IMG/VR virus record: IMGVR_UViG_3300025015_000001
DNA: 64,000 bases
DNA from: a virus
Reading direction: 5' to 3' (one strand)
Shown here piece after piece: positions 1-64,000 of this stretch. Position 1 is the first letter of the stretch. Every line of letters begins with the position of its first letter. The notes below the pieces were generated by a model. It had not been told where the DNA came from, searched no databases, and saw only the letters and a program-made list of their open reading frames with translations. Made by a program: the position numbers and the translations under genes.

Positions 1-235
1 TGTATTACATAAGCATTAATTAAAAATGTAGCTCTGCTATGAGAGGACCAGGTGTACATATTGTATGTTTTATCTATTGATCTATTTAGAGGCTGTGGTG
101 GCTTCACTTCGGTTTCTGTATTGGTCTTGTTTTTTACAGGGTCAATCAATCTACTAATTTCTTTGTTTAATCTTTCACTATTTATTGCGTGTCTGTGCAT
201 GCTGTGCTCCTTTACAAAGTAGTTAACTTAGAATG

Positions 236-1042
236 TTATTTTTCTAAAATAGTTTCCACAACTTCTACTACCTCTTTAATACCCTCTATATCAAAACTTG
301 TGCCAATGTTAAATTCAAAATCTTTTTTGTCTCTGACATTCTCAAATTTATTATATAGTATATCTACCATACCCTTAATTTGTTTTAAACTAAACTTACG
401 AGTAACTGTATTTATATTAATTGTATTATATGGAGTAATTTCTAGTATACCGTTTTCTAGCATTTTCTTTTCTTCTGACAGCGTTATTCTTGTGTTCTTG
501 AAACTAACAAACTTACTATCATTATCTTTATAATTTTTTATATTCCGGAACTCATTTTTTATATTTTTTATTTTTTCTCCTTTTTCGCGCGCCCTATTAT
601 ATTCTGCTGTTATGTCATCCGACATTTTTGCTAGCATATCATCGCATTTTTTATGTAGTGTTTTAGCTATATCTTTCGCATCAAAATCCTTCTTTAATCT
701 AGCAGCTTCACATTTCCGTGAATTAGTAGATATTCTTAGAGCGTACTTATTTAGTGTACTACTACCATTACTGTGTGTAATACCATACATAATCTGTCTA
801 TATATTTTTACATATGTCTCATCAAATGGGTTTTCTCTGAGCACACCTATCACCTCTTCAGGGTACATACTAGAATATATTAGTTTGTAATGTTGATTAA
901 ATTGCTTTATTTCAGAAAAGAACTTTTTCCATTTTACATTTCTAGTGGTGTAGCTTTCTTTTGCCGCGCAATCATTGCAGATAACTTGATATGATTTTTT
1001 TTCTGTACCACACGCACAGTGTACAGCTTCTTCCGAGCTCAT
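236..1042 (-). CDS. hypothetical phage protein, paralog of 1055-1858
   Basis: 268-aa ORF; shares RENPFD..Y.KIYR and RLKKDFDAKDIAKTLHK with the neighbouring ORF. Confidence 0.8.
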   Translation of the reverse strand: MSSEEAVHCACGTEKKSYQVICNDCAAKESYTTRNVKWKKFFSEIKQFNQHYKLIYSSMYPEEVIGVLRENPFDETYVKIYRQIMYGITHSNGSSTLNKYALRISTNSRKCEAARLKKDFDAKDIAKTLHKKCDDMLAKMSDDITAEYNRAREKGEKIKNIKNEFRNIKNYKDNDSKFVSFKNTRITLSEEKKMLENGILEITPYNTININTVTRKFSLKQIKGMVDILYNKFENVRDKKDFEFNIGTSFDIEGIKEVVEVVETILEK

Positions 1043-1054
1043 TTTTTTACCCTC

Positions 1055-1858
1055 CTAAGCTAGCATATTTTCTATAGTAGATACTATAATTTTTGTATCA
1101 TCTAAATTAAATTCTTTACATAATATAAGTGAGCAGCATTTCTCTGTATGTAAGTCACCAAACATATTATATAATTTATCTATCAATTCTTTGCATTCTT
1201 TTAAACTAAAATTTCTGCTATAGTTCATAGTTACCGTGCCAATAAATTTTTCTTCTGTCGTACCATCCCCTAGCGTAGTAGTATTGATATTAGTATAGAT
1301 TTTAGTATGCTTAAGATTAATAATGGTGTCAGTATTGTTTGAGTAATTTTTGATAGTAGAGAACTCATTTTTTAATTTTTCTGATGTTTCTTTTCTCTTG
1401 CGTTCCCTTGCTTGCTGCAGAGTAATCTCATCAGTCATTTTACCTAGTATATCACTACATCTTTTGTGTAGTGTTTTAGCTATATCTTTCGCATCAAAAT
1501 CCTTCTTTAGCCTGTTAGCTTTATGCCACGCATTAGTAGTTATTCTTAAAGCATATTTACCACTACCATAGATGTTACGCCTATATATTTTTGCATATAC
1601 GTTATCAAATGGGTTTTCTCTAATTATTCCTATTATTTCTTCTTTTCTGTATTCTAGCCTATAGTGTGGGTTGAATTGGCGCATGTCAGATATAAGTTTT
1701 TCCCATTTTACATTTATAGGAATATACCTTTCTTTAGCAAGGCAATTACTACATTTTATGTCATACTGGCTTATTGTCGCCCCACATACACAGACTTTTG
1801 GTTGCTGTGCACTAACGACTGGTATGTTCGTCTTATCTGGAGAAGCGGTTATATACAT
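1055..1858 (-). CDS. hypothetical phage protein, paralog of 236-1042
   Basis: 267-aa ORF; N-terminal C-x-C...C-xx-C; collinear similarity to 236-1042. Confidence 0.8.
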   Translation of the reverse strand: MYITASPDKTNIPVVSAQQPKVCVCGATISQYDIKCSNCLAKERYIPINVKWEKLISDMRQFNPHYRLEYRKEEIIGIIRENPFDNVYAKIYRRNIYGSGKYALRITTNAWHKANRLKKDFDAKDIAKTLHKRCSDILGKMTDEITLQQARERKRKETSEKLKNEFSTIKNYSNNTDTIINLKHTKIYTNINTTTLGDGTTEEKFIGTVTMNYSRNFSLKECKELIDKLYNMFGDLHTEKCCSLILCKEFNLDDTKIIVSTIENMLA

Positions 1859-2516
1859 TATCCCCTCCTACTATTTTATTAGTTTTTTTCTTTCCTGCAC
1901 CGTGACTTGGAAATGCTATTATTGATTTTCTATTAGCCTTAGCACACAACCTACATTTGTCACATGTTATGTCTACCTTAGTAATAGCCGGGCAAATTAT
2001 GACATTATTTCCTTCCTTGGTTTTAAAATTTTTAATTACATTTGAGTTTACCACTACTGTTACAGGAGCTATTTTTAGTTTTACTAATTCGTCCGCATGC
2101 TTAATATTATTGGCGGATAAGTTTATTGTAAATCCATTCTTATTGGCATTCATTATAGCATCTTTCTCGGCTTTGGTGTGTAGTGGGTAATGCGTATAAG
2201 TATACCCTATACTTCCTTTATTAGCCGCTACTAATATGTTTAGTTTTTTAATATCTATTTTATTGTTCCTGCCCTGTAGATCCCCAGCAATATTGGACCT
2301 CCAGAATGTTTTCTTGGGTAGCTTTTTTATTTCTTCTATAAATTCATTATAAGATAATCTTTGTGAATATTTCTTCCACACTAATGATGTTGGCCCGTAT
2401 TTAGCATAGCACCCATGGTATTTTAGTTTACAAGTAGCTGGGCAGGTATCTTCAGGTGAGTATGATACTGGTATTGCTCCTGTTTTCTTATTTGATGTTT
2501 TTGGTATAAATAGCAT
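1833..2516 (-). CDS. Cys-rich conserved phage protein
   Basis: TCPATC, GCYA, WRSNIAGDL, CPA...CDKCRLC motifs typical of a widespread phage family; function unknown. Confidence 0.7.
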   Translation of the reverse strand: MLFIPKTSNKKTGAIPVSYSPEDTCPATCKLKYHGCYAKYGPTSLVWKKYSQRLSYNEFIEEIKKLPKKTFWRSNIAGDLQGRNNKIDIKKLNILVAANKGSIGYTYTHYPLHTKAEKDAIMNANKNGFTINLSANNIKHADELVKLKIAPVTVVVNSNVIKNFKTKEGNNVIICPAITKVDITCDKCRLCAKANRKSIIAFPSHGAGKKKTNKIVGGDNVYNRFSR

Positions 2517-2741
2517 TTAAACCTCCTTTATCATCCATATATTTTTGCATTTTGGGCATTCGTAGCCCACAACCTCTTCTCCTTCTTTAATTCTTTTTAA
2601 TTGATATAAGGGAGTAGCAGAACATTTCATACAATGTAAGTATAATCCTACTCTATCTTCCGATAAGTCTCTTGCTAATGCGTATAATAAATTACGTTCA
2701 TACTTTGTTATCATACACCCCCCAATTAGGTAGCGCTCCAA
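2517..2741 (-). CDS. small zinc-ribbon protein
   Basis: two CxxC pairs (CMKC, CPKC). Confidence 0.55.
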   Translation of the reverse strand: MERYLIGGCMITKYERNLLYALARDLSEDRVGLYLHCMKCSATPLYQLKRIKEGEEVVGYECPKCKNIWMIKEV

Positions 2742-3157
2742 AATTCATGCGCATTTTTTGCTACGGCTCTTTTGGTTTTACACACAGTGCACAGATGCTT
2801 TATCCAACCAAAATTAGTGCGTTCTACATTTTCCATACTACCACACTTCTCGCAAGTTTGCGTTGACAGGTCTTCAGCTCTATCTACTATGGCAGTTATT
2901 TCAGATGTATCGATATCTAGGTCTTTATCATTATCTACATTGGTGTAGATTCTAATCGCCCCAAATTTTTCTTTTATTTGTCGGATAGTTATCTGTGCTG
3001 TAGTTGTATCACTCCATTCTTGTAGTTCTTTACATGCAGTATAAATTAGATTATACCATCCATTTTCCGTTTCAAAATAAAATTCATATTGAGTATCTCT
3101 ACACTTAAATAGTTTAGGAAAATCATTTATAATCTTATCTTGCAATTCTTTTTTCAT
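2726..3157 (-). CDS. conserved phage protein
   Basis: QIKEKFGAIRIY motif and C-terminal CEKC...C. Confidence 0.7.
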   Translation of the reverse strand: MKKELQDKIINDFPKLFKCRDTQYEFYFETENGWYNLIYTACKELQEWSDTTTAQITIRQIKEKFGAIRIYTNVDNDKDLDIDTSEITAIVDRAEDLSTQTCEKCGSMENVERTNFGWIKHLCTVCKTKRAVAKNAHEFWSAT

Positions 3158-3166
3158 AATTTCTCC

Positions 3167-3811
3167 TTAGTTATTTATCATCTTCTCATATGTTTCTGTT
3201 AAGCGAGTAATAAGTATATTTTGGTCGGATGAGCTACTCATATCTAAAGTCTTAGTAAATTCAATAAGATAATCGTTATCTTCCCTACCATCCCACATTT
3301 TAATATAATGCCCTTTATCATATCCATATTTTTGTCTAAATATATTTAATATATTTTTTCCTATATAAAGATTATATAATTTATCGATATCTATATTTAA
3401 ACACCTACATAGTGATAAAAAATTACTCACGTTAAAACTTCTACTTAATAAAGTTCCCTCTACCAGACCCTCTATCAAAAATGGTAAGTCCTGTTTCTGA
3501 GTAGTCTCTTCATAGGGCACATCGCATAACTTACTTATGATTGCAGCCGTCTTATCTATTTCTTTAAAATTGATAAGCATGTCACTTATACCAAAGTGCC
3601 ATATATCAACAAGCTCCATTACGATATGATTGATATTCTCATCTTTATGTTTCCACCATTTCCAATCTGTCTGCTCAAGCATCTCAGCAGCCTCTAACCA
3701 TATCGCCCTGTACCAAGGAGTATTAGTAACTTTCCAATTTTCTCCTATCACTGCTATATTAAATTCATCCTGAAGTCTAAGCATGTCTTTAATTTTTTCT
3801 AGCTGTGTCAT
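3167..3811 (-). CDS. dut: dimeric (all-alpha) dUTPase
   Basis: EAAEMLE..DWKWWK and MELVDIWHF motifs. Confidence 0.85.
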   Translation of the reverse strand: MTQLEKIKDMLRLQDEFNIAVIGENWKVTNTPWYRAIWLEAAEMLEQTDWKWWKHKDENINHIVMELVDIWHFGISDMLINFKEIDKTAAIISKLCDVPYEETTQKQDLPFLIEGLVEGTLLSRSFNVSNFLSLCRCLNIDIDKLYNLYIGKNILNIFRQKYGYDKGHYIKMWDGREDNDYLIEFTKTLDMSSSSDQNILITRLTETYEKMINN

Positions 3812-3862
3812 TATGCCTCCTTATTATTTTAATAAATTTTTTTCATTTTTTGAAAATTTTTT

Positions 3863-3881
3863 AAAAAATTATGTGCTATAC
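3863..3881 (+). promoter_or_regulatory. extended -10 promoter upstream of tnpB, shared with 27293-27335
   Basis: TGCTATACT extended -10 at the end of a ~40-bp block nearly identical to the one before ORF 27367. Confidence 0.55.
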
Positions 3882-3920
3882 TATACATATCTACAAAATA
3901 ATTAATTAAATTATAAATCA

Positions 3921-5126
3921 ATGAAGATAAATAAAGCATACACATTTAGACTTTACCCTAACGACAACCAAAAGGATTTGCTTGCACAGCATTTTGGTGC
4001 GTGCAGATTCGTCTATAATTATTTCCTCCGTCAAAGAATAGACTACTACGCTGCAAATAAAGGTAATGCTAAAAAAGGATTAACATATTCTGATACATCG
4101 AAGATGTTAACCACACTCAAGAATCAACCTGAGTATGTGTGGTTGAAAGCTATTAATGCGCAATCATTACAGCAGTCACTACGTCATCTCGATGTTGCCT
4201 ATAATAATTTCTTTAATAATAAAACTAAATTTCCTAAGTTTAAAAACAAACACTCAAAACAATCTTTCCTTGCTCCTCAACATTTTTCTATTGATGTGCA
4301 GAGTAAGTTATTATATCTCCCGAAATTTAACTCCATACCTATTGTTATTCACAGGGATATAGATGGGGTAATGAAAAGCATTACCATATCTAAGTCCTCA
4401 TCAGGAAAGTACTTCGCATCTATATTATGTGAATTAGATATTGATGTCAAGCAAAAACAACAAGGAGATACTATAGGTATTGATTTAGGAATTAAATCAT
4501 TTATAGTTACATCTACTGGAGAAACAATAGATGCTCCTAAGTTCCTAAGAAAATCTGAACTTAAACTGAAACGGCTACAAAGATTACTCTCTCGTAAACA
4601 AAAAGGAAGTAATAGAAGAAACAAAGCAAAAATCAAAGTTGCATGTGTACACGATAAAATAACTAATCAAAGAAAAGATTTCCTACACAAGTTAAGTCAT
4701 AAATTAGTTAGCGAGAGCCAAGCTATATTTGTTGAAGACTTAAATGTGAAAGGTATGCTGGCAAACCATAAGTTGGCTAAGTCTATTGCCGATAGTGGTT
4801 GGTCAGAATTTATCCAGCAACTTAAATACAAATCAAATTGGAACGGAGTATATTTTGGTCAGGTTGATCGTTTCTTTCCTTCATCTAAAAGATGTAACAA
4901 CTGTGGTTGGATTAATACATCTCTTAGTTTAAAGGACAGAGAATGGACTTGTCGAGAATGTAATACTATAATTGATAGAGACAACAATGCAGCCAAGAAT
5001 ATACTCCAATTCGGATTATTACAGAGTACCGAGGGACACTCGGAAACTAAACGCCCAGGGAGACCACGTGCTGTCAGACGGGTCGTTGAACTAGGAAGCT
5101 ACTGGGCTTTAGCCCCAGTAGAGTAG
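3921..5126 (+). CDS. tnpB: TnpB, IS200/IS605-family RNA-guided endonuclease
   Basis: KAYTFRLYP N-terminus, GIDLGIKSF (RuvC I), VEDLNVKGM (RuvC II), SSKRCNNCG/WTCREC zinc finger, DRDNNAAKNI (RuvC III). Confidence 0.95.
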   Translation: MKINKAYTFRLYPNDNQKDLLAQHFGACRFVYNYFLRQRIDYYAANKGNAKKGLTYSDTSKMLTTLKNQPEYVWLKAINAQSLQQSLRHLDVAYNNFFNNKTKFPKFKNKHSKQSFLAPQHFSIDVQSKLLYLPKFNSIPIVIHRDIDGVMKSITISKSSSGKYFASILCELDIDVKQKQQGDTIGIDLGIKSFIVTSTGETIDAPKFLRKSELKLKRLQRLLSRKQKGSNRRNKAKIKVACVHDKITNQRKDFLHKLSHKLVSESQAIFVEDLNVKGMLANHKLAKSIADSGWSEFIQQLKYKSNWNGVYFGQVDRFFPSSKRCNNCGWINTSLSLKDREWTCRECNTIIDRDNNAAKNILQFGLLQSTEGHSETKRPGRPRAVRRVVELGSYWALAPVE

Positions 5127-5130
5127 TCAC
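3921..5130 (+). mobile_element. non-autonomous IS200/IS605-type element (tnpB only)
   Basis: right-end hairpin CTACTGGG-CTTTAGC-CCCAGTAG (5099-5121) followed by TCAC (5127-5130); no tnpA; left end not identified. Confidence 0.75.
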
Positions 5131-5436
5131 ATAAGATGCTATTCTAATTTGTATGTCTGCTATCTCTTCTAAGAAATCATTTAGATTTTCTAAATTAGAA
5201 TTATCTTCATGACTGATAGTTTCATCCTTTCTATACTTCTCGTATACATCTGATATGGTTCTTAGTGTTTCAATAAACATTTTAGTTTCATATCCACAGG
5301 ATGCTGTACTTACATGCTCTAATGCTTCTGCAATTTCTGTTGCTATGAGACATATCTGTGTGGCATGTTGACTAGTATTAAAGCCCTTACTTGTAGTAAT
5401 ATCTCCACATGTTTTATACAATGCTTTTAAATTCAT
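5074..5436 (-). CDS. MazG-like NTP pyrophosphohydrolase, probably 3'-truncated by the TnpB element
   Basis: LIATEIAEALE and EEIADIQIRI motifs; frame runs into the element right end after IASY. Confidence 0.6.
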   Translation of the reverse strand: MNLKALYKTCGDITTSKGFNTSQHATQICLIATEIAEALEHVSTASCGYETKMFIETLRTISDVYEKYRKDETISHEDNSNLENLNDFLEEIADIQIRIASYVTTLLGLKPSSFLVQRPV

Positions 5437-5516
5437 TTGTTTCTCCTTTCATTTTTAGCCACAAAATATTCCTAAAGCTACTCATGCCAAGATCACTAAT
5501 ATAATACAAAATGGAA

Positions 5517-5774
5517 TCATATTTCTTCCCATTTAAGCTCAGGAAATTTAATTCCATGTTGATACGCCAACATGCCCTGTCCATTTACTGCCTCTGCCCA
5601 CTTAGTGGCTTCCTCACCAGCCAAACGTATTGCATATCTGTTGCCTTCTTTATCTTCTTTTGTGAGTGTTACCATGACTGTTTTCATTCTCATTATAATG
5701 TTAATCATTGGTTGCTCATTAAACTCTACCTCTGCTGTGTCACGCACTCCTTCAGATATTCTTTGTTGCTCCAT
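5517..5774 (-). CDS. hypothetical protein
   Basis: 85-aa ORF preceded by GGAG, co-oriented with the operon. Confidence 0.6.
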   Translation of the reverse strand: MEQQRISEGVRDTAEVEFNEQPMINIIMRMKTVMVTLTKEDKEGNRYAIRLAGEEATKWAEAVNGQGMLAYQHGIKFPELKWEEI

Positions 5775-5804
5775 ATTTGTCTCCTTTAATTATTTGGTGA
5801 TCTA

Positions 5805-6680
5805 CTACATATGTAGTGCCGCACAATTCCTCTTATTAAGTAATGTCATTAATCTTTTTCTAATAGTATTTTCTATCTGTCTTACTCTTTCTCTACTTAT
5901 ACCATACTTAATACCTATTTCTTGCATAGACATATCTTCCTCTATTAATCTATGCTGTATAATATATAGTTCTCTTTCATTAAATTTATCTTTTAAAATT
6001 TTGTTTAGTATGCTACTTCTGTTGTTATTCTCTAGTTTATGCCCCACTATATCTTCCGGTGTGTTATAGTCTACTAACAGATCTCTACTATGAAGATCCT
6101 CATCAACGTCACCTTCATAAGTTATATCCACAGATATTTCTTTATAGTTTAACTTAGATAAGTGCATATCTATATTTTTTTTAGGGATATCTAAATTAGT
6201 TATAATATCACTTCTACTCATACCATCCTGTAGAGCTGTTCGTATTTTGTCTATAGTAGAACTTCCACTATATATTTTTTTGCCATCTACTACCTTGGTT
6301 TGGCCGCCCCCGAAACATGGTCTCTCTACAATTGTATTATATTTGGTTAGATATTTATTAATCATAGATTTAACCCACCAACCAGCATATTGAATAAATC
6401 TAACCCCCTTAGTTGGGTCAAATTTATCTAAAGCTTTTATTAACCCTATGACGCCCTCTTGTATAAGATCTAATGCTATATGCGTATACTTATTGTATGT
6501 AGTCATCACTATAATATACACCTGTCTTATATTATGTAGGACTATTTTATTAGCAGATTCTTTGTTTTTATTAGTGTAGTAATCAGTAGTTAATAGTAGT
6601 TCTTCTTCATATGTTAGTATTGGAATGCTGTATATTTTAGCTTTTATAGAATGCAATGATGTGGCTTTTAATATATCCAT
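5805..6680 (-). CDS. phage-encoded sigma70-family RNA polymerase sigma factor
   Basis: region 2 DLIQEGVIGLIKALDKFDPTKGVRFIQYAGWWVK; region 4 MQEIGIKYGISRERVRQIE. Confidence 0.93.
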   Translation of the reverse strand: MDILKATSLHSIKAKIYSIPILTYEEELLLTTDYYTNKNKESANKIVLHNIRQVYIIVMTTYNKYTHIALDLIQEGVIGLIKALDKFDPTKGVRFIQYAGWWVKSMINKYLTKYNTIVERPCFGGGQTKVVDGKKIYSGSSTIDKIRTALQDGMSRSDIITNLDIPKKNIDMHLSKLNYKEISVDITYEGDVDEDLHSRDLLVDYNTPEDIVGHKLENNNRSSILNKILKDKFNERELYIIQHRLIEEDMSMQEIGIKYGISRERVRQIENTIRKRLMTLLNKRNCAALHM

Positions 6681-6694
6681 TCTGATCGCTCCGC

Positions 6695-7222
6695 CTATTC
6701 TAATTCTTGTAGGAAATTTTTATATGTACCAAATAATCTATTAAGCCTAACATATAAACTATTACCTGCATTTGTTTTTCGTAAGTCTGTTATGGTACAC
6801 GGTATATGGCCTATATCAACACATAATTTTTTAAAATCTGATTTAATTCTATTTTTTGTTTGTATTGTTTTTATTTCTTTTAATTTATCTTTATCCAGAC
6901 ATTTTTTAAATGTACATTCTTGTATCGGGTAATTTATATATTTTATGTATTCTGCTATGCTACTACTACTACTGATGATAGCTTCTTCAAATTTTGCATG
7001 ACTGTTTTTAATGACAGAGATAATAGTACTCTTCTTAATGTAATCTGAATGGTATTTGTTGTAGTTAAGAAGTCTTTGTCGTACACCTTCTCTTGATATA
7101 TTTAAAAGTTTAGCCACCTTAGCCATATTATAATTGTTACTATCATATAATTTTTTAGTTTCTTCTAACATAGAAATATCTTGTTTAGGTCCACGTAATC
7201 CCATTAGGTTCTCCTTTTTCAC
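6695..7222 (-). CDS. HTH-containing protein
   Basis: NMAKVAKLLNISREGVRQRL helix-turn-helix. Confidence 0.6.
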   Translation of the reverse strand: MKKENLMGLRGPKQDISMLEETKKLYDSNNYNMAKVAKLLNISREGVRQRLLNYNKYHSDYIKKSTIISVIKNSHAKFEEAIISSSSSIAEYIKYINYPIQECTFKKCLDKDKLKEIKTIQTKNRIKSDFKKLCVDIGHIPCTITDLRKTNAGNSLYVRLNRLFGTYKNFLQELE

Positions 7223-7259
7223 AAATTATCTTTTATATATTTTTTACTGTGTCTATAAA

Positions 7260-7310
7260 GCTATTCGGTTTTAAGCCGCAGGGTATTATCCGTAGGCCCC
7301 AAACCGAATA
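7260..7310. other. 12-bp inverted repeat (stem-loop)
   Basis: GCTATTCGGTTT ... AAACCGAATAGC in the intergenic gap upstream of the HTH/sigma genes. Confidence 0.6.
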
Positions 7311-7386
7311 GCCTATCAGTAACTCTAAAGATATTACTAGTTATAGCGATACACTATATCCCCACTTAGGGTTGACACACAGTAAT

Positions 7387-7599
7387 CTACTTACGGTTTA
7401 TTGAAAATAGTAGCACAGTTCCTAAGAGTAAAAATAGTAACTGTATCGGGGCAACAATTATAAATGTGAGAATTAGTACAAATTTTTGATAAAATGTTTC
7501 TGGTTTAAGCCCACCCCAAATAAAAATGTTTATATATGTTGGTACAAACATTACTATTAAGGTTGACATACTACCCAATAACTGTATTACTTTATTCAT
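7387..7599 (-). CDS. small membrane protein
   Basis: two hydrophobic stretches. Confidence 0.55.
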   Translation of the reverse strand: MNKVIQLLGSMSTLIVMFVPTYINIFIWGGLKPETFYQKFVLILTFIIVAPIQLLFLLLGTVLLFSINRK

Positions 7600-7630
7600 T
7601 AGTTAGCCCCCTCTAGCACATATATTCTTA

Positions 7631-7840
7631 TTATGGTTTAGTTTTAATTTCATATACAATATTATTATGGATAAAGCCCTGGAGTAGTACAGCCTCATTC
7701 ATACGATAATTAAAATATATTTCTGCAATTTTAAACCCAAGTGTAATTCCTATCAACATAGCTATTGCAAATAAATTAAGATGTTTAATCATACCATGAT
7801 ATACTTTGGCTATCTGTTCCCTGCTAATAATGTTTGTCAT
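7631..7840 (-). CDS. small membrane protein
   Basis: one hydrophobic helix; overlaps the stop of the upstream ORF. Confidence 0.55.
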   Translation of the reverse strand: MTNIISREQIAKVYHGMIKHLNLFAIAMLIGITLGFKIAEIYFNYRMNEAVLLQGFIHNNIVYEIKTKP

Positions 7841-8367
7841 TGTGCCTCCTTTTTATTTTTATCATATTTAGATTTTAGTTTTGTATATAGACTGTAGACT
7901 TCTTCCGCTTGTTGTGCGGCTTGTCGTCTAGCAGCTGGACCACCCCCACCCCCTTTGTACAATATAAGAGCTTCCATTAAATCATTATTACAATATTTTA
8001 ATTTCTCTTCTAGTATCCTAGCTCCATATAAAGTATCAACATCATGAAATTGCATAGTAGCAGTCGGAGTTTGCATTAGTCCTTCATATCCTTTTGGTGA
8101 TATCACATTGGTTCTGAAATTAGATTCAGTTTTCATTACCGCAATTATCAACATTGGGGACGCATTTATTGTGTCTGCTGATAGTAGTATGGCGTCGGAT
8201 AGTTTGTTCCTTTCCTTAGTATTATATATACCTAAATCCTTTAGTATAACAGATATTAACTCTTTTCTATTATCTTTTTTTATATGCACAGGAAGAGGTA
8301 TTTTATCCACCAATAAAATAAAATTAGATATAGATAGTAAGAATAAAAATAGTATTATGTACTTCAT
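7837..8367 (-). CDS. lytic transglycosylase (SLT domain) with N-terminal signal/anchor
   Basis: IAVMKTESNF (catalytic ES), GLMQ, GARIL, ALILY motifs. Confidence 0.85.
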   Translation of the reverse strand: MKYIILFLFLLSISNFILLVDKIPLPVHIKKDNRKELISVILKDLGIYNTKERNKLSDAILLSADTINASPMLIIAVMKTESNFRTNVISPKGYEGLMQTPTATMQFHDVDTLYGARILEEKLKYCNNDLMEALILYKGGGGGPAARRQAAQQAEEVYSLYTKLKSKYDKNKKEAQ

Positions 8368-8759
8368 TTAACAGCCTTGGTATAAGTATTATTAATAGAC
8401 CCCATCGCTGATGCAATATAGTCAATACGAGACTTATCATGACAGTATTTTAGGCGTGTAAATGTAGTCTCCAATATTTTTACTTGGTCTTCTTTAGATA
8501 AAGCATTAAATAGATTATTGATATCCTCACTAGTAAATAAGGCATCTGTAGCATCTATCTCCTGCCCGTCTACAATAAATACTGTAGCAACAGAATTGAG
8601 ATCGCGTTGTATTTCTAATGCTATCTTAGCAGCCTCAATCTCACTATTTGCATCAATTTCAATTTCCCATTTTACATTAAATGTTTTCATTTGTTCCTCT
8701 TTTAATTTTTTAAAGTCCAAACTATTACTGAAATAAATACCCCAAAAATTCCGCCGCAA
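8364..8759 (-). CDS. hypothetical protein
   Basis: 131-aa ORF; true start probably internal MKTFNV. Confidence 0.55.
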   Translation of the reverse strand: MRRNFWGIYFSNSLDFKKLKEEQMKTFNVKWEIEIDANSEIEAAKIALEIQRDLNSVATVFIVDGQEIDATDALFTSEDINNLFNALSKEDQVKILETTFTRLKYCHDKSRIDYIASAMGSINNTYTKAVK

Positions 8760-9282
8760 AGTAGGCCTATGAAAAAGCTTCCAAATTCAATGTCTTTAAT
8801 CCTCATTCAATTTCCTCCTCAAATGCATCACTATCCCATCTATATTTTATTTTTGGTAGTATTGTATTATATACCCCCTGTAATATTTCGTTGTCTGGCA
8901 TAGGTAGTTCATGTATTATAGATTCTATTATTTCTTCTCTACTAATCATATTTAATTTCTCCTACCAATTTAATCTCTATCTCCAAAATTATCTCGTTCC
9001 TATGAGGTATGCCAAGAGCCGTCTCTGTCTTCCTTTTTATTTTCATCGAAGCAATCTTTGCATCTTTTTTTGTAACCTACGTCAGTATGCTTATAGCAGG
9101 TTTTTAATTTTGGTTTAAGGAATTTATAGTCCATTATTCCCTCCACAATACTCATTATATTTAGCTTAATTAATTGCTGCATCTTCTAGTCTTTGGATTC
9201 TTTCGAGACAGTCTCCAATCATAGAGTCGCCATTCCGCCCTTTCAGCCTTTTGTTCAATATCCCTAATCTTCCATTCTACTA

Positions 9283-9540
9283 CTAGCATACTCCTCCATT
9301 TAGCAATTCATTATGTAACTTAGTTAATTGCAGCATAGTTTCTAGAGATAACTTATCAATATGATTTTCATATAGGAAATCTATAGTCTCTTTAAATGTT
9401 TTAAAATTTGCAGTGTGTTGCTTTTTATTAAAAATAATGGATACAAAGATATGCCGCGTAGAAATCTTTTGTATAGCTATCTCATTATTACAAATAAAGT
9501 ACATATTAATTTCTCCTAAATGGTGTACTATCCCAAACAT
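9283..9540 (-). CDS. small protein with shared LSLETxLQLxKL motif
   Basis: LSLETMLQLTKL near C-terminus. Confidence 0.6.
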   Translation of the reverse strand: MFGIVHHLGEINMYFICNNEIAIQKISTRHIFVSIIFNKKQHTANFKTFKETIDFLYENHIDKLSLETMLQLTKLHNELLNGGVC

Positions 9541-10282
9541 TGTTTAATTTCTTTTTAAACGTAACAAAATGCCCTTGCTTTGGCTCTTCTTGTGGAGCAG
9601 CTATCGGAGTATCATTTTTAATTTCAACAGCCTTCTTTGGTCTACTTCGCCTCACAATAGGTACTTCTTTAGTATCTTTCATACCGTAATCTTTAATAAG
9701 TAATCCGGCGCTAAAAAATAAGAACGACGGAGCAAATGCAGTGACTAACGATATTAATATTGTGAAAATCATTATAGCATGTTCTTGTGATGTTGTCAAG
9801 ATGTTTGCTAGTATTGTTGCAATGACCACTAATTCAGTAGTTGTGATTTGTGTAGTAATAACTTGCTCTTGCTTCTGTAGTCTATCCACTAATGCTAGTG
9901 TCGATCTGGATGATATTCCCCTATTAGATAATGTTGCTAAGCTGTCTTGAATCAACTTCTGTGTCTGTTTGCTACTGTCAATTATTTGACTATTAGCTTG
10001 CATAGTGTGTAGCTCTTTCTGCACATTTTGAATATACATTGAGGATATTGTTAGTAATGATACTGTAGTAATTGCTACAATAAATATAACAGATACTACT
10101 TGGTGCGTTTTAGAAATCCTAAAACCAATTAGAAATGATACTATAATTAGTAATGGTTCTATTGCAATCGCACCTAACTTACTTACACCTATTGTAGATA
10201 AGAAATTACTTTGCATTATCGTTGTCCATATTGCAATCGCAATCCCCATTGTGATGCAAGCTATAGATATAAATAGTTTCAT
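9506..10282 (-). CDS. multi-pass membrane protein with coiled coil
   Basis: three N-terminal hydrophobic helices, Gln-rich coil, further TM helices. Confidence 0.7.
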   Translation of the reverse strand: MKLFISIACITMGIAIAIWTTIMQSNFLSTIGVSKLGAIAIEPLLIIVSFLIGFRISKTHQVVSVIFIVAITTVSLLTISSMYIQNVQKELHTMQANSQIIDSSKQTQKLIQDSLATLSNRGISSRSTLALVDRLQKQEQVITTQITTTELVVIATILANILTTSQEHAIMIFTILISLVTAFAPSFLFFSAGLLIKDYGMKDTKEVPIVRRSRPKKAVEIKNDTPIAAPQEEPKQGHFVTFKKKLNNVWDSTPFRRN

Positions 10283-10426
10283 TATTTGCTCCCTGCTCTT
10301 CCATTTATAGTTTCATATTCTTCATCTGTAAGTGGAGTGTGATCTAAGCACCTACCATCCCTAGCTATGTCAATTTGGTCATGTGCGCTGCAGTACCCTT
10401 CTAAATTATATAGGCAGGCTAATGCC

Positions 10427-10849
10427 TCACATTTTATTGTTGGCATTATATTCTCCTTGCGATAAAAAGAAATTATACATATTGGTTATTAATAAAGTAG
10501 TTTCAAGTGATAAGTTATTTAGATAAAGTAAGTTATCGTATATTACTTTTATAGCCTCTTGTATTGTTAAATATAGCTCGTATCCGTCTTTAATTTTTAA
10601 GGTGTGCCCAGGTAGACCAATTGAGCATCCCGATTCAAAATTTAAATCTTTATCTATAATTGTGAACGGTGTTTTTCCGGAAGGAAGTCTACAGTTGCGT
10701 TGTGTGCATCCTGGGCATTTATATGTCTTAACTATTTTGTATGTGTTACAGTATCTACTTAAATATTTTTTACTTATGCCACCATCTCTATCATACACTA
10801 CATAACCACTTTTATTTACTATATATGATTTTCTTCTAAGCATCATCAT
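10427..10849 (-). CDS. hypothetical protein with shared C-terminal motif
   Basis: CPGC..C; LSLETTLLITNM. Confidence 0.6.
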   Translation of the reverse strand: MMMLRRKSYIVNKSGYVVYDRDGGISKKYLSRYCNTYKIVKTYKCPGCTQRNCRLPSGKTPFTIIDKDLNFESGCSIGLPGHTLKIKDGYELYLTIQEAIKVIYDNLLYLNNLSLETTLLITNMYNFFLSQGEYNANNKM

Positions 10850-10882
10850 AACCTCAATTGTTTTCTAATCTTAGTTATACAT

Positions 10883-11092
10883 CTACAGCTCAGCTTGCCA
10901 GTAATAGCGCCGCTTCGGTTTACCATCCACACCCTCAGGCGGCAGCGGAAACTCCTCATGTTCACCAAGAGCCCAAAGAATCGCCATCCGAAAGCGCGTA
11001 TTCTCTTCTTCCAGTTTCTCAAGAAGGTCGGACAATTCCTCATGTGTTGCTGCCTTCGCGCAAAGTCTTGCCGGTCCCATATCAACCCCCAT
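10883..11092 (-). CDS. cassette ORF, hypothetical
   Basis: 69 aa; starts next to attC 11095. Confidence 0.55.
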   Translation of the reverse strand: MGVDMGPARLCAKAATHEELSDLLEKLEEENTRFRMAILWALGEHEEFPLPPEGVDGKPKRRYYWQAEL

Positions 11093-11094
11093 GT

Positions 11095-11153
11095 ATTTAA
11101 CAACGCCATCAAATCCGACTCGCTACCGCTCGCGGCTTAGCTCCGCGTTAGCT
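11095..11153 (+). other. attC-like site (59 bp)
   Basis: ATTTAAC...CCGAC...CGGCTTAG.CTCCGC.GTTAGCT. Confidence 0.8.
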
Positions 11154-11576
11154 GCTCAGCCAGTTTAATGCTCTATTTTGTCGCCGTTCTTCTTCGTCGC
11201 ACTGCACACAGAGACATTTGCCACACCGAGATGATGCCTCCCTTATCACAACCATATGGGCTTCGGTTTTTCCGCAAGAAAGGCAAGCTAACAAATTGCT
11301 GGAATCAGATTTCGCTTTGCTCAACTGTTCACCTCCACGGTATACTAAAACCCGTTTACAGCATGGACATTTGTCCGTAACGGTCGTGACTCTCCTAACT
11401 CCTGCGCCGATATTGTAGATTGCGAATGGGACACCTTTGCGAGACAGTGCTTCAATGAGCCACTGCATTCCCGCAAGAAATCCAGAGGTTATATCTATTT
11501 CCTGCCCTGTGTCTATTTTCTCTATCATCCGTTTTTTCCAATCAATGCTTATTGTTTTTGCCATACATCCTCCCAA
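11148..11576 (-). CDS. cassette ORF, possibly a fusion of two cassettes
   Basis: stop TAA overlaps R' of attC 11095; degenerate attC in frame at about 11286-11334. Confidence 0.6.
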   Translation of the reverse strand: MGGCMAKTISIDWKKRMIEKIDTGQEIDITSGFLAGMQWLIEALSRKGVPFAIYNIGAGVRRVTTVTDKCPCCKRVLVYRGGEQLSKAKSDSSNLLACLSCGKTEAHMVVIREASSRCGKCLCVQCDEEERRQNRALNWLSS

Positions 11577-11618
11577 CCAATAGCTGAACGGGACAGGCCC
11601 GTTATCTCTGTGTTAAAT
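11571..11618 (+). other. attC-like site (short)
   Basis: TCCCAAC-CAATA-GCTGAAC-GGG..CCC-GTTATC-TCTGT-GTTAAAT. Confidence 0.75.
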
Positions 11619-11752
11619 TGAGACGAGGAATGGAGTCGAACCATCTGAATAGGCCGCCTGATGGTGCAGCCTATTCACTATTCCCTTGTCAATTTTCCAG
11701 TCAGTCATCCCCGACAGGAGGTTTCCCGCAACGCTCGCCTCGCCATAATATT

Positions 11753-11800
11753 TTTTAACCAATCGCTGAACGGGGCAAGCCCGTTAGCTTGCTTTGCTTA
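11753..11800 (+). other. attC-like site, R' degenerate
   Basis: TTTTAAC-CAATC-GCTGAAC...GTTAGC (perfect L pair with extra G); no GTT in R'. Confidence 0.6.
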
Positions 11801-12038
11801 CATCTACCTGGTTGCCCCATTTCCCGCCCATATCCAAGCCGATACTTTCTCCGGCTTCTATTATGGACTTCATGGCGTGATCTGGAAGTTCCAATACCGC
11901 TGTATCTCTCTCATATGAAGTTAAAGGCAACCCTGACATTTCTCGGATACATTTAATAGCATGTCGTAACGCATAGTAGGTTGATTCCAGATTATCAATA
12001 TTAATCTGGATGGTTTTGTTTACTGGATTTATTTTCAA
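11784..12038 (-). CDS. cassette ORF, hypothetical
   Basis: 84 aa with GGAG RBS; lies between two attC-like sites. Confidence 0.7.
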   Translation of the reverse strand: MKINPVNKTIQINIDNLESTYYALRHAIKCIREMSGLPLTSYERDTAVLELPDHAMKSIIEAGESIGLDMGGKWGNQVDVSKAS

Positions 12039-12052
12039 ATTTATCTCCTTTT

Positions 12053-12102
12053 AGCTAACCAGCGGATGGAGCCGACGTTACGGCTCATCCTGGGTGTTAT
12101 GT
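12053..12102 (+). other. attC-like site
   Basis: AGCTAAC-CAGCG-GATGGAG-CCG..CGG-CTCATC-CTGGGT-GTTATGT. Confidence 0.8.
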
Positions 12103-12181
12103 GTGTTTTGTAAGGATGCACATCCCCCTTTAATGCGCCTGTGCAGCTGCATCAGCTTCCACGTCACATCACCTGCCTTTC

Positions 12182-12229
12182 ACATAACCAATAGCTGAAC
12201 GGGACAGGCCCGTTATCTCAGCATTATCA
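12182..12229 (+). other. attC-like site, near copy of 11571
   Basis: 34 bp identical to 11575-11608; R' core reads ATT instead of GTT. Confidence 0.7.
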
Positions 12230-12460
12230 CTTTAAAACTATCGGTGCCCCGTCTTTGTAGAGGCGCGGAGTAATATCTCCGAATAGTCCGGCTTTGACAT
12301 ACTGAATGCCCGTCGCGTGATCGGTATAGACCGACAGGCCGGAACGCTTCCCGAACAGCTTTCCCGGTCTGTAGTCGTCAGTGACGTCATAGGCCCAGCG
12401 AAAATAGTCTCCCGCGAAAGATATGGCAATCAATGCTGCAATGAAAATTAAGAACTTCAT
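12227..12460 (-). CDS. cassette ORF, secreted/membrane-anchored small protein
   Basis: hydrophobic N-terminus MKFLIFIAALIAISFA; TDHATGIQYV motif; GGAGG RBS. Confidence 0.7.
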   Translation of the reverse strand: MKFLIFIAALIAISFAGDYFRWAYDVTDDYRPGKLFGKRSGLSVYTDHATGIQYVKAGLFGDITPRLYKDGAPIVLK

Positions 12461-12728
12461 GTGGTCCTCCATAAAAAAGTGATAACAAGGCTGGTGGTGT
12501 GGGGCACACCTGAACAACCTTTGCGCGAGTCAACATATCACCACCTCTGCATTGCATGGTAGCGGTGCATGGTGCAATCCGGCACTGTAGTCGCACACCC
12601 GGCGGCCAAGAGGGATTGCCCAAAATAGGGCGACCCTCACCTTTACGTTATACAAATAGCTCCTTCTAAATCTTTGTGCTAATTAGTAAATAATCAAATG
12701 CTGATTGTAGCACCATACAAAAGTAGAG

Positions 12729-13493
12729 TCATTTCTTCGCATTAAGTTCCATATCAAATTTTAACTCTACATATTTAGGCTTAAGTTCAGTAAGCAACCC
12801 AGCATCATTTTTAAAATATTTATCTATAGCTTTTCTTACATTCTCCGCACAGTTAAAATTAGTACACTTAACTATATAGTCTTTTATAGCATTTTTAATA
12901 TTTATGATATCAGTATCATTAGTCTTTAGATCAAGCAAAACAATTAATGTCATTTCCGAGAAGGGGCTCCTCTCCTTAGATAGATGACCACATAATATTT
13001 CTTTTTTTCTATTCATAGTATCGTCTGGAACTTTAATATCGAAATGCTTAATACATTGAACAATTTTATCTATATTATAAATATTTCTAGCAAATTTAAA
13101 TTTATCTATTACATACTTATACTCTATTTTATTTTTTATCTTATTAGTCTTCCTATCCAAGACTAAAGGAAAATCAAATATCATAGACCTATATGTGTAC
13201 TCCCAACCTTTATTACTTATAAAAGGGTATTCGCTTCTCCAATGAGACTTTACTATTTTTCTATCTGTTAAATATTTTCTTAATAACATTGCGGCATATG
13301 CCCCATTAAAAGTACCTTTTGGCCACGCCTTTTTGTTAGGATTAATTATAAACTTAGTTTTAGTAATCTTTGCTAGTAAATATTCACAATAATAATACTC
13401 ACCATTCTCTGTTTTATGCCGTCCCGATGCGGCAGTTTGGTGCTTAAAAAATGCAGTCATTACATCACTCATTCTTACTTTTTGCTTTGCCAT
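12729..13493 (-). CDS. hypothetical protein
   Basis: 254-aa ORF in the minus-strand operon. Confidence 0.7.
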   Translation of the reverse strand: MAKQKVRMSDVMTAFFKHQTAASGRHKTENGEYYYCEYLLAKITKTKFIINPNKKAWPKGTFNGAYAAMLLRKYLTDRKIVKSHWRSEYPFISNKGWEYTYRSMIFDFPLVLDRKTNKIKNKIEYKYVIDKFKFARNIYNIDKIVQCIKHFDIKVPDDTMNRKKEILCGHLSKERSPFSEMTLIVLLDLKTNDTDIINIKNAIKDYIVKCTNFNCAENVRKAIDKYFKNDAGLLTELKPKYVELKFDMELNAKK

Positions 13494-13810
13494 TTTACCC
13501 CCAGCTTATTTTTAGCTTCTTCATTCGTTCCTAAGAAAAACTTAGTTTTAGGATTTCTAAAATTATATATTTTATGTCGTAATTTTGTTAACTGGAGGGT
13601 TGTCTCTAAATCTAGGTTCCATTTTGTTGGCAGCTTACTTATGGCATAGTTAAGTATTGCGGACAAGTCTGTTCCATAACACACATGTCTATCGGAACAT
13701 AGTGTAAAGCTATTACCCCCAACGCTCACCAAAGTTAACTTACCAATTTTTATACGCTTTGCTAGATAAGTGACCTCTTCCCACTCTCCTATAGCCTCTA
13801 TACAATTCAT
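13475..13810 (-). CDS. hypothetical protein with shared motif
   Basis: LDLETTLQLTKL. Confidence 0.6.
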   Translation of the reverse strand: MNCIEAIGEWEEVTYLAKRIKIGKLTLVSVGGNSFTLCSDRHVCYGTDLSAILNYAISKLPTKWNLDLETTLQLTKLRHKIYNFRNPKTKFFLGTNEEAKNKLGVKWQSKK

Positions 13811-13819
13811 AGATTACCT

Positions 13820-14521
13820 CTAATTTATAATGACACATCTAATATGAGCAGTTACCTTTTTACTCCAGTCATAGACGTATCTAATGAATGCTTTAGCTAG
13901 TTTTTTATCACCGTTAAATTTAGCAGCCAGGTCATCATGTTTACACCAGTTACCCCCTAAACCAAGAAATGACGCAACTAATATTTTGTTATCACCAGTA
14001 ACAAAACTATCTATATGAATAGATATTTCTTTATAGTTCTTGTTAGTGGCCAACTCTAATGTTCGCGCTAATTTAAATGATGGTTCAGTTTCGCACAGAG
14101 GTAAACAGAGAGTATACATAACTCTGCATGGGATAGGATACGTATTTGGCTGGTAGTCTTTTTCCCTAGTTATCCATACATGCACACCATCAATAATATC
14201 TGGAAACAGATGAAACTCTGTTGGTAATGAATTAATCTTGGCTAGTAATGCTTGTTTAATAGCTTCTTCTTTTTCTGTCTTTATTCTTGCATTTTCCTTG
14301 TACTCTAATACTGCTGGTGATGCCGAGATACTATCGTAGTTCCAATAGTCATTATCTTTAAGTTTAATTATATCCCAATGCTTAAATTTACATATCTTTA
14401 TTAATTTTTCAACATCAGATAATTTTGTGAATCTCAAGTCGCCTCTGTCCATAGTATGATCTATATCTGTAAAATCACAAATCCTATATAAGAACCCATA
14501 TGCACCCTTTGCATCAAACAT
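13820..14521 (-). CDS. hypothetical protein
   Basis: 233-aa ORF with GGAG RBS. Confidence 0.7.
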   Translation of the reverse strand: MFDAKGAYGFLYRICDFTDIDHTMDRGDLRFTKLSDVEKLIKICKFKHWDIIKLKDNDYWNYDSISASPAVLEYKENARIKTEKEEAIKQALLAKINSLPTEFHLFPDIIDGVHVWITREKDYQPNTYPIPCRVMYTLCLPLCETEPSFKLARTLELATNKNYKEISIHIDSFVTGDNKILVASFLGLGGNWCKHDDLAAKFNGDKKLAKAFIRYVYDWSKKVTAHIRCVIIN

Positions 14522-14530
14522 ATTATTCTC

Positions 14531-14764
14531 CTATTTTTCACAATATTCTTTATGTAATTTTTGTAATTGTATTTCTATTTCTAAAGAAATATCCCATCTA
14601 TAACGGTTGTCATATGCAAATTGTATTGCATCTGCTAAAGTACTATAAGTGTTATGTTGTACACCATTAATCATAGGGTGGCCGACTATCATGTTAAATG
14701 CCGAATATGGTGTGCTGAGACTTTCTATAGCTAGTCCAGTAGTCATATCATATAAGTAAATCAT
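14531..14764 (-). CDS. small protein with shared motif
   Basis: YSTLADAIQFAYDN..ISLEIEIQLQKL. Confidence 0.6.
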   Translation of the reverse strand: MIYLYDMTTGLAIESLSTPYSAFNMIVGHPMINGVQHNTYSTLADAIQFAYDNRYRWDISLEIEIQLQKLHKEYCEK

Positions 14765-15687
14765 ATCTGCACCCTTAACTCACTGTCCATACGCTTAGTA
14801 AATAAGATACTTCTAACCACACTATAACTACTCCAAGTATCTTTCTTATTTTTTAATACCATATCTTGGAATGCCATCTTACCTTTAGTATCATTACGCA
14901 GTTCTTCTCCTCTTAAGTTCTGCTGATGGATCTCTGCTCTAAGATTCTTTCTATACTTACGTGGTATATTTAATTTTTCATTTACTACTATACCACATAC
15001 TAATTGTCTCTTAGATCTATGCATTATTTTGGTTTTCTTATGATTAACTTTTAACCCAATCCCAGTAAGTAATTTTTCAGCGTACTTCAAACTGTTAACT
15101 ACATCCTGCTTACTACTACCAGATACAACCAAATCATCTGCATATCTTGTGTAGTCACACTGATAAGTAAAACATTTCCATGCCATTTTCCAATCAATAC
15201 TATACATAATTATATTAGATATAAGAGGAGAAGTGGGGGCTCCTTGTGGTAACCTTTGGTATTTATTATCCTCGAAATCATTAAAACATGTATTCAAAAT
15301 ATTATAATTCTCATTAAATTCTTTTCTAGTCTTTTCGTTTCCTTCGTGGTATAATTTAAAGTTTTTATTTTTACTAAAACTATTGGTTTTGCAAGAAGAC
15401 ACCTCCATAAATATTCTATATTGTATTGACGGAAAGAAGTCCTCAATATCTATGCAACCCACCCATTTCTTCCCTACATGCGGTATTGCCATTGTAACTA
15501 TATTTTTATATGGCTGAAATGCGTGGGCAAATGGTGACACTTTAAATGTCTTTTGTAGTATAGGAATTAAAGCTTGCTGCTTAGCTTTTAGTATTGCATC
15601 TGGGGCTTCTATGATTCTCTCTCCGCCCTTCCTTTTAGGAATTCTGAAAATTGTATAAGACATTTTAGCCCTCCTTACTACTGACAT
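14761..15687 (-). CDS. retron-type reverse transcriptase
   Basis: IPKRKGGERIIEAP, AHAF, NIVTMAIPH (NAxxH-like), IDIEDFFPSI, LPQGAPTSPLISN, YTRYADDL, KVNHKKT, RQLVCGIVVN (VTG-like). Confidence 0.9.
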   Translation of the reverse strand: MSVVRRAKMSYTIFRIPKRKGGERIIEAPDAILKAKQQALIPILQKTFKVSPFAHAFQPYKNIVTMAIPHVGKKWVGCIDIEDFFPSIQYRIFMEVSSCKTNSFSKNKNFKLYHEGNEKTRKEFNENYNILNTCFNDFEDNKYQRLPQGAPTSPLISNIIMYSIDWKMAWKCFTYQCDYTRYADDLVVSGSSKQDVVNSLKYAEKLLTGIGLKVNHKKTKIMHRSKRQLVCGIVVNEKLNIPRKYRKNLRAEIHQQNLRGEELRNDTKGKMAFQDMVLKNKKDTWSSYSVVRSILFTKRMDSELRVQI

Positions 15688-15895
15688 CTATTATGTTAAT
15701 TGCATCCCGAGCTATACGTAACAATTTCAATTCATGTTCTCTACTATATATTTTATCTAGTATAACTCTTTTACATTGTCTAATATTGTCTTCATCCATC
15801 CAATCCACATCAGCGCACTTATTTCTTTTAAGATGCCAGCTATGTTTCCACTCATCTATATCTATTGCATGGAGTACATCATCATGTATTTTCAT
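15665..15895 (-). CDS. hypothetical protein overlapping RT start (candidate retron partner)
   Basis: 76 aa with GGAGG RBS; lies between candidate ncRNA and RT. Confidence 0.6.
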   Translation of the reverse strand: MKIHDDVLHAIDIDEWKHSWHLKRNKCADVDWMDEDNIRQCKRVILDKIYSREHELKLLRIARDAINIIDVSSKEG

Positions 15896-15914
15896 TTTTA
15901 GCCTCCTTTTTTTA

Positions 15915-16024
15915 ATATACTATGCTTACCTAATGTGGTAGATGTTAACTACTAATTTTACTAATACTTATCGAATCAATAAGTAGTGCTATAATTAAAG
16001 CACACGTACCATAGCATTTTATAT
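15915..16024 (-). ncRNA. candidate retron msr-msd
   Basis: terminal inverted repeats ATATAAAATGCT / AGCATAGTATAT (10 of 12 pair) enclosing hairpins GTGCT/AGCAC, TACTTAT/ATAAGTA, TACC/GGTA. Confidence 0.4.
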
Positions 16025-16313
16025 CTGTCCTGCGCCGAGAACGACTCCGATCGTGTTGTTATCTTTTAATTTATTTTCGAGTAGATGAAACATCTACCTC
16101 CAGCACCTTTATAACCATTCTATACTTTTATAGAATTGGCAAGGTTTATTGCATAGACGAGCAAAATACTTGTTAATTGAGCCAAAGAAATCCAGGCGTG
16201 TCGCCTGGATAAATTGTAGTAAATTTTTACATAATATAGCGAACCACTATAGTTGTCACTCAGACAGAGACGCTCAATAATTATTTAATTTGGTATCCCT
16301 TTTCCCAGCTAAT

Positions 16314-16439
16314 TTAGTCTGGGTTTAGAACTTCTAAGTCAAATCCTAGTCTTATTAGTATCTGTTCTAGATACCATTGCTTATGGTGTCCATCATCTGT
16401 GCACAGACCAGCTATTACAATGCCCTTAATAGTCTCCAT
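16314..16439 (-). CDS. 41-aa conserved phage peptide
   Basis: METIKGIVIAGLCTDDGHHKQWYLEQIL; GGAGG RBS; below the ORF-track cutoff. Confidence 0.6.
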   Translation of the reverse strand: METIKGIVIAGLCTDDGHHKQWYLEQILIRLGFDLEVLNPD

Positions 16440-17067
16440 ATTTTCCCTCCATTTATTTTCTAGTTATGCCTATTGACTAATTTTAATGATTCGTAAGCGA
16501 AGCTTTTTGCGGTAGTATCGCAAAACATTAAAATTGTATGTGTTTTCACAAAACTTTTTTGTGTAAAGATAGCGCAGCACTATCCAATTTGAGACGCATA
16601 ACTTACTATTATTTTATTGCACCCACTTTTGATCCTAAGCTTTTAACGAAACGTAGTGTAGTTAAAAGAAGCGGATCAAACAATTAGTAGTATTAAAAGT
16701 ACTTCTCTAATCAGACGAAGCATCTGACCTGTCAATTTTATTGACCATAGACGTGCAATAATATTTCTTACGAAATAAGCAATACAATTAATTAATTTAT
16801 AATTTCTAAAACATCATGACTAAAGAATTTGATCTAATTATTATTATAAGTATCTGAATGTGACAAATTGGAAGTTGTAATTTTTCACAAGAAGATCTTA
16901 TAATAATAATTAGGTTAATATGTTTGTAGTAATTAAATCTTTGCACTTGTTGGCGAAGCACCAACTGCAATTGTTATTGCGAGACTCATGACAGTTTAAT
17001 TTCTGAACTTATTTAAATCAACCCTCGTACCTCTTATATATAAATCGTTATCACAATGATTTGGCAT

Positions 17068-17262
17068 TTAGTTCTCCTGTCTACGTTGTAGCATGTCTTC
17101 TGCTTTATTTATAATTTTAGTATAATATAAATCTTTCTCTAACGATGGTGCGCGCTCCCTGATAAGTATATTTCTGATATGATATAATTGGTTTCTTAGA
17201 TAGATATGCTCTTTCAGAATTACTTCATACTTGTTTAATAGACCATCAATCCTGTTTATCAT
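17068..17262 (-). CDS. hypothetical protein
   Basis: 64-aa ORF co-oriented with neighbours. Confidence 0.45.
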   Translation of the reverse strand: MINRIDGLLNKYEVILKEHIYLRNQLYHIRNILIRERAPSLEKDLYYTKIINKAEDMLQRRQEN

Positions 17263-17620
17263 AATTTTTCATTTTACATTGCGTTTAATATTTTTGTATA
17301 TGCTATAGCTTGTTCTAGCGAGAGATTGGGAATAATCGACTGTAAATTGTGTAGCCAGTATACTTGCCCCATAGTTATATTTTTAGTCTTTAATAACCTA
17401 TCTATAGTTTCTAGCATATGCCACTCCTTTGTAAACATCCTCACATTGTTTTACTAATTTCATAACTATTTTTTACCTCTTAAATTAATTGTATAATAAA
17501 TTAACATCCAGAATAGTAGAGCTGCACACCACCCTACAGCAAATGTATCTAGCCTAATTATTATATAATTAATAGCCTCCATTTTAGCACACTGCTCCTT
17601 ATATTTTAGAAATTCTAAAA

Positions 17621-18913
17621 TCAATCTTCATACATAACCTTCTGCCCGAATGGTATTTCAATATTAGGAGTCTTAGTCAGCCACATGACAGGATACTCCG
17701 GGGCGTCTTCTGGGAATGTTCCGAATAGATCTGTAAAATAAATAAGCGCATCTATTTTAATATCATGCTCTGAGAAGAACATCCCGACTGGTCGGAAATC
17801 CGTTCCTCCCCCTCCCTTAGCTAACCCCTTAAAATCTATCTCATCCCCAGGCAGTACTTCCTGATAGTGGTGCACCGCAGCATCACAAGCTATAAGATGT
17901 AATCTATATGAGGAGAATGAATTACATATAGCATTTACTTCTGAGAATGCTTCTCTTAATTCTTTTTCTCCCATTGAGCCGGAGGTATCAACAGCGAAGC
18001 CTACATTGATAGCCTCACTGTATAATGCTGGACTGAACACCCCTCTATTTAAATTTCTCTTATTAAGTTTTCTCCAACTATAATCATCCTTGGTTTTAGT
18101 TAAAAGAAATTCTGCTAACATCTGCCGCCAATTAATTTTGCTTTCTAATAAATCTCCAACCATTCTTTCTATACCAGCGGGAAGTTTACCCTGACGTTGT
18201 GCACTCTGGGCTGCTTGTGCTACCCATATTTTCCAATCACCATCTAAGCTTCCATCAGATTCATCCTTACCTCCGCCCTCCCCTTGCCCATTCTCTTTGG
18301 TCTTGCCCCTACCCCCACCTTTTCCTTCTTTATCTTTTCCCCATTTAGAATGGTCGTCTGCTATTTTACCTAGTACATTTCCGTCTTGGTCTGTAACATT
18401 ACCATCAGCATCTACGCTACAGAACTTAACCTTATCGCTCTTCATTAAATCATCATAGATATTTTCTGTAGTCCAGTTACCATCTGAATATTTCTTATCA
18501 TAATAATATTTACCAGCCGCTATCTTAGACGGCCTAAAAGTTCCATTCTGCCCTATTTGTGTACAACACATATCAACAACAAAATGATTAACTGTAAACT
18601 CACAGGCTATTCTCCATACTGGTTCTATCTTATGCCTCGACCTTTCTACTCCTCTTTTTCCTGTATGACCCATGAGATTGTGCCCAACTTCGTGAGCAAT
18701 TATTTCTTCTAACAAATCATCATCAATTTTCTCTTCTTGTATTTTTTCTGCATTAAAATATAACGATCTACCATCTGTTGCCATTACTGCTGGTAATGTC
18801 TTGTCTTCCTTTGTAACTAACCTACAGGCCAGCTCCCCAAGGAATGGGTGCCTTAGAAGAAAATTAAACTTGCACTTTCCTATTCTATCCTTTACTGATA
18901 ACTCATTTGCCAT
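17621..18913 (-). CDS. HExxH metallopeptidase-like / vWA domain protein
   Basis: MATDG, AHEVGH, Gly/Lys-rich linker, WRQML, VDTSGSM (MIDAS), CDAAVH, GGGGTDFRP. Confidence 0.88.
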   Translation of the reverse strand: MANELSVKDRIGKCKFNFLLRHPFLGELACRLVTKEDKTLPAVMATDGRSLYFNAEKIQEEKIDDDLLEEIIAHEVGHNLMGHTGKRGVERSRHKIEPVWRIACEFTVNHFVVDMCCTQIGQNGTFRPSKIAAGKYYYDKKYSDGNWTTENIYDDLMKSDKVKFCSVDADGNVTDQDGNVLGKIADDHSKWGKDKEGKGGGRGKTKENGQGEGGGKDESDGSLDGDWKIWVAQAAQSAQRQGKLPAGIERMVGDLLESKINWRQMLAEFLLTKTKDDYSWRKLNKRNLNRGVFSPALYSEAINVGFAVDTSGSMGEKELREAFSEVNAICNSFSSYRLHLIACDAAVHHYQEVLPGDEIDFKGLAKGGGGTDFRPVGMFFSEHDIKIDALIYFTDLFGTFPEDAPEYPVMWLTKTPNIEIPFGQKVMYED

Positions 18914-18925
18914 GATTGTTCTCCT

Positions 18926-19219
18926 TTATTTTAGAAATTCTAAATCTTTTTTAAACCTACTAAGCATTAGCGCATCTTCAAACGTAAGGTAGGGCCACTT
19001 CAATAATCCAAGGATGACAGATTTTAAATTTTGTTTGTGCATAGGAAATTCTGTATCTAGCTCAACTGAGCAGCGATATCTATGCAATCTCTTACCTGTA
19101 CATTTTGCATCGAATGTAAAATTTTCACCTATTATTAAATAATTATAGTAGTGTAAATTCCTACAAAGTTCTCTTGGGCAGTACCTACAATTCTTCCATT
19201 TCTTAATATAGGTTTTCAT
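18926..19219 (-). CDS. hypothetical protein
   Basis: 97 aa; LTFEDALMLSRF motif. Confidence 0.6.
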   Translation of the reverse strand: MKTYIKKWKNCRYCPRELCRNLHYYNYLIIGENFTFDAKCTGKRLHRYRCSVELDTEFPMHKQNLKSVILGLLKWPYLTFEDALMLSRFKKDLEFLK

Positions 19220-19635
19220 TCTGCACTCTCAGGTTTTAGATTTTCTAAATAATTATTTATAAACTCACCTATGCTTTTTCCTTCTATAGATGCTCTATAT
19301 TCTATATCAAATATTTGCCACTTGCCAAGCGAAATATCAAATACATTGCTATGAAATATTACATAGCCCCATTTACACCCATCGTCCCCAGTAAACTCTA
19401 CCGTAGTAGAAGTATTAGGCAGCATTACAGACGACACGAATTGTGCTAGTTCTTTTTCTTCATAATGCTTAGCATAGTACTCTCCCCCGTCAGGATACAT
19501 AGCAAAGCTATCACCATCTTGTCGTACTTCATAATAACTATTTATAGGAGATGAGTTTATTTTATTTTGTAATTCTTCTAAGGAGTATCTACTTTTAAAC
19601 ACTATATCATTTTCCATCGTCGAACAGTATCCCAT
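19216..19635 (-). CDS. hypothetical protein
   Basis: 139 aa with GGAG RBS. Confidence 0.65.
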   Translation of the reverse strand: MGYCSTMENDIVFKSRYSLEELQNKINSSPINSYYEVRQDGDSFAMYPDGGEYYAKHYEEKELAQFVSSVMLPNTSTTVEFTGDDGCKWGYVIFHSNVFDISLGKWQIFDIEYRASIEGKSIGEFINNYLENLKPESAE

Positions 19636-19650
19636 GCCTACCCTCCCACT

Positions 19651-19872
19651 CTATATTACTCCTAGTTTAGTTGCTAATAATGTCTGCTCGAATGACAGTG
19701 GAGAAAGACAATCGGACGGGTACTCTTTCAGCATTCCCACAGACTTTCCAGCCATGCATATTATTTCTACGTCATAGCACCCGTCAGCATAGCTATATAG
19801 AATTCTATTAAAATTAAAACCACCTGTATCTTTATTAAATGCTACTATATCTCCTACTTTAAATTTATTCAT
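19651..19872 (-). CDS. small KOW/SH3-like protein
   Basis: MNKFKVGDIV start; paralog of 19869-20093 and 29964-30203. Confidence 0.65.
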   Translation of the reverse strand: MNKFKVGDIVAFNKDTGGFNFNRILYSYADGCYDVEIICMAGKSVGMLKEYPSDCLSPLSFEQTLLATKLGVI

Positions 19873-20093
19873 ATTAATCCTAGTTTAGTTAATAGTATTG
19901 TTTGTTCTATGCTTGGTATGATAGCAGGCCTGTGGGTATAATTTAAAGTAGTTTCTAAATAAAATGATTTACGTGGGCCTGACAATGGAATACACTCTAC
20001 TATATACCATTCAGGTTTACATTCTAGTATTTTATATAACCTATCAGGATTTTTACTTGTGGATACTATATCCCCCACTTTAAATTTACGCAT
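19869..20093 (-). CDS. small KOW/SH3-like protein
   Basis: MRKFKVGDIV start; C-terminal EQTILLTKLGLI. Confidence 0.65.
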   Translation of the reverse strand: MRKFKVGDIVSTSKNPDRLYKILECKPEWYIVECIPLSGPRKSFYLETTLNYTHRPAIIPSIEQTILLTKLGLI

Positions 20094-20177
20094 TGTAATC
20101 CTTTACTTTTAGATTTTCTAAAATTAAAATAGCCCCTATAGTAATCGAACCTACAGGAGCTAAGTACTTGAAATTAC

Positions 20178-21248
20178 TCAGAAATAGCGCGGGGCAATTT
20201 TCTCATTCCAATATTTGGATTTGATAATATTTTCCCTATATTTTGCCGTATTATAGGCATACAGGTCTTTCACAAGCAACCCACCATATTCTGCATCCAT
20301 ACCAAGGCTATACTCTAGTATTCTGTCCATTGCCTTTTGTACACCCATCTTATCTGCCTTTTCGACAAATCTTGATATCAGCATGCTGCACAACGCGAAC
20401 AATACAGATGGTTCTTTAGGAACTTTGTTATCACCAGCGTATATTTTATCTATATCAGGAAGTTCTCTAAACCATTTCTTATACGCAATTATTTCACTAG
20501 CAATACCAGTTCCAGCATAGCCAGCTATCTCATGCATAACAAGCTCGTCTGACATCCCATTAGCATTTGCGTCCACCAACGCCTCAGATATCATTTCCCA
20601 TGTTCTTGCTGTAACAAAATCCTTATAGGCATGACTCTTGTTTCTCTTATCGAATGTATTAAATTTTGATTCTTTAAATTCATTTAGGTAGCTCATAACA
20701 AGAGGATGAAACTCTCTTGCTAATGCAAAGTCTTCTTTCCAATCTTGGAATGGGAGCATGACATTAAGCATCATTACTCTATCCTTCATAGCTTCAGAGT
20801 CTGACGTAGCCCCACTTCCATCTGTAAGCAAGTTACCTGTAGCTATCGGGATAACATTATCAGGAAGCCTGTGCTCTCCAACCCTCCTATCATCTGGGTG
20901 AAAAACCGGCTGTAGTGCTACCTTAGTGGAAGGCATAGCACTACCTAGCTCATCAATAAGAATTATCATACCATCTTTTCCTTCTAAGTCTGCTGATGTA
21001 GGGAGGAGAGGAGATACAGAAAAGAATGAGCGCTGCGTCTTTGTGTCATACCCCATTACCCCACGGACATCTGTGGGGTCTAATGACGACCCCTCAAATA
21101 TTTTTATCCCATAATTCATTTCTTTAGCTACCTGTTTTACTATTGCAGACTTTCCTATACCTGGGCTACCCTTCAAGTATACAGACCTCTTCCTACGAAT
21201 ACATGCCTTCACTATCTCTCTTGCTTGTCTTAGTGTAATTGATTCCAT
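20178..21248 (-). CDS. MoxR-like AAA+ ATPase
   Basis: Walker A GSPGIGKS, DPTDVRG, Walker B IDEL, ATGN, ARTWE. Confidence 0.88.
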   Translation of the reverse strand: MESITLRQAREIVKACIRRKRSVYLKGSPGIGKSAIVKQVAKEMNYGIKIFEGSSLDPTDVRGVMGYDTKTQRSFFSVSPLLPTSADLEGKDGMIILIDELGSAMPSTKVALQPVFHPDDRRVGEHRLPDNVIPIATGNLLTDGSGATSDSEAMKDRVMMLNVMLPFQDWKEDFALAREFHPLVMSYLNEFKESKFNTFDKRNKSHAYKDFVTARTWEMISEALVDANANGMSDELVMHEIAGYAGTGIASEIIAYKKWFRELPDIDKIYAGDNKVPKEPSVLFALCSMLISRFVEKADKMGVQKAMDRILEYSLGMDAEYGGLLVKDLYAYNTAKYRENIIKSKYWNEKIAPRYF

Positions 21249-21332
21249 TTTCCTTCCTCCTTTTACGTAGTAAATTCTCTAGGCTGTGCCTAGAGCTTTT
21301 TTTCTTAATTGTTATTTTTAGAATTTCTAAAA

Positions 21333-21731
21333 TTATTCACTTTTGTTTATCTCTTTCTGGCACTCCTCATATTCTTTTTCAATTTCATCCCATCGTTCTT
21401 TATCCCCCTTATAAAATACTTTTTTGCATTCATCCCATCCTATCTCAATATGTTTAGTATCAATCCTATTCCAACAAAATCTAGTAATTGGAAGACATAT
21501 CATACAATGAAATATTTGATTAATCGTATCTCCATAATATTCTGCCACATCATATACTTCATTGTCTCTTGTAATCTTAATCTTGTTTAAGAAAGGAATT
21601 TTAATATGCGGCGTCTTATCACATATCCACCTTATACTATTTGCTAGTATGAATATATAAGCTGGTGCTTCATCTAATGATATAGAAGCTGTTTTATAAT
21701 AACTATTAGTTGCATAGCGCCATTTTTTCAT
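21333..21731 (-). CDS. hypothetical protein
   Basis: 132-aa ORF. Confidence 0.65.
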   Translation of the reverse strand: MKKWRYATNSYYKTASISLDEAPAYIFILANSIRWICDKTPHIKIPFLNKIKITRDNEVYDVAEYYGDTINQIFHCMICLPITRFCWNRIDTKHIEIGWDECKKVFYKGDKERWDEIEKEYEECQKEINKSE

Positions 21732-21742
21732 AGTACCCCCTT

Positions 21743-22090
21743 TTACCCACGTAGTAAAACCATTTTTAAATTCTTAATAACAGCAAGATGAAAGTTTGTC
21801 TTTTCGTATTTTTTTTCTTTAATTATACTTTTTAGTTTACTAACTACAAATTGAGGTTCTCCTTTAGATATTATTTTGATAATCTCTTCATACTGTTGCT
21901 TATAATTATAATACAGCACAGACCAATTATTTTTTAAATGTTTTGAATTCATAGTAAAACATTTACTATTTTTACGTTGGATGTTTGGGTTATCTGGCAA
22001 GGATGATATGCAATCATTTAACTGCATAACTATAAAATTAAGTTGCTTTTGTATATCATATATAGATTCTTGCACTTTTGCTAGTTTCAT
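21743..22090 (-). CDS. hypothetical protein
   Basis: 115-aa ORF with GGAG RBS. Confidence 0.65.
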   Translation of the reverse strand: MKLAKVQESIYDIQKQLNFIVMQLNDCISSLPDNPNIQRKNSKCFTMNSKHLKNNWSVLYYNYKQQYEEIIKIISKGEPQFVVSKLKSIIKEKKYEKTNFHLAVIKNLKMVLLRG

Positions 22091-22105
22091 ATTTACTCCT
22101 TTATC

Positions 22106-22870
22106 CTAAATTGCTAATTTTAATTGGTACTTTATGTTCCAATAGTTAAATATACTCTTTTTAATACTATCGTCTATCGCGTCATCCTCATATAACTCTA
22201 CTAAATTATTAGCATCAAAACAATCAAAGTTTTTATTATCCCATTCACATTCTAAATTATATCTTCTGAAACTGCATTGATGATTCCATTCCTGTGTGGC
22301 ATTAAACTTATCTAAACTGTCACAGAATATTTTTAGTTTCTCTAAAAGATCTATGCTGTTATTGTTTTCTGTCTCGTCTAATAATTCATCTGCTAAGTCT
22401 AGGTTTCCATCGGCTTCGTGTGTTTCTAATCTGTCAATAAAAGATTCTATGTTATCTTTTAACTCGCTTATCTCTACCCCATCAAATGTGCTCAGTATTA
22501 ACCAGCCGCCACTTCTTCCTGCTTGCGCTAAGTCATAATCTATAGCTTCTATCTCCGGTATACCAGCATTCCAATCATACTGTCTATATTTAGCATCACC
22601 AACAAACCCAAGACCGTCTTCACAGCATTCGTCGAAAAAACATTCATACCCTTTTAAATATCTCTCCCACAGCTTATCATACTTACTATTTATTTTCTCG
22701 CTTCCAGAATGGCCTGTCTCATCATTATTATGCACTTTAATATTCCAGGCTAAGCCTTGAGTTCTATCATGGTCATAGCTTCTATAATCTCTACTTTCAA
22801 ACCACTTTTTTAGTGAAATAAATTTAGATAGGATTTTGGTCTTTCTTAAATCATATTCCAGTGTTAGCAT
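22106..22870 (-). CDS. acidic conserved phage protein
   Basis: 254 aa, Asp/Glu-rich, GRSGGWL motif. Confidence 0.7.
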   Translation of the reverse strand: MLTLEYDLRKTKILSKFISLKKWFESRDYRSYDHDRTQGLAWNIKVHNNDETGHSGSEKINSKYDKLWERYLKGYECFFDECCEDGLGFVGDAKYRQYDWNAGIPEIEAIDYDLAQAGRSGGWLILSTFDGVEISELKDNIESFIDRLETHEADGNLDLADELLDETENNNSIDLLEKLKIFCDSLDKFNATQEWNHQCSFRRYNLECEWDNKNFDCFDANNLVELYEDDAIDDSIKKSIFNYWNIKYQLKLAI

Positions 22871-22894
22871 TTGATTACCCCCTAAAATTTTTTA

Positions 22895-23284
22895 TTACCC
22901 ATGAAGAGCTTTAATAAAATCTTCTACAGCATTTACTCTATTATCTATTACAGGATTTGGCATATTTGTATTCAATTGACTATTATCTAGGCCTGTCTGT
23001 TTAATGGGTGTGTATGTAAAATAGTCATAGTCCCTACCTTCTCTTTTTAGATAGAGTTGTCCGCATCCACATTCTATTATAGTAGCTTCCATACTGTCCA
23101 TTTTATTTAAAAAATCTTTATCATACTGCATGCCTCTGTACGGAGACATCACTATCTTTTGTCTTGAAATATCTAAACCACAAGAACATATCGGAGTTCC
23201 ATTACTACCTATCTTTATAGTTTTCATATTCCTACAACGTTCATATATTTTACCATCTACTGAAAATGTGGTGATTGTTCTCAT
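22895..23284 (-). CDS. hypothetical zinc-binding protein
   Basis: CSCG and CGCG motifs. Confidence 0.6.
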   Translation of the reverse strand: MRTITTFSVDGKIYERCRNMKTIKIGSNGTPICSCGLDISRQKIVMSPYRGMQYDKDFLNKMDSMEATIIECGCGQLYLKREGRDYDYFTYTPIKQTGLDNSQLNTNMPNPVIDNRVNAVEDFIKALHG

Positions 23285-23343
23285 TATTTTCTCCCTTTAC
23301 GTAGTAAATTCTCTAGGCTGTGCCTAGCTTTGCTTCTCCTGAG

Positions 23344-23409
23344 TTCCAACATTTGCGTCAACGCGGACGCTTCGCCTTCGGCTCCGCGCCGGTTACGCCA
23401 GCGTTAGAG
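23344..23409 (+). other. attC-like site
   Basis: TTCCAAC-ATTTG-CGTCAAC...GTTACG-CCAGC-GTTAGAG. Confidence 0.85.
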
Positions 23410-23413
23410 CGCA

Positions 23414-23605
23414 TCATGAAACTGTCTGGGTACTTTCCATTTTCAAAGGTCGCGCGCCCTTTGTCGTGGCTCGATTCTTTCCGCTTCTGGCTGCTGCAAG
23501 CCCGCCAGAACATGAGCTTACCGACTCAGCTTGCAACTTCCGGTATAGCGCGGCCAACCTACTTTCGTCAAACAGCTTCATGATGCCCTCTAACCTGTCG
23601 TTCAA
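23414..23605 (-). CDS. cassette ORF, hypothetical
   Basis: between attC 23344 and 23588; real start may be MKLFDES. Confidence 0.45.
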   Translation of the reverse strand: MNDRLEGIMKLFDESRLAALYRKLQAESVSSCSGGLAAARSGKNRATTKGARPLKMESTQTVS

Positions 23606-23650
23606 CCCGGACTCCGCAAAAGCGCGGAGCCGGTTAACTTTACGTTATGC
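23588..23650 (+). other. attC-like site
   Basis: CTCTAAC-CTGTC-GTTCAAC-CCGG-A-CTCC..GGAG-CCG-GTTAAC-TTTAC-GTTATGC. Confidence 0.9.
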
Positions 23651-23899
23651 ATCATCTAGCTTGTTCGCCCAATCCAGAAGTTCCTTCTTGCTCTTAAAGA
23701 CATTGTGCCGTTTCATGATGATTGAAATCTTGGCAAACGTGAAAAGCAAAAACAACAACCCGGTAACGAATGTCCAAAATGTGCTGCCTTGGCTTATGTA
23801 GATGCAAAACGCCAGCAAAGAGAACGTCACAAAATCTTTGTAAAAAGACTCCAGAACGCTTTCTCTTTTGTCGATCACTACAATCTTTTCTTCGCTCAT
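23645..23899 (-). CDS. cassette ORF, two-TM membrane protein
   Basis: GGAGG RBS; stop TAA overlaps R' of attC 23588. Confidence 0.75.
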   Translation of the reverse strand: MSEEKIVVIDKRESVLESFYKDFVTFSLLAFCIYISQGSTFWTFVTGLLFLLFTFAKISIIMKRHNVFKSKKELLDWANKLDDA

Positions 23900-23915
23900 T
23901 CAAACCTCCAAAGAT

Positions 23916-23977
23916 GCATAACAAGTCATTCCAGCCGATCCTCGCTACGCTCGGACGGCTGAATTCCGGCGTTATCC
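23916..23977 (+). other. attC-like site
   Basis: GCATAAC-AAGTC-ATTCCAG-CCG-A...CGG-CTGAAT-TCCGGC-GTTATCC. Confidence 0.92.
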
Positions 23978-24148
23978 CAAATCGTCGTAACAGTTTTTAC
24001 AGTGCATGTCTGGTTCAAGTCCCATGTTGTACCAAACTACACCATACGGGTGTCCTCTTGCTCTGCACCAAAACGCAGTCCATCGGCTTATTCCGTCGGC
24101 TGGTTTTCCGAGAAGAAATTTCCACCAATCCAAAGTGAGCCAGTGCAT
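23972..24148 (-). CDS. cassette ORF, 58 aa
   Basis: manually translated MHWLTLDWWKFLLGK...MHCKNCYDDLG; stop overlaps R'. Confidence 0.65.
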   Translation of the reverse strand: MHWLTLDWWKFLLGKPADGISRWTAFWCRARGHPYGVVWYNMGLEPDMHCKNCYDDLG

Positions 24149-24149
24149 T

Positions 24150-24196
24150 TTCTAACCTCCCGTTCGACCCCATACGGGGTCAACTAATTGTTGTGC
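24150..24196 (+). other. attC-like site (short)
   Basis: TTCTAAC-CTCCC-GTTCGAC-CCC-ATAC-GGG-GTCAAC-TAATT-GTTGTGC. Confidence 0.8.
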
Positions 24197-24197
24197 G

Positions 24198-24368
24198 TCA
24201 CTCGTCGCTGAACGGTGATCCGCCGCCAAATACGATTGCGACAGAGCATCCGTCCGGCTCTACTCGCAGGATGTTGTCCCACCCGCAGTGTTCGTCTCTG
24301 CAAACAACAACCGCATCATCGTCATATCCATCTAGTGCTCTAAGTAATTCTCCCTTTGTCATGCTCAT
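24198..24368 (-). CDS. cassette ORF, 56 aa acidic
   Basis: manually translated MSMTKGELLRALDGYDDDAVVVC...GGGSPFSDE; AGGAG RBS. Confidence 0.65.
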   Translation of the reverse strand: MSMTKGELLRALDGYDDDAVVVCRDEHCGWDNILRVEPDGCSVAIVFGGGSPFSDE

Positions 24369-24415
24369 CTCCTTTCTTCGTTGGTGCCGGCGATCCGGTG
24401 ACTTTTACGTTATGC

Positions 24416-24631
24416 CTACAACTCAAGTAGGCGCTCTGGTATGCCAACAACATAATCAAATCCAAGTTCAACACAAAAATGAGAATCGTCCCCAGATAAA
24501 TGACTATAATCATCAGTAATCACGCCGACCATCTCATCAATATCGTGATCTATGTAATCATCCCAATGATCTCGACTTTTAAGCCACCTTGTTGCCCCGT
24601 GCTTAACTTTAACTTTGTCTCCGATAGTCAT
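24416..24631 (-). CDS. cassette ORF, SH3/KOW-like
   Basis: MTIGDKVKV...VGVIT; GGAG RBS. Confidence 0.65.
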   Translation of the reverse strand: MTIGDKVKVKHGATRWLKSRDHWDDYIDHDIDEMVGVITDDYSHLSGDDSHFCVELGFDYVVGIPERLLEL

Positions 24632-24644
24632 AAGTCTCTCCTTT

Positions 24645-24700
24645 GCATAACAAGTCAGTCCAGCGGGCGAAAAGACCCGCCGCTGACTTCATCGTTAGCA
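24645..24700 (+). other. attC-like site
   Basis: GCATAAC-AAGTC-AGTCCAG...CTGACT-TCATC-GTTAGCA. Confidence 0.88.
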
Positions 24701-25024
24701 CCCAAGATTTTTCATCCGCTCGTACAGCTTCGGGGCTTTGCCGGTCGGGAATTCTTCGCGGAACATCGATTCGAGTTCGTCCCAATGCTCAACCAACTTC
24801 GCCCACGTCTTGCTGAGTTTTGCTACCTCGCCAAGGTGCTGCCGCGCCTCTGGTACGGCGTCCAAAAACTTGATGCACCGTTTCAGGTCGTCGGGGTCGC
24901 TCGGGTGGTTTCCGAACCGCGCCCACGATTCGTTTGGCTTCACGCCACCGACAGCACAGGCCATCGCCTCGGAACTGATTCCGCGCTCGCCATGTGCAAA
25001 CCAGTCAAGAATTTTGTCTTTCAT
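24695..25024 (-). CDS. cassette ORF, conserved phage protein
   Basis: WFAHGERGISSEAM, HPSDPDDLKRC; stop overlaps R'. Confidence 0.8.
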   Translation of the reverse strand: MKDKILDWFAHGERGISSEAMACAVGGVKPNESWARFGNHPSDPDDLKRCIKFLDAVPEARQHLGEVAKLSKTWAKLVEHWDELESMFREEFPTGKAPKLYERMKNLGC

Positions 25025-25042
25025 TTTTCCTCCGTAATTGTG

Positions 25043-25106
25043 TGCTAACCCTGCGCTCCAGCGCGACGGCGGAAAAGCACCGCCGCGCCTGAGCTATGCG
25101 TTGGGC
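25043..25106 (+). other. attC-like site
   Basis: TGCTAAC-CCTGC-GCTCCAG...CTGAGC-TATGC-GTTGGGC. Confidence 0.9.
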
Positions 25107-25279
25107 GTCAATATCTCCACGCCGATTAAATCGGTTCGGTCGAACCCAGACTCACCGAATCCACCTGCTGATAATTTCTCCTCAATGACTGGAATATCCA
25201 TGTCAACGGTTTCAAAACTTTCGCTCCTAGAGCCGCTAATATTGTCCTGCCATGTACGCTTAAAAATTAGTCTGACCAT
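25094..25279 (-). CDS. cassette ORF, homolog of 53570-53800
   Basis: DMDIP..E..L and IGVEILTPNA; reads through the attC core. Confidence 0.7.
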   Translation of the reverse strand: MVRLIFKRTWQDNISGSRSESFETVDMDIPVIEEKLSAGGFGESGFDRTDLIGVEILTPNA

Positions 25280-25357
25280 ATCATCTCCCTATGTCTAACC
25301 ACTCGTAGTTCTCTAGGCTATGCCTAGAGCTTTATTTTTATTTTAGAATTTCTAAAA

Positions 25358-26185
25358 CTATTTTTTACTATTCGTGTGTAACTCAAAGTCTAAGAGCTTT
25401 CCTTTTATCTCATTTGTCAATTCTACTTTTTCTTTTATATAATTGAATTGAGTATAATCTTTTATACGGGCACCATATTCTAAGAGGAGTTTAACTGTAG
25501 CTGGAGAGTGTGCCCATATTGCGTTACATAGGGTCAAGTTTGTGATTTTCGCTCCGTTGTCTAATAATAACTTTGTTGTACCAACATAGCCTCCTACTGC
25601 CCTATTCAGAGCATCCCCATTTTTAGCATTGACATTTACTCCGGCTTTTATACAAGCTGCCACTTCTTCCACATTATCATCTCTTACTGCAAACAAGAAT
25701 TTATCTATCAGCGCATACTTAGCTATCTTAGCTTTTATTTTATCATTAAATACAAATGATTTAAACATCTTATCTATTTTAGAATTTCTAAATTCGAATC
25801 TTACTTTGCACTCATTCCAATAATTTTCATAACCACTAAGAATACCAATATAATGAGATATATAAGACTTAGCAGTTTGAATCTTATTAAATGTTTCTGT
25901 ACTATTTTCTTTTATGTACTCTGGTATATTGTTGCTGTCACAATTAGGACAATCCCATGTTATTTTATTTCTTAGTGCAGAGCTCACCCTACTCATATGC
26001 TTCGCAGTAGATACACTATAACTATTTGAATTAATTAAGTATTCATTATGGGATAATCTTTTTGCGATAGGGAAGTGCTTACCATAAGAATATATAGTAT
26101 CATCCTCAATAAACATATTAGATGCTTGCCCTTTAGTCGCACCACTTGCAAATTGTTCTGCTAATGAACTATGGTTGTTTCCCAT
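25358..26185 (-). CDS. phage protein with C-terminal ankyrin-like repeats
   Basis: IYSYGKHF N-domain; IKAGVNVNAK..DAL..AV, KLLLDNGAKI, KLLLEYGA. Confidence 0.75.
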   Translation of the reverse strand: MGNNHSSLAEQFASGATKGQASNMFIEDDTIYSYGKHFPIAKRLSHNEYLINSNSYSVSTAKHMSRVSSALRNKITWDCPNCDSNNIPEYIKENSTETFNKIQTAKSYISHYIGILSGYENYWNECKVRFEFRNSKIDKMFKSFVFNDKIKAKIAKYALIDKFLFAVRDDNVEEVAACIKAGVNVNAKNGDALNRAVGGYVGTTKLLLDNGAKITNLTLCNAIWAHSPATVKLLLEYGARIKDYTQFNYIKEKVELTNEIKGKLLDFELHTNSKK

Positions 26186-26186
26186 G

Positions 26187-26600
26187 TTATTCTCCTCTAT
26201 CGTCCGGAACTTCTATCATACTTTTAATCTTAGATAAAGCAAGTGCAGTCTCTAAGTCAACTGGTTCGGATAATTCAAAATCGATAGCCTGCTCTAATGT
26301 GTCAAAATATTCTTTATCTGGGTGTGCCACATTGTCAACTATGAATTTTTCACATTCTGTTGCAGCAAGCTTCTTATGATCGCATGGCATGAATAAGTAA
26401 AAGTATGCGTTATCAACAGTTACCATGACTTCTTTTGATAAGGACGTACGATAATTATCACATATTTGTTTAGGACATTTTTTACAATATTCCCAATCGA
26501 TAGCCTGCTCTAATGTGTCAAAATATTCTTTATCTAGGTGTGCCACATTGTCAACATGTATTTCACCATTGGCATTTTTCTTAAATGACATTCCATTCAT
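26187..26600 (-). CDS. hypothetical protein with internal repeat
   Basis: VDNVAH(L/P)DKEYFDTLEQAID occurs twice; GGAGG RBS before MNGMSF. Confidence 0.65.
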   Translation of the reverse strand: MNGMSFKKNANGEIHVDNVAHLDKEYFDTLEQAIDWEYCKKCPKQICDNYRTSLSKEVMVTVDNAYFYLFMPCDHKKLAATECEKFIVDNVAHPDKEYFDTLEQAIDFELSEPVDLETALALSKIKSMIEVPDDRGE

Positions 26601-26629
26601 GTTAGTCTCCTCCATTTTAATAGTAAATT

Positions 26630-27246
26630 TTAAATACCAAGTTTTGTAATTGTTTCTATATGTATACCGTTTTTCCATCTATCTTCTAAGTCCGCCCAAT
26701 TAATATTTTTAGTATATAACATATCATGTATGTCTTTTATTTTCTTATTATGTAATTCATTATGAGAAAAATATTTACGGGCCAGCATCTGTATAGAATT
26801 TCTAATCCAATCTTTCTGTCGCCATATAAAATAATTACATACTTCTTCTTTAGGAATATTAAATACCCTACAATCAAATATACCCTCTTTTTATACGCAT
26901 CAGAAAAAGCTAACGAAGCAACAGAGGCTGCAACTGACGTCATTTTTTGAACATTATAGTCAAACCATGCTTCTGTTTCCAACGTTTCGTAGTCAGTTAT
27001 TAATATAGATATTTCATCGGACTGTGTATAAGCGCACTCAGCACCCTGTATTTCTTTAAGTAATTTATGGCCGGCGTATATCATAGCGCTAGAAAATTCT
27101 ATATCAAATGGTTTATTACAATTACGCGTGAGAGTATGAAATGCTTTACCATCTAGTCTCATTATAACTGGAGTTCGTCTGAGGAGATAGCTTCTGTTTC
27201 TATTCTCATAGTTATGCTTAATTCTATCGCCTAGACTATCTTTCAT
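26630..27246 (-). CDS. tRNA(His) guanylyltransferase Thg1-like (1-nt frameshift at about 26890)
   Basis: IMRLDGKAFHT, KPFD, AYTQSDEISIL; alternative frame continues FDCRVFNIPKEEVCNYFIWRQKDWIRNS. Confidence 0.85.
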
Positions 27247-27292
27247 ATAATTCTCCTAACTATATTTTAGAATTTCTAAATTATAAATTTAT

Positions 27293-27335
27293 TTCATTTT
27301 TTGAAAATTTTTTAAAAAATTATGTGTTATAATAG
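27293..27335 (+). promoter_or_regulatory. extended -10 promoter
   Basis: TGTTATAAT at 27325-27333; upstream block shared with tnpB promoter. Confidence 0.65.
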
Positions 27336-27366
27336 TAGATAAATAAATTTAAGTAAAGAGGTTACT

Positions 27367-27732
27367 ATGAAAAATATTAAGCAGGCATATCTCAAAGACA
27401 AGACACTAGCGACTAAGACTGGCCACAAAGTATCTAATGAACTTGATGACTTTTTTATGTGGTGCGCAGCTAATAAGATTAAGATTGAAGCTGTTACTGA
27501 AGATGAAAAAATAAATATGCTACTAGATAAAACCTCCGTAATTGGTAAACTAAATCTTCAGCTTACAAGAGCCATAGAGAATTACCCTATACATAATAAT
27601 GTGATAATAGAAACTATTAATAATATTATAGAATCTGCTAATGAATTAAAAAATATATATATAAAAGTAAAGGTGGGGTTCCCTACTTATGAGGAAGAAT
27701 TAGCACATGAGAAGGCCATTTTTTCGTTATAA
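27367..27732 (+). CDS. hypothetical protein, isolated plus-strand gene with own promoter
   Basis: 121 aa; GAGG RBS. Confidence 0.7.
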   Translation: MKNIKQAYLKDKTLATKTGHKVSNELDDFFMWCAANKIKIEAVTEDEKINMLLDKTSVIGKLNLQLTRAIENYPIHNNVIIETINNIIESANELKNIYIKVKVGFPTYEEELAHEKAIFSL

Positions 27733-27762
27733 ATGTAGAGGACTGGAGTAGGCATTACCATT

Positions 27763-28143
27763 CTACAAAGCAGCAAGAGCTGATGTTTTACGTAAAAGTT
27801 CATCGTATATCTCTTCCGCTGTCATTGCATCCAATCTGACAAGATTGCCTAGATCGTAATCTGTATCTCCGATAGTTGCTGTAAGAAGTTTAGTAACTAC
27901 CCCAAACATTTTTGGCCAGACTTTGTGCCTGTATTCCACTACTTTGACATCATCATATATAGCATGGTCTTTATTTTTTAAAATTTCTACTTGCTCAGCA
28001 ACTGATAGTTCGTTTAGAAAGTCAAGTGTTTTTGGGCGAAATTCACGCCTATAACATTTAGGGTCATCTAATATTTTTTCTACCTCCCTCCGCCTAGCAT
28101 GCATCAGTCGTGCAGGAATACCTTCCTTTATTATGTCTTCCAT
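27763..28143 (-). CDS. hypothetical protein
   Basis: 126 aa with GGAGG RBS. Confidence 0.7.
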   Translation of the reverse strand: MEDIIKEGIPARLMHARRREVEKILDDPKCYRREFRPKTLDFLNELSVAEQVEILKNKDHAIYDDVKVVEYRHKVWPKMFGVVTKLLTATIGDTDYDLGNLVRLDAMTAEEIYDELLRKTSALAAL

Positions 28144-28179
28144 CTTACATCCTCCTTTTATATTTTCTAAAAATACTTA

Positions 28180-28398
28180 TTAGCTCTTTTTTATTATAGA
28201 GAGAATTACTCTAGCCTCCGCTAAACATTCGTCTGCTGGCATGTTATTCTTTCCTACAAATGTTGAAGTTAAATAACTGTTTATTGCCTTCTCTGCATCG
28301 TTGTCGCCGGCCATCTCCTGCCACCTACTTACCTTCTCCACTAACTTGATATCGGTTGGTTCGTCTTCCTCAGTAGGTATGGCGAACACCCCCCTCAA
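28180..28398 (-). CDS. hypothetical protein
   Basis: 72-aa ORF. Confidence 0.5.
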   Translation of the reverse strand: MRGVFAIPTEEDEPTDIKLVEKVSRWQEMAGDNDAEKAINSYLTSTFVGKNNMPADECLAEARVILSIIKKS

Positions 28399-28592
28399 AG
28401 ACAGTCCTTAGATTACTATTTAACTCATTAATAATTTTAATCTTGTATTCTTCTGTCAGTGTCTCTGCTTTTATGTTCTTCATAAGCACCGTGCAATTTC
28501 CGGCACAGATTGATAGACTCTTCAATACTCCGTCTAAAGCATTATACAATTCATCATTAGTCATTTTGTTTCTCCTTTTAATTTTAGATTTT

Positions 28593-28964
28593 CTAAAAGC
28601 ACTTCTCCCAACAATCTTCATCATCATCCCAATGCCTTGTATCTGATATTGTGAATGATATAAATAATCCCATTAGTCGTAAGTTAAAATAGAATCCTGC
28701 GTGGTCTTGCTCTTTAGTCCACTCAATATCTACTGTAAATAAATCTCCCAATATAGTATGTATAATAGATATGTAATGACCACATCTATATATGTTCAGG
28801 CTTAGCTCCATAACGCAATACATAAACGTAGGCTCAAATAATGTTATCTGAACACCTAGTCGTTTAAACTTTGTTAAATATTTATTAATACACAATAAAT
28901 CTTTTTGCCAAGCAAAGCTGAGTATTTGATTACTTTGAAAATTTGCATCTTTCCATTTTAACAT
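28593..28964 (-). CDS. hypothetical protein
   Basis: 123 aa with GGAGG RBS. Confidence 0.6.
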   Translation of the reverse strand: MLKWKDANFQSNQILSFAWQKDLLCINKYLTKFKRLGVQITLFEPTFMYCVMELSLNIYRCGHYISIIHTILGDLFTVDIEWTKEQDHAGFYFNLRLMGLFISFTISDTRHWDDDEDCWEKCF

Positions 28965-29009
28965 ATTAGCCTCCTCTTACAAAGTTAAGTAACTAACACA
29001 ACCTAAAAA

Positions 29010-29243
29010 TTATTCTTTTACATACTTCTTCGTAAGTTCATCAAATATTTTGGTAGCTTCTGCCATAGCTTCATCAGTAGTTTCAGAATATGCCTTTACT
29101 GTGAAGCGTACCTCATTCTTCGCTCCCAATGTTATCTCGACACTATTGGGATTAAGTGCCTTTGTAGCGTCCACATTGTCAACATGTATCTCCCCATTCG
29201 CATTTCTTTTAAATGACATTCCTTCCATTTTAGTATCCTCCAT
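29010..29243 (-). CDS. hypothetical protein sharing N-terminus with 26187-26600
   Basis: MEGMSFKRNANGEIHVDNV. Confidence 0.65.
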   Translation of the reverse strand: MEDTKMEGMSFKRNANGEIHVDNVDATKALNPNSVEITLGAKNEVRFTVKAYSETTDEAMAEATKIFDELTKKYVKE

Positions 29244-29257
29244 TTTAATAGTAAATT

Positions 29258-29590
29258 TTAAATACCAAGTTTTGTAATTGTTTCTATATGCTGCCTAGCT
29301 AAGCTTCTTAATGCTTCGCGCCGTTCTGCTACAGAAAGTATTTGTTTTATATCTGTAGATAACTCCGCCGCTATATGATTTACTATTCTATCTGCGAGCT
29401 CGTTCTCAAGACGAGTAGCCATAGCTTGCTGTAACTTTTTAGTATCAACAAGCTTCCATACGCCTGCCATAAAGTCAGCTGGAATTTTTACTCTACTGCT
29501 GTAGTCAGGTATTACCCACCCGCCATCCGATATAAATCTAAGCACAGCTTTTTCTGCTAAGTTCTTAACTTCTCTTTCAAAGTCACTCAT
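29258..29590 (-). CDS. hypothetical protein
   Basis: 110 aa, GAGGA RBS; ends HIETITKLGI. Confidence 0.7.
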   Translation of the reverse strand: MSDFEREVKNLAEKAVLRFISDGGWVIPDYSSRVKIPADFMAGVWKLVDTKKLQQAMATRLENELADRIVNHIAAELSTDIKQILSVAERREALRSLARQHIETITKLGI

Positions 29591-29616
29591 GTTAGTTTCC
29601 TCCTCTATGTAGTTCT

Positions 29617-29961
29617 CTAGGCGGAGCCTAGAGCTTTTTCAAATTTATTTTTAAGTCTATTATATTCTATTAATTCTCTCGTATCTATATCCTTTTGTTT
29701 TTTCTTCTCCTCCTGTAGTAGTATACTCTTATGGTGCTCCGCTGCTATTACTCCTAATTTATATAATTCATCTATATCATATTTGTTATTTTCATCTAAT
29801 TTTATTAATTCTAATTCTGGTTCGTCATCGTGTATTGCTGCGATTATTATACAGTAAGAATCATCGGAGAATACTATACCTAAGTTCCCATTAAATTCAT
29901 TGAGCCTAATCTTACTGATTGTTTTTCCTACTAATTCATTCTCATTTATTATACATTTCAT
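29617..29961 (-). CDS. hypothetical protein, paralog of 31751-32080
   Basis: MKCI..N.L.GKTI..I...G.VF.DD.YCII..KLG.I. Confidence 0.7.
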   Translation of the reverse strand: MKCIINENELVGKTISKIRLNEFNGNLGIVFSDDSYCIIIAAIHDDEPELELIKLDENNKYDIDELYKLGVIAAEHHKSILLQEEKKKQKDIDTRELIEYNRLKNKFEKALGSA

Positions 29962-29963
29962 AA

Positions 29964-30203
29964 TTATTCGCCTCCTAATTTTCTTTTTAATTTCTCGTAC
30001 CTAAGCATAGTCTCAAATGTAGGTATTTGACTACTCTTGAATAATACGTACCACTTCATGGTGCTACTATGTGAGCCAGCGCTGTCCCAATCAAGTAAAC
30101 ATTCTACATAATATCTACTGTCCTCTTCCGATACTCTAGTTATCACATATAAAGAGCTAGCATAACTGGAAGATATCAAATCACCTACTTTAAATTTATT
30201 CAT
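29964..30203 (-). CDS. small KOW/SH3-like protein
   Basis: MNKFKVGDLI start. Confidence 0.6.
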   Translation of the reverse strand: MNKFKVGDLISSSYASSLYVITRVSEEDSRYYVECLLDWDSAGSHSSTMKWYVLFKSSQIPTFETMLRYEKLKRKLGGE

Positions 30204-30346
30204 GATGCAAACCAGTTATGGCATGTTTCACAGTAGAGTAACCCACTATGTACTTCATCTAAACCACTCTCACACACAGGACATATTTCATCGTCATTCA
30301 CAGTTAGCTCCTATCATAACAAATCAAATCAAATAGTAATCAGCTA

Positions 30347-30589
30347 CTATCCGGTCTGCGCATCTAAAATACTATTAATAGATTCCTCTTTAATAGCTAT
30401 TCCCTCCACCAAAAGTTCAATTTCTCTTTTTAATTTTTCTATTAGAATCGGAGGCTTCTCGGAAATATAATACCATTGCTCACCTTCCCCAGTTATAATC
30501 ATATGATTACCAAATGTTTCAACCTTATAATTATAAACTTTACCATTCTGATTGGTGAGAGTCAGTTCTCCTTTGCTAGAGTAAGACAT
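30347..30589 (-). CDS. hypothetical protein
   Basis: 80 aa with GGAG RBS. Confidence 0.55.
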   Translation of the reverse strand: MSYSSKGELTLTNQNGKVYNYKVETFGNHMIITGEGEQWYYISEKPPILIEKLKREIELLVEGIAIKEESINSILDAQTG

Positions 30590-30765
30590 AAGTTCTTCTC
30601 CTATTTTAGAATTTCTAAAATTATATTTCTATATACTCATCGTAGCATTCTGTAGAATTAGGACTTAATTTTAGTTTACACTGATACATGATAAACCCAT
30701 TATCTTCTAACTTGATTGCATTATAGCAACTATCACATAATATTTTATGTTTCATAGTCAACCCC

Positions 30766-30978
30766 TCAACATTTTGTTGATATCATTCTGGAAACGTCCC
30801 ACTCATCTGCCTCGTCTACCAATACTATATAGTCTTCTTTTAATGCAGCAAGAACATTATTTACTATAGCCTGCTCGTCTCCTAAATTAGAATTAAAATA
30901 ATTAATAAGAAGTTGTTCAAATGTAAACTCATTCATAAGGTCATCACCTTTCTTATAAGTATTCATGTTAGCCTCCAA
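30766..30978 (-). CDS. hypothetical protein
   Basis: 70-aa ORF. Confidence 0.5.
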   Translation of the reverse strand: MEANMNTYKKGDDLMNEFTFEQLLINYFNSNLGDEQAIVNNVLAALKEDYIVLVDEADEWDVSRMISTKC

Positions 30979-31167
30979 TTAATCATTTTAGAAATTCTAA
31001 AATTATTTCCACGTATAAAAATTACGAACTTCTGTTGAGTATTTAATAATTTTTATTAGTTCTTTAGCTGTATCATGGTTGCAGTCTGGCCTGTCTTCAT
31101 AGATTTCATCAAGATATTCAGTTACCTTTAGTTCTAACTCAGTAGCTTTTGCCATAATCACTCCATA

Positions 31168-31395
31168 CTAATTTATTATGTTACTTTCTTCCATCTGAAT
31201 CATTAGTGAGTTAATCATATTATTGCTTGAGTTATATAAAGCATTACTACAGTATGAATATGCTAGCATATCAATTTGCTCCTCTGTTAAATTAAAATCA
31301 CTAAATGATTTGGGATTTTTTACCACGGTCTCTTTTACTACATCAAGGTGTTTCTTCTGCACAGTCCTTTCTAGCTTGTAAAATGCCACCATCAT
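31168..31395 (-). CDS. hypothetical protein
   Basis: 75 aa with GGAGG RBS. Confidence 0.55.
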   Translation of the reverse strand: MMVAFYKLERTVQKKHLDVVKETVVKNPKSFSDFNLTEEQIDMLAYSYCSNALYNSSNNMINSLMIQMEESNIIN

Positions 31396-31428
31396 TGCAC
31401 CTCCGTCAAGAAATTAAAATATCAGCAT

Positions 31429-31656
31429 TCAGATTCCATATCTCCCATTTACAGGAGAGTGGGCTCTATTAGAGATATTACAGCTATCACAGAGTCTGTA
31501 TTTGTTTATTATAATATTTTCTGATTGCCTTGACATGGTTACTTTATTATAGTCAGGAAGTTCTGTATTACATTTTAAACATTTATGAATTTTTATTTTT
31601 TTATTTTTGACTATGCTTCTATATATTTGATAATTTGTGTTAGACAGGACTAGCAT
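31429..31656 (-). CDS. small zinc-finger protein
   Basis: CLKC and CDSC. Confidence 0.5.
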   Translation of the reverse strand: MLVLSNTNYQIYRSIVKNKKIKIHKCLKCNTELPDYNKVTMSRQSENIIINKYRLCDSCNISNRAHSPVNGRYGI

Positions 31657-31750
31657 GCGTTCCCCTTTACATTATTTTTTAGAATTTCTAAATACCCTTC
31701 TAGCTTTTGTATCTTTAAAACCATTTCTGACCTATGTTTACCCTAGGGCA

Positions 31751-32080
31751 CTACTTTTCAAATTTATCCTTAAGTTCCATATACTTAAAATAGTCTGCTA
31801 TTTCTTTTCTCTTATTCTCAATTTTTTCATTCTCAGCTTTCTTTTTTTCATATTCTTCCTTAGTTATAATACCAAGCTTAAATTCAGTATCTATGCCATA
31901 GTTAGTAGCATTGTAGGCTAGCAAACGTACACTAGATGACCCATCAATATAATCAGATTTTGAATTAATTATACAGTATGTGTCATCTATAAATACCAAC
32001 CCAACACTATCCCAATCAAGCACCACAATTTCCCTAATTGTTTTACCTTTAATATCCTGGAACTCGGTTATACATTTCAT
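31751..32080 (-). CDS. hypothetical protein, paralog of 29617-29961
   Basis: collinear similarity. Confidence 0.7.
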   Translation of the reverse strand: MKCITEFQDIKGKTIREIVVLDWDSVGLVFIDDTYCIINSKSDYIDGSSSVRLLAYNATNYGIDTEFKLGIITKEEYEKKKAENEKIENKRKEIADYFKYMELKDKFEK

Positions 32081-32093
32081 TTTATTACACCTC

Positions 32094-32282
32094 TTAATTT
32101 TCTAATAATGTATCTGGTATATTGTTAAAGCTCTTGATAGCACCATCATTACTAAATGTACCAGAGTCACCAGCCCATCCTTTGTGAGAACCATCACTGC
32201 TGTACACATGTATAGTCCCATCAGCATGCTTATCCTTCCACCCAATATGATTGCCACCTGCATCAAAAATATTTTCTCTCAT
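32094..32282 (-). CDS. small beta-rich protein
   Basis: repeated (F/Y)D/S.GG.H.GW motif. Confidence 0.55.
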   Translation of the reverse strand: MRENIFDAGGNHIGWKDKHADGTIHVYSSDGSHKGWAGDSGTFSNDGAIKSFNNIPDTLLEN

Positions 32283-33686
32283 TTGTTATTCTCCTTTCAT
32301 TTTTTAGAATTTCTAAATTTTGGTATTTAAATAGTAGATAATTACATTGCTGTATCAGAATATCTTTATCATTTAATGCAGGATTTTCCATTACCATCTC
32401 AAAGCAATCCTTTAATAGACTGCCTATAGTCTTTCCTTGCGGAAGAGCAAACTCTTCCATTATATCATTACCGTTTATAGCGAGATGTTTTAGACTGAAT
32501 ACATTTGACTTAGCTTTTATTTCTAGATATCTACGCTTTAATAATGTGCCCTCTATGTCCAGTGCACCCCCCCGCGTGGTTCTTTTAGACCATTCCCAAT
32601 CATGTCCGCCCATTTTAGTATACAAATGTCATCTACATATTCTTCCCCTAACTTATTTACAAATCTTCTTATAGCAGAATCTTTCATTTCCATAGAAGCC
32701 ATGAACATATGGTGCTTGACTAGATTACAGACATACTCGATATCATCATTGCTAAACTTCAAACGTGTCATTATCTTTCTAGCTATCTCCTCCGATACGT
32801 ACTCATGATTATGAAACGATGCTTCTGGTGTACTATAGTATGTACATGTGTACACTTTGCCTAAATCATGAAACAATGCTGCCCATCTTATTAAGGGATA
32901 CTCTTTAGGAACTGCATCTATTGCTTCCATTGTGTGTCTGAACACGTCATGTTTGTGATATTTATTTTGCAGAAACCCGTAACACTTTTCAAGTTCAGGC
33001 AGAATATTATTGAGCAAATGAGATTGGTACAGCATATAAAACATAACAGATGGTTCATCAGACTTGTTAAAACATTTATCTATCTCAGATTTAATTCGTT
33101 CAATTGATATATTTTTAATATTTCCACCTAAGAGATATATAGCTTCTTCTGTAGCCGTATCCAAAGTAAACCCTAGTGTAGCTGCAAATCTAAATGCTCT
33201 AAGCATTCTAAGATAATCCTCTTTAAATCTGTCATGTGGGTTACCCACACATTGTATTATTTTATTATGTATGTCAGCTATACCATTGTAGGGGTCAATA
33301 AATTTATTATTAAATGGATCGTATGCAATTGCATTAATTGTAAAATCCCGTCTGGTTAGATCTTCTATTAGGTCATTAATGAATTCAACTTTAGCATACC
33401 TCCCATCACAACTAACATCTTTCCTGAATACAGTAATCTCATACCCTTTGTTGGGATTAAGATGTTCATGTATCACAGTAACTGTGCCATGTGCTATTCC
33501 AGTGGGTATAGCTTTAAAATGTTCTTTACTAAACATATTCAGTAGCCCATTAGGTGGTGCATCAGTCGCTATATCTATATCAGAGGATGATTTTCCTAAT
33601 ATTAAATCTCTAACAAATCCACCAACTAAATATGATTGGTAGCCATTGTCTTTTAATATCTTGCATATCTCCATTGCAATTATCAT
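32263..33686 (-). CDS. CCA-adding tRNA nucleotidyltransferase with HD domain (1-nt frameshift at G7 run about 32570)
   Basis: YLVGGFVRD..DIDIAT, DLTRRDFTINA, EDYLRMLRAFRF, ERI..E, HDLGK; C-terminal LAINGNDIM...G..IG in the next frame. Confidence 0.9.
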
Positions 33687-34161
33687 AGCGCTCCCACTTA
33701 ATTTTAGAATTTCTAAAACCCAATTGACAAGGCATAGCAAAAATCAATGCCAAGATTTTCAAGCACATCCTCTAAGTCATCATTGGAACTACCTGCATTA
33801 TATACAGATTTAGCTACATCTTATTGGGGCCGTCTCTACTCGTATTGGTGTTACATAACTGACTTCAAGAACACCTACTATTATTTTCATTTGAAACTTC
33901 ATTTTACCTCCAATACTAATTTTGCTATCGCTATTATTTCTTTTGCCGCAGATACCTTACCATAAAGAAATGCCTTCCCCTCTGATGGCATTTCTTTACT
34001 CAATAACTTCTCATATACTTTTTGCTGCTCTTCCAATATTTCTATTAATTTATTAGCATTCATATAGGCTAACTCTCCTTTGTTATGTCTACAATAAAAC
34101 TGTTACTAAACTCCATATCTCCAATACCATAATCTTACTATATCATTTATATTAATAGTAG

Positions 34162-34434
34162 TCACTTCTTTCCCCCTTTTAAATACCAGTCTAAGCGCTT
34201 AGCTAAAGTATCTTCTCCAATATCCCCAGAGTAAAACCACTCGATATCATGTGCCAGTTTACCAGCTAAATCAATGGTCCTTTGGCAATCCTGAATAAGC
34301 TTAAGTACGTCTGGGCTGACACTAGGAGAGTAACCAAAATCGTCTTTAGTCTCATTCTCATCTATTTTATTTTGTAAGTTCTCTGCAAACTGTGAAATCC
34401 TAAAACACCCGTAATCAAATGAACCGCCTGACAT
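34162..34434 (-). CDS. conserved phage protein
   Basis: MSGGSFDY start; HDIEWFYSGD. Confidence 0.7.
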   Translation of the reverse strand: MSGGSFDYGCFRISQFAENLQNKIDENETKDDFGYSPSVSPDVLKLIQDCQRTIDLAGKLAHDIEWFYSGDIGEDTLAKRLDWYLKGGKK

Positions 34435-34469
34435 ATTACCCTCCTTATTAGTTTTTAGAAATTCTAAAT

Positions 34470-34796
34470 TTACAATCTGCAGGTTGTAGACTGGCTTAGT
34501 GTAATACCAATAAACTTATAGCATCTCTCAGCACAGGCCACCCATGTACTGGTATTATCTGGGTGTATAATGAATTGCTTATTACCATTGTATATATGAG
34601 AAATACAGTTCAATACATCTTCGTCCCTTTTTAATGTAAGTATAAATAGCATAACATTACCGGTAGTTTTTGTATCAGTAATTCTACTAGCTATGTTATT
34701 AAATACAAACGCGAAAGGTTTAATAATTTCTTCTTCCCTCAATGGCAAGCCTTTTAATATTTTGTCTTCTATTGATAGTTTGCTATCCGCAAGCAT
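34470..34796 (-). CDS. hypothetical protein
   Basis: 108-aa ORF flanked by two 17-bp palindromes. Confidence 0.55.
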   Translation of the reverse strand: MLADSKLSIEDKILKGLPLREEEIIKPFAFVFNNIASRITDTKTTGNVMLFILTLKRDEDVLNCISHIYNGNKQFIIHPDNTSTWVACAERCYKFIGITLSQSTTCRL

Positions 34797-34885
34797 AATT
34801 TCTCTCCTTTAGAAATTCTAAAAAATAAATGAGTAGCTGGAGTATAATTAGATAGACTAAATAGAATCCTACGACTCATTTATTA

Positions 34886-35290
34886 TTACAGTGTTTCTAC
34901 CATTTTCTTAAGCTCCTCAAGAGACACACCCAAAAGCTTCTCATCTTCCTTCTGTGCAATGATGGATAGAAGCTTCTGCTTCTTCTCCTTAGCAACCATA
35001 GCTAACTCTGCTGTCTCAGCTTCCTTCAATCTTATGTCAATAACATGCTTAACTATATCGAATTTAAGCTGAAGAGCCTCGTCAGTCTTCCTTGCTCTCT
35101 GGACAAAACTCACATCAGTTTCGCTATCCTTCAATTTATGAAAGATATCCTTGGCGATATTATCTAAGCTTACTCCATCAGTCTTTGTGGTGATTAGTGG
35201 CATATCCCACAAATCCTCCACTGTAACTCCACCCTTTGCTGTATCAAACCGTACCTTCTGCCTACTTGCCTGTTCAAACATTGTTTCCAT
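34886..35290 (-). CDS. conserved phage protein
   Basis: FEQASRQKVRF.T.KG...VEDLWD.PL motif. Confidence 0.75.
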   Translation of the reverse strand: METMFEQASRQKVRFDTAKGGVTVEDLWDMPLITTKTDGVSLDNIAKDIFHKLKDSETDVSFVQRARKTDEALQLKFDIVKHVIDIRLKEAETAELAMVAKEKKQKLLSIIAQKEDEKLLGVSLEELKKMVETL

Positions 35291-35301
35291 GACTTCCTCC
35301 T

Positions 35302-37314
35302 TTAAAAGTTAATTTTAACTACACGATTGAAACTTCCCTTAACTTTACATAATACACTGTTTCTTTGTGTTGATGAGAAACCAAGACCACTTAACTGATT
35401 GTTAGATTCCTCAGTCTTCATCTTTGCTCCAACTACTTCAAATACCTTTCTATGTGCACTAAGTTCATCGGTTAGAAATTCATTAAAGAATCCTCTTGCC
35501 TTACCATCATTCAAGCAATCATCAAGCATAAAGAAATAGTGCTTATTACCAACGACTTTATCATCCCAGTGATTAGGTGAAAACATTACCATTGAGACTT
35601 TATGAAATGCCTGTGTTGAAATATTCCAAACTTCTTTTGTAGTCTGAGAAGGTGGTAAAGAATTAATAATCTCAAAACCATTCTTATGTGTATACTTAAT
35701 CTCAGCAACAGTTATGGTCTCACCATCTTTAACAGGCTTTGTATAGGAACATGAATGAATTATCCCGTCAAATTCAATCTCTACATCAAAACCAGTGTCA
35801 ACAGTTTCTCTCCTGCTAAAATTATTCACCTGTAGTTTATATATACCTTCTGTAATATGCTTACGGTCTGGATAACAGATATTCTCTACAGGAGTTCTTG
35901 ACCTACCTACACCTACATTCATATCAACATCAAGATTGCCTTTTGTGTGATAAGATACCTTGTGTCCATAGTAAATATGTTCTTTAGGCTCAACCATATG
36001 CAAATCAAGGTCGTCAAAATTAAACCACGATAGAGAGCATCTTAAATCTCCGTCAACCCTACCTCCAGCATTCTTGACTCGTTCCTTGATTGAATCTGCC
36101 AGTTCACCAGCATACGACCATGAAAACTTATTAGGCCATTTAAACATATTCTTGGCATCAGAATCAACAGGTGCTATCAAGCTAACTAAATTTCCTACAT
36201 GCTTGTTTTCAAACATAAGCTCTATAGATTCGGCCTTGGGCAGGATATTGTCGATAAAGGTCTCAATAGTAACTTCTTCAACCTTGTCAAAGTTCTTGAC
36301 AGTCTCTGGTACTTTACTACTAAGCTCATCAAAGATATCAGCATTTAATTTCTTTTTTGTCTCACGATCAGCAAACAAAATATTATTGATTGTTATATCA
36401 TTCATGATAGCATATCTACGTTCAAGTGCAGAGGTAAGCCCAAGTTCCTCAATCTTCTCTTTTGCCTTTTCTATCATAGCTTTTGTAATCAAAGCAGTTG
36501 GACGCTTGTAATTTGTTGGGGCAACTTTTGACTCGAAAGAAGCTACAGATGCTTCAAGCTCACGCCCCTCAGATATGTCAACTAGTAATGTACCAATAGC
36601 AGTATTACGAATACGGGATACTGACTGCGATATAGATTTAATTTGAGACCAGCAAAATATATCTTTCTCTTTAGCAGTCTTCAGTTTGTCAAATTGCTTC
36701 TTAAGCTTCTGAAAACTTTCTATTGCAAATTTATTCTCCTCTCCTCGATACAAAGAATTCTGTGCAATTAGTTCAAGAACAGTATCAATAGCATCAGTAG
36801 TAATCTCTGATAAGCTGCGATACAATACATCTTTTGAACCTTGGAAATCAGCAAGCTTAGTGCCTATACCAGCTTTCCCAACAACTGATTCCCCCGGAAT
36901 CTGCATGAGGAAATGTTCCCAAGTTAAGATTTCTCCTGACTCAAGATTCTGATAATTCTTATCAGTTCCAGCAGTATGTTCGGTGTGTAGAAAAACATTC
37001 TCAATAGATGATTTCTTAATCAATGTAGAGAGAGCATCAGCTACTATCTGATAATGTCCACCAACTTTTACATCCCAAATACTCTCAAGCTTTCCATCAA
37101 TTACAGCAACTACATTTCCTATTGCTCTAATAAACTGCCTGCAACACTGACAGTCATGTTCTGTTCGTTCTCTGAATGTAGTGTTAGTACCCTCTGGAAA
37201 ACTATTGAGATATGTCTGCCAAAGCAAATCTTTATCAACCTGAACCCTGAAAAGACTGTGACTTTTCATTCTATCAAATTGTTTCTGAACTCCTATCTTT
37301 ATATCACTAAACAT
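35302..37314 (-). CDS. large conserved phage protein (670 aa)
   Basis: HDCQCC N-terminus; DLDLH..GNLDVDMN..PVENI domain; function unknown. Confidence 0.8.
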   Translation of the reverse strand: MFSDIKIGVQKQFDRMKSHSLFRVQVDKDLLWQTYLNSFPEGTNTTFRERTEHDCQCCRQFIRAIGNVVAVIDGKLESIWDVKVGGHYQIVADALSTLIKKSSIENVFLHTEHTAGTDKNYQNLESGEILTWEHFLMQIPGESVVGKAGIGTKLADFQGSKDVLYRSLSEITTDAIDTVLELIAQNSLYRGEENKFAIESFQKLKKQFDKLKTAKEKDIFCWSQIKSISQSVSRIRNTAIGTLLVDISEGRELEASVASFESKVAPTNYKRPTALITKAMIEKAKEKIEELGLTSALERRYAIMNDITINNILFADRETKKKLNADIFDELSSKVPETVKNFDKVEEVTIETFIDNILPKAESIELMFENKHVGNLVSLIAPVDSDAKNMFKWPNKFSWSYAGELADSIKERVKNAGGRVDGDLRCSLSWFNFDDLDLHMVEPKEHIYYGHKVSYHTKGNLDVDMNVGVGRSRTPVENICYPDRKHITEGIYKLQVNNFSRRETVDTGFDVEIEFDGIIHSCSYTKPVKDGETITVAEIKYTHKNGFEIINSLPPSQTTKEVWNISTQAFHKVSMVMFSPNHWDDKVVGNKHYFFMLDDCLNDGKARGFFNEFLTDELSAHRKVFEVVGAKMKTEESNNQLSGLGFSSTQRNSVLCKVKGSFNRVVKINF

Positions 37315-37440
37315 AAAGCCTCCTTTATTATTTTAGAAATTCTAAAATTAATTTCTTTAATAATGTCAATAACTTATAATTTTATATCTTTCCTTATAAA
37401 TTTAACTAAGAATTTAAAACTTATGAAGTTTTCTTCTCGC

Positions 37441-37845
37441 TTACTCCTGGGCTACAGCCTCTTTTATTTCTATGGTAAAAGGAGGTTTTATATTTTTTGC
37501 AGCAGCATCAAGTAGTAGTTGTAAATCCCTTACTGTATTTCTTAAATTTTCTTCAGAAGGTGAGGTATTACTATTATATTTATGTCCATCGGCATATTTT
37601 AAATATGTAAATTCATGTAGTCGAGTAGAATTAATCTGAATTCTTCTGGGTGCGTAGTAGTCCTTATCAATATTAAACCCTAACCTGCAAGCACCTGTAT
37701 AAAGAATATTAAAGTTACTTCCTACAAAATCATCCAATTGATTTCTTAATTGTAAGAACCCATCCACACCAATAGTACCAACAGTAATTGTAAGCTTTTT
37801 CATATCTTTCTCCTTTGTGTAAGAAATTGTAGAGTGATTAATCAC
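37441..37845 (-). CDS. hypothetical protein
   Basis: likely start MKKLTIT after GGAG. Confidence 0.55.
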   Translation of the reverse strand: MINHSTISYTKEKDMKKLTITVGTIGVDGFLQLRNQLDDFVGSNFNILYTGACRLGFNIDKDYYAPRRIQINSTRLHEFTYLKYADGHKYNSNTSPSEENLRNTVRDLQLLLDAAAKNIKPPFTIEIKEAVAQE

Positions 37846-38010
37846 TCTTCTTTAAATATATTTTATATAACCTAACATACTTTATATAGATTTGATATTA
37901 TAAATATAAAGTTATTAGTTAATACATATTATTATTTTAGATATTCTAAAATGGTTTGATAAGTAATACATATATAAGAAGGTTTTTACCAACCAAAATT
38001 TTCACATTTT

Positions 38011-38187
38011 ACTATGTAAAACTTACATTCCACTATGCAAACTTTGCATAGCTATACATAACTGTATTATATCATTACAGTTTTTGCTATGAAAACTTTG
38101 CATAGTTATATAAACCCATATAAAATAAGGATTGCATTTATAACTATATAGTTTATTTAATAATTTTACTATGAAAAGTTTGCATAG
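38011..38187. repeat. cluster of four 19-bp palindromes CTATG(C/A)AAA-N-TTTGCATAG
   Basis: 38011 (partial), 38033, 38087, 38169 in an intergenic gap. Confidence 0.8.
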
Positions 38188-38196
38188 TATAAAATA

Positions 38197-38499
38197 TTAC
38201 ATATTCCTTATTATAAGATAGCGCAAGAAACCACCAGCCTCATGCGTAGCTGATGCGCCTACTATGACCCATTCAAGAATATCATTATTATCTACAGCAG
38301 CTCTAAGATACTCATCACCAAAGATCATCATATCATATCTATCAACTACAGAACTACTAAAGGTTATCCAATGAGTATCTTCTACTATACGAATATCATT
38401 ACTATTGTCATTTATACTGTTTCCAGTAATACTGATTGTTCTATCTTCTGCATAGGATATACTGCCTATACATAATAGTATAGCTAGTAGCACTCTCAT
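38197..38499 (-). CDS. secreted hypothetical protein
   Basis: signal-peptide-like MRVLLAILLCIGSISYA; GGAGG RBS. Confidence 0.65.
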   Translation of the reverse strand: MRVLLAILLCIGSISYAEDRTISITGNSINDNSNDIRIVEDTHWITFSSSVVDRYDMMIFGDEYLRAAVDNNDILEWVIVGASATHEAGGFLRYLIIRNM

Positions 38500-38527
38500 T
38501 TGTTGTCCTCCTTTTGTAATAAATAAA

Positions 38528-38601
38528 TGGCTTACCCGCCTCGACTCGAACGAGGATATCTGACTTCAAAGGACAGCGACTTGCCATTAGTCCACGGGTA
38601 A
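38528..38601 (-). tRNA. tRNA-Gln (UUG)
   Basis: acceptor TTACCCG/CGGGTAA, anticodon loop CT-TTG-AA, T-loop GTTCGAGTC, encoded CCA. Confidence 0.9.
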
Positions 38602-38821
38602 CTATGCCCTACCATTAGATGACCCCTTAATATTATTTCTCTATTTTATGCAGATTTCAACAGATTTTAAAAACGCAGCAGCAAAATTGACATGTAATGA
38701 TTTCAATAACTTATGTCAAAATTTACGGGGGTTATATAACCTAAACCATAAATATATTTTATTAGATTTCTCACGTACACTCTCATATGCTTTGATTTTC
38801 TCAAGCATGCTCTTGTATGCT

Positions 38822-39049
38822 TCATTTTAAACTCTTTACTATATTATTAATTGACAAGAATTGTTTAGACTCACATCTAGGACAGATCTTACTGGCATGT
38901 ATAGTTTCACAATTTACACACAGTCTAGCTTGTGATAATGGCATGTGATTAGCCACACTAACCTCTTCTTCTGAGTATATCATTACATCATTAGGAATAA
39001 TATTTTTTAATAACCCTATCATATTTCTCCTTTTAGAATTTATAAACAA
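38822..39049 (-). CDS. small zinc-ribbon protein
   Basis: CVNC...CPRC. Confidence 0.55.
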   Translation of the reverse strand: MFINSKRRNMIGLLKNIIPNDVMIYSEEEVSVANHMPLSQARLCVNCETIHASKICPRCESKQFLSINNIVKSLK

Positions 39050-41665
39050 GTTTTTCTTTGAAGTGAAACGAAAAGCTAAAATAAGTCTTATAGTGAGTAT
39101 AACTAACCTATCTATGTTCGAGATAAATTATACCAGCTATCCCACACCCTATTAGCATGTTTTCATTTAATGAAAAATGAAAATAACTATTAGCTAATTT
39201 AAAAAGTATTACACTCACCACTACTTGCACAACACTACTTAGTATCTTCATTCTCATTTGATACCCCCCTTTATATTTTAGTAAATTATAAAATGTATAT
39301 CAGTACACTTTTCCAAAACCAGTATACGCCTATTGATATAGCAAGCCATGCTACTAAAAATTCCCAATTAATATTTTTCATTTTGCACCTCATTTTTTTG
39401 TTTTAGAAATTCTAAAATTATTTATTTAACATATCATTTTTTTACTTTTTTAAAAATTTTTTAAATTATTCTATGTTATAATATTTATATAACATAAAAG
39501 TAAAGGTTCATAATAGATTAACAGAACGCATATGTCGCTGACAAATCTGCTAGTAATTAATCATAAAAGTCTCAGACTATCCTGATTATAATTAATGTTA
39601 TATGTAGATAGTTATAGTACAATCCTAAGGTTAAAGATTATTGAAAGGTTCATACGTCGATGACGTTCTTGCTGCAGGATGCTTCTTGCGAAGCAAGCTT
39701 TAGTAGATAATCATAAAAGTCGCAGACTACCTTGTTGGGGCTTAACTATTGATGAGTAGAATTAAGTAGTAGATTCAAGATGTAAATGTTTTAATATCTT
39801 TATTATTAGAATCAGTATCATACATTATTTATTACACAATCTGAAAGTGAATTTGATACTTGTATCAGAAGACTTCACACTGCTTCCAGTATATCTGGAT
39901 GACATAAGCAGTTCCGTAAAGATGGAATTTGGACCATCCTGATTCGTACCTAATGAATATTATATGTCAATTGATTTGTTTAATAAATGATACTGTCAAT
40001 TTTTTTACTCTTGACAACCAACGCTATATTTGCGTCTAAAATTTGTTTACTTTTTCACCTGTCTTTTTATACTCGGAGTTGATAAAGCAAGCATCACATT
40101 CAGTATTTTTACAAGCTATTGCATCACTGCATGTACAAGCTTTCATAGCAATCGGATTCTCATCTTGATCAAAAGATACAAAATACTCCATCTTATGCTC
40201 ACACATTTTAGCCCCCTATGTAAATTGTTTTAGAAATTCTAAAATATTTTCTTACGTAAATCCTCAATGGCGGTGACCATATCGAGTGATGTATCCGCTT
40301 CCTATAAATCATATAGTATACGATTTGTTTATTTGTCGTAACATAATACATTAAGGATTTAAATAAAAAGACGTTTTTGTTTTGAGTGATAACGTCATAA
40401 CTCACTATTATTTTGTTATGTGGCCTCAATAACACGTATAGTGTTTCTCATATTGGCCACTGATATAATATCATTTCCGTTTCACCGCCCACGGATAAGG
40501 TACAACATTTTCAATTGTAGTGGTGATTTCATTTTGTTCATACTATATAGCATTCCTATAGTATCAGTCTAATCAAACCACCAAAGAACACTGTTTCTTA
40601 TTAGAAGGCTTTTCACGTAGCCTTTAACGTTTTATTATATCTTATTAGAGAGCATTATAACATAGGTTGCTCTTAACCTATTTAGTTGTCTGATTCTTTA
40701 CCCACCGAATCATAGGGGCCACCGTTTACCTTTTTAGTAGGTAGTCGTGGTCACTTGTCACTGACGGATTGCCTTAGCCATTGGATATTCTGTTTAGAAC
40801 ATATTTAAGTGTTCAGACTGATTTGTTTTATTATATACGTTTTAGAAAATCTAAAACGTATATACTCAGTTCGTTATCACAGTTCAACAGAGTATCTCTT
40901 ATCAGTATACTACTAGCAACCTTTACCTTACTAAGGTACAGTGTCTTTATAACACTACCCCCTCATTAGGGTTGTTGTTCACCATTAGTTAAAGTATAGC
41001 TACCACGGTAATATACATACCGCCACATTGTGCGTGACACACAAGCCCACCGGTCACCTTGCCCAGCACTGGTCTTTATCCACTGAGCTTATACAAATCT
41101 TCACACTCAAACTGTAGCTTCTGAGTAGACCTTTCTATCGGTCTAATGGAACCTACTACAGCGTGTATCTATATAAGTTTATTCAGGACATAGATTATCA
41201 GTCAGTAGTAATACTTCTTATGAAGTAAACAAGATATTTATTGTCTATCTGATTGACTTTAGCTATTTCATTTTAGAAATTCTAAAATCATTTTACAGGG
41301 TTTCACTTCAAGTACTGATAATCATATTTAATTGTCTTTACGATTTATTTATTTTTATTTCCTGTGAGTAACCCCCATTAATCTTTTTAGTTAATTTCAT
41401 TTTAGAATTTCTAAAATCATTTTTAAATTTTACATTTTAGAATTTCTAAAATCAAATAAATTGGAGTATATTCTAATTGACTTTTAAACAAAAAGATACC
41501 GTTAATTTTAGAATGTTATCTAAAATCTTTCAGTATAATTTGTTTATTTAATTTTTGATTAGATGATACTTTTTTAATATTATAAATTAAGACTAACTTA
41601 TAATATTAAAAAAGTATTGAAGGGGTTAAAATTACCCCTTCAATTTTTGATATTTTGATATGATG

Positions 41666-42283
41666 TTAAATCCTACCTTCACTTATTGGATTAAGTGGAT
41701 TAACAGCCGGCACTTGTAAACCCAGCTTTTCAATAATCTCTTCAGTAGTCAGAGAAGAGAGTAACAGCATTTTTTCTTTCTCCTTTTCCGCCTTTTCCTT
41801 GTCATGCAACTTTGTTTGAATAACACTTATCAATATATTGGTATCACCTATTGACAAGTCTTTTATATGACTATCTATGTACTTTGTAAAAGCTGTTAGA
41901 CAATCTGTTTCTTTCTTTGCTGCTTTTTCTTTGCTTGCGTTTCTTTTCTCAGATGCAGCACTTGAAAAGGCGTTTGCAAGAGGTAAATCACCGTTAGCAA
42001 GATAAGCAAGTAAAGTGCCCTTCCCACTTACAATCTTCAAATCACCTTCTTTCATGTCCTTATATGCGTTTGCTGTTGAGGCAACCTTTACCGTAAAAGA
42101 CTTACCCAAATTTTCCCAGTCGGTTTTTTTCATACCAACAATCTGAGTATTAATCTTAGTGTCAAGATTAAACGCATAGTCGCACTTTCTTGTATGTTCT
42201 AAGCTTGCAATCTCATTAACATCTTTAAAACCGTTAAACTCTTTTTCTAAATCTTGTATACTTATCATTTTTAAAACCTCCAT
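41666..42283 (-). CDS. hypothetical protein, first gene downstream of strong promoters
   Basis: about 200 aa; GGAGG RBS overlapped by a 17-bp palindrome. Confidence 0.75.
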   Translation of the reverse strand: MEVLKMISIQDLEKEFNGFKDVNEIASLEHTRKCDYAFNLDTKINTQIVGMKKTDWENLGKSFTVKVASTANAYKDMKEGDLKIVSGKGTLLAYLANGDLPLANAFSSAASEKRNASKEKAAKKETDCLTAFTKYIDSHIKDLSIGDTNILISVIQTKLHDKEKAEKEKEKMLLLSSLTTEEIIEKLGLQVPAVNPLNPISEGRI

Positions 42284-42512
42284 TTTAGAATTTCTAAAAT
42301 CCCAGATTATCCTACTTTATATTAAATATTTACCATACTATACTTATGGTAAGATAATCCTATTTTATATCACTTTATAAGAAAGTGATAATTGATTAAA
42401 CTTTATCAGGTGCTAACCTTCACCTTTAAATTGTAGTTTTTAGTTTCCGTTTAACCTCCCTTATTAATTTTTTATAAATCCTTTAAACCTTCATCTCTTA
42501 CTCTTGACTATA

Positions 42513-42541
42513 ATATTAACATAGCTGTAAAATCTTGTCAA
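42513..42541 (-). promoter_or_regulatory. sigma70 promoter
   Basis: TTGACA-17 bp-TAATAT on minus strand. Confidence 0.7.
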
Positions 42542-42613
42542 GTGGTTTTCTCTAAAACTTAAACTTTTTCTAAAATATCTTTAATAAGTAAAAGACTTTT
42601 TATATTCAAGTCA

Positions 42614-42642
42614 ATTATCTCATATCATTAAAAACTCGTCAA
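42614..42642 (-). promoter_or_regulatory. sigma70 promoter
   Basis: TTGACG-17 bp-GATAAT on minus strand. Confidence 0.7.
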
Positions 42643-42670
42643 GTAGTTTTTTACATATTTGAAAGTTTAT

Positions 42671-42794
42671 TAAGTAGGACTATCTTACATAGTCATATTG
42701 TAATATAGTGCTATATATAAGTAGGACTATCTTACATAGTCATATTGTAATATAGTGCTATATATAAGTAGGACTATCTTACATAGTCATATTG
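42671..42794. repeat. 47-bp tandem repeat, about 2.6 copies
   Basis: TAAGTAGGACTATCTTACATAGTCATATTGTAATATAGTGCTATATA at 42671, 42718 and partial 42765. Confidence 0.95.
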
Positions 42795-43093
42795 GAAGAT
42801 AATCCTAGAAAGGGGGGTATTCGAGCTGGCTGACGGTGGAGCATTTTATTTATATCCATTTCTTATAATTTTCATTTTATCATTGTGACATATTACAACT
42901 TATATAATATCTATTAATACTCATCTCATATTTGCATCATATAAAACCCACCATAACTTCTAAAATTATATGCCTATTACTTAAAATTATTAACAATGTA
43001 GTGCTTATTGATTACTCAATACCCTCAATTCTTATACCAAATTTGACTTCCTTATTATCTCATTAATTTCTTTTAAAGTTTGTATTGCTTACT

Positions 43094-43510
43094 TCATAAG
43101 AAGTATTCTACTGCTTTATCTGGCTCTACTATACAATTTTCTAATGTTCCAAAATATTCTTCTAAACAATTTAAAAGTAACTTCTTTATCCTAGGTTCAT
43201 CTGGGGAGTGGGGGAGCTTACTCTCAATATATAACTTTTCTAAATCTTTTTCCTTACTAAAGAAATATTCTTTAATTTGAGCAAGGGTCCACTCACCTCT
43301 TCTTATTGATTTTAATTGCTCATTGTTACGTTCTAAGTCCAAGTCCCCTTCTATAAGAATCATTTCTATTTCATTTAATAATCGAACTATATGATAAGCA
43401 AATTTCAGATCCATTTGATGTGTCTGGTACGTGAGCTGTCGCTTAATTCCTGCTTTAACTAGCCTTGCATATTCTACTAGTTCTTTATCTGACAAATCAC
43501 AAAGTTGCAT
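43094..43510 (-). CDS. RlaP-like nucleotidyltransferase, C-terminal half
   Basis: DLKFAYHIVRLL, LKSIRRGEW, SKLPHSPD. Confidence 0.8.
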   Translation of the reverse strand: MQLCDLSDKELVEYARLVKAGIKRQLTYQTHQMDLKFAYHIVRLLNEIEMILIEGDLDLERNNEQLKSIRRGEWTLAQIKEYFFSKEKDLEKLYIESKLPHSPDEPRIKKLLLNCLEEYFGTLENCIVEPDKAVEYFL

Positions 43511-44468
43511 AGTATGCTCCTTTTAAAGCTTTTGTAACTAGTCTTTCCATTAATGCATCATTGTGAATAGCTCTACCAGATAGATACTTATACTGAATGT
43601 GTTGCTTTTTACAGTATTGTTTTAGTCCATTCATTTTATTTTTATTATTTAAAATTTTAATCAAAAGACGTAAAGGCTTAACATCAAAAATAATTTCTTT
43701 CCCATTTAAAAATTTAATATAAAAATCAATACGAGTATATCGTAAATGTCCTTCCAAGTCTAAATATGGCACTACGCTATCTTCTAGTGCATAATAAGTT
43801 ATAGTTTCACACTTTTCTATATAATTAAGAACGTACTCTTCCCAAGAACTTCTATAAAAATATTCTTTACCCGTTTTATTTGAAAAGAAAAATCCAGCTT
43901 TATGATTTTTATGAAAATTACAATTTTTAGTAAACTCAGATTTAGCTAAACTTTTGCTAACTTTTACACTAAATTTGTTGCGCCAAGTAGTATCTCTACC
44001 CTCCCATATAAGCTTGCATCGTACTTTATGATTTTCGCGATTTTGTGGGTCTTGTAGTGACTTTTTAAAAGGATTTTTATCTCCACTAATGTCTGCATGA
44101 TTGAGGGACATTTTCTTTCTTGTTTTCTCAGAGTGTCTGTATCCTTTTGTAGTTAAAAGTTTTTGGTCCTTAACAAATACCTCGACACATTTCTTACTAC
44201 AAAATTCTCTCCAACCAGAACCGAGGGTGTGCAACTCTACTGACTCGCTACAGATTCGACAAGTATGTTCTATATTATCATCCCATAAATATCTAAAAAT
44301 TTTCTCATTAATATTTATTCCTTTATACTTTTCTATATCTGCGAGCCCTGATAGCCTGCTCAGATATAGCTTTTTGTGTGGGTGTAAAACTAAATGACTT
44401 CCGGTCTTTTTATTTCTATATTGAACTATTTTGAATTCTATAAGAAGTTTTAAACGTTCTTGTATCAT
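43497..44468 (-). CDS. putative homing endonuclease (NUMOD3 + TnsA-like PD-(D/E)XK)
   Basis: KGYRHSEKTRKKMS; YRSSWE...IDFYI...IFDVKP. Confidence 0.75.
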   Translation of the reverse strand: MIQERLKLLIEFKIVQYRNKKTGSHLVLHPHKKLYLSRLSGLADIEKYKGININEKIFRYLWDDNIEHTCRICSESVELHTLGSGWREFCSKKCVEVFVKDQKLLTTKGYRHSEKTRKKMSLNHADISGDKNPFKKSLQDPQNRENHKVRCKLIWEGRDTTWRNKFSVKVSKSLAKSEFTKNCNFHKNHKAGFFFSNKTGKEYFYRSSWEEYVLNYIEKCETITYYALEDSVVPYLDLEGHLRYTRIDFYIKFLNGKEIIFDVKPLRLLIKILNNKNKMNGLKQYCKKQHIQYKYLSGRAIHNDALMERLVTKALKGAYYATL

Positions 44469-44485
44469 AATGCAACCTCTATATT

Positions 44486-45091
44486 TTATACTAATTGTCT
44501 TCTATATATTTCTTTTTCTATATCTTCTAAACTATAAGAGCACTTTAAATTTTTATTTTTCTCAAATTGTCGAACATTTATAATGTATTTTGATTCTTGT
44601 GCATTTCTTAATTTGTGTAAAGAAGAATACGCATATCCTTTAAATTTATGCCATGCTCCTTTGTGAAGAAATACCTTTCTCTCATCTCTTACCATATTAG
44701 CTATCTTAGTCATATATAATACACATCTTGATGGGACAAAGAGGCTATCAATCATATTAGGGTTATTTTCCATGCATAGCATAAAATACTTAACTATATT
44801 ATATACTGATATGTCGTATTCTCTGTTATTATCTTTGTCTATTAAATGATGCTCCTGATATTGCTCGAAGTAATTCTTTTGCCTACCGAATCCTATTATG
44901 TCTCCGGCTAGATGAGGGAATACTATATCCTTATGAGGAATACAAAATCCATAGATATCAATGTCAGATAAATCATCAGATACACCATAAGCTACTGATC
45001 CCACCATTACCTCATACTGAATGCTTTTAGGGAGCCATGGTGGGGCGCTTAGTAAATTTTGCTTATATAATTTCTGAACTACACTTGACAT
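44486..45091 (-). CDS. RlaP-like nucleotidyltransferase, N-terminal half
   Basis: GSVAYGVSDDLSDIDIYG, NNPNMIDSLF, KFKGYAYS. Confidence 0.85.
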   Translation of the reverse strand: MSSVVQKLYKQNLLSAPPWLPKSIQYEVMVGSVAYGVSDDLSDIDIYGFCIPHKDIVFPHLAGDIIGFGRQKNYFEQYQEHHLIDKDNNREYDISVYNIVKYFMLCMENNPNMIDSLFVPSRCVLYMTKIANMVRDERKVFLHKGAWHKFKGYAYSSLHKLRNAQESKYIINVRQFEKNKNLKCSYSLEDIEKEIYRRQLV

Positions 45092-45164
45092 ACGTACCTT
45101 TCTAATTTTTATTATATATACTATAGCATATCTGTAATGCTAATGCAATATAATATTTTTAGTA

Positions 45165-45557
45165 TTGACAATTAGTATTATTTATACTATATTACTAAGT
45201 ATGAAAATAAATAGAGAAGCAGTGCATAGTAAATTTAATGGTCATTGTGCATACTGTGGTTGTGGGATCACTGTTAAAACTATGCAGGTGGACCATATCA
45301 TTCCTAAACTATTATTTAATGCAAAAATAGGATACAATGTGAATGATATTAAAAATCTTAATCCCGCATGCAGAGTGTGTAATAATTGGAAAAGCATATA
45401 CTCTGTAGAGGAATTTAGAAAGCAGATGCAGAAGCAAGTTGCGGCTGCAAGAAAATATAGTAGAAATTTTCGTATGGCAGAAAGATTTGGATTAATTACC
45501 GAAAACAAAATTGACGTAATATTTTATTTTGAATGTAGTGGTCTTACCTATATTTAA
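45165..45557 (+). CDS. HNH endonuclease
   Basis: HCAYCG, VDHIIPK, NLNPACRVCN; probable start MKINRE. Confidence 0.85.
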   Translation: MTISIIYTILLSMKINREAVHSKFNGHCAYCGCGITVKTMQVDHIIPKLLFNAKIGYNVNDIKNLNPACRVCNNWKSIYSVEEFRKQMQKQVAAARKYSRNFRMAERFGLITENKIDVIFYFECSGLTYI

Positions 45558-45813
45558 TATTTACATTATAAATAAATTGTGGTATAGTATCATTGTGAGA
45601 TTTATGACTACTAAATTTACATTTGGAAAATACAAAGATAAATTAATATATGATGTATCTAATATAGATCCTGATTATATTATGTGGGCATATGAAAATA
45701 TTAAAAATCCTAAACATGGTGGGGTGGATAAAGATTTGTATGAAGCCTGTATAATGGATTCATACTATGATGAAGAGGAATACTACCTCGGTGTTGATAG
45801 GTATGGTAAATAA
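45529..45813 (+). CDS. small conserved protein (FGKYK motif)
   Basis: FTFGKYKD..I.DV...DPDYIMW; probable start MTTKF. Confidence 0.65.
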   Translation: MNVVVLPIFNIYIINKLWYSIIVRFMTTKFTFGKYKDKLIYDVSNIDPDYIMWAYENIKNPKHGGVDKDLYEACIMDSYYDEEEYYLGVDRYGK

Positions 45814-45816
45814 TTT

Positions 45817-46944
45817 ATGACTACTCAACCTAAAACCATATATAAAGAGCTAATGTCTTTAGTAGAAAATCCATTATGTAAGGAAGCTTTTTATTACAAG
45901 GACTTTTATATAGAAAATACTTATTATCGTATCTTCAACTATAGACTAGCTTCGTATTCAGACTTCTTACTACCTTCTTCATTAGAGTGTCGTGGTATAA
46001 TGTTTGTGGTAGATGTGGATGGTAAATATACTAATTTAGTATGCCGTCCTATGAAAAAGTTTTTTGGGCTAAACGAAAATCCTTTTACCTCTGATTTAGA
46101 GTTATCTAATAGAACAATAGCTAATATTTATGAAAAAGCCGATGGTAGCCTTATCAGTACATTTTTGCAAAATGGCGAACTAAGATTAAAATCTAAAATG
46201 AGTTTAGACAGTGAGCAGGTCATAGATGCCACCAAGTGGCTTAATTCGCCCCGTAATGAGTTATTTAGGAAATCACTACATAAGCTAGCTTTAGATAATT
46301 ATACTACAAATTTGGAGTGGATCTCGCCGCTCAATAGGATAGTATTATTATATCCTGAACCTAAACTTGTGGTATTAAACATACGACATAATTATACTGG
46401 AGAGTATCTTAATTTTTCTGATGTTGTTAATGAGTATGAAATATCAGAAAAATATTTAATTAGTGAGGTTCATTGTGACAATTTAGAAAAGTTTATTAAT
46501 GATGTTCCTACTATGACTGATATAGAAGGATTTGTTATTTTACTTAAGTCTAGTCAGAGAATTAAGATAAAAACATTAGAATACTTACGTAAGCATAGAT
46601 GCAAAGAATCAGTAGATAATGCTAAAGCCCTTATTGAGAATATACTATATGAAACCATAGATGATGTTAAATCATTATTCATTGATAATGAGTTTATTTT
46701 AAATAGGATACGTAATGTAGAAAATATAGTAATCCCTAAATATAATCATATTGACAGTACTGTTAATTTATTTTATAATTCTAATAAGAACTTAAATAGA
46801 AAAGATTATGCTACTAAGGGTATGGCGGAATTAGGAAATTTATTTCACCTGGCTATGGTATTATATACTCATGGATCTGCTGATGTTAGGGGTTTTTGTA
46901 TGAAGTATTACAAAGATATATTTGATATAAAGGAGGAAAATTAA
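45817..46944 (+). CDS. T4 Rnl1-like RNA ligase
   Basis: FNYRLASY, LECRGIMF, EKADGSLI (adenylation motif I), EWISPLNRIV, IEGFV, IKIKT. Confidence 0.9.
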   Translation: MTTQPKTIYKELMSLVENPLCKEAFYYKDFYIENTYYRIFNYRLASYSDFLLPSSLECRGIMFVVDVDGKYTNLVCRPMKKFFGLNENPFTSDLELSNRTIANIYEKADGSLISTFLQNGELRLKSKMSLDSEQVIDATKWLNSPRNELFRKSLHKLALDNYTTNLEWISPLNRIVLLYPEPKLVVLNIRHNYTGEYLNFSDVVNEYEISEKYLISEVHCDNLEKFINDVPTMTDIEGFVILLKSSQRIKIKTLEYLRKHRCKESVDNAKALIENILYETIDDVKSLFIDNEFILNRIRNVENIVIPKYNHIDSTVNLFYNSNKNLNRKDYATKGMAELGNLFHLAMVLYTHGSADVRGFCMKYYKDIFDIKEEN

Positions 46945-46945
46945 A

Positions 46946-47200
46946 GTGCACACACTACCGCCTGATTCAAAAGTTGATAAGTTCTCTAGCCATGTCTTTG
47001 AGGATATAATCAACCAAACCAATATGCATATGCATGACATCAATATGGTCAGAATAAATCTGCCCGAGAACATTTCCGTAGTTATTAACGGGGTACATCT
47101 TAATATTAATTCGCTTAAACTAATTAAACAGCTTATAGCAAAAAATATCATAGACGTAACATTAGAAGAAGCTCTTCAAGTAGAAAAATATATTAAATAA
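46946..47200 (+). CDS. hypothetical protein
   Basis: 84 aa; VTLEEALQVEKY. Confidence 0.5.
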   Translation: MHTLPPDSKVDKFSSHVFEDIINQTNMHMHDINMVRINLPENISVVINGVHLNINSLKLIKQLIAKNIIDVTLEEALQVEKYIK

Positions 47201-47207
47201 TTAGACT

Positions 47208-47660
47208 ATGCAACAGAAAATAAAAACAATAAAAGACTTTCAAAACATTATTGATAACAAAGCTAATTGGGTATTCTGCCAATATTTTAATGGGCTTGAA
47301 TGGATGCGTCTATGCAGCTCCGCTCGACCTTCTGTAGAGTTTGTAGAGGAATTTATACACAAAATAATTTTTTATTCTATTTCTAAAAATAAATTATTAG
47401 CCAAACCCATCATAGATAAATATTCAGATAAACTAGATTGGCGTCTTATATCACATAATCATGTATTAAATTCTTATTTTGTAAATACTTATTTAGATAG
47501 ATTAAATTTAGAGGTAGTGTTAGATAGAGTGCATAGAATTACTGCTATGAATTTGAAAGAAGATACACTATGTTGCATTAATGAGCATACACTTAAAGTA
47601 GTAAAGTTTACCTTAGAGTTAGACTGGTATTTAAAAGGGGAAAGAAGTGACTACTATTAA
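47208..47660 (+). CDS. hypothetical protein with short LDW-type repeats
   Basis: LEWMRL, LDWRLIS..L repeats. Confidence 0.6.
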   Translation: MQQKIKTIKDFQNIIDNKANWVFCQYFNGLEWMRLCSSARPSVEFVEEFIHKIIFYSISKNKLLAKPIIDKYSDKLDWRLISHNHVLNSYFVNTYLDRLNLEVVLDRVHRITAMNLKEDTLCCINEHTLKVVKFTLELDWYLKGERSDYY

Positions 47661-47862
47661 TATAAATGATATAGTAAGAGTGAGGTTAACAGAAAAAGGT
47701 AAACATATATATAAATATCATATAGGATTATATAACAGTCTAGATAGAATTAAAGATGGGCTGTTGGAAACTGAATTGTGGGATATTGCCGTTATATTTG
47801 GTGGTGAGTTTTATATGGGCGCAGAGCCTATGTTTGAAAATAATGAAATTATTTTAGTTTAG
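47647..47862 (+). CDS. conserved small phage protein
   Basis: ININDIVRVRLTEKG; LWDI..IFG. Confidence 0.65.
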   Translation: MTTININDIVRVRLTEKGKHIYKYHIGLYNSLDRIKDGLLETELWDIAVIFGGEFYMGAEPMFENNEIILV

Positions 47863-48316
47863 TGGCTTTGCTGATTTAAAATGACGTATTCTCTTTCATG
47901 CCCTACGCTAAGCATCCTACCAACAGAATGGTAGTCTTTTACTTCTTGCTCTCTACTCGCACCATTCATAACCCCATTTCAAATCTTCATTTTTCCTCAA
48001 TAACATTCTCAGGCATTCTGCTGACTATTTTGTTTATATACTGATATTATTTCGTCTGTTCTTTTCATTAATAATGATAACATTTCATCATAATGCTCTA
48101 GATTTTCAAAATCATCTTCTTTTATTTTAAGCATCTATCTACTGCTCCTCCACTACTACCACTGGAATGTCTTCCCAATTAATACCTATGATATCGTTAC
48201 CTTTATCATCTACACCCTTCCATTCAAAAGCTCCTTGTAGAACTGTAGTGTCTTTCTTTTTTAGTAATCGGTATGAGGATGGAGTTAACCTCTTCATTTT
48301 TATATTTTCCATGTTA

Positions 48317-49108
48317 TTAATCCCATAAACATTCAAAATGATCTATAACCTTCATTAATATCTTTTTTCTTTCTTTGCACTTTTTAGTGTGTTCTACTAT
48401 TACTTTTTTTCTGTCTCTATCAGTTTTACAATTAGCAAAATTTATGTCAGTATTTTCATCCGCGTAGTCTAAGAACGCATCCCCTACTCTGTGTAGTTCG
48501 GCCTGCCACTCTTCAAAAGTTTCAAACTTACTATCAGGCCAACCATGCGTAGTATCGGCTAATTGTTTTAGCCCATTACCGATTATATCAGCTAAGAAAT
48601 AATCGTATGACCAGATATCTCTGTCACTATAACCACGACGACCTCTTTGTACAAAGTATTTAATTTCTCTAGGAAAATCTTTTATTTTATGATAAATCCC
48701 CAAAAATTTTCTACGAAGATATACATAGATATTTCTTGGGAATTTACTATCTTTTATTCTCTGTTTTTCCCATCTTTCTATTATTTCATCCATTGAAAAT
48801 GTTCTAAATGGTTCTGCTGAGACTGCAGTTGTGCCCGTTAGCGTAAATTTAACTGTATCGTCTATAGGAGGAAAAATTGACCGACTCTTAGTCAGACCAT
48901 CGTACATAAAATTCAAATCTGGAAACTTAAGCTTAGATGTATTTACAGCATGATCTCTTAGTATAACAGAGTAATCTTTTTTACTTTTTTCCCTACTAAG
49001 TTTCTTTAAGTTTTCTGCTGGAGTTTCCTCATTAGATTTTATTTTTTTAATAAAATCTTTAGCATCCATATCGGTTAGTATTGGTGTTTCTGCTATTTTC
49101 CTAGCCAT
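48317..49108 (-). CDS. conserved phage protein
   Basis: QRGRRGYSDRDIW..D..L..II..GL..L..THGWP. Confidence 0.7.
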   Translation of the reverse strand: MARKIAETPILTDMDAKDFIKKIKSNEETPAENLKKLSREKSKKDYSVILRDHAVNTSKLKFPDLNFMYDGLTKSRSIFPPIDDTVKFTLTGTTAVSAEPFRTFSMDEIIERWEKQRIKDSKFPRNIYVYLRRKFLGIYHKIKDFPREIKYFVQRGRRGYSDRDIWSYDYFLADIIGNGLKQLADTTHGWPDSKFETFEEWQAELHRVGDAFLDYADENTDINFANCKTDRDRKKVIVEHTKKCKERKKILMKVIDHFECLWD

Positions 49109-49146
49109 TTATTTATCTCCATTTATTGTTTAGCCTCTGTAGACTA

Positions 49147-49539
49147 CTACTTTTGCCATAGCATATCTATGGTGTTAATAACTTTTTTTAAATCTATTAT
49201 AGCCTCTTTTGGTATGTTATATAATATAGATTTATCAGTATAACACACACTATCATATTTATCTTTTACCATTAAAGCGGGAGCACCGCACATATTACTA
49301 AAAGATATTCGTATATTATTATAGTTTTTATAAGGTATTCCTGTTTTAGATAATGTATAATTTTTAGATACTAGGTACTCTACTATCTTGTATTCCTCTA
49401 CTAAGCCTTCATCATTACATATCCTCTCTATCTCCTCTCTACCTCTAATACATTCTTTGCAGAGAAATGCTTTTTCTCTTGCAAATTTTGGCGGTTCTTC
49501 TTTGGTTTCGCATTTTGTGCAGGTATATAGTTTTGTCAT
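49147..49539 (-). CDS. hypothetical zinc-finger protein
   Basis: CTKC...CKEC. Confidence 0.6.
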   Translation of the reverse strand: MTKLYTCTKCETKEEPPKFAREKAFLCKECIRGREEIERICNDEGLVEEYKIVEYLVSKNYTLSKTGIPYKNYNNIRISFSNMCGAPALMVKDKYDSVCYTDKSILYNIPKEAIIDLKKVINTIDMLWQK

Positions 49540-49913
49540 TTTATGTAATTCCTTAATTATCTGATTAGTGGATTAACATCGTTTTAATAGTCTCTGTGGC
49601 TAGCCATGATGTACAAACCATTCTCGTGCTTTCTGATTCATTTTCATCTCATCCCAAAACCGTGACTACTCTGCTGGGTTCCTACTGCTGAAGAGGAGAT
49701 ATTTCTTCAAATTGCTGTGTAGCACTAATAGGTGCTTTACAGCCGCAAAAGGGACAAAATTAACTGGGTTTCCTAAGTATCCTTCTTTTCCCTGTACCCA
49801 AAATGTCCCGTTAGATTCTTCAGTACAACTATCAAGTTGCTGTTGATAGTTGTTTACTTCGTAAAATTTAGTATAATCACAACTATGCCTTGTCATACAA
49901 AAATGTAACCTCC

Positions 49914-49973
49914 TTATAACAGGCGGATGCAATAGATTCCACTTTGCTACACTATTGATCCTTGGCGTTGGGC
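49914..49973 (+). other. attC-like site
   Basis: TTATAAC-AGGCG-GATGCAA...TTGATC-CTTGGC-GTTGGGC. Confidence 0.82.
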
Positions 49974-49974
49974 G

Positions 49975-50229
49975 TTAGTAGTCATAGAAGCCTTCGATCT
50001 CTTTCCCGTCCGCATAAATGCCACCTTCGTGTGGCTGTAAACTACTCACAGTTTCCTCACCATCTGCGCTTAACTCATGCCGGTAAATGTCATCGCTGTT
50101 ACCACCATAACCGCATGTCAGCCGCTTTCCATCTGGAAGGTCTGCCTCATAAGTGAAAGTGTATTTGTAGTAGCTCGAAAACTTTACTTTCACGCTCCCA
50201 TATTTATGGTAAAATTCTTGCCTTGTCAT
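49975..50229 (-). CDS. cassette ORF, conserved phage protein
   Basis: YGSVKVKFSSYYKYTFTY; 84 aa. Confidence 0.75.
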   Translation of the reverse strand: MTRQEFYHKYGSVKVKFSSYYKYTFTYEADLPDGKRLTCGYGGNSDDIYRHELSADGEETVSSLQPHEGGIYADGKEIEGFYDY

Positions 50230-50254
50230 AACTCACCTCTTCGATTAAAGTTCA

Positions 50255-50317
50255 GCCCAATCCATCGTTCAACCCGGACTCCGCAAAAGCGCGGAGCCGG
50301 TTAACTCTACGTTATAT
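50255..50317 (+). other. attC-like site, 42 bp identical to attC 23588
   Basis: GCCCAAT-CCATC-GTTCAAC...GTTAAC-TCTAC-GTTATAT. Confidence 0.85.
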
Positions 50318-50319
50318 TT

Positions 50320-50888
50320 TTAAACCTGCGCTAAAAGCAGACCCCATTGGTCTGCCATTCCAGCGGCTATCCCTTGGAATGTTTTACTGCGTTCTTTCCA
50401 CCTATCAGGACTTGGCGGCATCCTGTGAATCCGACTTTCTCTCCCGTCCACGATATTCGTCGGTTTTAATGGCGGCAAACCTTTCAGCCAAAGACACGTT
50501 GCCTTTGTCTCCCCGTGCCCGAATTGCCACGGCTGTATCAATTGGTCAGGCTTCCGCCACAGTGATGACATAATACATACTGGGTTTTCTATTGCAATCT
50601 TTGGAATATCAGCCGTTGCCAGCATCATAAAAAAGCTGATTGCACTTTGCTGCCGTCCATCCAGTTTCTTGGCGGTAAAATGTTTTGCCCCCGATACAGA
50701 TAAATGGGTACATGGCGGGTGCGCTATCATTATATCCCAACATCCATGTATTACGTCTCTGATATCCCCTGATAATGCGCGCCAGGGGAATCAGTCGGCA
50801 AAATATCACAGGACATTGCGTCATGCCCCCTTTCAATAAACGCATCCCGAACTATTCCGCTGAATTCACACGCGACTAAAACTCTCAA
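50320..50888 (-). CDS. C5-DNA-methyltransferase-like phage protein (1-nt frameshift at about 50765)
   Basis: RVLVACEFSG, SCDILP, then AHPPCTHL, IENPV, QPWQFGH, RSKTF in next frame. Confidence 0.75.
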
Positions 50889-51026
50889 TCGTAATCTCCT
50901 GGCGGTGGCCCGTCTCCCGATGTCCCCCCGCCAAGGGCTGCAATACATATAAGCAAAAAAATAATCCCAAATATCATCAGTTCCAATTCTAACCCCCTAT
51001 GGCTTCCAGCCAGCGCAGATTTAAAA

Positions 51027-51086
51027 ATATAACCAGTCGCTCAAGAGGGATGCGATAAGGCCGCACCCCTTAGCTTGGCGTTAGGT
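51027..51086 (+). other. attC-like site
   Basis: ATATAAC-CAGTC-GCTCAAG...CTTAGC-TTGGC-GTTAGGT. Confidence 0.92.
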
Positions 51087-51242
51087 GCGAACCCACACCA
51101 CTTCAGTTCCTAGCCAAAAAATACTGGTACATTTGCCCCAAACAACAATCTTTGGAAAAATCCGGTACTTTGGGTATCCACCCGCAAATAACAATTTGCC
51201 TCCAATTAAAGTTTTTCCGCGAGTCCACTTGTTAATGTTCAT
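51081..51242 (-). CDS. cassette ORF, 53 aa
   Basis: manually translated MNINKWTRGKTLIGG...EVVWVRT; stop overlaps R'. Confidence 0.6.
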   Translation of the reverse strand: MNINKWTRGKTLIGGKLLFAGGYPKYRIFPKIVVWGKCTSIFWLGTEVVWVRT

Positions 51243-51250
51243 GCAATCGC

Positions 51251-51335
51251 ACCTAACTGTGTGTTCGAGGCGGACGCGGAATTACGCCGCGCCTAGTTTT
51301 ACTTCTTGGCCGCGCCGCTCAACACGGCGTTCTCC
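51251..51335 (+). other. attC-like site (85 bp)
   Basis: ACCTAAC-TGTGT-GTTCGAG-GCGG-A-CGCGG...CCGCG-CCG-CTCAAC-ACGGC-GTTCTCC. Confidence 0.85.
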
Positions 51336-51598
51336 CGGTGCTTCGCGCCGTGAGAATGCGGAGCTAAGCCGAACCCGCCACCCATCAGCTCGTCATGCGC
51401 CCCGTGAAACTTGGCTACGCATTCTGGCAGTCGTTGCAGCCATCCATCAACATCATCCAGTGGCACATCTCCGAATAGACGACATACCCCCTCAGTTCCA
51501 AACCTGCGGGCGAACACAAACGGACACATCGAGCCGGGGTAAGACGGCGGTTCGCTGCATGTCGTTTCGCCTGTGTGAAAAATCAAAACCTGCTTCAT
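51299..51598 (-). CDS. cassette ORF, Cys-containing hypothetical
   Basis: GGAGG RBS; reads into the attC (ENAVLSGAAKK). Confidence 0.65.
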   Translation of the reverse strand: MKQVLIFHTGETTCSEPPSYPGSMCPFVFARRFGTEGVCRLFGDVPLDDVDGWLQRLPECVAKFHGAHDELMGGGFGLAPHSHGAKHRENAVLSGAAKK

Positions 51599-51622
51599 TG
51601 TTTCCTCCGTAGTTGTTGCAGA

Positions 51623-51678
51623 TCCTAACCGTCAATCAACGCGGACGGCTTCCATCTGCCGTTATTTCGGCGTTAATA
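51623..51678 (+). other. attC-like site
   Basis: TCCTAAC-CGTC-AATCAAC...GTTATT-TCGGC-GTTAATA. Confidence 0.8.
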
Positions 51679-51680
51679 TC

Positions 51681-51860
51681 CTACTTTTGTTTTTTTGGAT
51701 AAGCAATATTTAGCGTCCATGATATTGTAGTATTCTTTCCACAATGCCTACATGCCCATTCAACTGAATACCCTTGAGGGACATCAAACTGGAAATTAAG
51801 AGGGGTAATATTTCTTTTTTCACAATGAATACATTTCCAATTAAACTTTGTTTTATCCAT
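51681..51860 (-). CDS. cassette ORF, 59-aa zinc ribbon
   Basis: manually translated MDKTKFNWKCIHC...WACRHCGK. Confidence 0.65.
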   Translation of the reverse strand: MDKTKFNWKCIHCEKRNITPLNFQFDVPQGYSVEWACRHCGKNTTISWTLNIAYPKKQK

Positions 51861-51876
51861 ATACGTATCTCATCTC

Positions 51877-51925
51877 ACCCAACCAGCCGTTCAAGCCGAT
51901 GAACGACTTAACTCATTCGTTATAT
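51877..51925 (+). other. attC-like site (short)
   Basis: ACCCAAC-CAGCC-GTTCAAG...CTTAAC-TCATTC-GTTATAT. Confidence 0.82.
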
Positions 51926-52330
51926 TTTGAAAATCACTATTGCACTCGGAAAAGGCGCACTGTTGGCTTGCCCTCCGAATTTCAGCCGTCCTCTAATAAA
52001 TCTTATTTCACCCTTTACCGCGTAATCGTGCCACCATGCCGTGTCCGTTCTCGCCGGAACAAGACAAACCACCGTTGCACCGGCGCGTGAGCTTTCGTAT
52101 GCCTTACGCATCCAGCGGGCTATTTCCCGGCCATACGGCTGGTTCATCCAGCAGATCCCGCGCCACTCTTGCTTTAAGCCGTCTTGTTCCGGCGAGAAGA
52201 AGCGCGGACACTTTGCGTTTTCCGGTATCGCGCATACGTCAAGAGCAAAACCAAATTCCTCGTGCAATTTGTCGAACGTGGCCTGTGGTGTGCTCCATAA
52301 ATCTGTCTCTGACGAAAAATGTACGTTCAT
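51920..52330 (-). CDS. phage DNA N6-adenine methyltransferase (cassette)
   Basis: WSTPQ, FALDVCA, CWMNQPYG (NPPY-like), LVPARTDTAWWH, IRGRLKF; stop overlaps R'. Confidence 0.9.
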   Translation of the reverse strand: MNVHFSSETDLWSTPQATFDKLHEEFGFALDVCAIPENAKCPRFFSPEQDGLKQEWRGICWMNQPYGREIARWMRKAYESSRAGATVVCLVPARTDTAWWHDYAVKGEIRFIRGRLKFGGQANSAPFPSAIVIFKI

Positions 52331-52342
52331 AAAAACCTCAAA

Positions 52343-52401
52343 ATATAACCAGTCATTCGAGCCGACTCCGCTTCGCTGCGCGGCTCAATTCTTTGTTATG
52401 T
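52343..52401 (+). other. attC-like site (59 bp, very canonical)
   Basis: ATATAAC-CAGTC-ATTCGAG-CCG-A-CTCCGCTTCGCTGCG-CGG-CTCAAT-TCTTT-GTTATGT. Confidence 0.95.
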
Positions 52402-52980
52402 GCTCTTTTTGTCCGTTGTTTCATACTCCGCTGCGGATTCCTTGTAGTAGGCATCCATCTGCTTCATTGTCACTTTCTTCCAGTCTTGGAACGTCCGAGG
52501 GTTCCGGTAGTCGCTGAACTGGAAGCGGTTACGGACATCCAATGTCACGGAACCGTCATCGTGAAAAACGGGCTGGCATCCCAGGACAATGTAAGCGTCA
52601 TTCTTGCGGCAGACCTTGTGCCAGCGGTCGTTAAACTCGAACTGCTTGTCATCCCATTTCCACTGTGGGCGATTTGCTACCCGTTCGCGGTCATAGAAGT
52701 TGAGCCCGACATTTTCCCACCAGCAAAGTTCCCCATCCTCGATACTTTCCAGCAGGTACTTCGGCCATCCATTGTTCTGGTCATATTCCCGGAACCAAGA
52801 CAGATACCACTTTGACGGCGGTGCAGAGGTCAGCGAAACGAGGTCGCCGACTTGTGGCTTATCGTTACCAAAATCCGACCGCCAATCCTTATTGTTGATC
52901 GTCGGAAACGACATCAACTCACTCAGTATCATCAATCTCGCTCTATTTTTTGCCACGTAATCCCCCTTGAATCCGCACAT
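52396..52980 (-). CDS. cassette ORF, Trp-rich hypothetical
   Basis: 194 aa filling the space between two attC sites; stop overlaps R'. Confidence 0.8.
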   Translation of the reverse strand: MCGFKGDYVAKNRARLMILSELMSFPTINNKDWRSDFGNDKPQVGDLVSLTSAPPSKWYLSWFREYDQNNGWPKYLLESIEDGELCWWENVGLNFYDRERVANRPQWKWDDKQFEFNDRWHKVCRKNDAYIVLGCQPVFHDDGSVTLDVRNRFQFSDYRNPRTFQDWKKVTMKQMDAYYKESAAEYETTDKKST

Positions 52981-53037
52981 AACAAGCCGCAGCAGACAGA
53001 CTGCGCTCCGCTTGCTGCTGTGCTAAATACGTTAGGA
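52977..53037 (+). other. attC-like site
   Basis: ACATAAC-AAGCC-GCAGCAG...CTGTGC-TAAATAC-GTTAGGA. Confidence 0.8.
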
Positions 53038-53283
53038 TTTCACTTTGAGAATATCGGCCATTTCTTCGTCGGATAATTTATCATGCACTTTAATATGCTC
53101 CGCTCCGTGGACGATGAGCTGTTCGAGGTCGTAGGTGATAAAACCAAAAGACACCCACCCAAGACAAACGCGGTACAAGAATCCTGCCGCAATTTCGATC
53201 CTGAAACCGCCGTATGTTTTCCCGATACAAAAATATCCGCTGAATCCGCGTGGTATATTCAAAGCTCCTCCAATCCTAACCAT
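53032..53283 (-). CDS. cassette ORF, hypothetical
   Basis: stop overlaps R' of attC 52977. Confidence 0.65.
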   Translation of the reverse strand: MVRIGGALNIPRGFSGYFCIGKTYGGFRIEIAAGFLYRVCLGWVSFGFITYDLEQLIVHGAEHIKVHDKLSDEEMADILKVKS

Positions 53284-53331
53284 AAAATCGACGGCGACGC
53301 GCTTCGCTTGCGCGTCATTTTGGTGTTAATC
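53274..53331 (+). other. attC-like site
   Basis: TCCTAAC-CATAA-AATCGAC...GTCATT-TTGGT-GTTAATC. Confidence 0.82.
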
Positions 53332-53590
53332 TATGCAATGCTTTTCTAACTCTCTGATCTGTGATAATAAGTCTGTCACTATCATTTTCTCAGTAGCAAG
53401 CTCTTCTTTGAGATGCTTATTCTCATTTTCGAGATATCGTAACTTGCAAAAAGGACAAATACCATCATGCAATACAGTCTTATCACAATCACAAGTCTCA
53501 AGACTAACGCCAGCATCCAGCGGACTCACTATCTCCCGGCCTGTGCTTTTCTCGTATGTCTTGCCGTCTTTAAACTCTATATTGTCCATA
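53326..53590 (-). CDS. cassette ORF starting inside an attC-like palindrome
   Basis: AGGAG RBS + MDNIEFKDG; CDC..CPFC; coiled-coil end; stop overlaps R'. Confidence 0.65.
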
Positions 53591-53619
53591 TATCTCCTGC
53601 CGCTGGATGCTGGCGTTAG
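53504..53619. other. symmetric attC-like site with 20-bp perfect arms
   Basis: CTAACGCCAGCATCCAGCGG ... CCGCTGGATGCTGGCGTTAG, 76-nt loop. Confidence 0.7.
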
Positions 53620-53800
53620 GCTCCAACAACTCAACCCCGACCACGTTGGCATGTGAATATGCCCCGTAGGCATCGCGCAGGTACTTTTCTACTTCTGGAA
53701 TATCCAGATCAAATGTTTTGTGCTTTGTTTCCACGCTAACGCTACCACCAACATTTGCAGCCATACTTGCATCATCTACTCGAACTATTATGCGAATCAT
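53570..53800 (-). CDS. cassette ORF, homolog of 25094-25279
   Basis: DLDIPEVEKYL and VVGVELLEPNA. Confidence 0.7.
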   Translation of the reverse strand: MIRIIVRVDDASMAANVGGSVSVETKHKTFDLDIPEVEKYLRDAYGAYSHANVVGVELLEPNASIQRQEIYGQYRV

Positions 53801-53823
53801 TGCATCCTCTCCATTTCTTTTGC

Positions 53824-53882
53824 GCCTAACTGGCGCTTCAACCGGACGCCCGAACTGCCTTGTTATAATCTAGGCGTTACAT
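53824..53882 (+). other. attC-like site, right border of array 3
   Basis: GCCTAAC-TGGCG-CTTCAAC...GTTAT..AGGC-GTTACAT; AT-rich backbone resumes immediately. Confidence 0.75.
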
Positions 53883-53911
53883 TGTATATCATTTATCTTA
53901 AAAAGTCAATA

Positions 53912-54568
53912 TTAACATTTTCTGTTTAATCTTGTATTTATAATGCTTAATTGATTACTATAAATATGCAGCCCATCCGAGGCGTAATATATTTTACCAT
54001 TTTCTAAATTTGCCTCGGAGGATACTAGTTGTTTTAATAATTCTAACCCCGCCAAATTTGTTGGAAAGCCTCCGTAAAGATCGTTTGATCTAAAGAATAT
54101 AGACATGTTTAATTTATTGTCTACTACTTTGAAAGTAAGCGTTCTGAGGCATGGTGGGTCAGTCTTAAATATATCACCAGAAGAAGCTATCTCAAGCGCA
54201 GCTTGATTCGTATATGGAGTAGCTTTTAACATCTCTATCAGTGTGTTTATATATGGTTTTATACGAGAACCATACGTGTAAATTTCATTTTCTTTTAACT
54301 CATCATTCATTAAATACATAGCAAAATAATCTTCTACATATGACATAGTAGTGGGGGCCAATGATTCCATTCCCTGCGGCATAATAGGAATCATATCTAT
54401 ACTTGGGTGCTCTATTTCTATTGCGACAAAAGGGTATTGTATTCTATAGTTTTCCTCACCAGAAAAAGACCCTCTTTGTATGATCTGTTTGTATCCATAC
54501 TCTTGTATGTTGTATAACAGTCCAAACCATGCATCCGAGATACTGTAATATTTATTTGAATAAATCAT
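53912..54568 (-). CDS. thyA: thymidylate synthase (short ThyA type)
   Basis: YTYGSRI, DPPCL, FRSNDL...TN, HIY. Confidence 0.85.
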   Translation of the reverse strand: MIYSNKYYSISDAWFGLLYNIQEYGYKQIIQRGSFSGEENYRIQYPFVAIEIEHPSIDMIPIMPQGMESLAPTTMSYVEDYFAMYLMNDELKENEIYTYGSRIKPYINTLIEMLKATPYTNQAALEIASSGDIFKTDPPCLRTLTFKVVDNKLNMSIFFRSNDLYGGFPTNLAGLELLKQLVSSEANLENGKIYYASDGLHIYSNQLSIINTRLNRKC

Positions 54569-55085
54569 TATGTACCCCCCATGTATCTATCTCATTATAT
54601 AAATTTATGATAGAGCTATTGTTATATATAACTGAATCAAATGAAAAGTTATCTAAGGCGGTCTCACTCACATCCCCTTGGCCGAAAAAAGATTTGCGAA
54701 AAATACTGTTTCGTTCTAGTCTAATGATTTTTCCTCCGTAAGCGGACACCGCCTTATATTCATTTGGAAATCTTATGTCAGAAATAACGTAGTTTTTATT
54801 AGGTAAAACTTTATCGATACATCTGTCTACCCAAAAATTAGCATATATTCCTCGGTAAAATTGACCAGTGATCTGTAATATTTCTCTTGGTGTTTTATTA
54901 TATCTTTTGTCTACCGCATTTTTTAATTCACCATACATCTGTTCTTTAGACAAATCAAAATCTATGGAACATTTTATCTTTAGTTCATCTGCAAATGCCA
55001 ATTTTATAAAATTGTACTTGTCTACTAAGTAACTAGCTAAACAATCCTTCCCAGAACCAGCTTTTCCTGAAACCCCGATTATCAT
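54552..55085 (-). CDS. deoxynucleoside monophosphate kinase
   Basis: GVSGKAGSGKD, AFADELK, TPREILQ, ISDIRFPNE. Confidence 0.9.
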   Translation of the reverse strand: MIIGVSGKAGSGKDCLASYLVDKYNFIKLAFADELKIKCSIDFDLSKEQMYGELKNAVDKRYNKTPREILQITGQFYRGIYANFWVDRCIDKVLPNKNYVISDIRFPNEYKAVSAYGGKIIRLERNSIFRKSFFGQGDVSETALDNFSFDSVIYNNSSIINLYNEIDTWGVHNDLFK

Positions 55086-55171
55086 AATTCAACTCTACCT
55101 TTTTTTCTTCTTGTTGTGCTATTAATATATTTATTTGTTATTTGTAATTGATCCTCAAAACTAGCTATATC

Positions 55172-55390
55172 TCAATCACAATTTTTGTAGCCGCAAATAC
55201 TACAATCAGTAATACAGTCTAACATTTTTACTATAAAATGTCTAGTACAATTTTTACTATTTACTTTTGCACACTTTAAGCACATATATGAGTGCTCCTC
55301 AACAGTATCTAATAATAAAATCGCATACTGACAGTCCTTACATAATTCATTCCCAGGGGAATTATTTATTATTTTGTGTTTGCTGCTCAA
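55172..55390 (-). CDS. small Cys-rich protein
   Basis: several CxxC. Confidence 0.45.
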   Translation of the reverse strand: MSSKHKIINNSPGNELCKDCQYAILLLDTVEEHSYMCLKCAKVNSKNCTRHFIVKMLDCITDCSICGYKNCD

Positions 55391-55610
55391 GCTTTATAAT
55401 TTCCTTATACAGTAATTTGTGACATAATTTTGATAGTCTTTCGTAGCATTCTTCTGTAGTCTCTACTTCCTTCTCCCCCAATGAGGAGATAGTCTTAGTC
55501 TTAATCTTGAATTGTGGATCGTCTTCTACTTCCACAGAAGGACGCACATTCTCAAAATTTCCTATATTAATAGTCTGACTCAGTCCCACTCTTATTTTCA
55601 CTACATTCAT
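55362..55610 (-). CDS. hypothetical protein
   Basis: TINIGNFENVR motif common in phages. Confidence 0.6.
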   Translation of the reverse strand: MNVVKIRVGLSQTINIGNFENVRPSVEVEDDPQFKIKTKTISSLGEKEVETTEECYERLSKLCHKLLYKEIIKLEQQTQNNK

Positions 55611-55896
55611 CTCCTTTATCTTTTAATGTATTTAAAATACAAATAGTATGCCGTAGTTTACCTACTCTAAAGTAACTAAATCCCCATGGTATTTCTTTTC
55701 CTGTTTTAGTCCAATTTTTACGAGCATCTCCTTTGCTCTTGAAAATATTTGTCATAACCAGGATGTCATACATATCTTTATCTGGGGTTATTTCAATTGT
55801 TATATCATCGTGTAAATTACCTTCGTGATCTCCAAAAAATAATTCTGCATCTCCTGACTGATTACTATCGTTTAATATTATAAAATTAAAATCCAT
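55567..55896 (-). CDS. hypothetical protein
   Basis: 109 aa; FKSKGDARKNW. Confidence 0.6.
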   Translation of the reverse strand: MDFNFIILNDSNQSGDAELFFGDHEGNLHDDITIEITPDKDMYDILVMTNIFKSKGDARKNWTKTGKEIPWGFSYFRVGKLRHTICILNTLKDKGDECSENKSGTESDY

Positions 55897-56035
55897 TGCT
55901 TTTACTTAGCACTCCATACATTTATTATAGATGCTATGAGATACTTAGGGTCAATCATATCCCAAGCACAAGATCCCATCCCTATCTCATATTCTATCTT
56001 AGCAATAAGTTCTTCTGTTATGTCTGTATCTCTAA

Positions 56036-56389
56036 TCATAGCTCAATTTTCTTTATATTATTTAATGCATTTGCTGGAGCTAATATTATCCCGGAACACT
56101 TTGCCATAATTCCTTCATAATTTTTGTATAATTGCATTGTATCAGTAATCTCTGATATTGCTCCAATATGAACGTGAATATCCGATGGCTTGTCTACCCC
56201 ATGAATAATTGGCTGTAACATAGCACCAACTTGCATTATTACTCCTTCTGGAGTAAGCGCATTTACATCTCTTATTTTAAAAGCATCATATAGGCTAAGC
56301 CCAAAATCACCATCATAATTTTTTATCTTACCAATATATGATGAACCACCTGTGTCCACCAAAACTAATGTATCATTTTGATATTTCAT
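56036..56389 (-). CDS. hypothetical protein (possible Sm-like fold)
   Basis: 117 aa with GGAG RBS, overlaps recA stop. Confidence 0.6.
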
Positions 56390-58701
56390 TTAATCTCCTT
56401 TAACTTACTCTCAATTTCTTTTTTAATATTATCGTTAGCTTCTAAATACTCTATAGTCTTATCTCTGCCATGTCCAATGTTTTCTCCGTTATATTTATAC
56501 CAGGCTCCTGACTTTTCTATTATACCATAATTTTCAGATAAGTCAACAATTTCTCCTATACGATCAATACCTTTTCCATAAATTAAATCAAAATCACACT
56601 CACTGAACGGTGGTGCTACCTTATTTTTAACAACCTTTACATGAACCTTTTGCCCAAGTATCTTATCGCCCTCTTTTATAGTTTCCCTTTTCTTTGTCTC
56701 CAACCTAACAGAAGAATAAAATTTGAGAGCATTTCCTGATGTAGTAACATTCGGGTCACCATACGAAATAAGTTTTTGCCTTATTTGATTGATGAATATT
56801 GCTATTGTATTTGTTTTTGATATAGTAGCTGTGAGCTTTCTACAGTTGTGTACAACCATATTATCTATAATGAAATTAGGAGAATCGTTTACAGATATAT
56901 CATATACTTTAGACATGCCACATTCTGTTACTGATTCCACCTTTGACCAACATAATTCTCCGTTAGATAAATCAAATAGTTCCTCATTTTTTATAAATTT
57001 AGATATTTTAAATAAAATATCACGTGAAATTTTTAATCTATTTGGCCTAAATTCTGGGAAGGAGGTTCTGTTTGTATAACCAATCAAATGTGATATGTCT
57101 TTCCCAGTAAAACCAGCAGCATATGTATATTTTTTTATCTTTTCAAAAACTGAGTAAGGCAACATCTCTTCTCTAGAAATTTGATCTGATTTATACTCCT
57201 TATTTTTAAATAAGGCTCTAAGTTTAGCGTCCTTACAACCAACCAAACCTATGCTATCCAAAAATATTTTAGTATTTTTTCGTCCTAAAATATTTAATTT
57301 ATACAAATTATGGTAAGGTTCTCTAGTTGACATTATTATTTTACTATGAATCCCAAAGCGTAGTAATAAATGTTTTAGTTGCTTAATCATTTTCTGTGAC
57401 GTTGAGCTGTACACAATGTTACCATTAACAACATGCCCGTCTGTAGACCATAATCTAGAGATAAATAAAGCCAGCTCAGTATTATTTAGCGTAAAGATTT
57501 CGCTTGGTATGTATTTTTGTGGAGATTTTTTGCCATGCATCCCTAATTTCTTTAATAGTTCTTTTACTGGTGACTTAAAAGACCCTAAAGGTAGACTCTC
57601 GTCTTTTATTATACGGTAACTTTTATGGTCTATTGCTTTTAACTTACAATTAAAACTTTTTAGTGCATCAGCTAAGTCACTAATTACTACTGGGTCCATC
57701 TTAGTAAAGCTAAGGCCATAGTTAGGTGTTGTAAAATTACCATCTCCTAAAATATAAGCTATTATTTTTATGGCGTCCGAACTCAGCGTTGTCTTGTAAT
57801 TTTTTATTTCTGGTATTCTGTATGGGGTTGCTATATAGTCCGTTGGTGTTAAATCCTTAACATCTTTCCAGCCGATAAATGTTAATACTTTATGATCCCC
57901 GGTTAATTTCAGTACACTACTATTATCTAATTTTACTTTATATACTGTCCTACTTCCTTGGTCAAACCAATCGCCTATACTAGAGATAATAAATTTCTTA
58001 GTGCCTTCATTGTATGTTGTGGTATTCCAATCTAATTTGTTATTAACAATATTTTTGATAGTCTCAATATTTCCGGTCAAAGGGTCAAATAATTCTGTAT
58101 CTTCCGCCAAGCATGCTTGACTGAGCAAGCGGGCTTGGAGCCCCATATGACTCTGCCCCATCTCCCCCTCTAACTCAGCTTTTGGTACTAAGGCTGCAAC
58201 AGAATCGATCACCACCACCCCTATTGAACCGCTGCTTATCAATGTATCCGCTATCTCAAGTGCTTCTTCTCCCGTTGTCGTCTGGCTTATAAGTAATTCA
58301 TTTACATTAACTCCATATGTTTTAGCTAAATTAATATCCAAAGCATGCTCAGCATCTATGAAAGCACACGTCTCACCCAACTTCTGGGCTTCCCTTATTA
58401 CGTGCAACGCTAACGTCGTCTTGGAAGACCCCTCGAATCCATATATTTCAACTATCCTCCCGCGCGGAAGCCCTCCTACTCCTAAAGCATTATCAAGCCC
58501 CATGGACCCTGTGGATATGGTTTCTGTCTTTTCTATATTAGCACTATTAAATTTCATAATAGCACCATTACCAAACTGTTTCTTTATATCAGCAAGCGCT
58601 TTATCTAGGCTTTCTACTTTACCTTTTTTTTCTATTTCTTGATAAGATGTTTCTTCTTTTACTTTCTTTTCTCTTGCCATGTAATTGCTCCTACTTTGCA
58701 T
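56386..58701 (-). CDS. recA: RecA recombinase containing an intein
   Basis: [51 protein letters not shown] | [33 protein letters not shown]. Confidence 0.97.
56845..58113 (-). mobile_element. intein with LAGLIDADG homing endonuclease (423 aa)
   Basis: starts CLAEDT, ends VVHN followed by Cys; internal IAYILGDG and LWSTDG motifs; removal leaves 348-aa RecA. Confidence 0.93.
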
Positions 58702-58712
58702 TTAATATGTTT

Positions 58713-58912
58713 GGGGCGGAGGTATCGGTCAGGAGATTTCACGTCGTTCCATTTCAAATAGGTTGATAGCTTGCAGATTCCGCCTCTGCCGGGGTACGCC
58801 CCTGAACTGTCAGCATCCTATTCTAGTCTGTCTATCCCTTATCACTTCCTCGACCCTCTGCATCGCTGCAGCCGCTCTTTGTGCGTCCACACCTAAATCT
58901 GAGCTACGCCCC
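58713..58912 (-). ncRNA. candidate structured ncRNA (200 nt)
   Basis: GC-rich intergenic block; ends GGGGCG/CGCCCC pair; several internal hairpins; family unknown. Confidence 0.45.
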
Positions 58913-58916
58913 AATT

Positions 58917-59447
58917 TTATATATAACTCATCCCATAATATGCTATTAGCAAAGCTTCTGCACAGTTATGCTGATATTTATATTTAAATTTCACATCAAA
59001 TAATTCCTCTGCTAATTTTACTGAGTCTTCCTTTTCTTTTTTAAGAAGCCCCAATGATTTCTTCCACGCTTGCGGTGAAATTAGTTCAACTTTTATCCCC
59101 ATCCCTATTAATAACCCTTCTATCAGCCCGCATGCTTTCATAAATCTACCAGAACTGCTTATACCCTGCTTCTCCCCAGCCGTGTTCATGGCATGCACTT
59201 TTTCGATAATCACTGTTATGGTAGTTATATCATAAGATGCTATTGTGTCTTTTAGTGCATATATATCTAACTCTGCCATTTTTCTATTAACAGACTTCCC
59301 TGTTTTCTTACTAACACGTTTTACTTGTTTATCTGTTGTTGGCAAATTAGCATTGTATAAGATATTTTTATCACTATCTATTATTGCAATTGCACCATTA
59401 GCAATTCCAGGATCTATACCTACATATAAATGCTTGATTTTATTCAA
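58917..59447 (-). CDS. RuvC-like Holliday junction resolvase
   Basis: YVGIDPG...GAIA, IIEKV, PQAWKK, EALLIA. Confidence 0.85.
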   Translation of the reverse strand: MNKIKHLYVGIDPGIANGAIAIIDSDKNILYNANLPTTDKQVKRVSKKTGKSVNRKMAELDIYALKDTIASYDITTITVIIEKVHAMNTAGEKQGISSSGRFMKACGLIEGLLIGMGIKVELISPQAWKKSLGLLKKEKEDSVKLAEELFDVKFKYKYQHNCAEALLIAYYGMSYI

Positions 59448-61362
59448 TTATACTTACTCCATTATTTTTCTTAACTGTAATAATATTATTGAATTTTTCT
59501 TTTAAATTATCATTATGGCTTATTACAAATATACTGTCTTTATGCTTTATTTCTTCTTGTAACAATTTCATGATACAATCAATACCTACATCATCTAAAC
59601 TATCAAATATCTCATCGAATATACCCACATTAACACAATTTGATTTGGAAGTCAATAGAGATTGTAGTGCTAGCGAAATACATATATCAATTCTTTTCTT
59701 TTCCCCGCCAGATGTCTTCTCAAATCCATACTCTTTACCGTTCTTATATAGTTTTATACTAAGTTTATCTACTTCTTTATCATTAGACTTATTCACAGTA
59801 GTTGTATCAAATAATATTTTTATTTCGCTATTCGTTAAAAAATCTAAATAATAATTAGCTTTCTCAGTTAAAAATGGGACTATACTATCTAATAAGAATG
59901 ATTTAATTCCTGTATTAGAAAATCCTGTTTCCCAAAATTTATAATATTCTATTTCTTTTAATAAACCATCTTTAGCTACCTCGCAATTAGCAATAGTGAG
60001 CTTAATAATGGATAGCTCCTCAGCATATTCCTTTTTCATTTTTAAATAAGGAGCTTCTTCATCTTGAATTTTATTTATACTCTCAAGCTTTTGTTCTATT
60101 GTTGCTCTAATATGATCTTGAGCATTCTTATTAGCTTCGTGCAAAGCTATATTCTTTTCTATAGAATTTTTATACTCCTCATATTCTTTCCTACTACTAA
60201 GAGTTTCTTGTATTTTAGTTTTTTCTTTTTCCGCCGTCTGCTTTTCAAATATAAAAGCTTCCTTAGCATGAACATGTTGTACCAGCAGCATATTTTCAGT
60301 AGATAATTGTGTAATATATGTTTCTTTAAAATGTTCAGTACTTTCTTTTGTTATAGTTTGGCCACAGCTATCACAGTTGTCTCTACCATCGTTTTCTATA
60401 TTATCTATCTTATTTTTTATTATTTTTATATCCCTATTTAAGGCAGCTATACTATACTCTTCCTTTTTAATTTCTATATCAATTTTATGTATCTTATCAA
60501 GTACGTTTATATAGGCATCTCCGCTCCCCAGTGTCTTATTTAATCTTACTTTTATCTTTTCTAATAGAAGAGCTTGCTTTTCTATTTCAGAATTGTTTTG
60601 AGCATTTAATTTAGCTTGTAATTCTGTTATTTCATTCTGTATATTTTTTATCTTTTCTTTTTTAGTTTTATCATAATTTTCTGTAGAATTATCTATATTC
60701 GCTAATTTATTTGTAATATTTTTATAAGATAATTCATTATCGTTTAGTACACGGTTTATATTAGACATTTGTGTATTAAAATTCTTAATTGTTTCTTTAG
60801 TTTTAGCTTGCCACTGTTGTAAGACATCTAATGACAGTATTTTATCAAGTAATTCTTTACGCTCCTTATCAGTAAGCTCAGAGAATCTTTTAATATTACC
60901 TTGACCGAATACAATTGTGTTAGTAAATATATTCCAATCAAGATCAAATAATCTATTTATCTCAGCTTGGGTTTCTGCCATTGATGATTTCGTTAAGTAA
61001 GTAGAATGTTCTGGGTAGTCTTCGTACATAGCTAACTGCAAATTGTTTTTAGCTAAGTCATGTTTACGATTACGTTGTATAAAATATTTTGTATCCTTAT
61101 TTTCTATTACTAGTGTTACAGAACACTTTTTATTTTCTACATCATTTATTACATCATCGGCTTTTAATCCATTTAGTGTCTCTCCGAATAAGCACCATAA
61201 TGGGGCATGCACAAATGCGGTAGTTTTACCTGCAGTATTTGACGTGGCAAATCCACTATCTGTAATTTCGCCCTGAACTAAGCATAGACCTTGTGAAGTA
61301 AAGTCTATATCTAAGTCTTTATATTGCATAAAATTAGTGGCTTGTAGTCTAAGTAATTTCAT
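59440..61362 (-). CDS. sbcC: SbcC/Rad50 (gp46-like) ATPase
   Basis: SNTAGKTT, FGQG, CDSC zinc hook, TSGGEKKRID signature, IFDEIFDSLD, ISH. Confidence 0.92.
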   Translation of the reverse strand: MKLLRLQATNFMQYKDLDIDFTSQGLCLVQGEITDSGFATSNTAGKTTAFVHAPLWCLFGETLNGLKADDVINDVENKKCSVTLVIENKDTKYFIQRNRKHDLAKNNLQLAMYEDYPEHSTYLTKSSMAETQAEINRLFDLDWNIFTNTIVFGQGNIKRFSELTDKERKELLDKILSLDVLQQWQAKTKETIKNFNTQMSNINRVLNDNELSYKNITNKLANIDNSTENYDKTKKEKIKNIQNEITELQAKLNAQNNSEIEKQALLLEKIKVRLNKTLGSGDAYINVLDKIHKIDIEIKKEEYSIAALNRDIKIIKNKIDNIENDGRDNCDSCGQTITKESTEHFKETYITQLSTENMLLVQHVHAKEAFIFEKQTAEKEKTKIQETLSSRKEYEEYKNSIEKNIALHEANKNAQDHIRATIEQKLESINKIQDEEAPYLKMKKEYAEELSIIKLTIANCEVAKDGLLKEIEYYKFWETGFSNTGIKSFLLDSIVPFLTEKANYYLDFLTNSEIKILFDTTTVNKSNDKEVDKLSIKLYKNGKEYGFEKTSGGEKKRIDICISLALQSLLTSKSNCVNVGIFDEIFDSLDDVGIDCIMKLLQEEIKHKDSIFVISHNDNLKEKFNNIITVKKNNGVSIIE

Positions 61363-61643
61363 TAGGCGGGCTTCTCATTATAAGAAGAGCATTCTTCTTG
61401 CTCACGAGGATCATATTCCTCCCAATCGTTATATAGTTTGTCTATATCAGGAATTCTACTATCTAAAGAAACAGGATGATCCTTCCAGTATACCTTGGGG
61501 ACAATAGTACCGATTCTATTTTTATTTAATGCAGGAAAAGCACTTTTGGCTAGGTCTTCTTCTGTGTATATTTTCGTTGGATCACCTTTTCTAAATATAG
61601 CAGATCTTACGTGACATGTTTCCTTAGCTTCCTGGTATGTCAT
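61362..61643 (-). CDS. hypothetical protein
   Basis: 93 aa; WEEYDPRE. Confidence 0.6.
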   Translation of the reverse strand: MTYQEAKETCHVRSAIFRKGDPTKIYTEEDLAKSAFPALNKNRIGTIVPKVYWKDHPVSLDSRIPDIDKLYNDWEEYDPREQEECSSYNEKPA

Positions 61644-62055
61644 TCATTGCCTCCCAAAATCTTTCGGGTAAATAAACATTTTCTAAGTCTATTGCATCCT
61701 TAAAAAGGGGAGCTATATCTTGCGGTGCATACCCACAAAGCCCACAACCTACTTCCGTAACAAGAAAAATTAAATCTCTACGTTCTTTAGCAACATTTAT
61801 GAATGTATCTACATGCTGTCCTATAGCTGCTACAGATAATGGTGTATATGGGCGTAATTTTTCTATTGTAGGCAATGCGTATGTGCTGCCGCATAAACCT
61901 TCTCCTACTCCTATTTCCGCGCCCCATTGTAATGCAGTTTTGGCAGCCCCTCGTCCATGGATTCCTTGTAAATTTGCACCAAAAATAAACACTTCATTAT
62001 TTTTTAAACTCATAATATTTTCTGGGGTGACTCTCATACCCAAAACTTCCACCAT
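61624..62055 (-). CDS. A1S_2505-like phage protein
   Basis: EVFIFGANLQGIHGRGAA, GEGLCGSTYALPT, FLVTEVGCGLCGY. Confidence 0.75.
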   Translation of the reverse strand: MVEVLGMRVTPENIMSLKNNEVFIFGANLQGIHGRGAAKTALQWGAEIGVGEGLCGSTYALPTIEKLRPYTPLSVAAIGQHVDTFINVAKERRDLIFLVTEVGCGLCGYAPQDIAPLFKDAIDLENVYLPERFWEAMNDIPGS

Positions 62056-62252
62056 TTACGCTTATAGTAAGAACAGCCATTAGTATCTTTTTTATTAGGA
62101 TAATCATCCGAATATATGGTTAAATTAATGCACTTTTTATAGTCTCCATATATGTAGTCTGTTACAACTTCTCCTGTTGGAGCTGCACAATAATCCGCCG
62201 TATATTGGTGGCGGCTAAAATATACACAATCTATACAATACACTTTACTCAT
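62034..62252 (-). CDS. small Cys-containing protein
   Basis: YCIDC...KKWWKFW-type end. Confidence 0.55.
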   Translation of the reverse strand: MSKVYCIDCVYFSRHQYTADYCAAPTGEVVTDYIYGDYKKCINLTIYSDDYPNKKDTNGCSYYKRKWWKFWV

Positions 62253-63289
62253 TTCATTATCCCCATTCCTTTACTAAGCAATACTTTTTTATCTAATTCT
62301 GTTTTACTATTTTTTACGTATGTTTTTAATATCTTATCCCATGACATATCTAAATCAATATTAGTGCGTTTCTTATTTTCATTCTGCAATTTATAATTTA
62401 TTACACAAAATTTAAACTGCTCTTTTATATTTTTTATATCGCTTTCTTTTAGTGCCTTATTAAAATTTATCTTGTAGTAATTATAGCAATCTCCGCTGTA
62501 TTTGTCAACATCATTTTCATCTATTTCCCTAAATTCAGGATATTTTGTTTTTATAAAATCAATTTTTTTAGTTTCGATATCTAATACTAAAAAGCCTTTA
62601 TCCTGCCACTTATCCCCCCAATCCTGGTGTAATAGTGATCCTATATTAAATACATTGTGATGAAATTGTTGATATTTATGTATATGCCCATTAAATACAA
62701 AATCAAAATTATCTGATAATGTTTTGCTATCTAAACCCTCCTCGAATATATATCCTGCTGGGGTCTGCGAGCCTACTATATCGTTATGGGATAATAATAT
62801 ATTTAAATAGTATCTATCTTTAACTTTTTCTAAAATCCCGTCAACTAGTTCAGTATGCTCTAATGATAGTATTTGTATATAATCATTATTTAAAGAGTCA
62901 CTTATATTTTTAGATAGGGTACACCATTTATGCGTATCTAACAATTCTATATTTTCCATACTCTCTAATATTTTTAAAGAATTATACGCAGTATTTTTGG
63001 TATATGAATCGTGATTACCTGGTAGTATTATTAACCTATCTATTTCATTAGATAATTCTATAATCTTTTTTAGCGTAAGATTATGTGTAAGTGTATCTAC
63101 TGCAGGCCGTGTATGAAATAAATCGCCAGCAAAACACACATACTTAATATTATTTTCTATAGCATATATTTTAATTTGGTCGATAATATCAAGGCAGTAT
63201 TGTAGTCTTGAATTTATACCATTATTATTAATATATGCAAATTCAGAAAATTGGTGTGCGTGTAGGTCGGAAAAGAATAATATTTTCAT
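62249..63289 (-). CDS. sbcD: SbcD/Mre11 (gp47-like) nuclease
   Basis: FSDLH, AGDLFH, PGNHD, SH, GHIH, NIGS..QDWGD. Confidence 0.92.
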   Translation of the reverse strand: MKILFFSDLHAHQFSEFAYINNNGINSRLQYCLDIIDQIKIYAIENNIKYVCFAGDLFHTRPAVDTLTHNLTLKKIIELSNEIDRLIILPGNHDSYTKNTAYNSLKILESMENIELLDTHKWCTLSKNISDSLNNDYIQILSLEHTELVDGILEKVKDRYYLNILLSHNDIVGSQTPAGYIFEEGLDSKTLSDNFDFVFNGHIHKYQQFHHNVFNIGSLLHQDWGDKWQDKGFLVLDIETKKIDFIKTKYPEFREIDENDVDKYSGDCYNYYKINFNKALKESDIKNIKEQFKFCVINYKLQNENKKRTNIDLDMSWDKILKTYVKNSKTELDKKVLLSKGMGIMK

Positions 63290-63569
63290 TTTGATTGGTA
63301 GTGCTTTCTCATGAACAGCATAAAGTCTTCTCCATCCTTTTTAACATTACACACGTAGTCTGCTGAATCGATTGCGCTAATAAGTTGCATAGTTACCTCC
63401 TTAAAAAAATTTGGCATAGAAAGAATATTAAAATAGAAAATATAACAAGCCGTATGGCATATTTACAATTATACAATAATTTTGGGGCAAAGCAGCTCAA
63501 CAACAACGAAAAGTCTGCAACAACCCTAACCAAGTACTATGATATCCATCTAATATTCCTTATCGGCTA

Positions 63570-63640
63570 TAGCTCCCAGTAGGATTCAAACCTACGTCTT
63601 CTCTACTACAAGTAGAGGCTTTGATTAAGCTACAGAAGCC
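63570..63640 (-). tRNA. degenerate tRNA-Thr (UGU)
   Basis: anticodon stem CTCTA/TAGAG with TGT; T arm GTAGG-TTTGAAT-CCTAC (TTT instead of TTC); short D arm; no CCA. Confidence 0.6.
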
Positions 63641-64000
63641 ATTAACCTATCTATGCCAAAACTTAGGTTTAGCACATAACCAGTCATTATTTATTTTCTA
63701 ATGGTGGCCACAAAAAAGAGACTAACAGATCTGGTTTTTCAATGATGTCACATGCTTGACTGCACTTATTACAAATATGATACAAAGTTACAATCCCACT
63801 AATACGAAATGTTGCCTGACAGCAACTAGATACTTTCATAGTACAAATCCCTTGTTATTTATTTCCATAAACCCCCACTGTCTAACGTTATTTCAATGCC
63901 TCAAATACATCATCTGTACTTACAATAATATTTAAATTTGTTACAGCATTAGACTGCTTTATAGCAGACTCAAGTGTAAACAATATCTGATTAAGGGCTA

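Follow-up and report, generated by a model that had tools for sequence, protein, structure and literature searches.

Integrons are taught as bacterial devices, in which a strand rule places the genes in sense orientation, and phage-borne elements that resemble integrons have been called 'anti-integrons' in meeting abstracts. CALINs, taken here as at least two attC sites on the same strand, within 4 kb and without intI, are known in the virulent phages TJE1, PH101 and P12002L (Qi et al. 2023, PMC9892861), while IntI is able to insert cassettes at GWT secondary sites outside integrons (SALINs/attG; Loot et al., 10.1101/2022.09.11.507474). The groundwater phage described here, the genome of which is complete (194 kb), resembles the phage CALINs of Qi et al. 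in having clusters of attC sites without IntI, DNA methyltransferase cargo and sites of the IntI1 bottom-strand type, but differs from them in having 24 sites in three arrays, all antisense and with phage-type cargo. In TJE1, by contrast, the three sites and the genes share a strand, as we checked, which is the canonical arrangement. A term search of Qi et al. (2023) gave no report of antisense cargo, nor did a literature search return any on inverted polarity or antisense phage cassettes (unpublished or paywalled work is possible).

The arrays lie in three islands (A, B and C) with a GC content of 47-50% against 32% for the backbone, all within a stretch of 64,000 nucleotides (the window, to which all coordinates refer; Table 1). 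About 21 sites of attC architecture had been noticed there from the letters alone, and a covariance model trained solely on 52 attC sites of bacteria, run on both strands, agrees: 21 sites in the window score 15.5-59.6 bits, all of them inside the islands and on the plus strand, and the remaining 130 kb of the genome give no match. Only the site at 53506 scores on the minus strand as well; it is palindromic and has no polarity, which is the one exception to the claim that every site lies on plus. With three degenerate sites (11757, 12596 and 24372) the total reaches 24, distributed as 6 (A), 7 (B) and 11 (C), that is, three CALINs without intI. The sites have the full attC anatomy (AAC of R'', 5-nt spacer, L'' with an extra base, stem-loop, L', 5-6-nt spacer, GTT of R'). 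The extra fourth base of L'' is C in 14/20 and G in 6/20 sites, and eleven intact sites pair 6/6 between L'' and L' around it; about 13 of the 24 are eroded, which is a small correction to the sequence-only reading. The core of B2 recurs in C2 and 12 viral contigs, and nearly so in a chromosomal integron of Methylobacillus. An 87-aa gene begins, together with its RBS, in the loop of C10. Folding energies computed with DNA parameters favour the minus strand in only 13/23 sites, and an Rfam search returned two tRNAs only.

Table 1. Features of the three islands. Scores in bits are from the bacterial attC covariance model.
Feature	Position	Strand	Evidence or remark
Island A, six attC sites and cassettes	10875..12647		Precise insertion into the 3' end of a resident gene, at one G|TT
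Island A left junction, attG-type G|TT target in backbone	10874..10876	+	Homology to empty relative L457 begins here
Island A cassette genes	10883-11092, 11148-11564, 11784-12038, 12227-12460	-	Codon model
Doubtful island A ORF	11613-11762	-	
attC A1	11099..11149	+	16.8 bits; L''/L' mismatched, hybrid or eroded
attC A2	11575..11614	+	19.9 bits; short type common to A3, A5; repeat family D17
attC A3	11757..11796	+	Degenerate, GTT gone; unscored by model
attC A4	12057..12098	+	31.5 bits; intact
attC A5	12186..12225	+	15.5 bits; GTT altered
attC A6	12596..12649	+	AAC altered; G|TT is island A right junction
Phage palindromic element, left copy	23313..23327		Flanks island B
attC B1	23348..23405	+	32.2 bits; intact
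attC B2	23592..23646	+	53.4 bits; intact
attC B3	23920..23973	+	59.6 bits; intact
attC B4	24154..24192	+	17.7 bits; short, intact
attC B5	24372..24411	+	Right half only, left limit approximate; unscored by model
attC B6	24649..24696	+	47.3 bits; intact
Phage-protein cassette gene	24695..25024	-	phrog_1229; 82% identity with copy in phage locus L028
attC B7	25047..25102	+	36.7 bits; intact
Further island B cassette genes	23414-23581, 23645-23899, 23972-24148, 24198-24368, 24416-24631, 25094-25279	-	
Probable truncated attC (R'' and spacer), fused to palindrome at island B right end	25297..25306	+	Inferred from sequence and junction alignment
Phage palindromic element, right copy	25313..25327		Flanks island B
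attC C1	49918..49969	+	22.6 bits; stem eroded
attC C2	50259..50313	+	40.9 bits; AAC changed to AAT
DNA methyltransferase cassette gene, frameshifted pseudogene	50320..50888	-	phrog_757
attC C3	51031..51082	+	51.9 bits; intact
attC C4	51255..51331	+	30.5 bits; intact
attC C5	51627..51674	+	16.4 bits
attC C6	51881..51921	+	34.9 bits; intact
Dam-family adenine methyltransferase cassette gene, phage type	51920..52330	-	PF05869 E 1e-30; phrog_111
attC C7	52347..52397	+	46.9 bits; intact; near aadA7 top strand (PMC9892861 Table S3)
Cassette gene, function unassigned	52396..52932	-	Homology to unrelated phage L030 starts at G of left GTT
attC C8	52981..53033	+	21.7 bits
attC C9	53278..53327	+	18.7 bits
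Site C10	53506..53617	none	24.5 bits on +, 18.9 bits on -; perfect palindromic arms, extra base absent
attC C11	53828..53878	+	21.7 bits; eroded; island C rightmost site
Further island C cassette genes, part 1	49666-49896, 49975-50229, 51081-51242, 51299-51598	-	
Further island C cassette genes, part 2	51681-51860, 53032-53262, 53326-53589, 53570-53800	-	

The likeness to canonical integrons (class 1 and sedentary chromosomal ones; Nivina 2016, PMC5027507; Loot 2017, PMC5371416) covers attC anatomy, the extra base of L'', the G|TT crossover, the cassette's own attC on the R'' side and complementary cassette ends. The difference is that the ORF, which in a canonical cassette lies on the attC top strand and ends at R'', is here reversed in every cassette, the site heading the gene and the stop falling in R'. 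A codon model places every called gene on the bottom strand, in line with what had been said of the inter-site ORFs, except that the cassette at 12098-12225 has no ORF. In all nine ORFs that the sequence-only reading had listed as ending in the R' core, the TAA falls on the TTA of the R' GTTA, and the short ORF at 11613 makes a tenth. Expression must be driven from the opposite end of the array, whereas canonical integrons have Pc at attI. Strand usage is also mirrored by base composition, as the GC skew of the genome flips where gene strand flips; since the two switches coincide, the idea that the lagging-strand template is where the bottom strand lies is inseparable from coding bias.

An idea of the mobile unit came from its ends. 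Gene segments bounded by a complementary R' tail and R'' head give 85 matches against 48+-5 in shuffled controls (p<1e-5), which fits a cassette running from the TT of an R' to the G of its own attC. Moreover, where unrelated phages have a cassette in common, the shared stretch ends at G|TT and takes in the attC on the R'' side; L122 and L145 thus share 651 bp (94.5% identity) from GTT to GTT, and an 86-aa cassette is found beside a different neighbour in each of L050, L098 and L105. These crossover positions are indirect support, at the level of sequence, for IntI recombination of the folded bottom strand. A mirror-image system could be imagined instead, in which the recombinase would favour the other strand and move the gene with its downstream site, only the bulge side having been switched. 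The stop codons, which lie in the core that follows the gene just as they do in ordinary cassettes, are what such a system would produce, and 4/18 tail-side alignments do take in most of the downstream site. It is nevertheless very unlikely, because 12/18 of these alignments omit that site, ten shared segments end at most 12 bases past the GTT of the R''-side site, phage integrons vary right after the attI G|TT with a canonical geometry of IntI, attI and attC, and the phage enzymes are ordinary TIGR02249 members. The mobile unit being canonical (G|TT crossover, gene plus R''-side attC), only the ORF is flipped.

How the islands arrived is best seen in relatives, the useful ones of which came from metagenome and protein look-ups. 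Six relative loci (~65-90% nucleotide identity) lack both islands and attC. Around the thymidylate synthase flank, relatives among viral contigs are too distant and have no arrays, and GenBank phages match through the methylase and other coding sequence only, none through the arrays. Excising island A in silico at G|TT restores the frame of the resident gene and its C-terminus as in L457, and to the right of the island 16/29 positions match in register (p=0.002), compared with 3-12 for the other 23 sites. Island A thus sits at a single GWT with the target continuing on both sides, and its precise removal restores the resident gene, which is a mark of IntI acting in trans. This is reminiscent of the SALINs/attG insertions in that such a GWT site lies within a gene, the differences being a phage target, an insert of several cassettes and their antisense orientation. 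The junctions of the other islands are unclean: island B sits between two copies of a palindrome in direct repeat and island C in an eroded resident gene.

These unclean junctions bear on the possibility that the islands are dead relics, i.e. whole blocks that homologous or illegitimate recombination brought in from phages encoding IntI, no integrase ever having acted on this genome. The bracketing of island B and its truncated terminal attC, the unrecoverable left junction of island C, the many decayed sites and a homologous gene lying between two half-sites in L028 would all be consistent with it. So would an array that is invariant across contigs, nine independent contigs of this phage being identical over the parts of island C that they cover, with neither loss nor reordering; cassette reordering was seen only between other phages. 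On the other hand, eleven sites are intact, and block exchange is unlikely to have left island A at one G|TT, flanked left and right by the resident gene. For the islands as a whole we consider the relic scenario rather unlikely, although it may well be correct for B and C and wrong for A.

The sequence-only reading had found no integrase in the window and had suggested an IntI-like enzyme in the host or elsewhere in the genome. The absence extends to all 194 kb, in which there is no tyrosine recombinase, no PF00589 match and no tblastn match to IntI, so that of the two suppliers the one elsewhere in this genome falls away. Likewise, nothing in the genome scores above 8.7 with the phage attI profile, compared with at least 18 for true sites of this phage attI type, and of the parts of a complete integron the genome thus lacks both the adjacent intI and an attI of that type. 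A complete version was found in ~50 phage contigs, which carry an IntI-type gene beside an inverted array and, in many cases, a conserved attI. At phage IntI loci with enough upstream DNA, attC is opposite the IntI strand in 49/53, and cargo is antisense at 134 sites versus 1. Sequence is variable past the G|TT of this attI, and the variable tail matches the head of the first attC (135 versus 89+-6), and four of four phage IntI tested pass TIGR02249. These phage integrons resemble the inverted integron-integrase group (Treponema and others; Cury 2016, 10.1101/030866) in that intI and cassette genes point in the same direction, but intI is, as usual, opposite the attC top strand and it is the cargo that has been flipped.

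In a quick IntI tree (midpoint root, sample chosen by similarity to one phage IntI), a single branch (support 96) unites 10/10 host-type rows with 4 of the phage rows, and 50 phage rows fall outside, a grouping that need not mean one origin. Of nine phage records in GenBank that match IntI at E<1e-40, those that could be placed are class 1 or host-type. One IntI phage, L284, shares a JGI sample with a contig of this phage. Given that IntI in other phages neighbours arrays inverted in the same way, the enzyme is as likely to have come from a prophage or a co-infecting phage as from the host chromosome.

The polarity is widespread. In a survey based on one pattern and codon-model gene calls (which replaced a noisy longest-ORF version), with loci picked by pattern or by similarity, 100 of the 120 viral loci listed are antisense and 12 sense, as compared with 85 sense and 17 antisense among the 120 bacterial loci listed. 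The antisense pool is abundant in the viral metagenomes sampled and nearly absent from cultured phage records. None of the 433 proteins sampled from viral antisense cassettes has a homologue among the 216 sampled from bacterial sense cassettes, although 161 of the former have viral homologues. Capture of host integron DNA, or a chimeric assembly, might have accounted for GC-rich islands in which some attC cores are near-identical to chromosomal integron cores (L193). This is highly improbable, as host cassettes are sense, the cargo is phage-type, with matches to phage families and none to the bacterial sense cassettes sampled, and assemblies from ENA, JGI and Logan, covering several samples, show 99.96-100% agreement over the borders of island C. 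A retron-type reverse transcriptase (RVT_1) is encoded at 14761-15687, 2 kb from island A. That this nearby protein made the cassettes locally is barely conceivable: relatives L454 and L457 have the same enzyme without island or attC, islands B and C are far off and the GC content of the cargo is foreign.

The probable explanation is that the three islands are orphan arrays of genuine cassettes from a phage-specific pool with reversed ORFs, island A having entered through IntI in trans; the pool moved by an IntI-type enzyme that had been proposed from the letters is to that extent upheld. Each cassette starts at the TT of one R', takes in the reversed gene and closes with the attC that belongs to it, on the R'' side. 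Such cassettes could be excised and inserted by an ordinary IntI that makes its cut at G|TT in the folded bottom strand, and as the bottom strand is the phage coding strand, those inserted would follow phage transcription, their genes using their own RBS. The pool may be sustained mainly by smaller phages with IntI and attI at the downstream end of the arrays. At least island A would have reached a secondary GTT in a backbone gene with the help of an IntI supplied by a prophage, a co-infecting phage or the host. The arrays of this phage are now in partial decay. As for the orientation, it could be driven by selection for expression from phage promoters; the reason that we prefer is that reversal would keep phage cargo expressed while captured host cassettes, which are often anti-phage, would be antisense and silent.

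More tentatively, and with slightly greater doubt than belief, phages could be seen as running a parallel integron economy with mostly distinct IntI lineages and an attI and antisense pool of their own, tapped by large phages without integrase by way of insertion at secondary sites. Polarity would act as a firewall, host cassettes being silent in phage arrays and phage cassettes in host integrons, although the same enzymes would move both. Such a pool would contain many DNA methylases and small early genes.

This genome offers a clean empty-site comparison that points to IntI in trans on a phage without IntI. The strand rule of integrons serves, in the opposite orientation, a pool that is phage-wide. 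Anti-phage genes are stored in host integrons (10.1101/2024.07.02.601686), and the phage pool thus adds a phage-side counterpart. The two pools are mirror images of each other with the same attC types, and comparing them gives a way into the question of how cassettes first arise. Through the antisense pool, part of phage genome mosaicism and the spread of anti-restriction methylases also acquire a well-defined, site-specific mechanism.

The proposal, made from sequence alone, of about 21 attC sites with their top strand uniformly on plus was borne out by a covariance model built from 52 bacterial attC sites, each with its head-side gene in the normal orientation. Run on both strands, the model scored 21 sites in the window, all within three islands (A, B and C; 47-50% GC versus 32% in the backbone) and all on plus, the palindromic site 53506 being the only one scored on minus too, and it gave zero matches in the remaining 130 kb of the genome. 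With three degenerate sites the total comes to 24 (six in A, seven in B and eleven in C), of which 11 are intact and about half eroded. Plus is the top strand both because L'' holds the extra base, as published for the attC top strand (PMC5027507), and by the resemblance of site C7 to the top strand of aadA7. Every gene called beside a site lies on minus, as had been claimed for the inter-site ORFs, and the nine stops that had been placed in the R' core fall exactly on its TTA. By definition, the arrays are made of attC and cassettes and form a CALIN (an attC cluster without intI); they are neither a complete integron nor canonical cassettes.

Features in the window
Feature	Position (strand)	Remarks
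TnpB/IS605 OrfB gene	3921-5126 (+)	direction opposite to neighbours
Palindromic motif TTTAGAA-TTCTAAA	5180-42284 (26 of 28 copies)	intergenic, in the leftward region; also conserved in relatives; probable operator or promoter
Island A	10875-12647	
Retron-type reverse transcriptase (PF00078)	14761-15687 (-)	kept in relatives L454 and L457, both without islands
Palindrome CTAGGC-N3-GCCTAG	21279, 23313, 25313, 29617	mostly beside TTTAGAA-TTCTAAA; 23313 and 25313 flank island B, exactly 2000 bp apart
Island B	between 23327 and 25313	
tRNA genes (two, Gln and Thr)	38531-38601 and 63571-63639 (-)	
47-bp unit, three in tandem	42671-42811	gene-poor stretch
Island C	~49666-53878	
Apparent attC right half	~51345-51365	by eye; inside ORF 51299-51598; opposite polarity, resembles that of site A1; unscored by the model
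attC-like site	53506-53617 (both strands score)	perfectly symmetric arms, no extra base; loop holds the next gene's RBS and start codon
RecA gene with intein and LAGLIDADG domain	56386-58701 (-)	adjoins SbcC/SbcD-like genes

The virus record containing the window is complete (194,269 bp, with direct terminal repeats), and independent assemblies of the same phage exist from ENA, JGI and Logan; they come from several samples, of which three are labelled groundwater metagenome. The sequence-only reading had allowed that the islands might be host integron DNA joined by chimeric assembly. Identity to the window is 99.96-100% in nine contigs, of which the longer cross both borders of island C, so the islands, at least island C, are not an assembly chimera.

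Comparison with relatives for empty or reordered arrays revealed empty ones, six related-phage loci at about 65-90% nucleotide identity having no islands and no attC; within this phage, the contigs are all identical over the parts of island C that they cover. When G 10874 is joined to TT 12648, the end of a resident gene is recovered in the reading frame that its homologue has in the relative L457. To the right of island A, 16 of 29 bases match in register (p=0.002), compared with 3-12 beside the other 23 sites. Island A is therefore a precise insertion at a single GTT within a backbone gene. Such an insertion is the secondary-site (attG) reaction, a known activity of IntI (10.1101/2022.09.11.507474), and it implies that the enzyme was provided in trans. 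An IntI-like recombinase had been postulated in the host or elsewhere in the genome; the latter location falls, since the whole genome contains neither a tyrosine recombinase nor an IntI fragment, and nothing in it matches the phage attI profile. Island B is flanked on each side by a copy of a phage palindrome, and island C lies in the remnants of an 86-aa resident gene; because neither junction is clean, these two islands could have come by block transfer through other recombination. The named cargo comprises a Dam-family methyltransferase, a frameshifted phrog_757 methyltransferase and phrog_1229, the remaining cassette genes being mostly small and unnamed, and the arrays look like past acquisitions at present in partial decay.

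The ends of gene segments are complementary (left R' tail against right R'' head, 85 matching positions versus 48±5 when shuffled), which shows that these are cassettes and is silent on which attC accompanies the gene. Two unrelated phages, L122 and L145, share at 94.5% a 651-bp stretch that runs between successive GTTs and includes the R''-side site. Among alignments of cassettes common to unrelated phages, ten stop no more than 12 bases past the R''-side GTT, and on the tail side the other site is left out in 12 of 18. One 86-aa cassette sits next to a different neighbour in each of L050, L098 and L105, and the G of the left GTT is where the similarity between gene 52396-52932 and phage L030 begins. 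Because shared cassettes are bounded in this way, the mobile unit and its crossover are the ones an ordinary IntI uses, and the ORF alone is reversed.

A survey of viral contigs and bacterial genomes with a single polarity-defining pattern, by which the loci were picked, gave among the matches listed 100 antisense versus 12 sense loci in viruses, and 85 sense versus 17 antisense in bacteria. Stops followed suit, with 48 in R' and 10 in R'' for viruses versus 6 and 58 for bacteria. Five bacterial antisense loci have genes in common with the viral pool, which suggests that they are prophage DNA. The notion of a phage-specific cassette pool was supported in this sample, with zero cross matches at E 1e-6 between 433 antisense cassette proteins from viruses and 216 sense ones from bacteria, and 161 of the former having viral homologues. 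attC sequences are common to both pools, with a canonical Methylobacillus integron containing a site almost identical to the B2/C2 core. In many predicted antisense cassette proteins (L326, L040, L076, L342, L103 and others), the N-terminus is apparently a peptide that results from reading through the bottom strand of the protein's own attC.

IntI was already present in three surveyed loci, and a scan for phage-encoded IntI, picking by similarity, found at least 80. Where there was enough upstream DNA, 49 of 53 loci have attC upstream of intI and on the other strand, and in these phage IntI loci cargo is antisense at 134 sites versus 1. All four phage proteins tested passed the integron-integrase model TIGR02249. 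About 35 loci have a conserved attI upstream of intI (consensus GGTGTCG-NN-GAATTYAAG|TT, L275-L354), in most cases 50-115 bp away from where the intI match starts; the sequence after G|TT is variable, and this tail gives 135 matches to the head of the first attC versus 89±6. Loci with intI, attI and an upstream array are complete phage integrons in which the transcription unit has intI and attI at its downstream end. The JGI sample that yielded a contig of this phage also yielded one of the IntI phages, L284. In a quick tree, whose sampling and root are weak, most phage IntIs fall outside the branch with host-type ones. The GenBank phage record KX853513 (locus L364, Virus Rctr41k) has an IntI-like gene annotated xerD at 4680-5678, in the same direction as its neighbours, with zero attC scored within 5 kb of it.

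CALINs in phages have already been published (PMC9892861). The one in TJE1 proved on checking to have the canonical layout, whereas the cargo of this phage is antisense, and the parts of that paper reached by term search hold no report of antisense cargo. In the inverted-integrase group intI is flipped and the cargo is not, while here it is the cargo that is flipped. A literature search, with paywalled and unpublished work outside its reach, found no paper describing an antisense phage-cassette layout. The observation is real, and represents a variant of the integron system not previously described in the literature searched.

As to why the genes are reversed, insertion would be governed by the bottom-strand rule, so that gene direction would be set by the layout of the cassette. 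If the array is read from a phage promoter at its far end, reversed cassettes alone would be expressed. A further possible gain would be to have the recombining strand on the lagging-strand template, which leads to more excision (PMC5371416), although in this phage skew is inseparable from gene strand. Finally, many host cassettes are anti-phage (10.1101/2024.07.02.601686), and host cassettes inside a phage array would lie antisense, an insulation that may be a by-product of the reversed layout or perhaps the selective reason for it.
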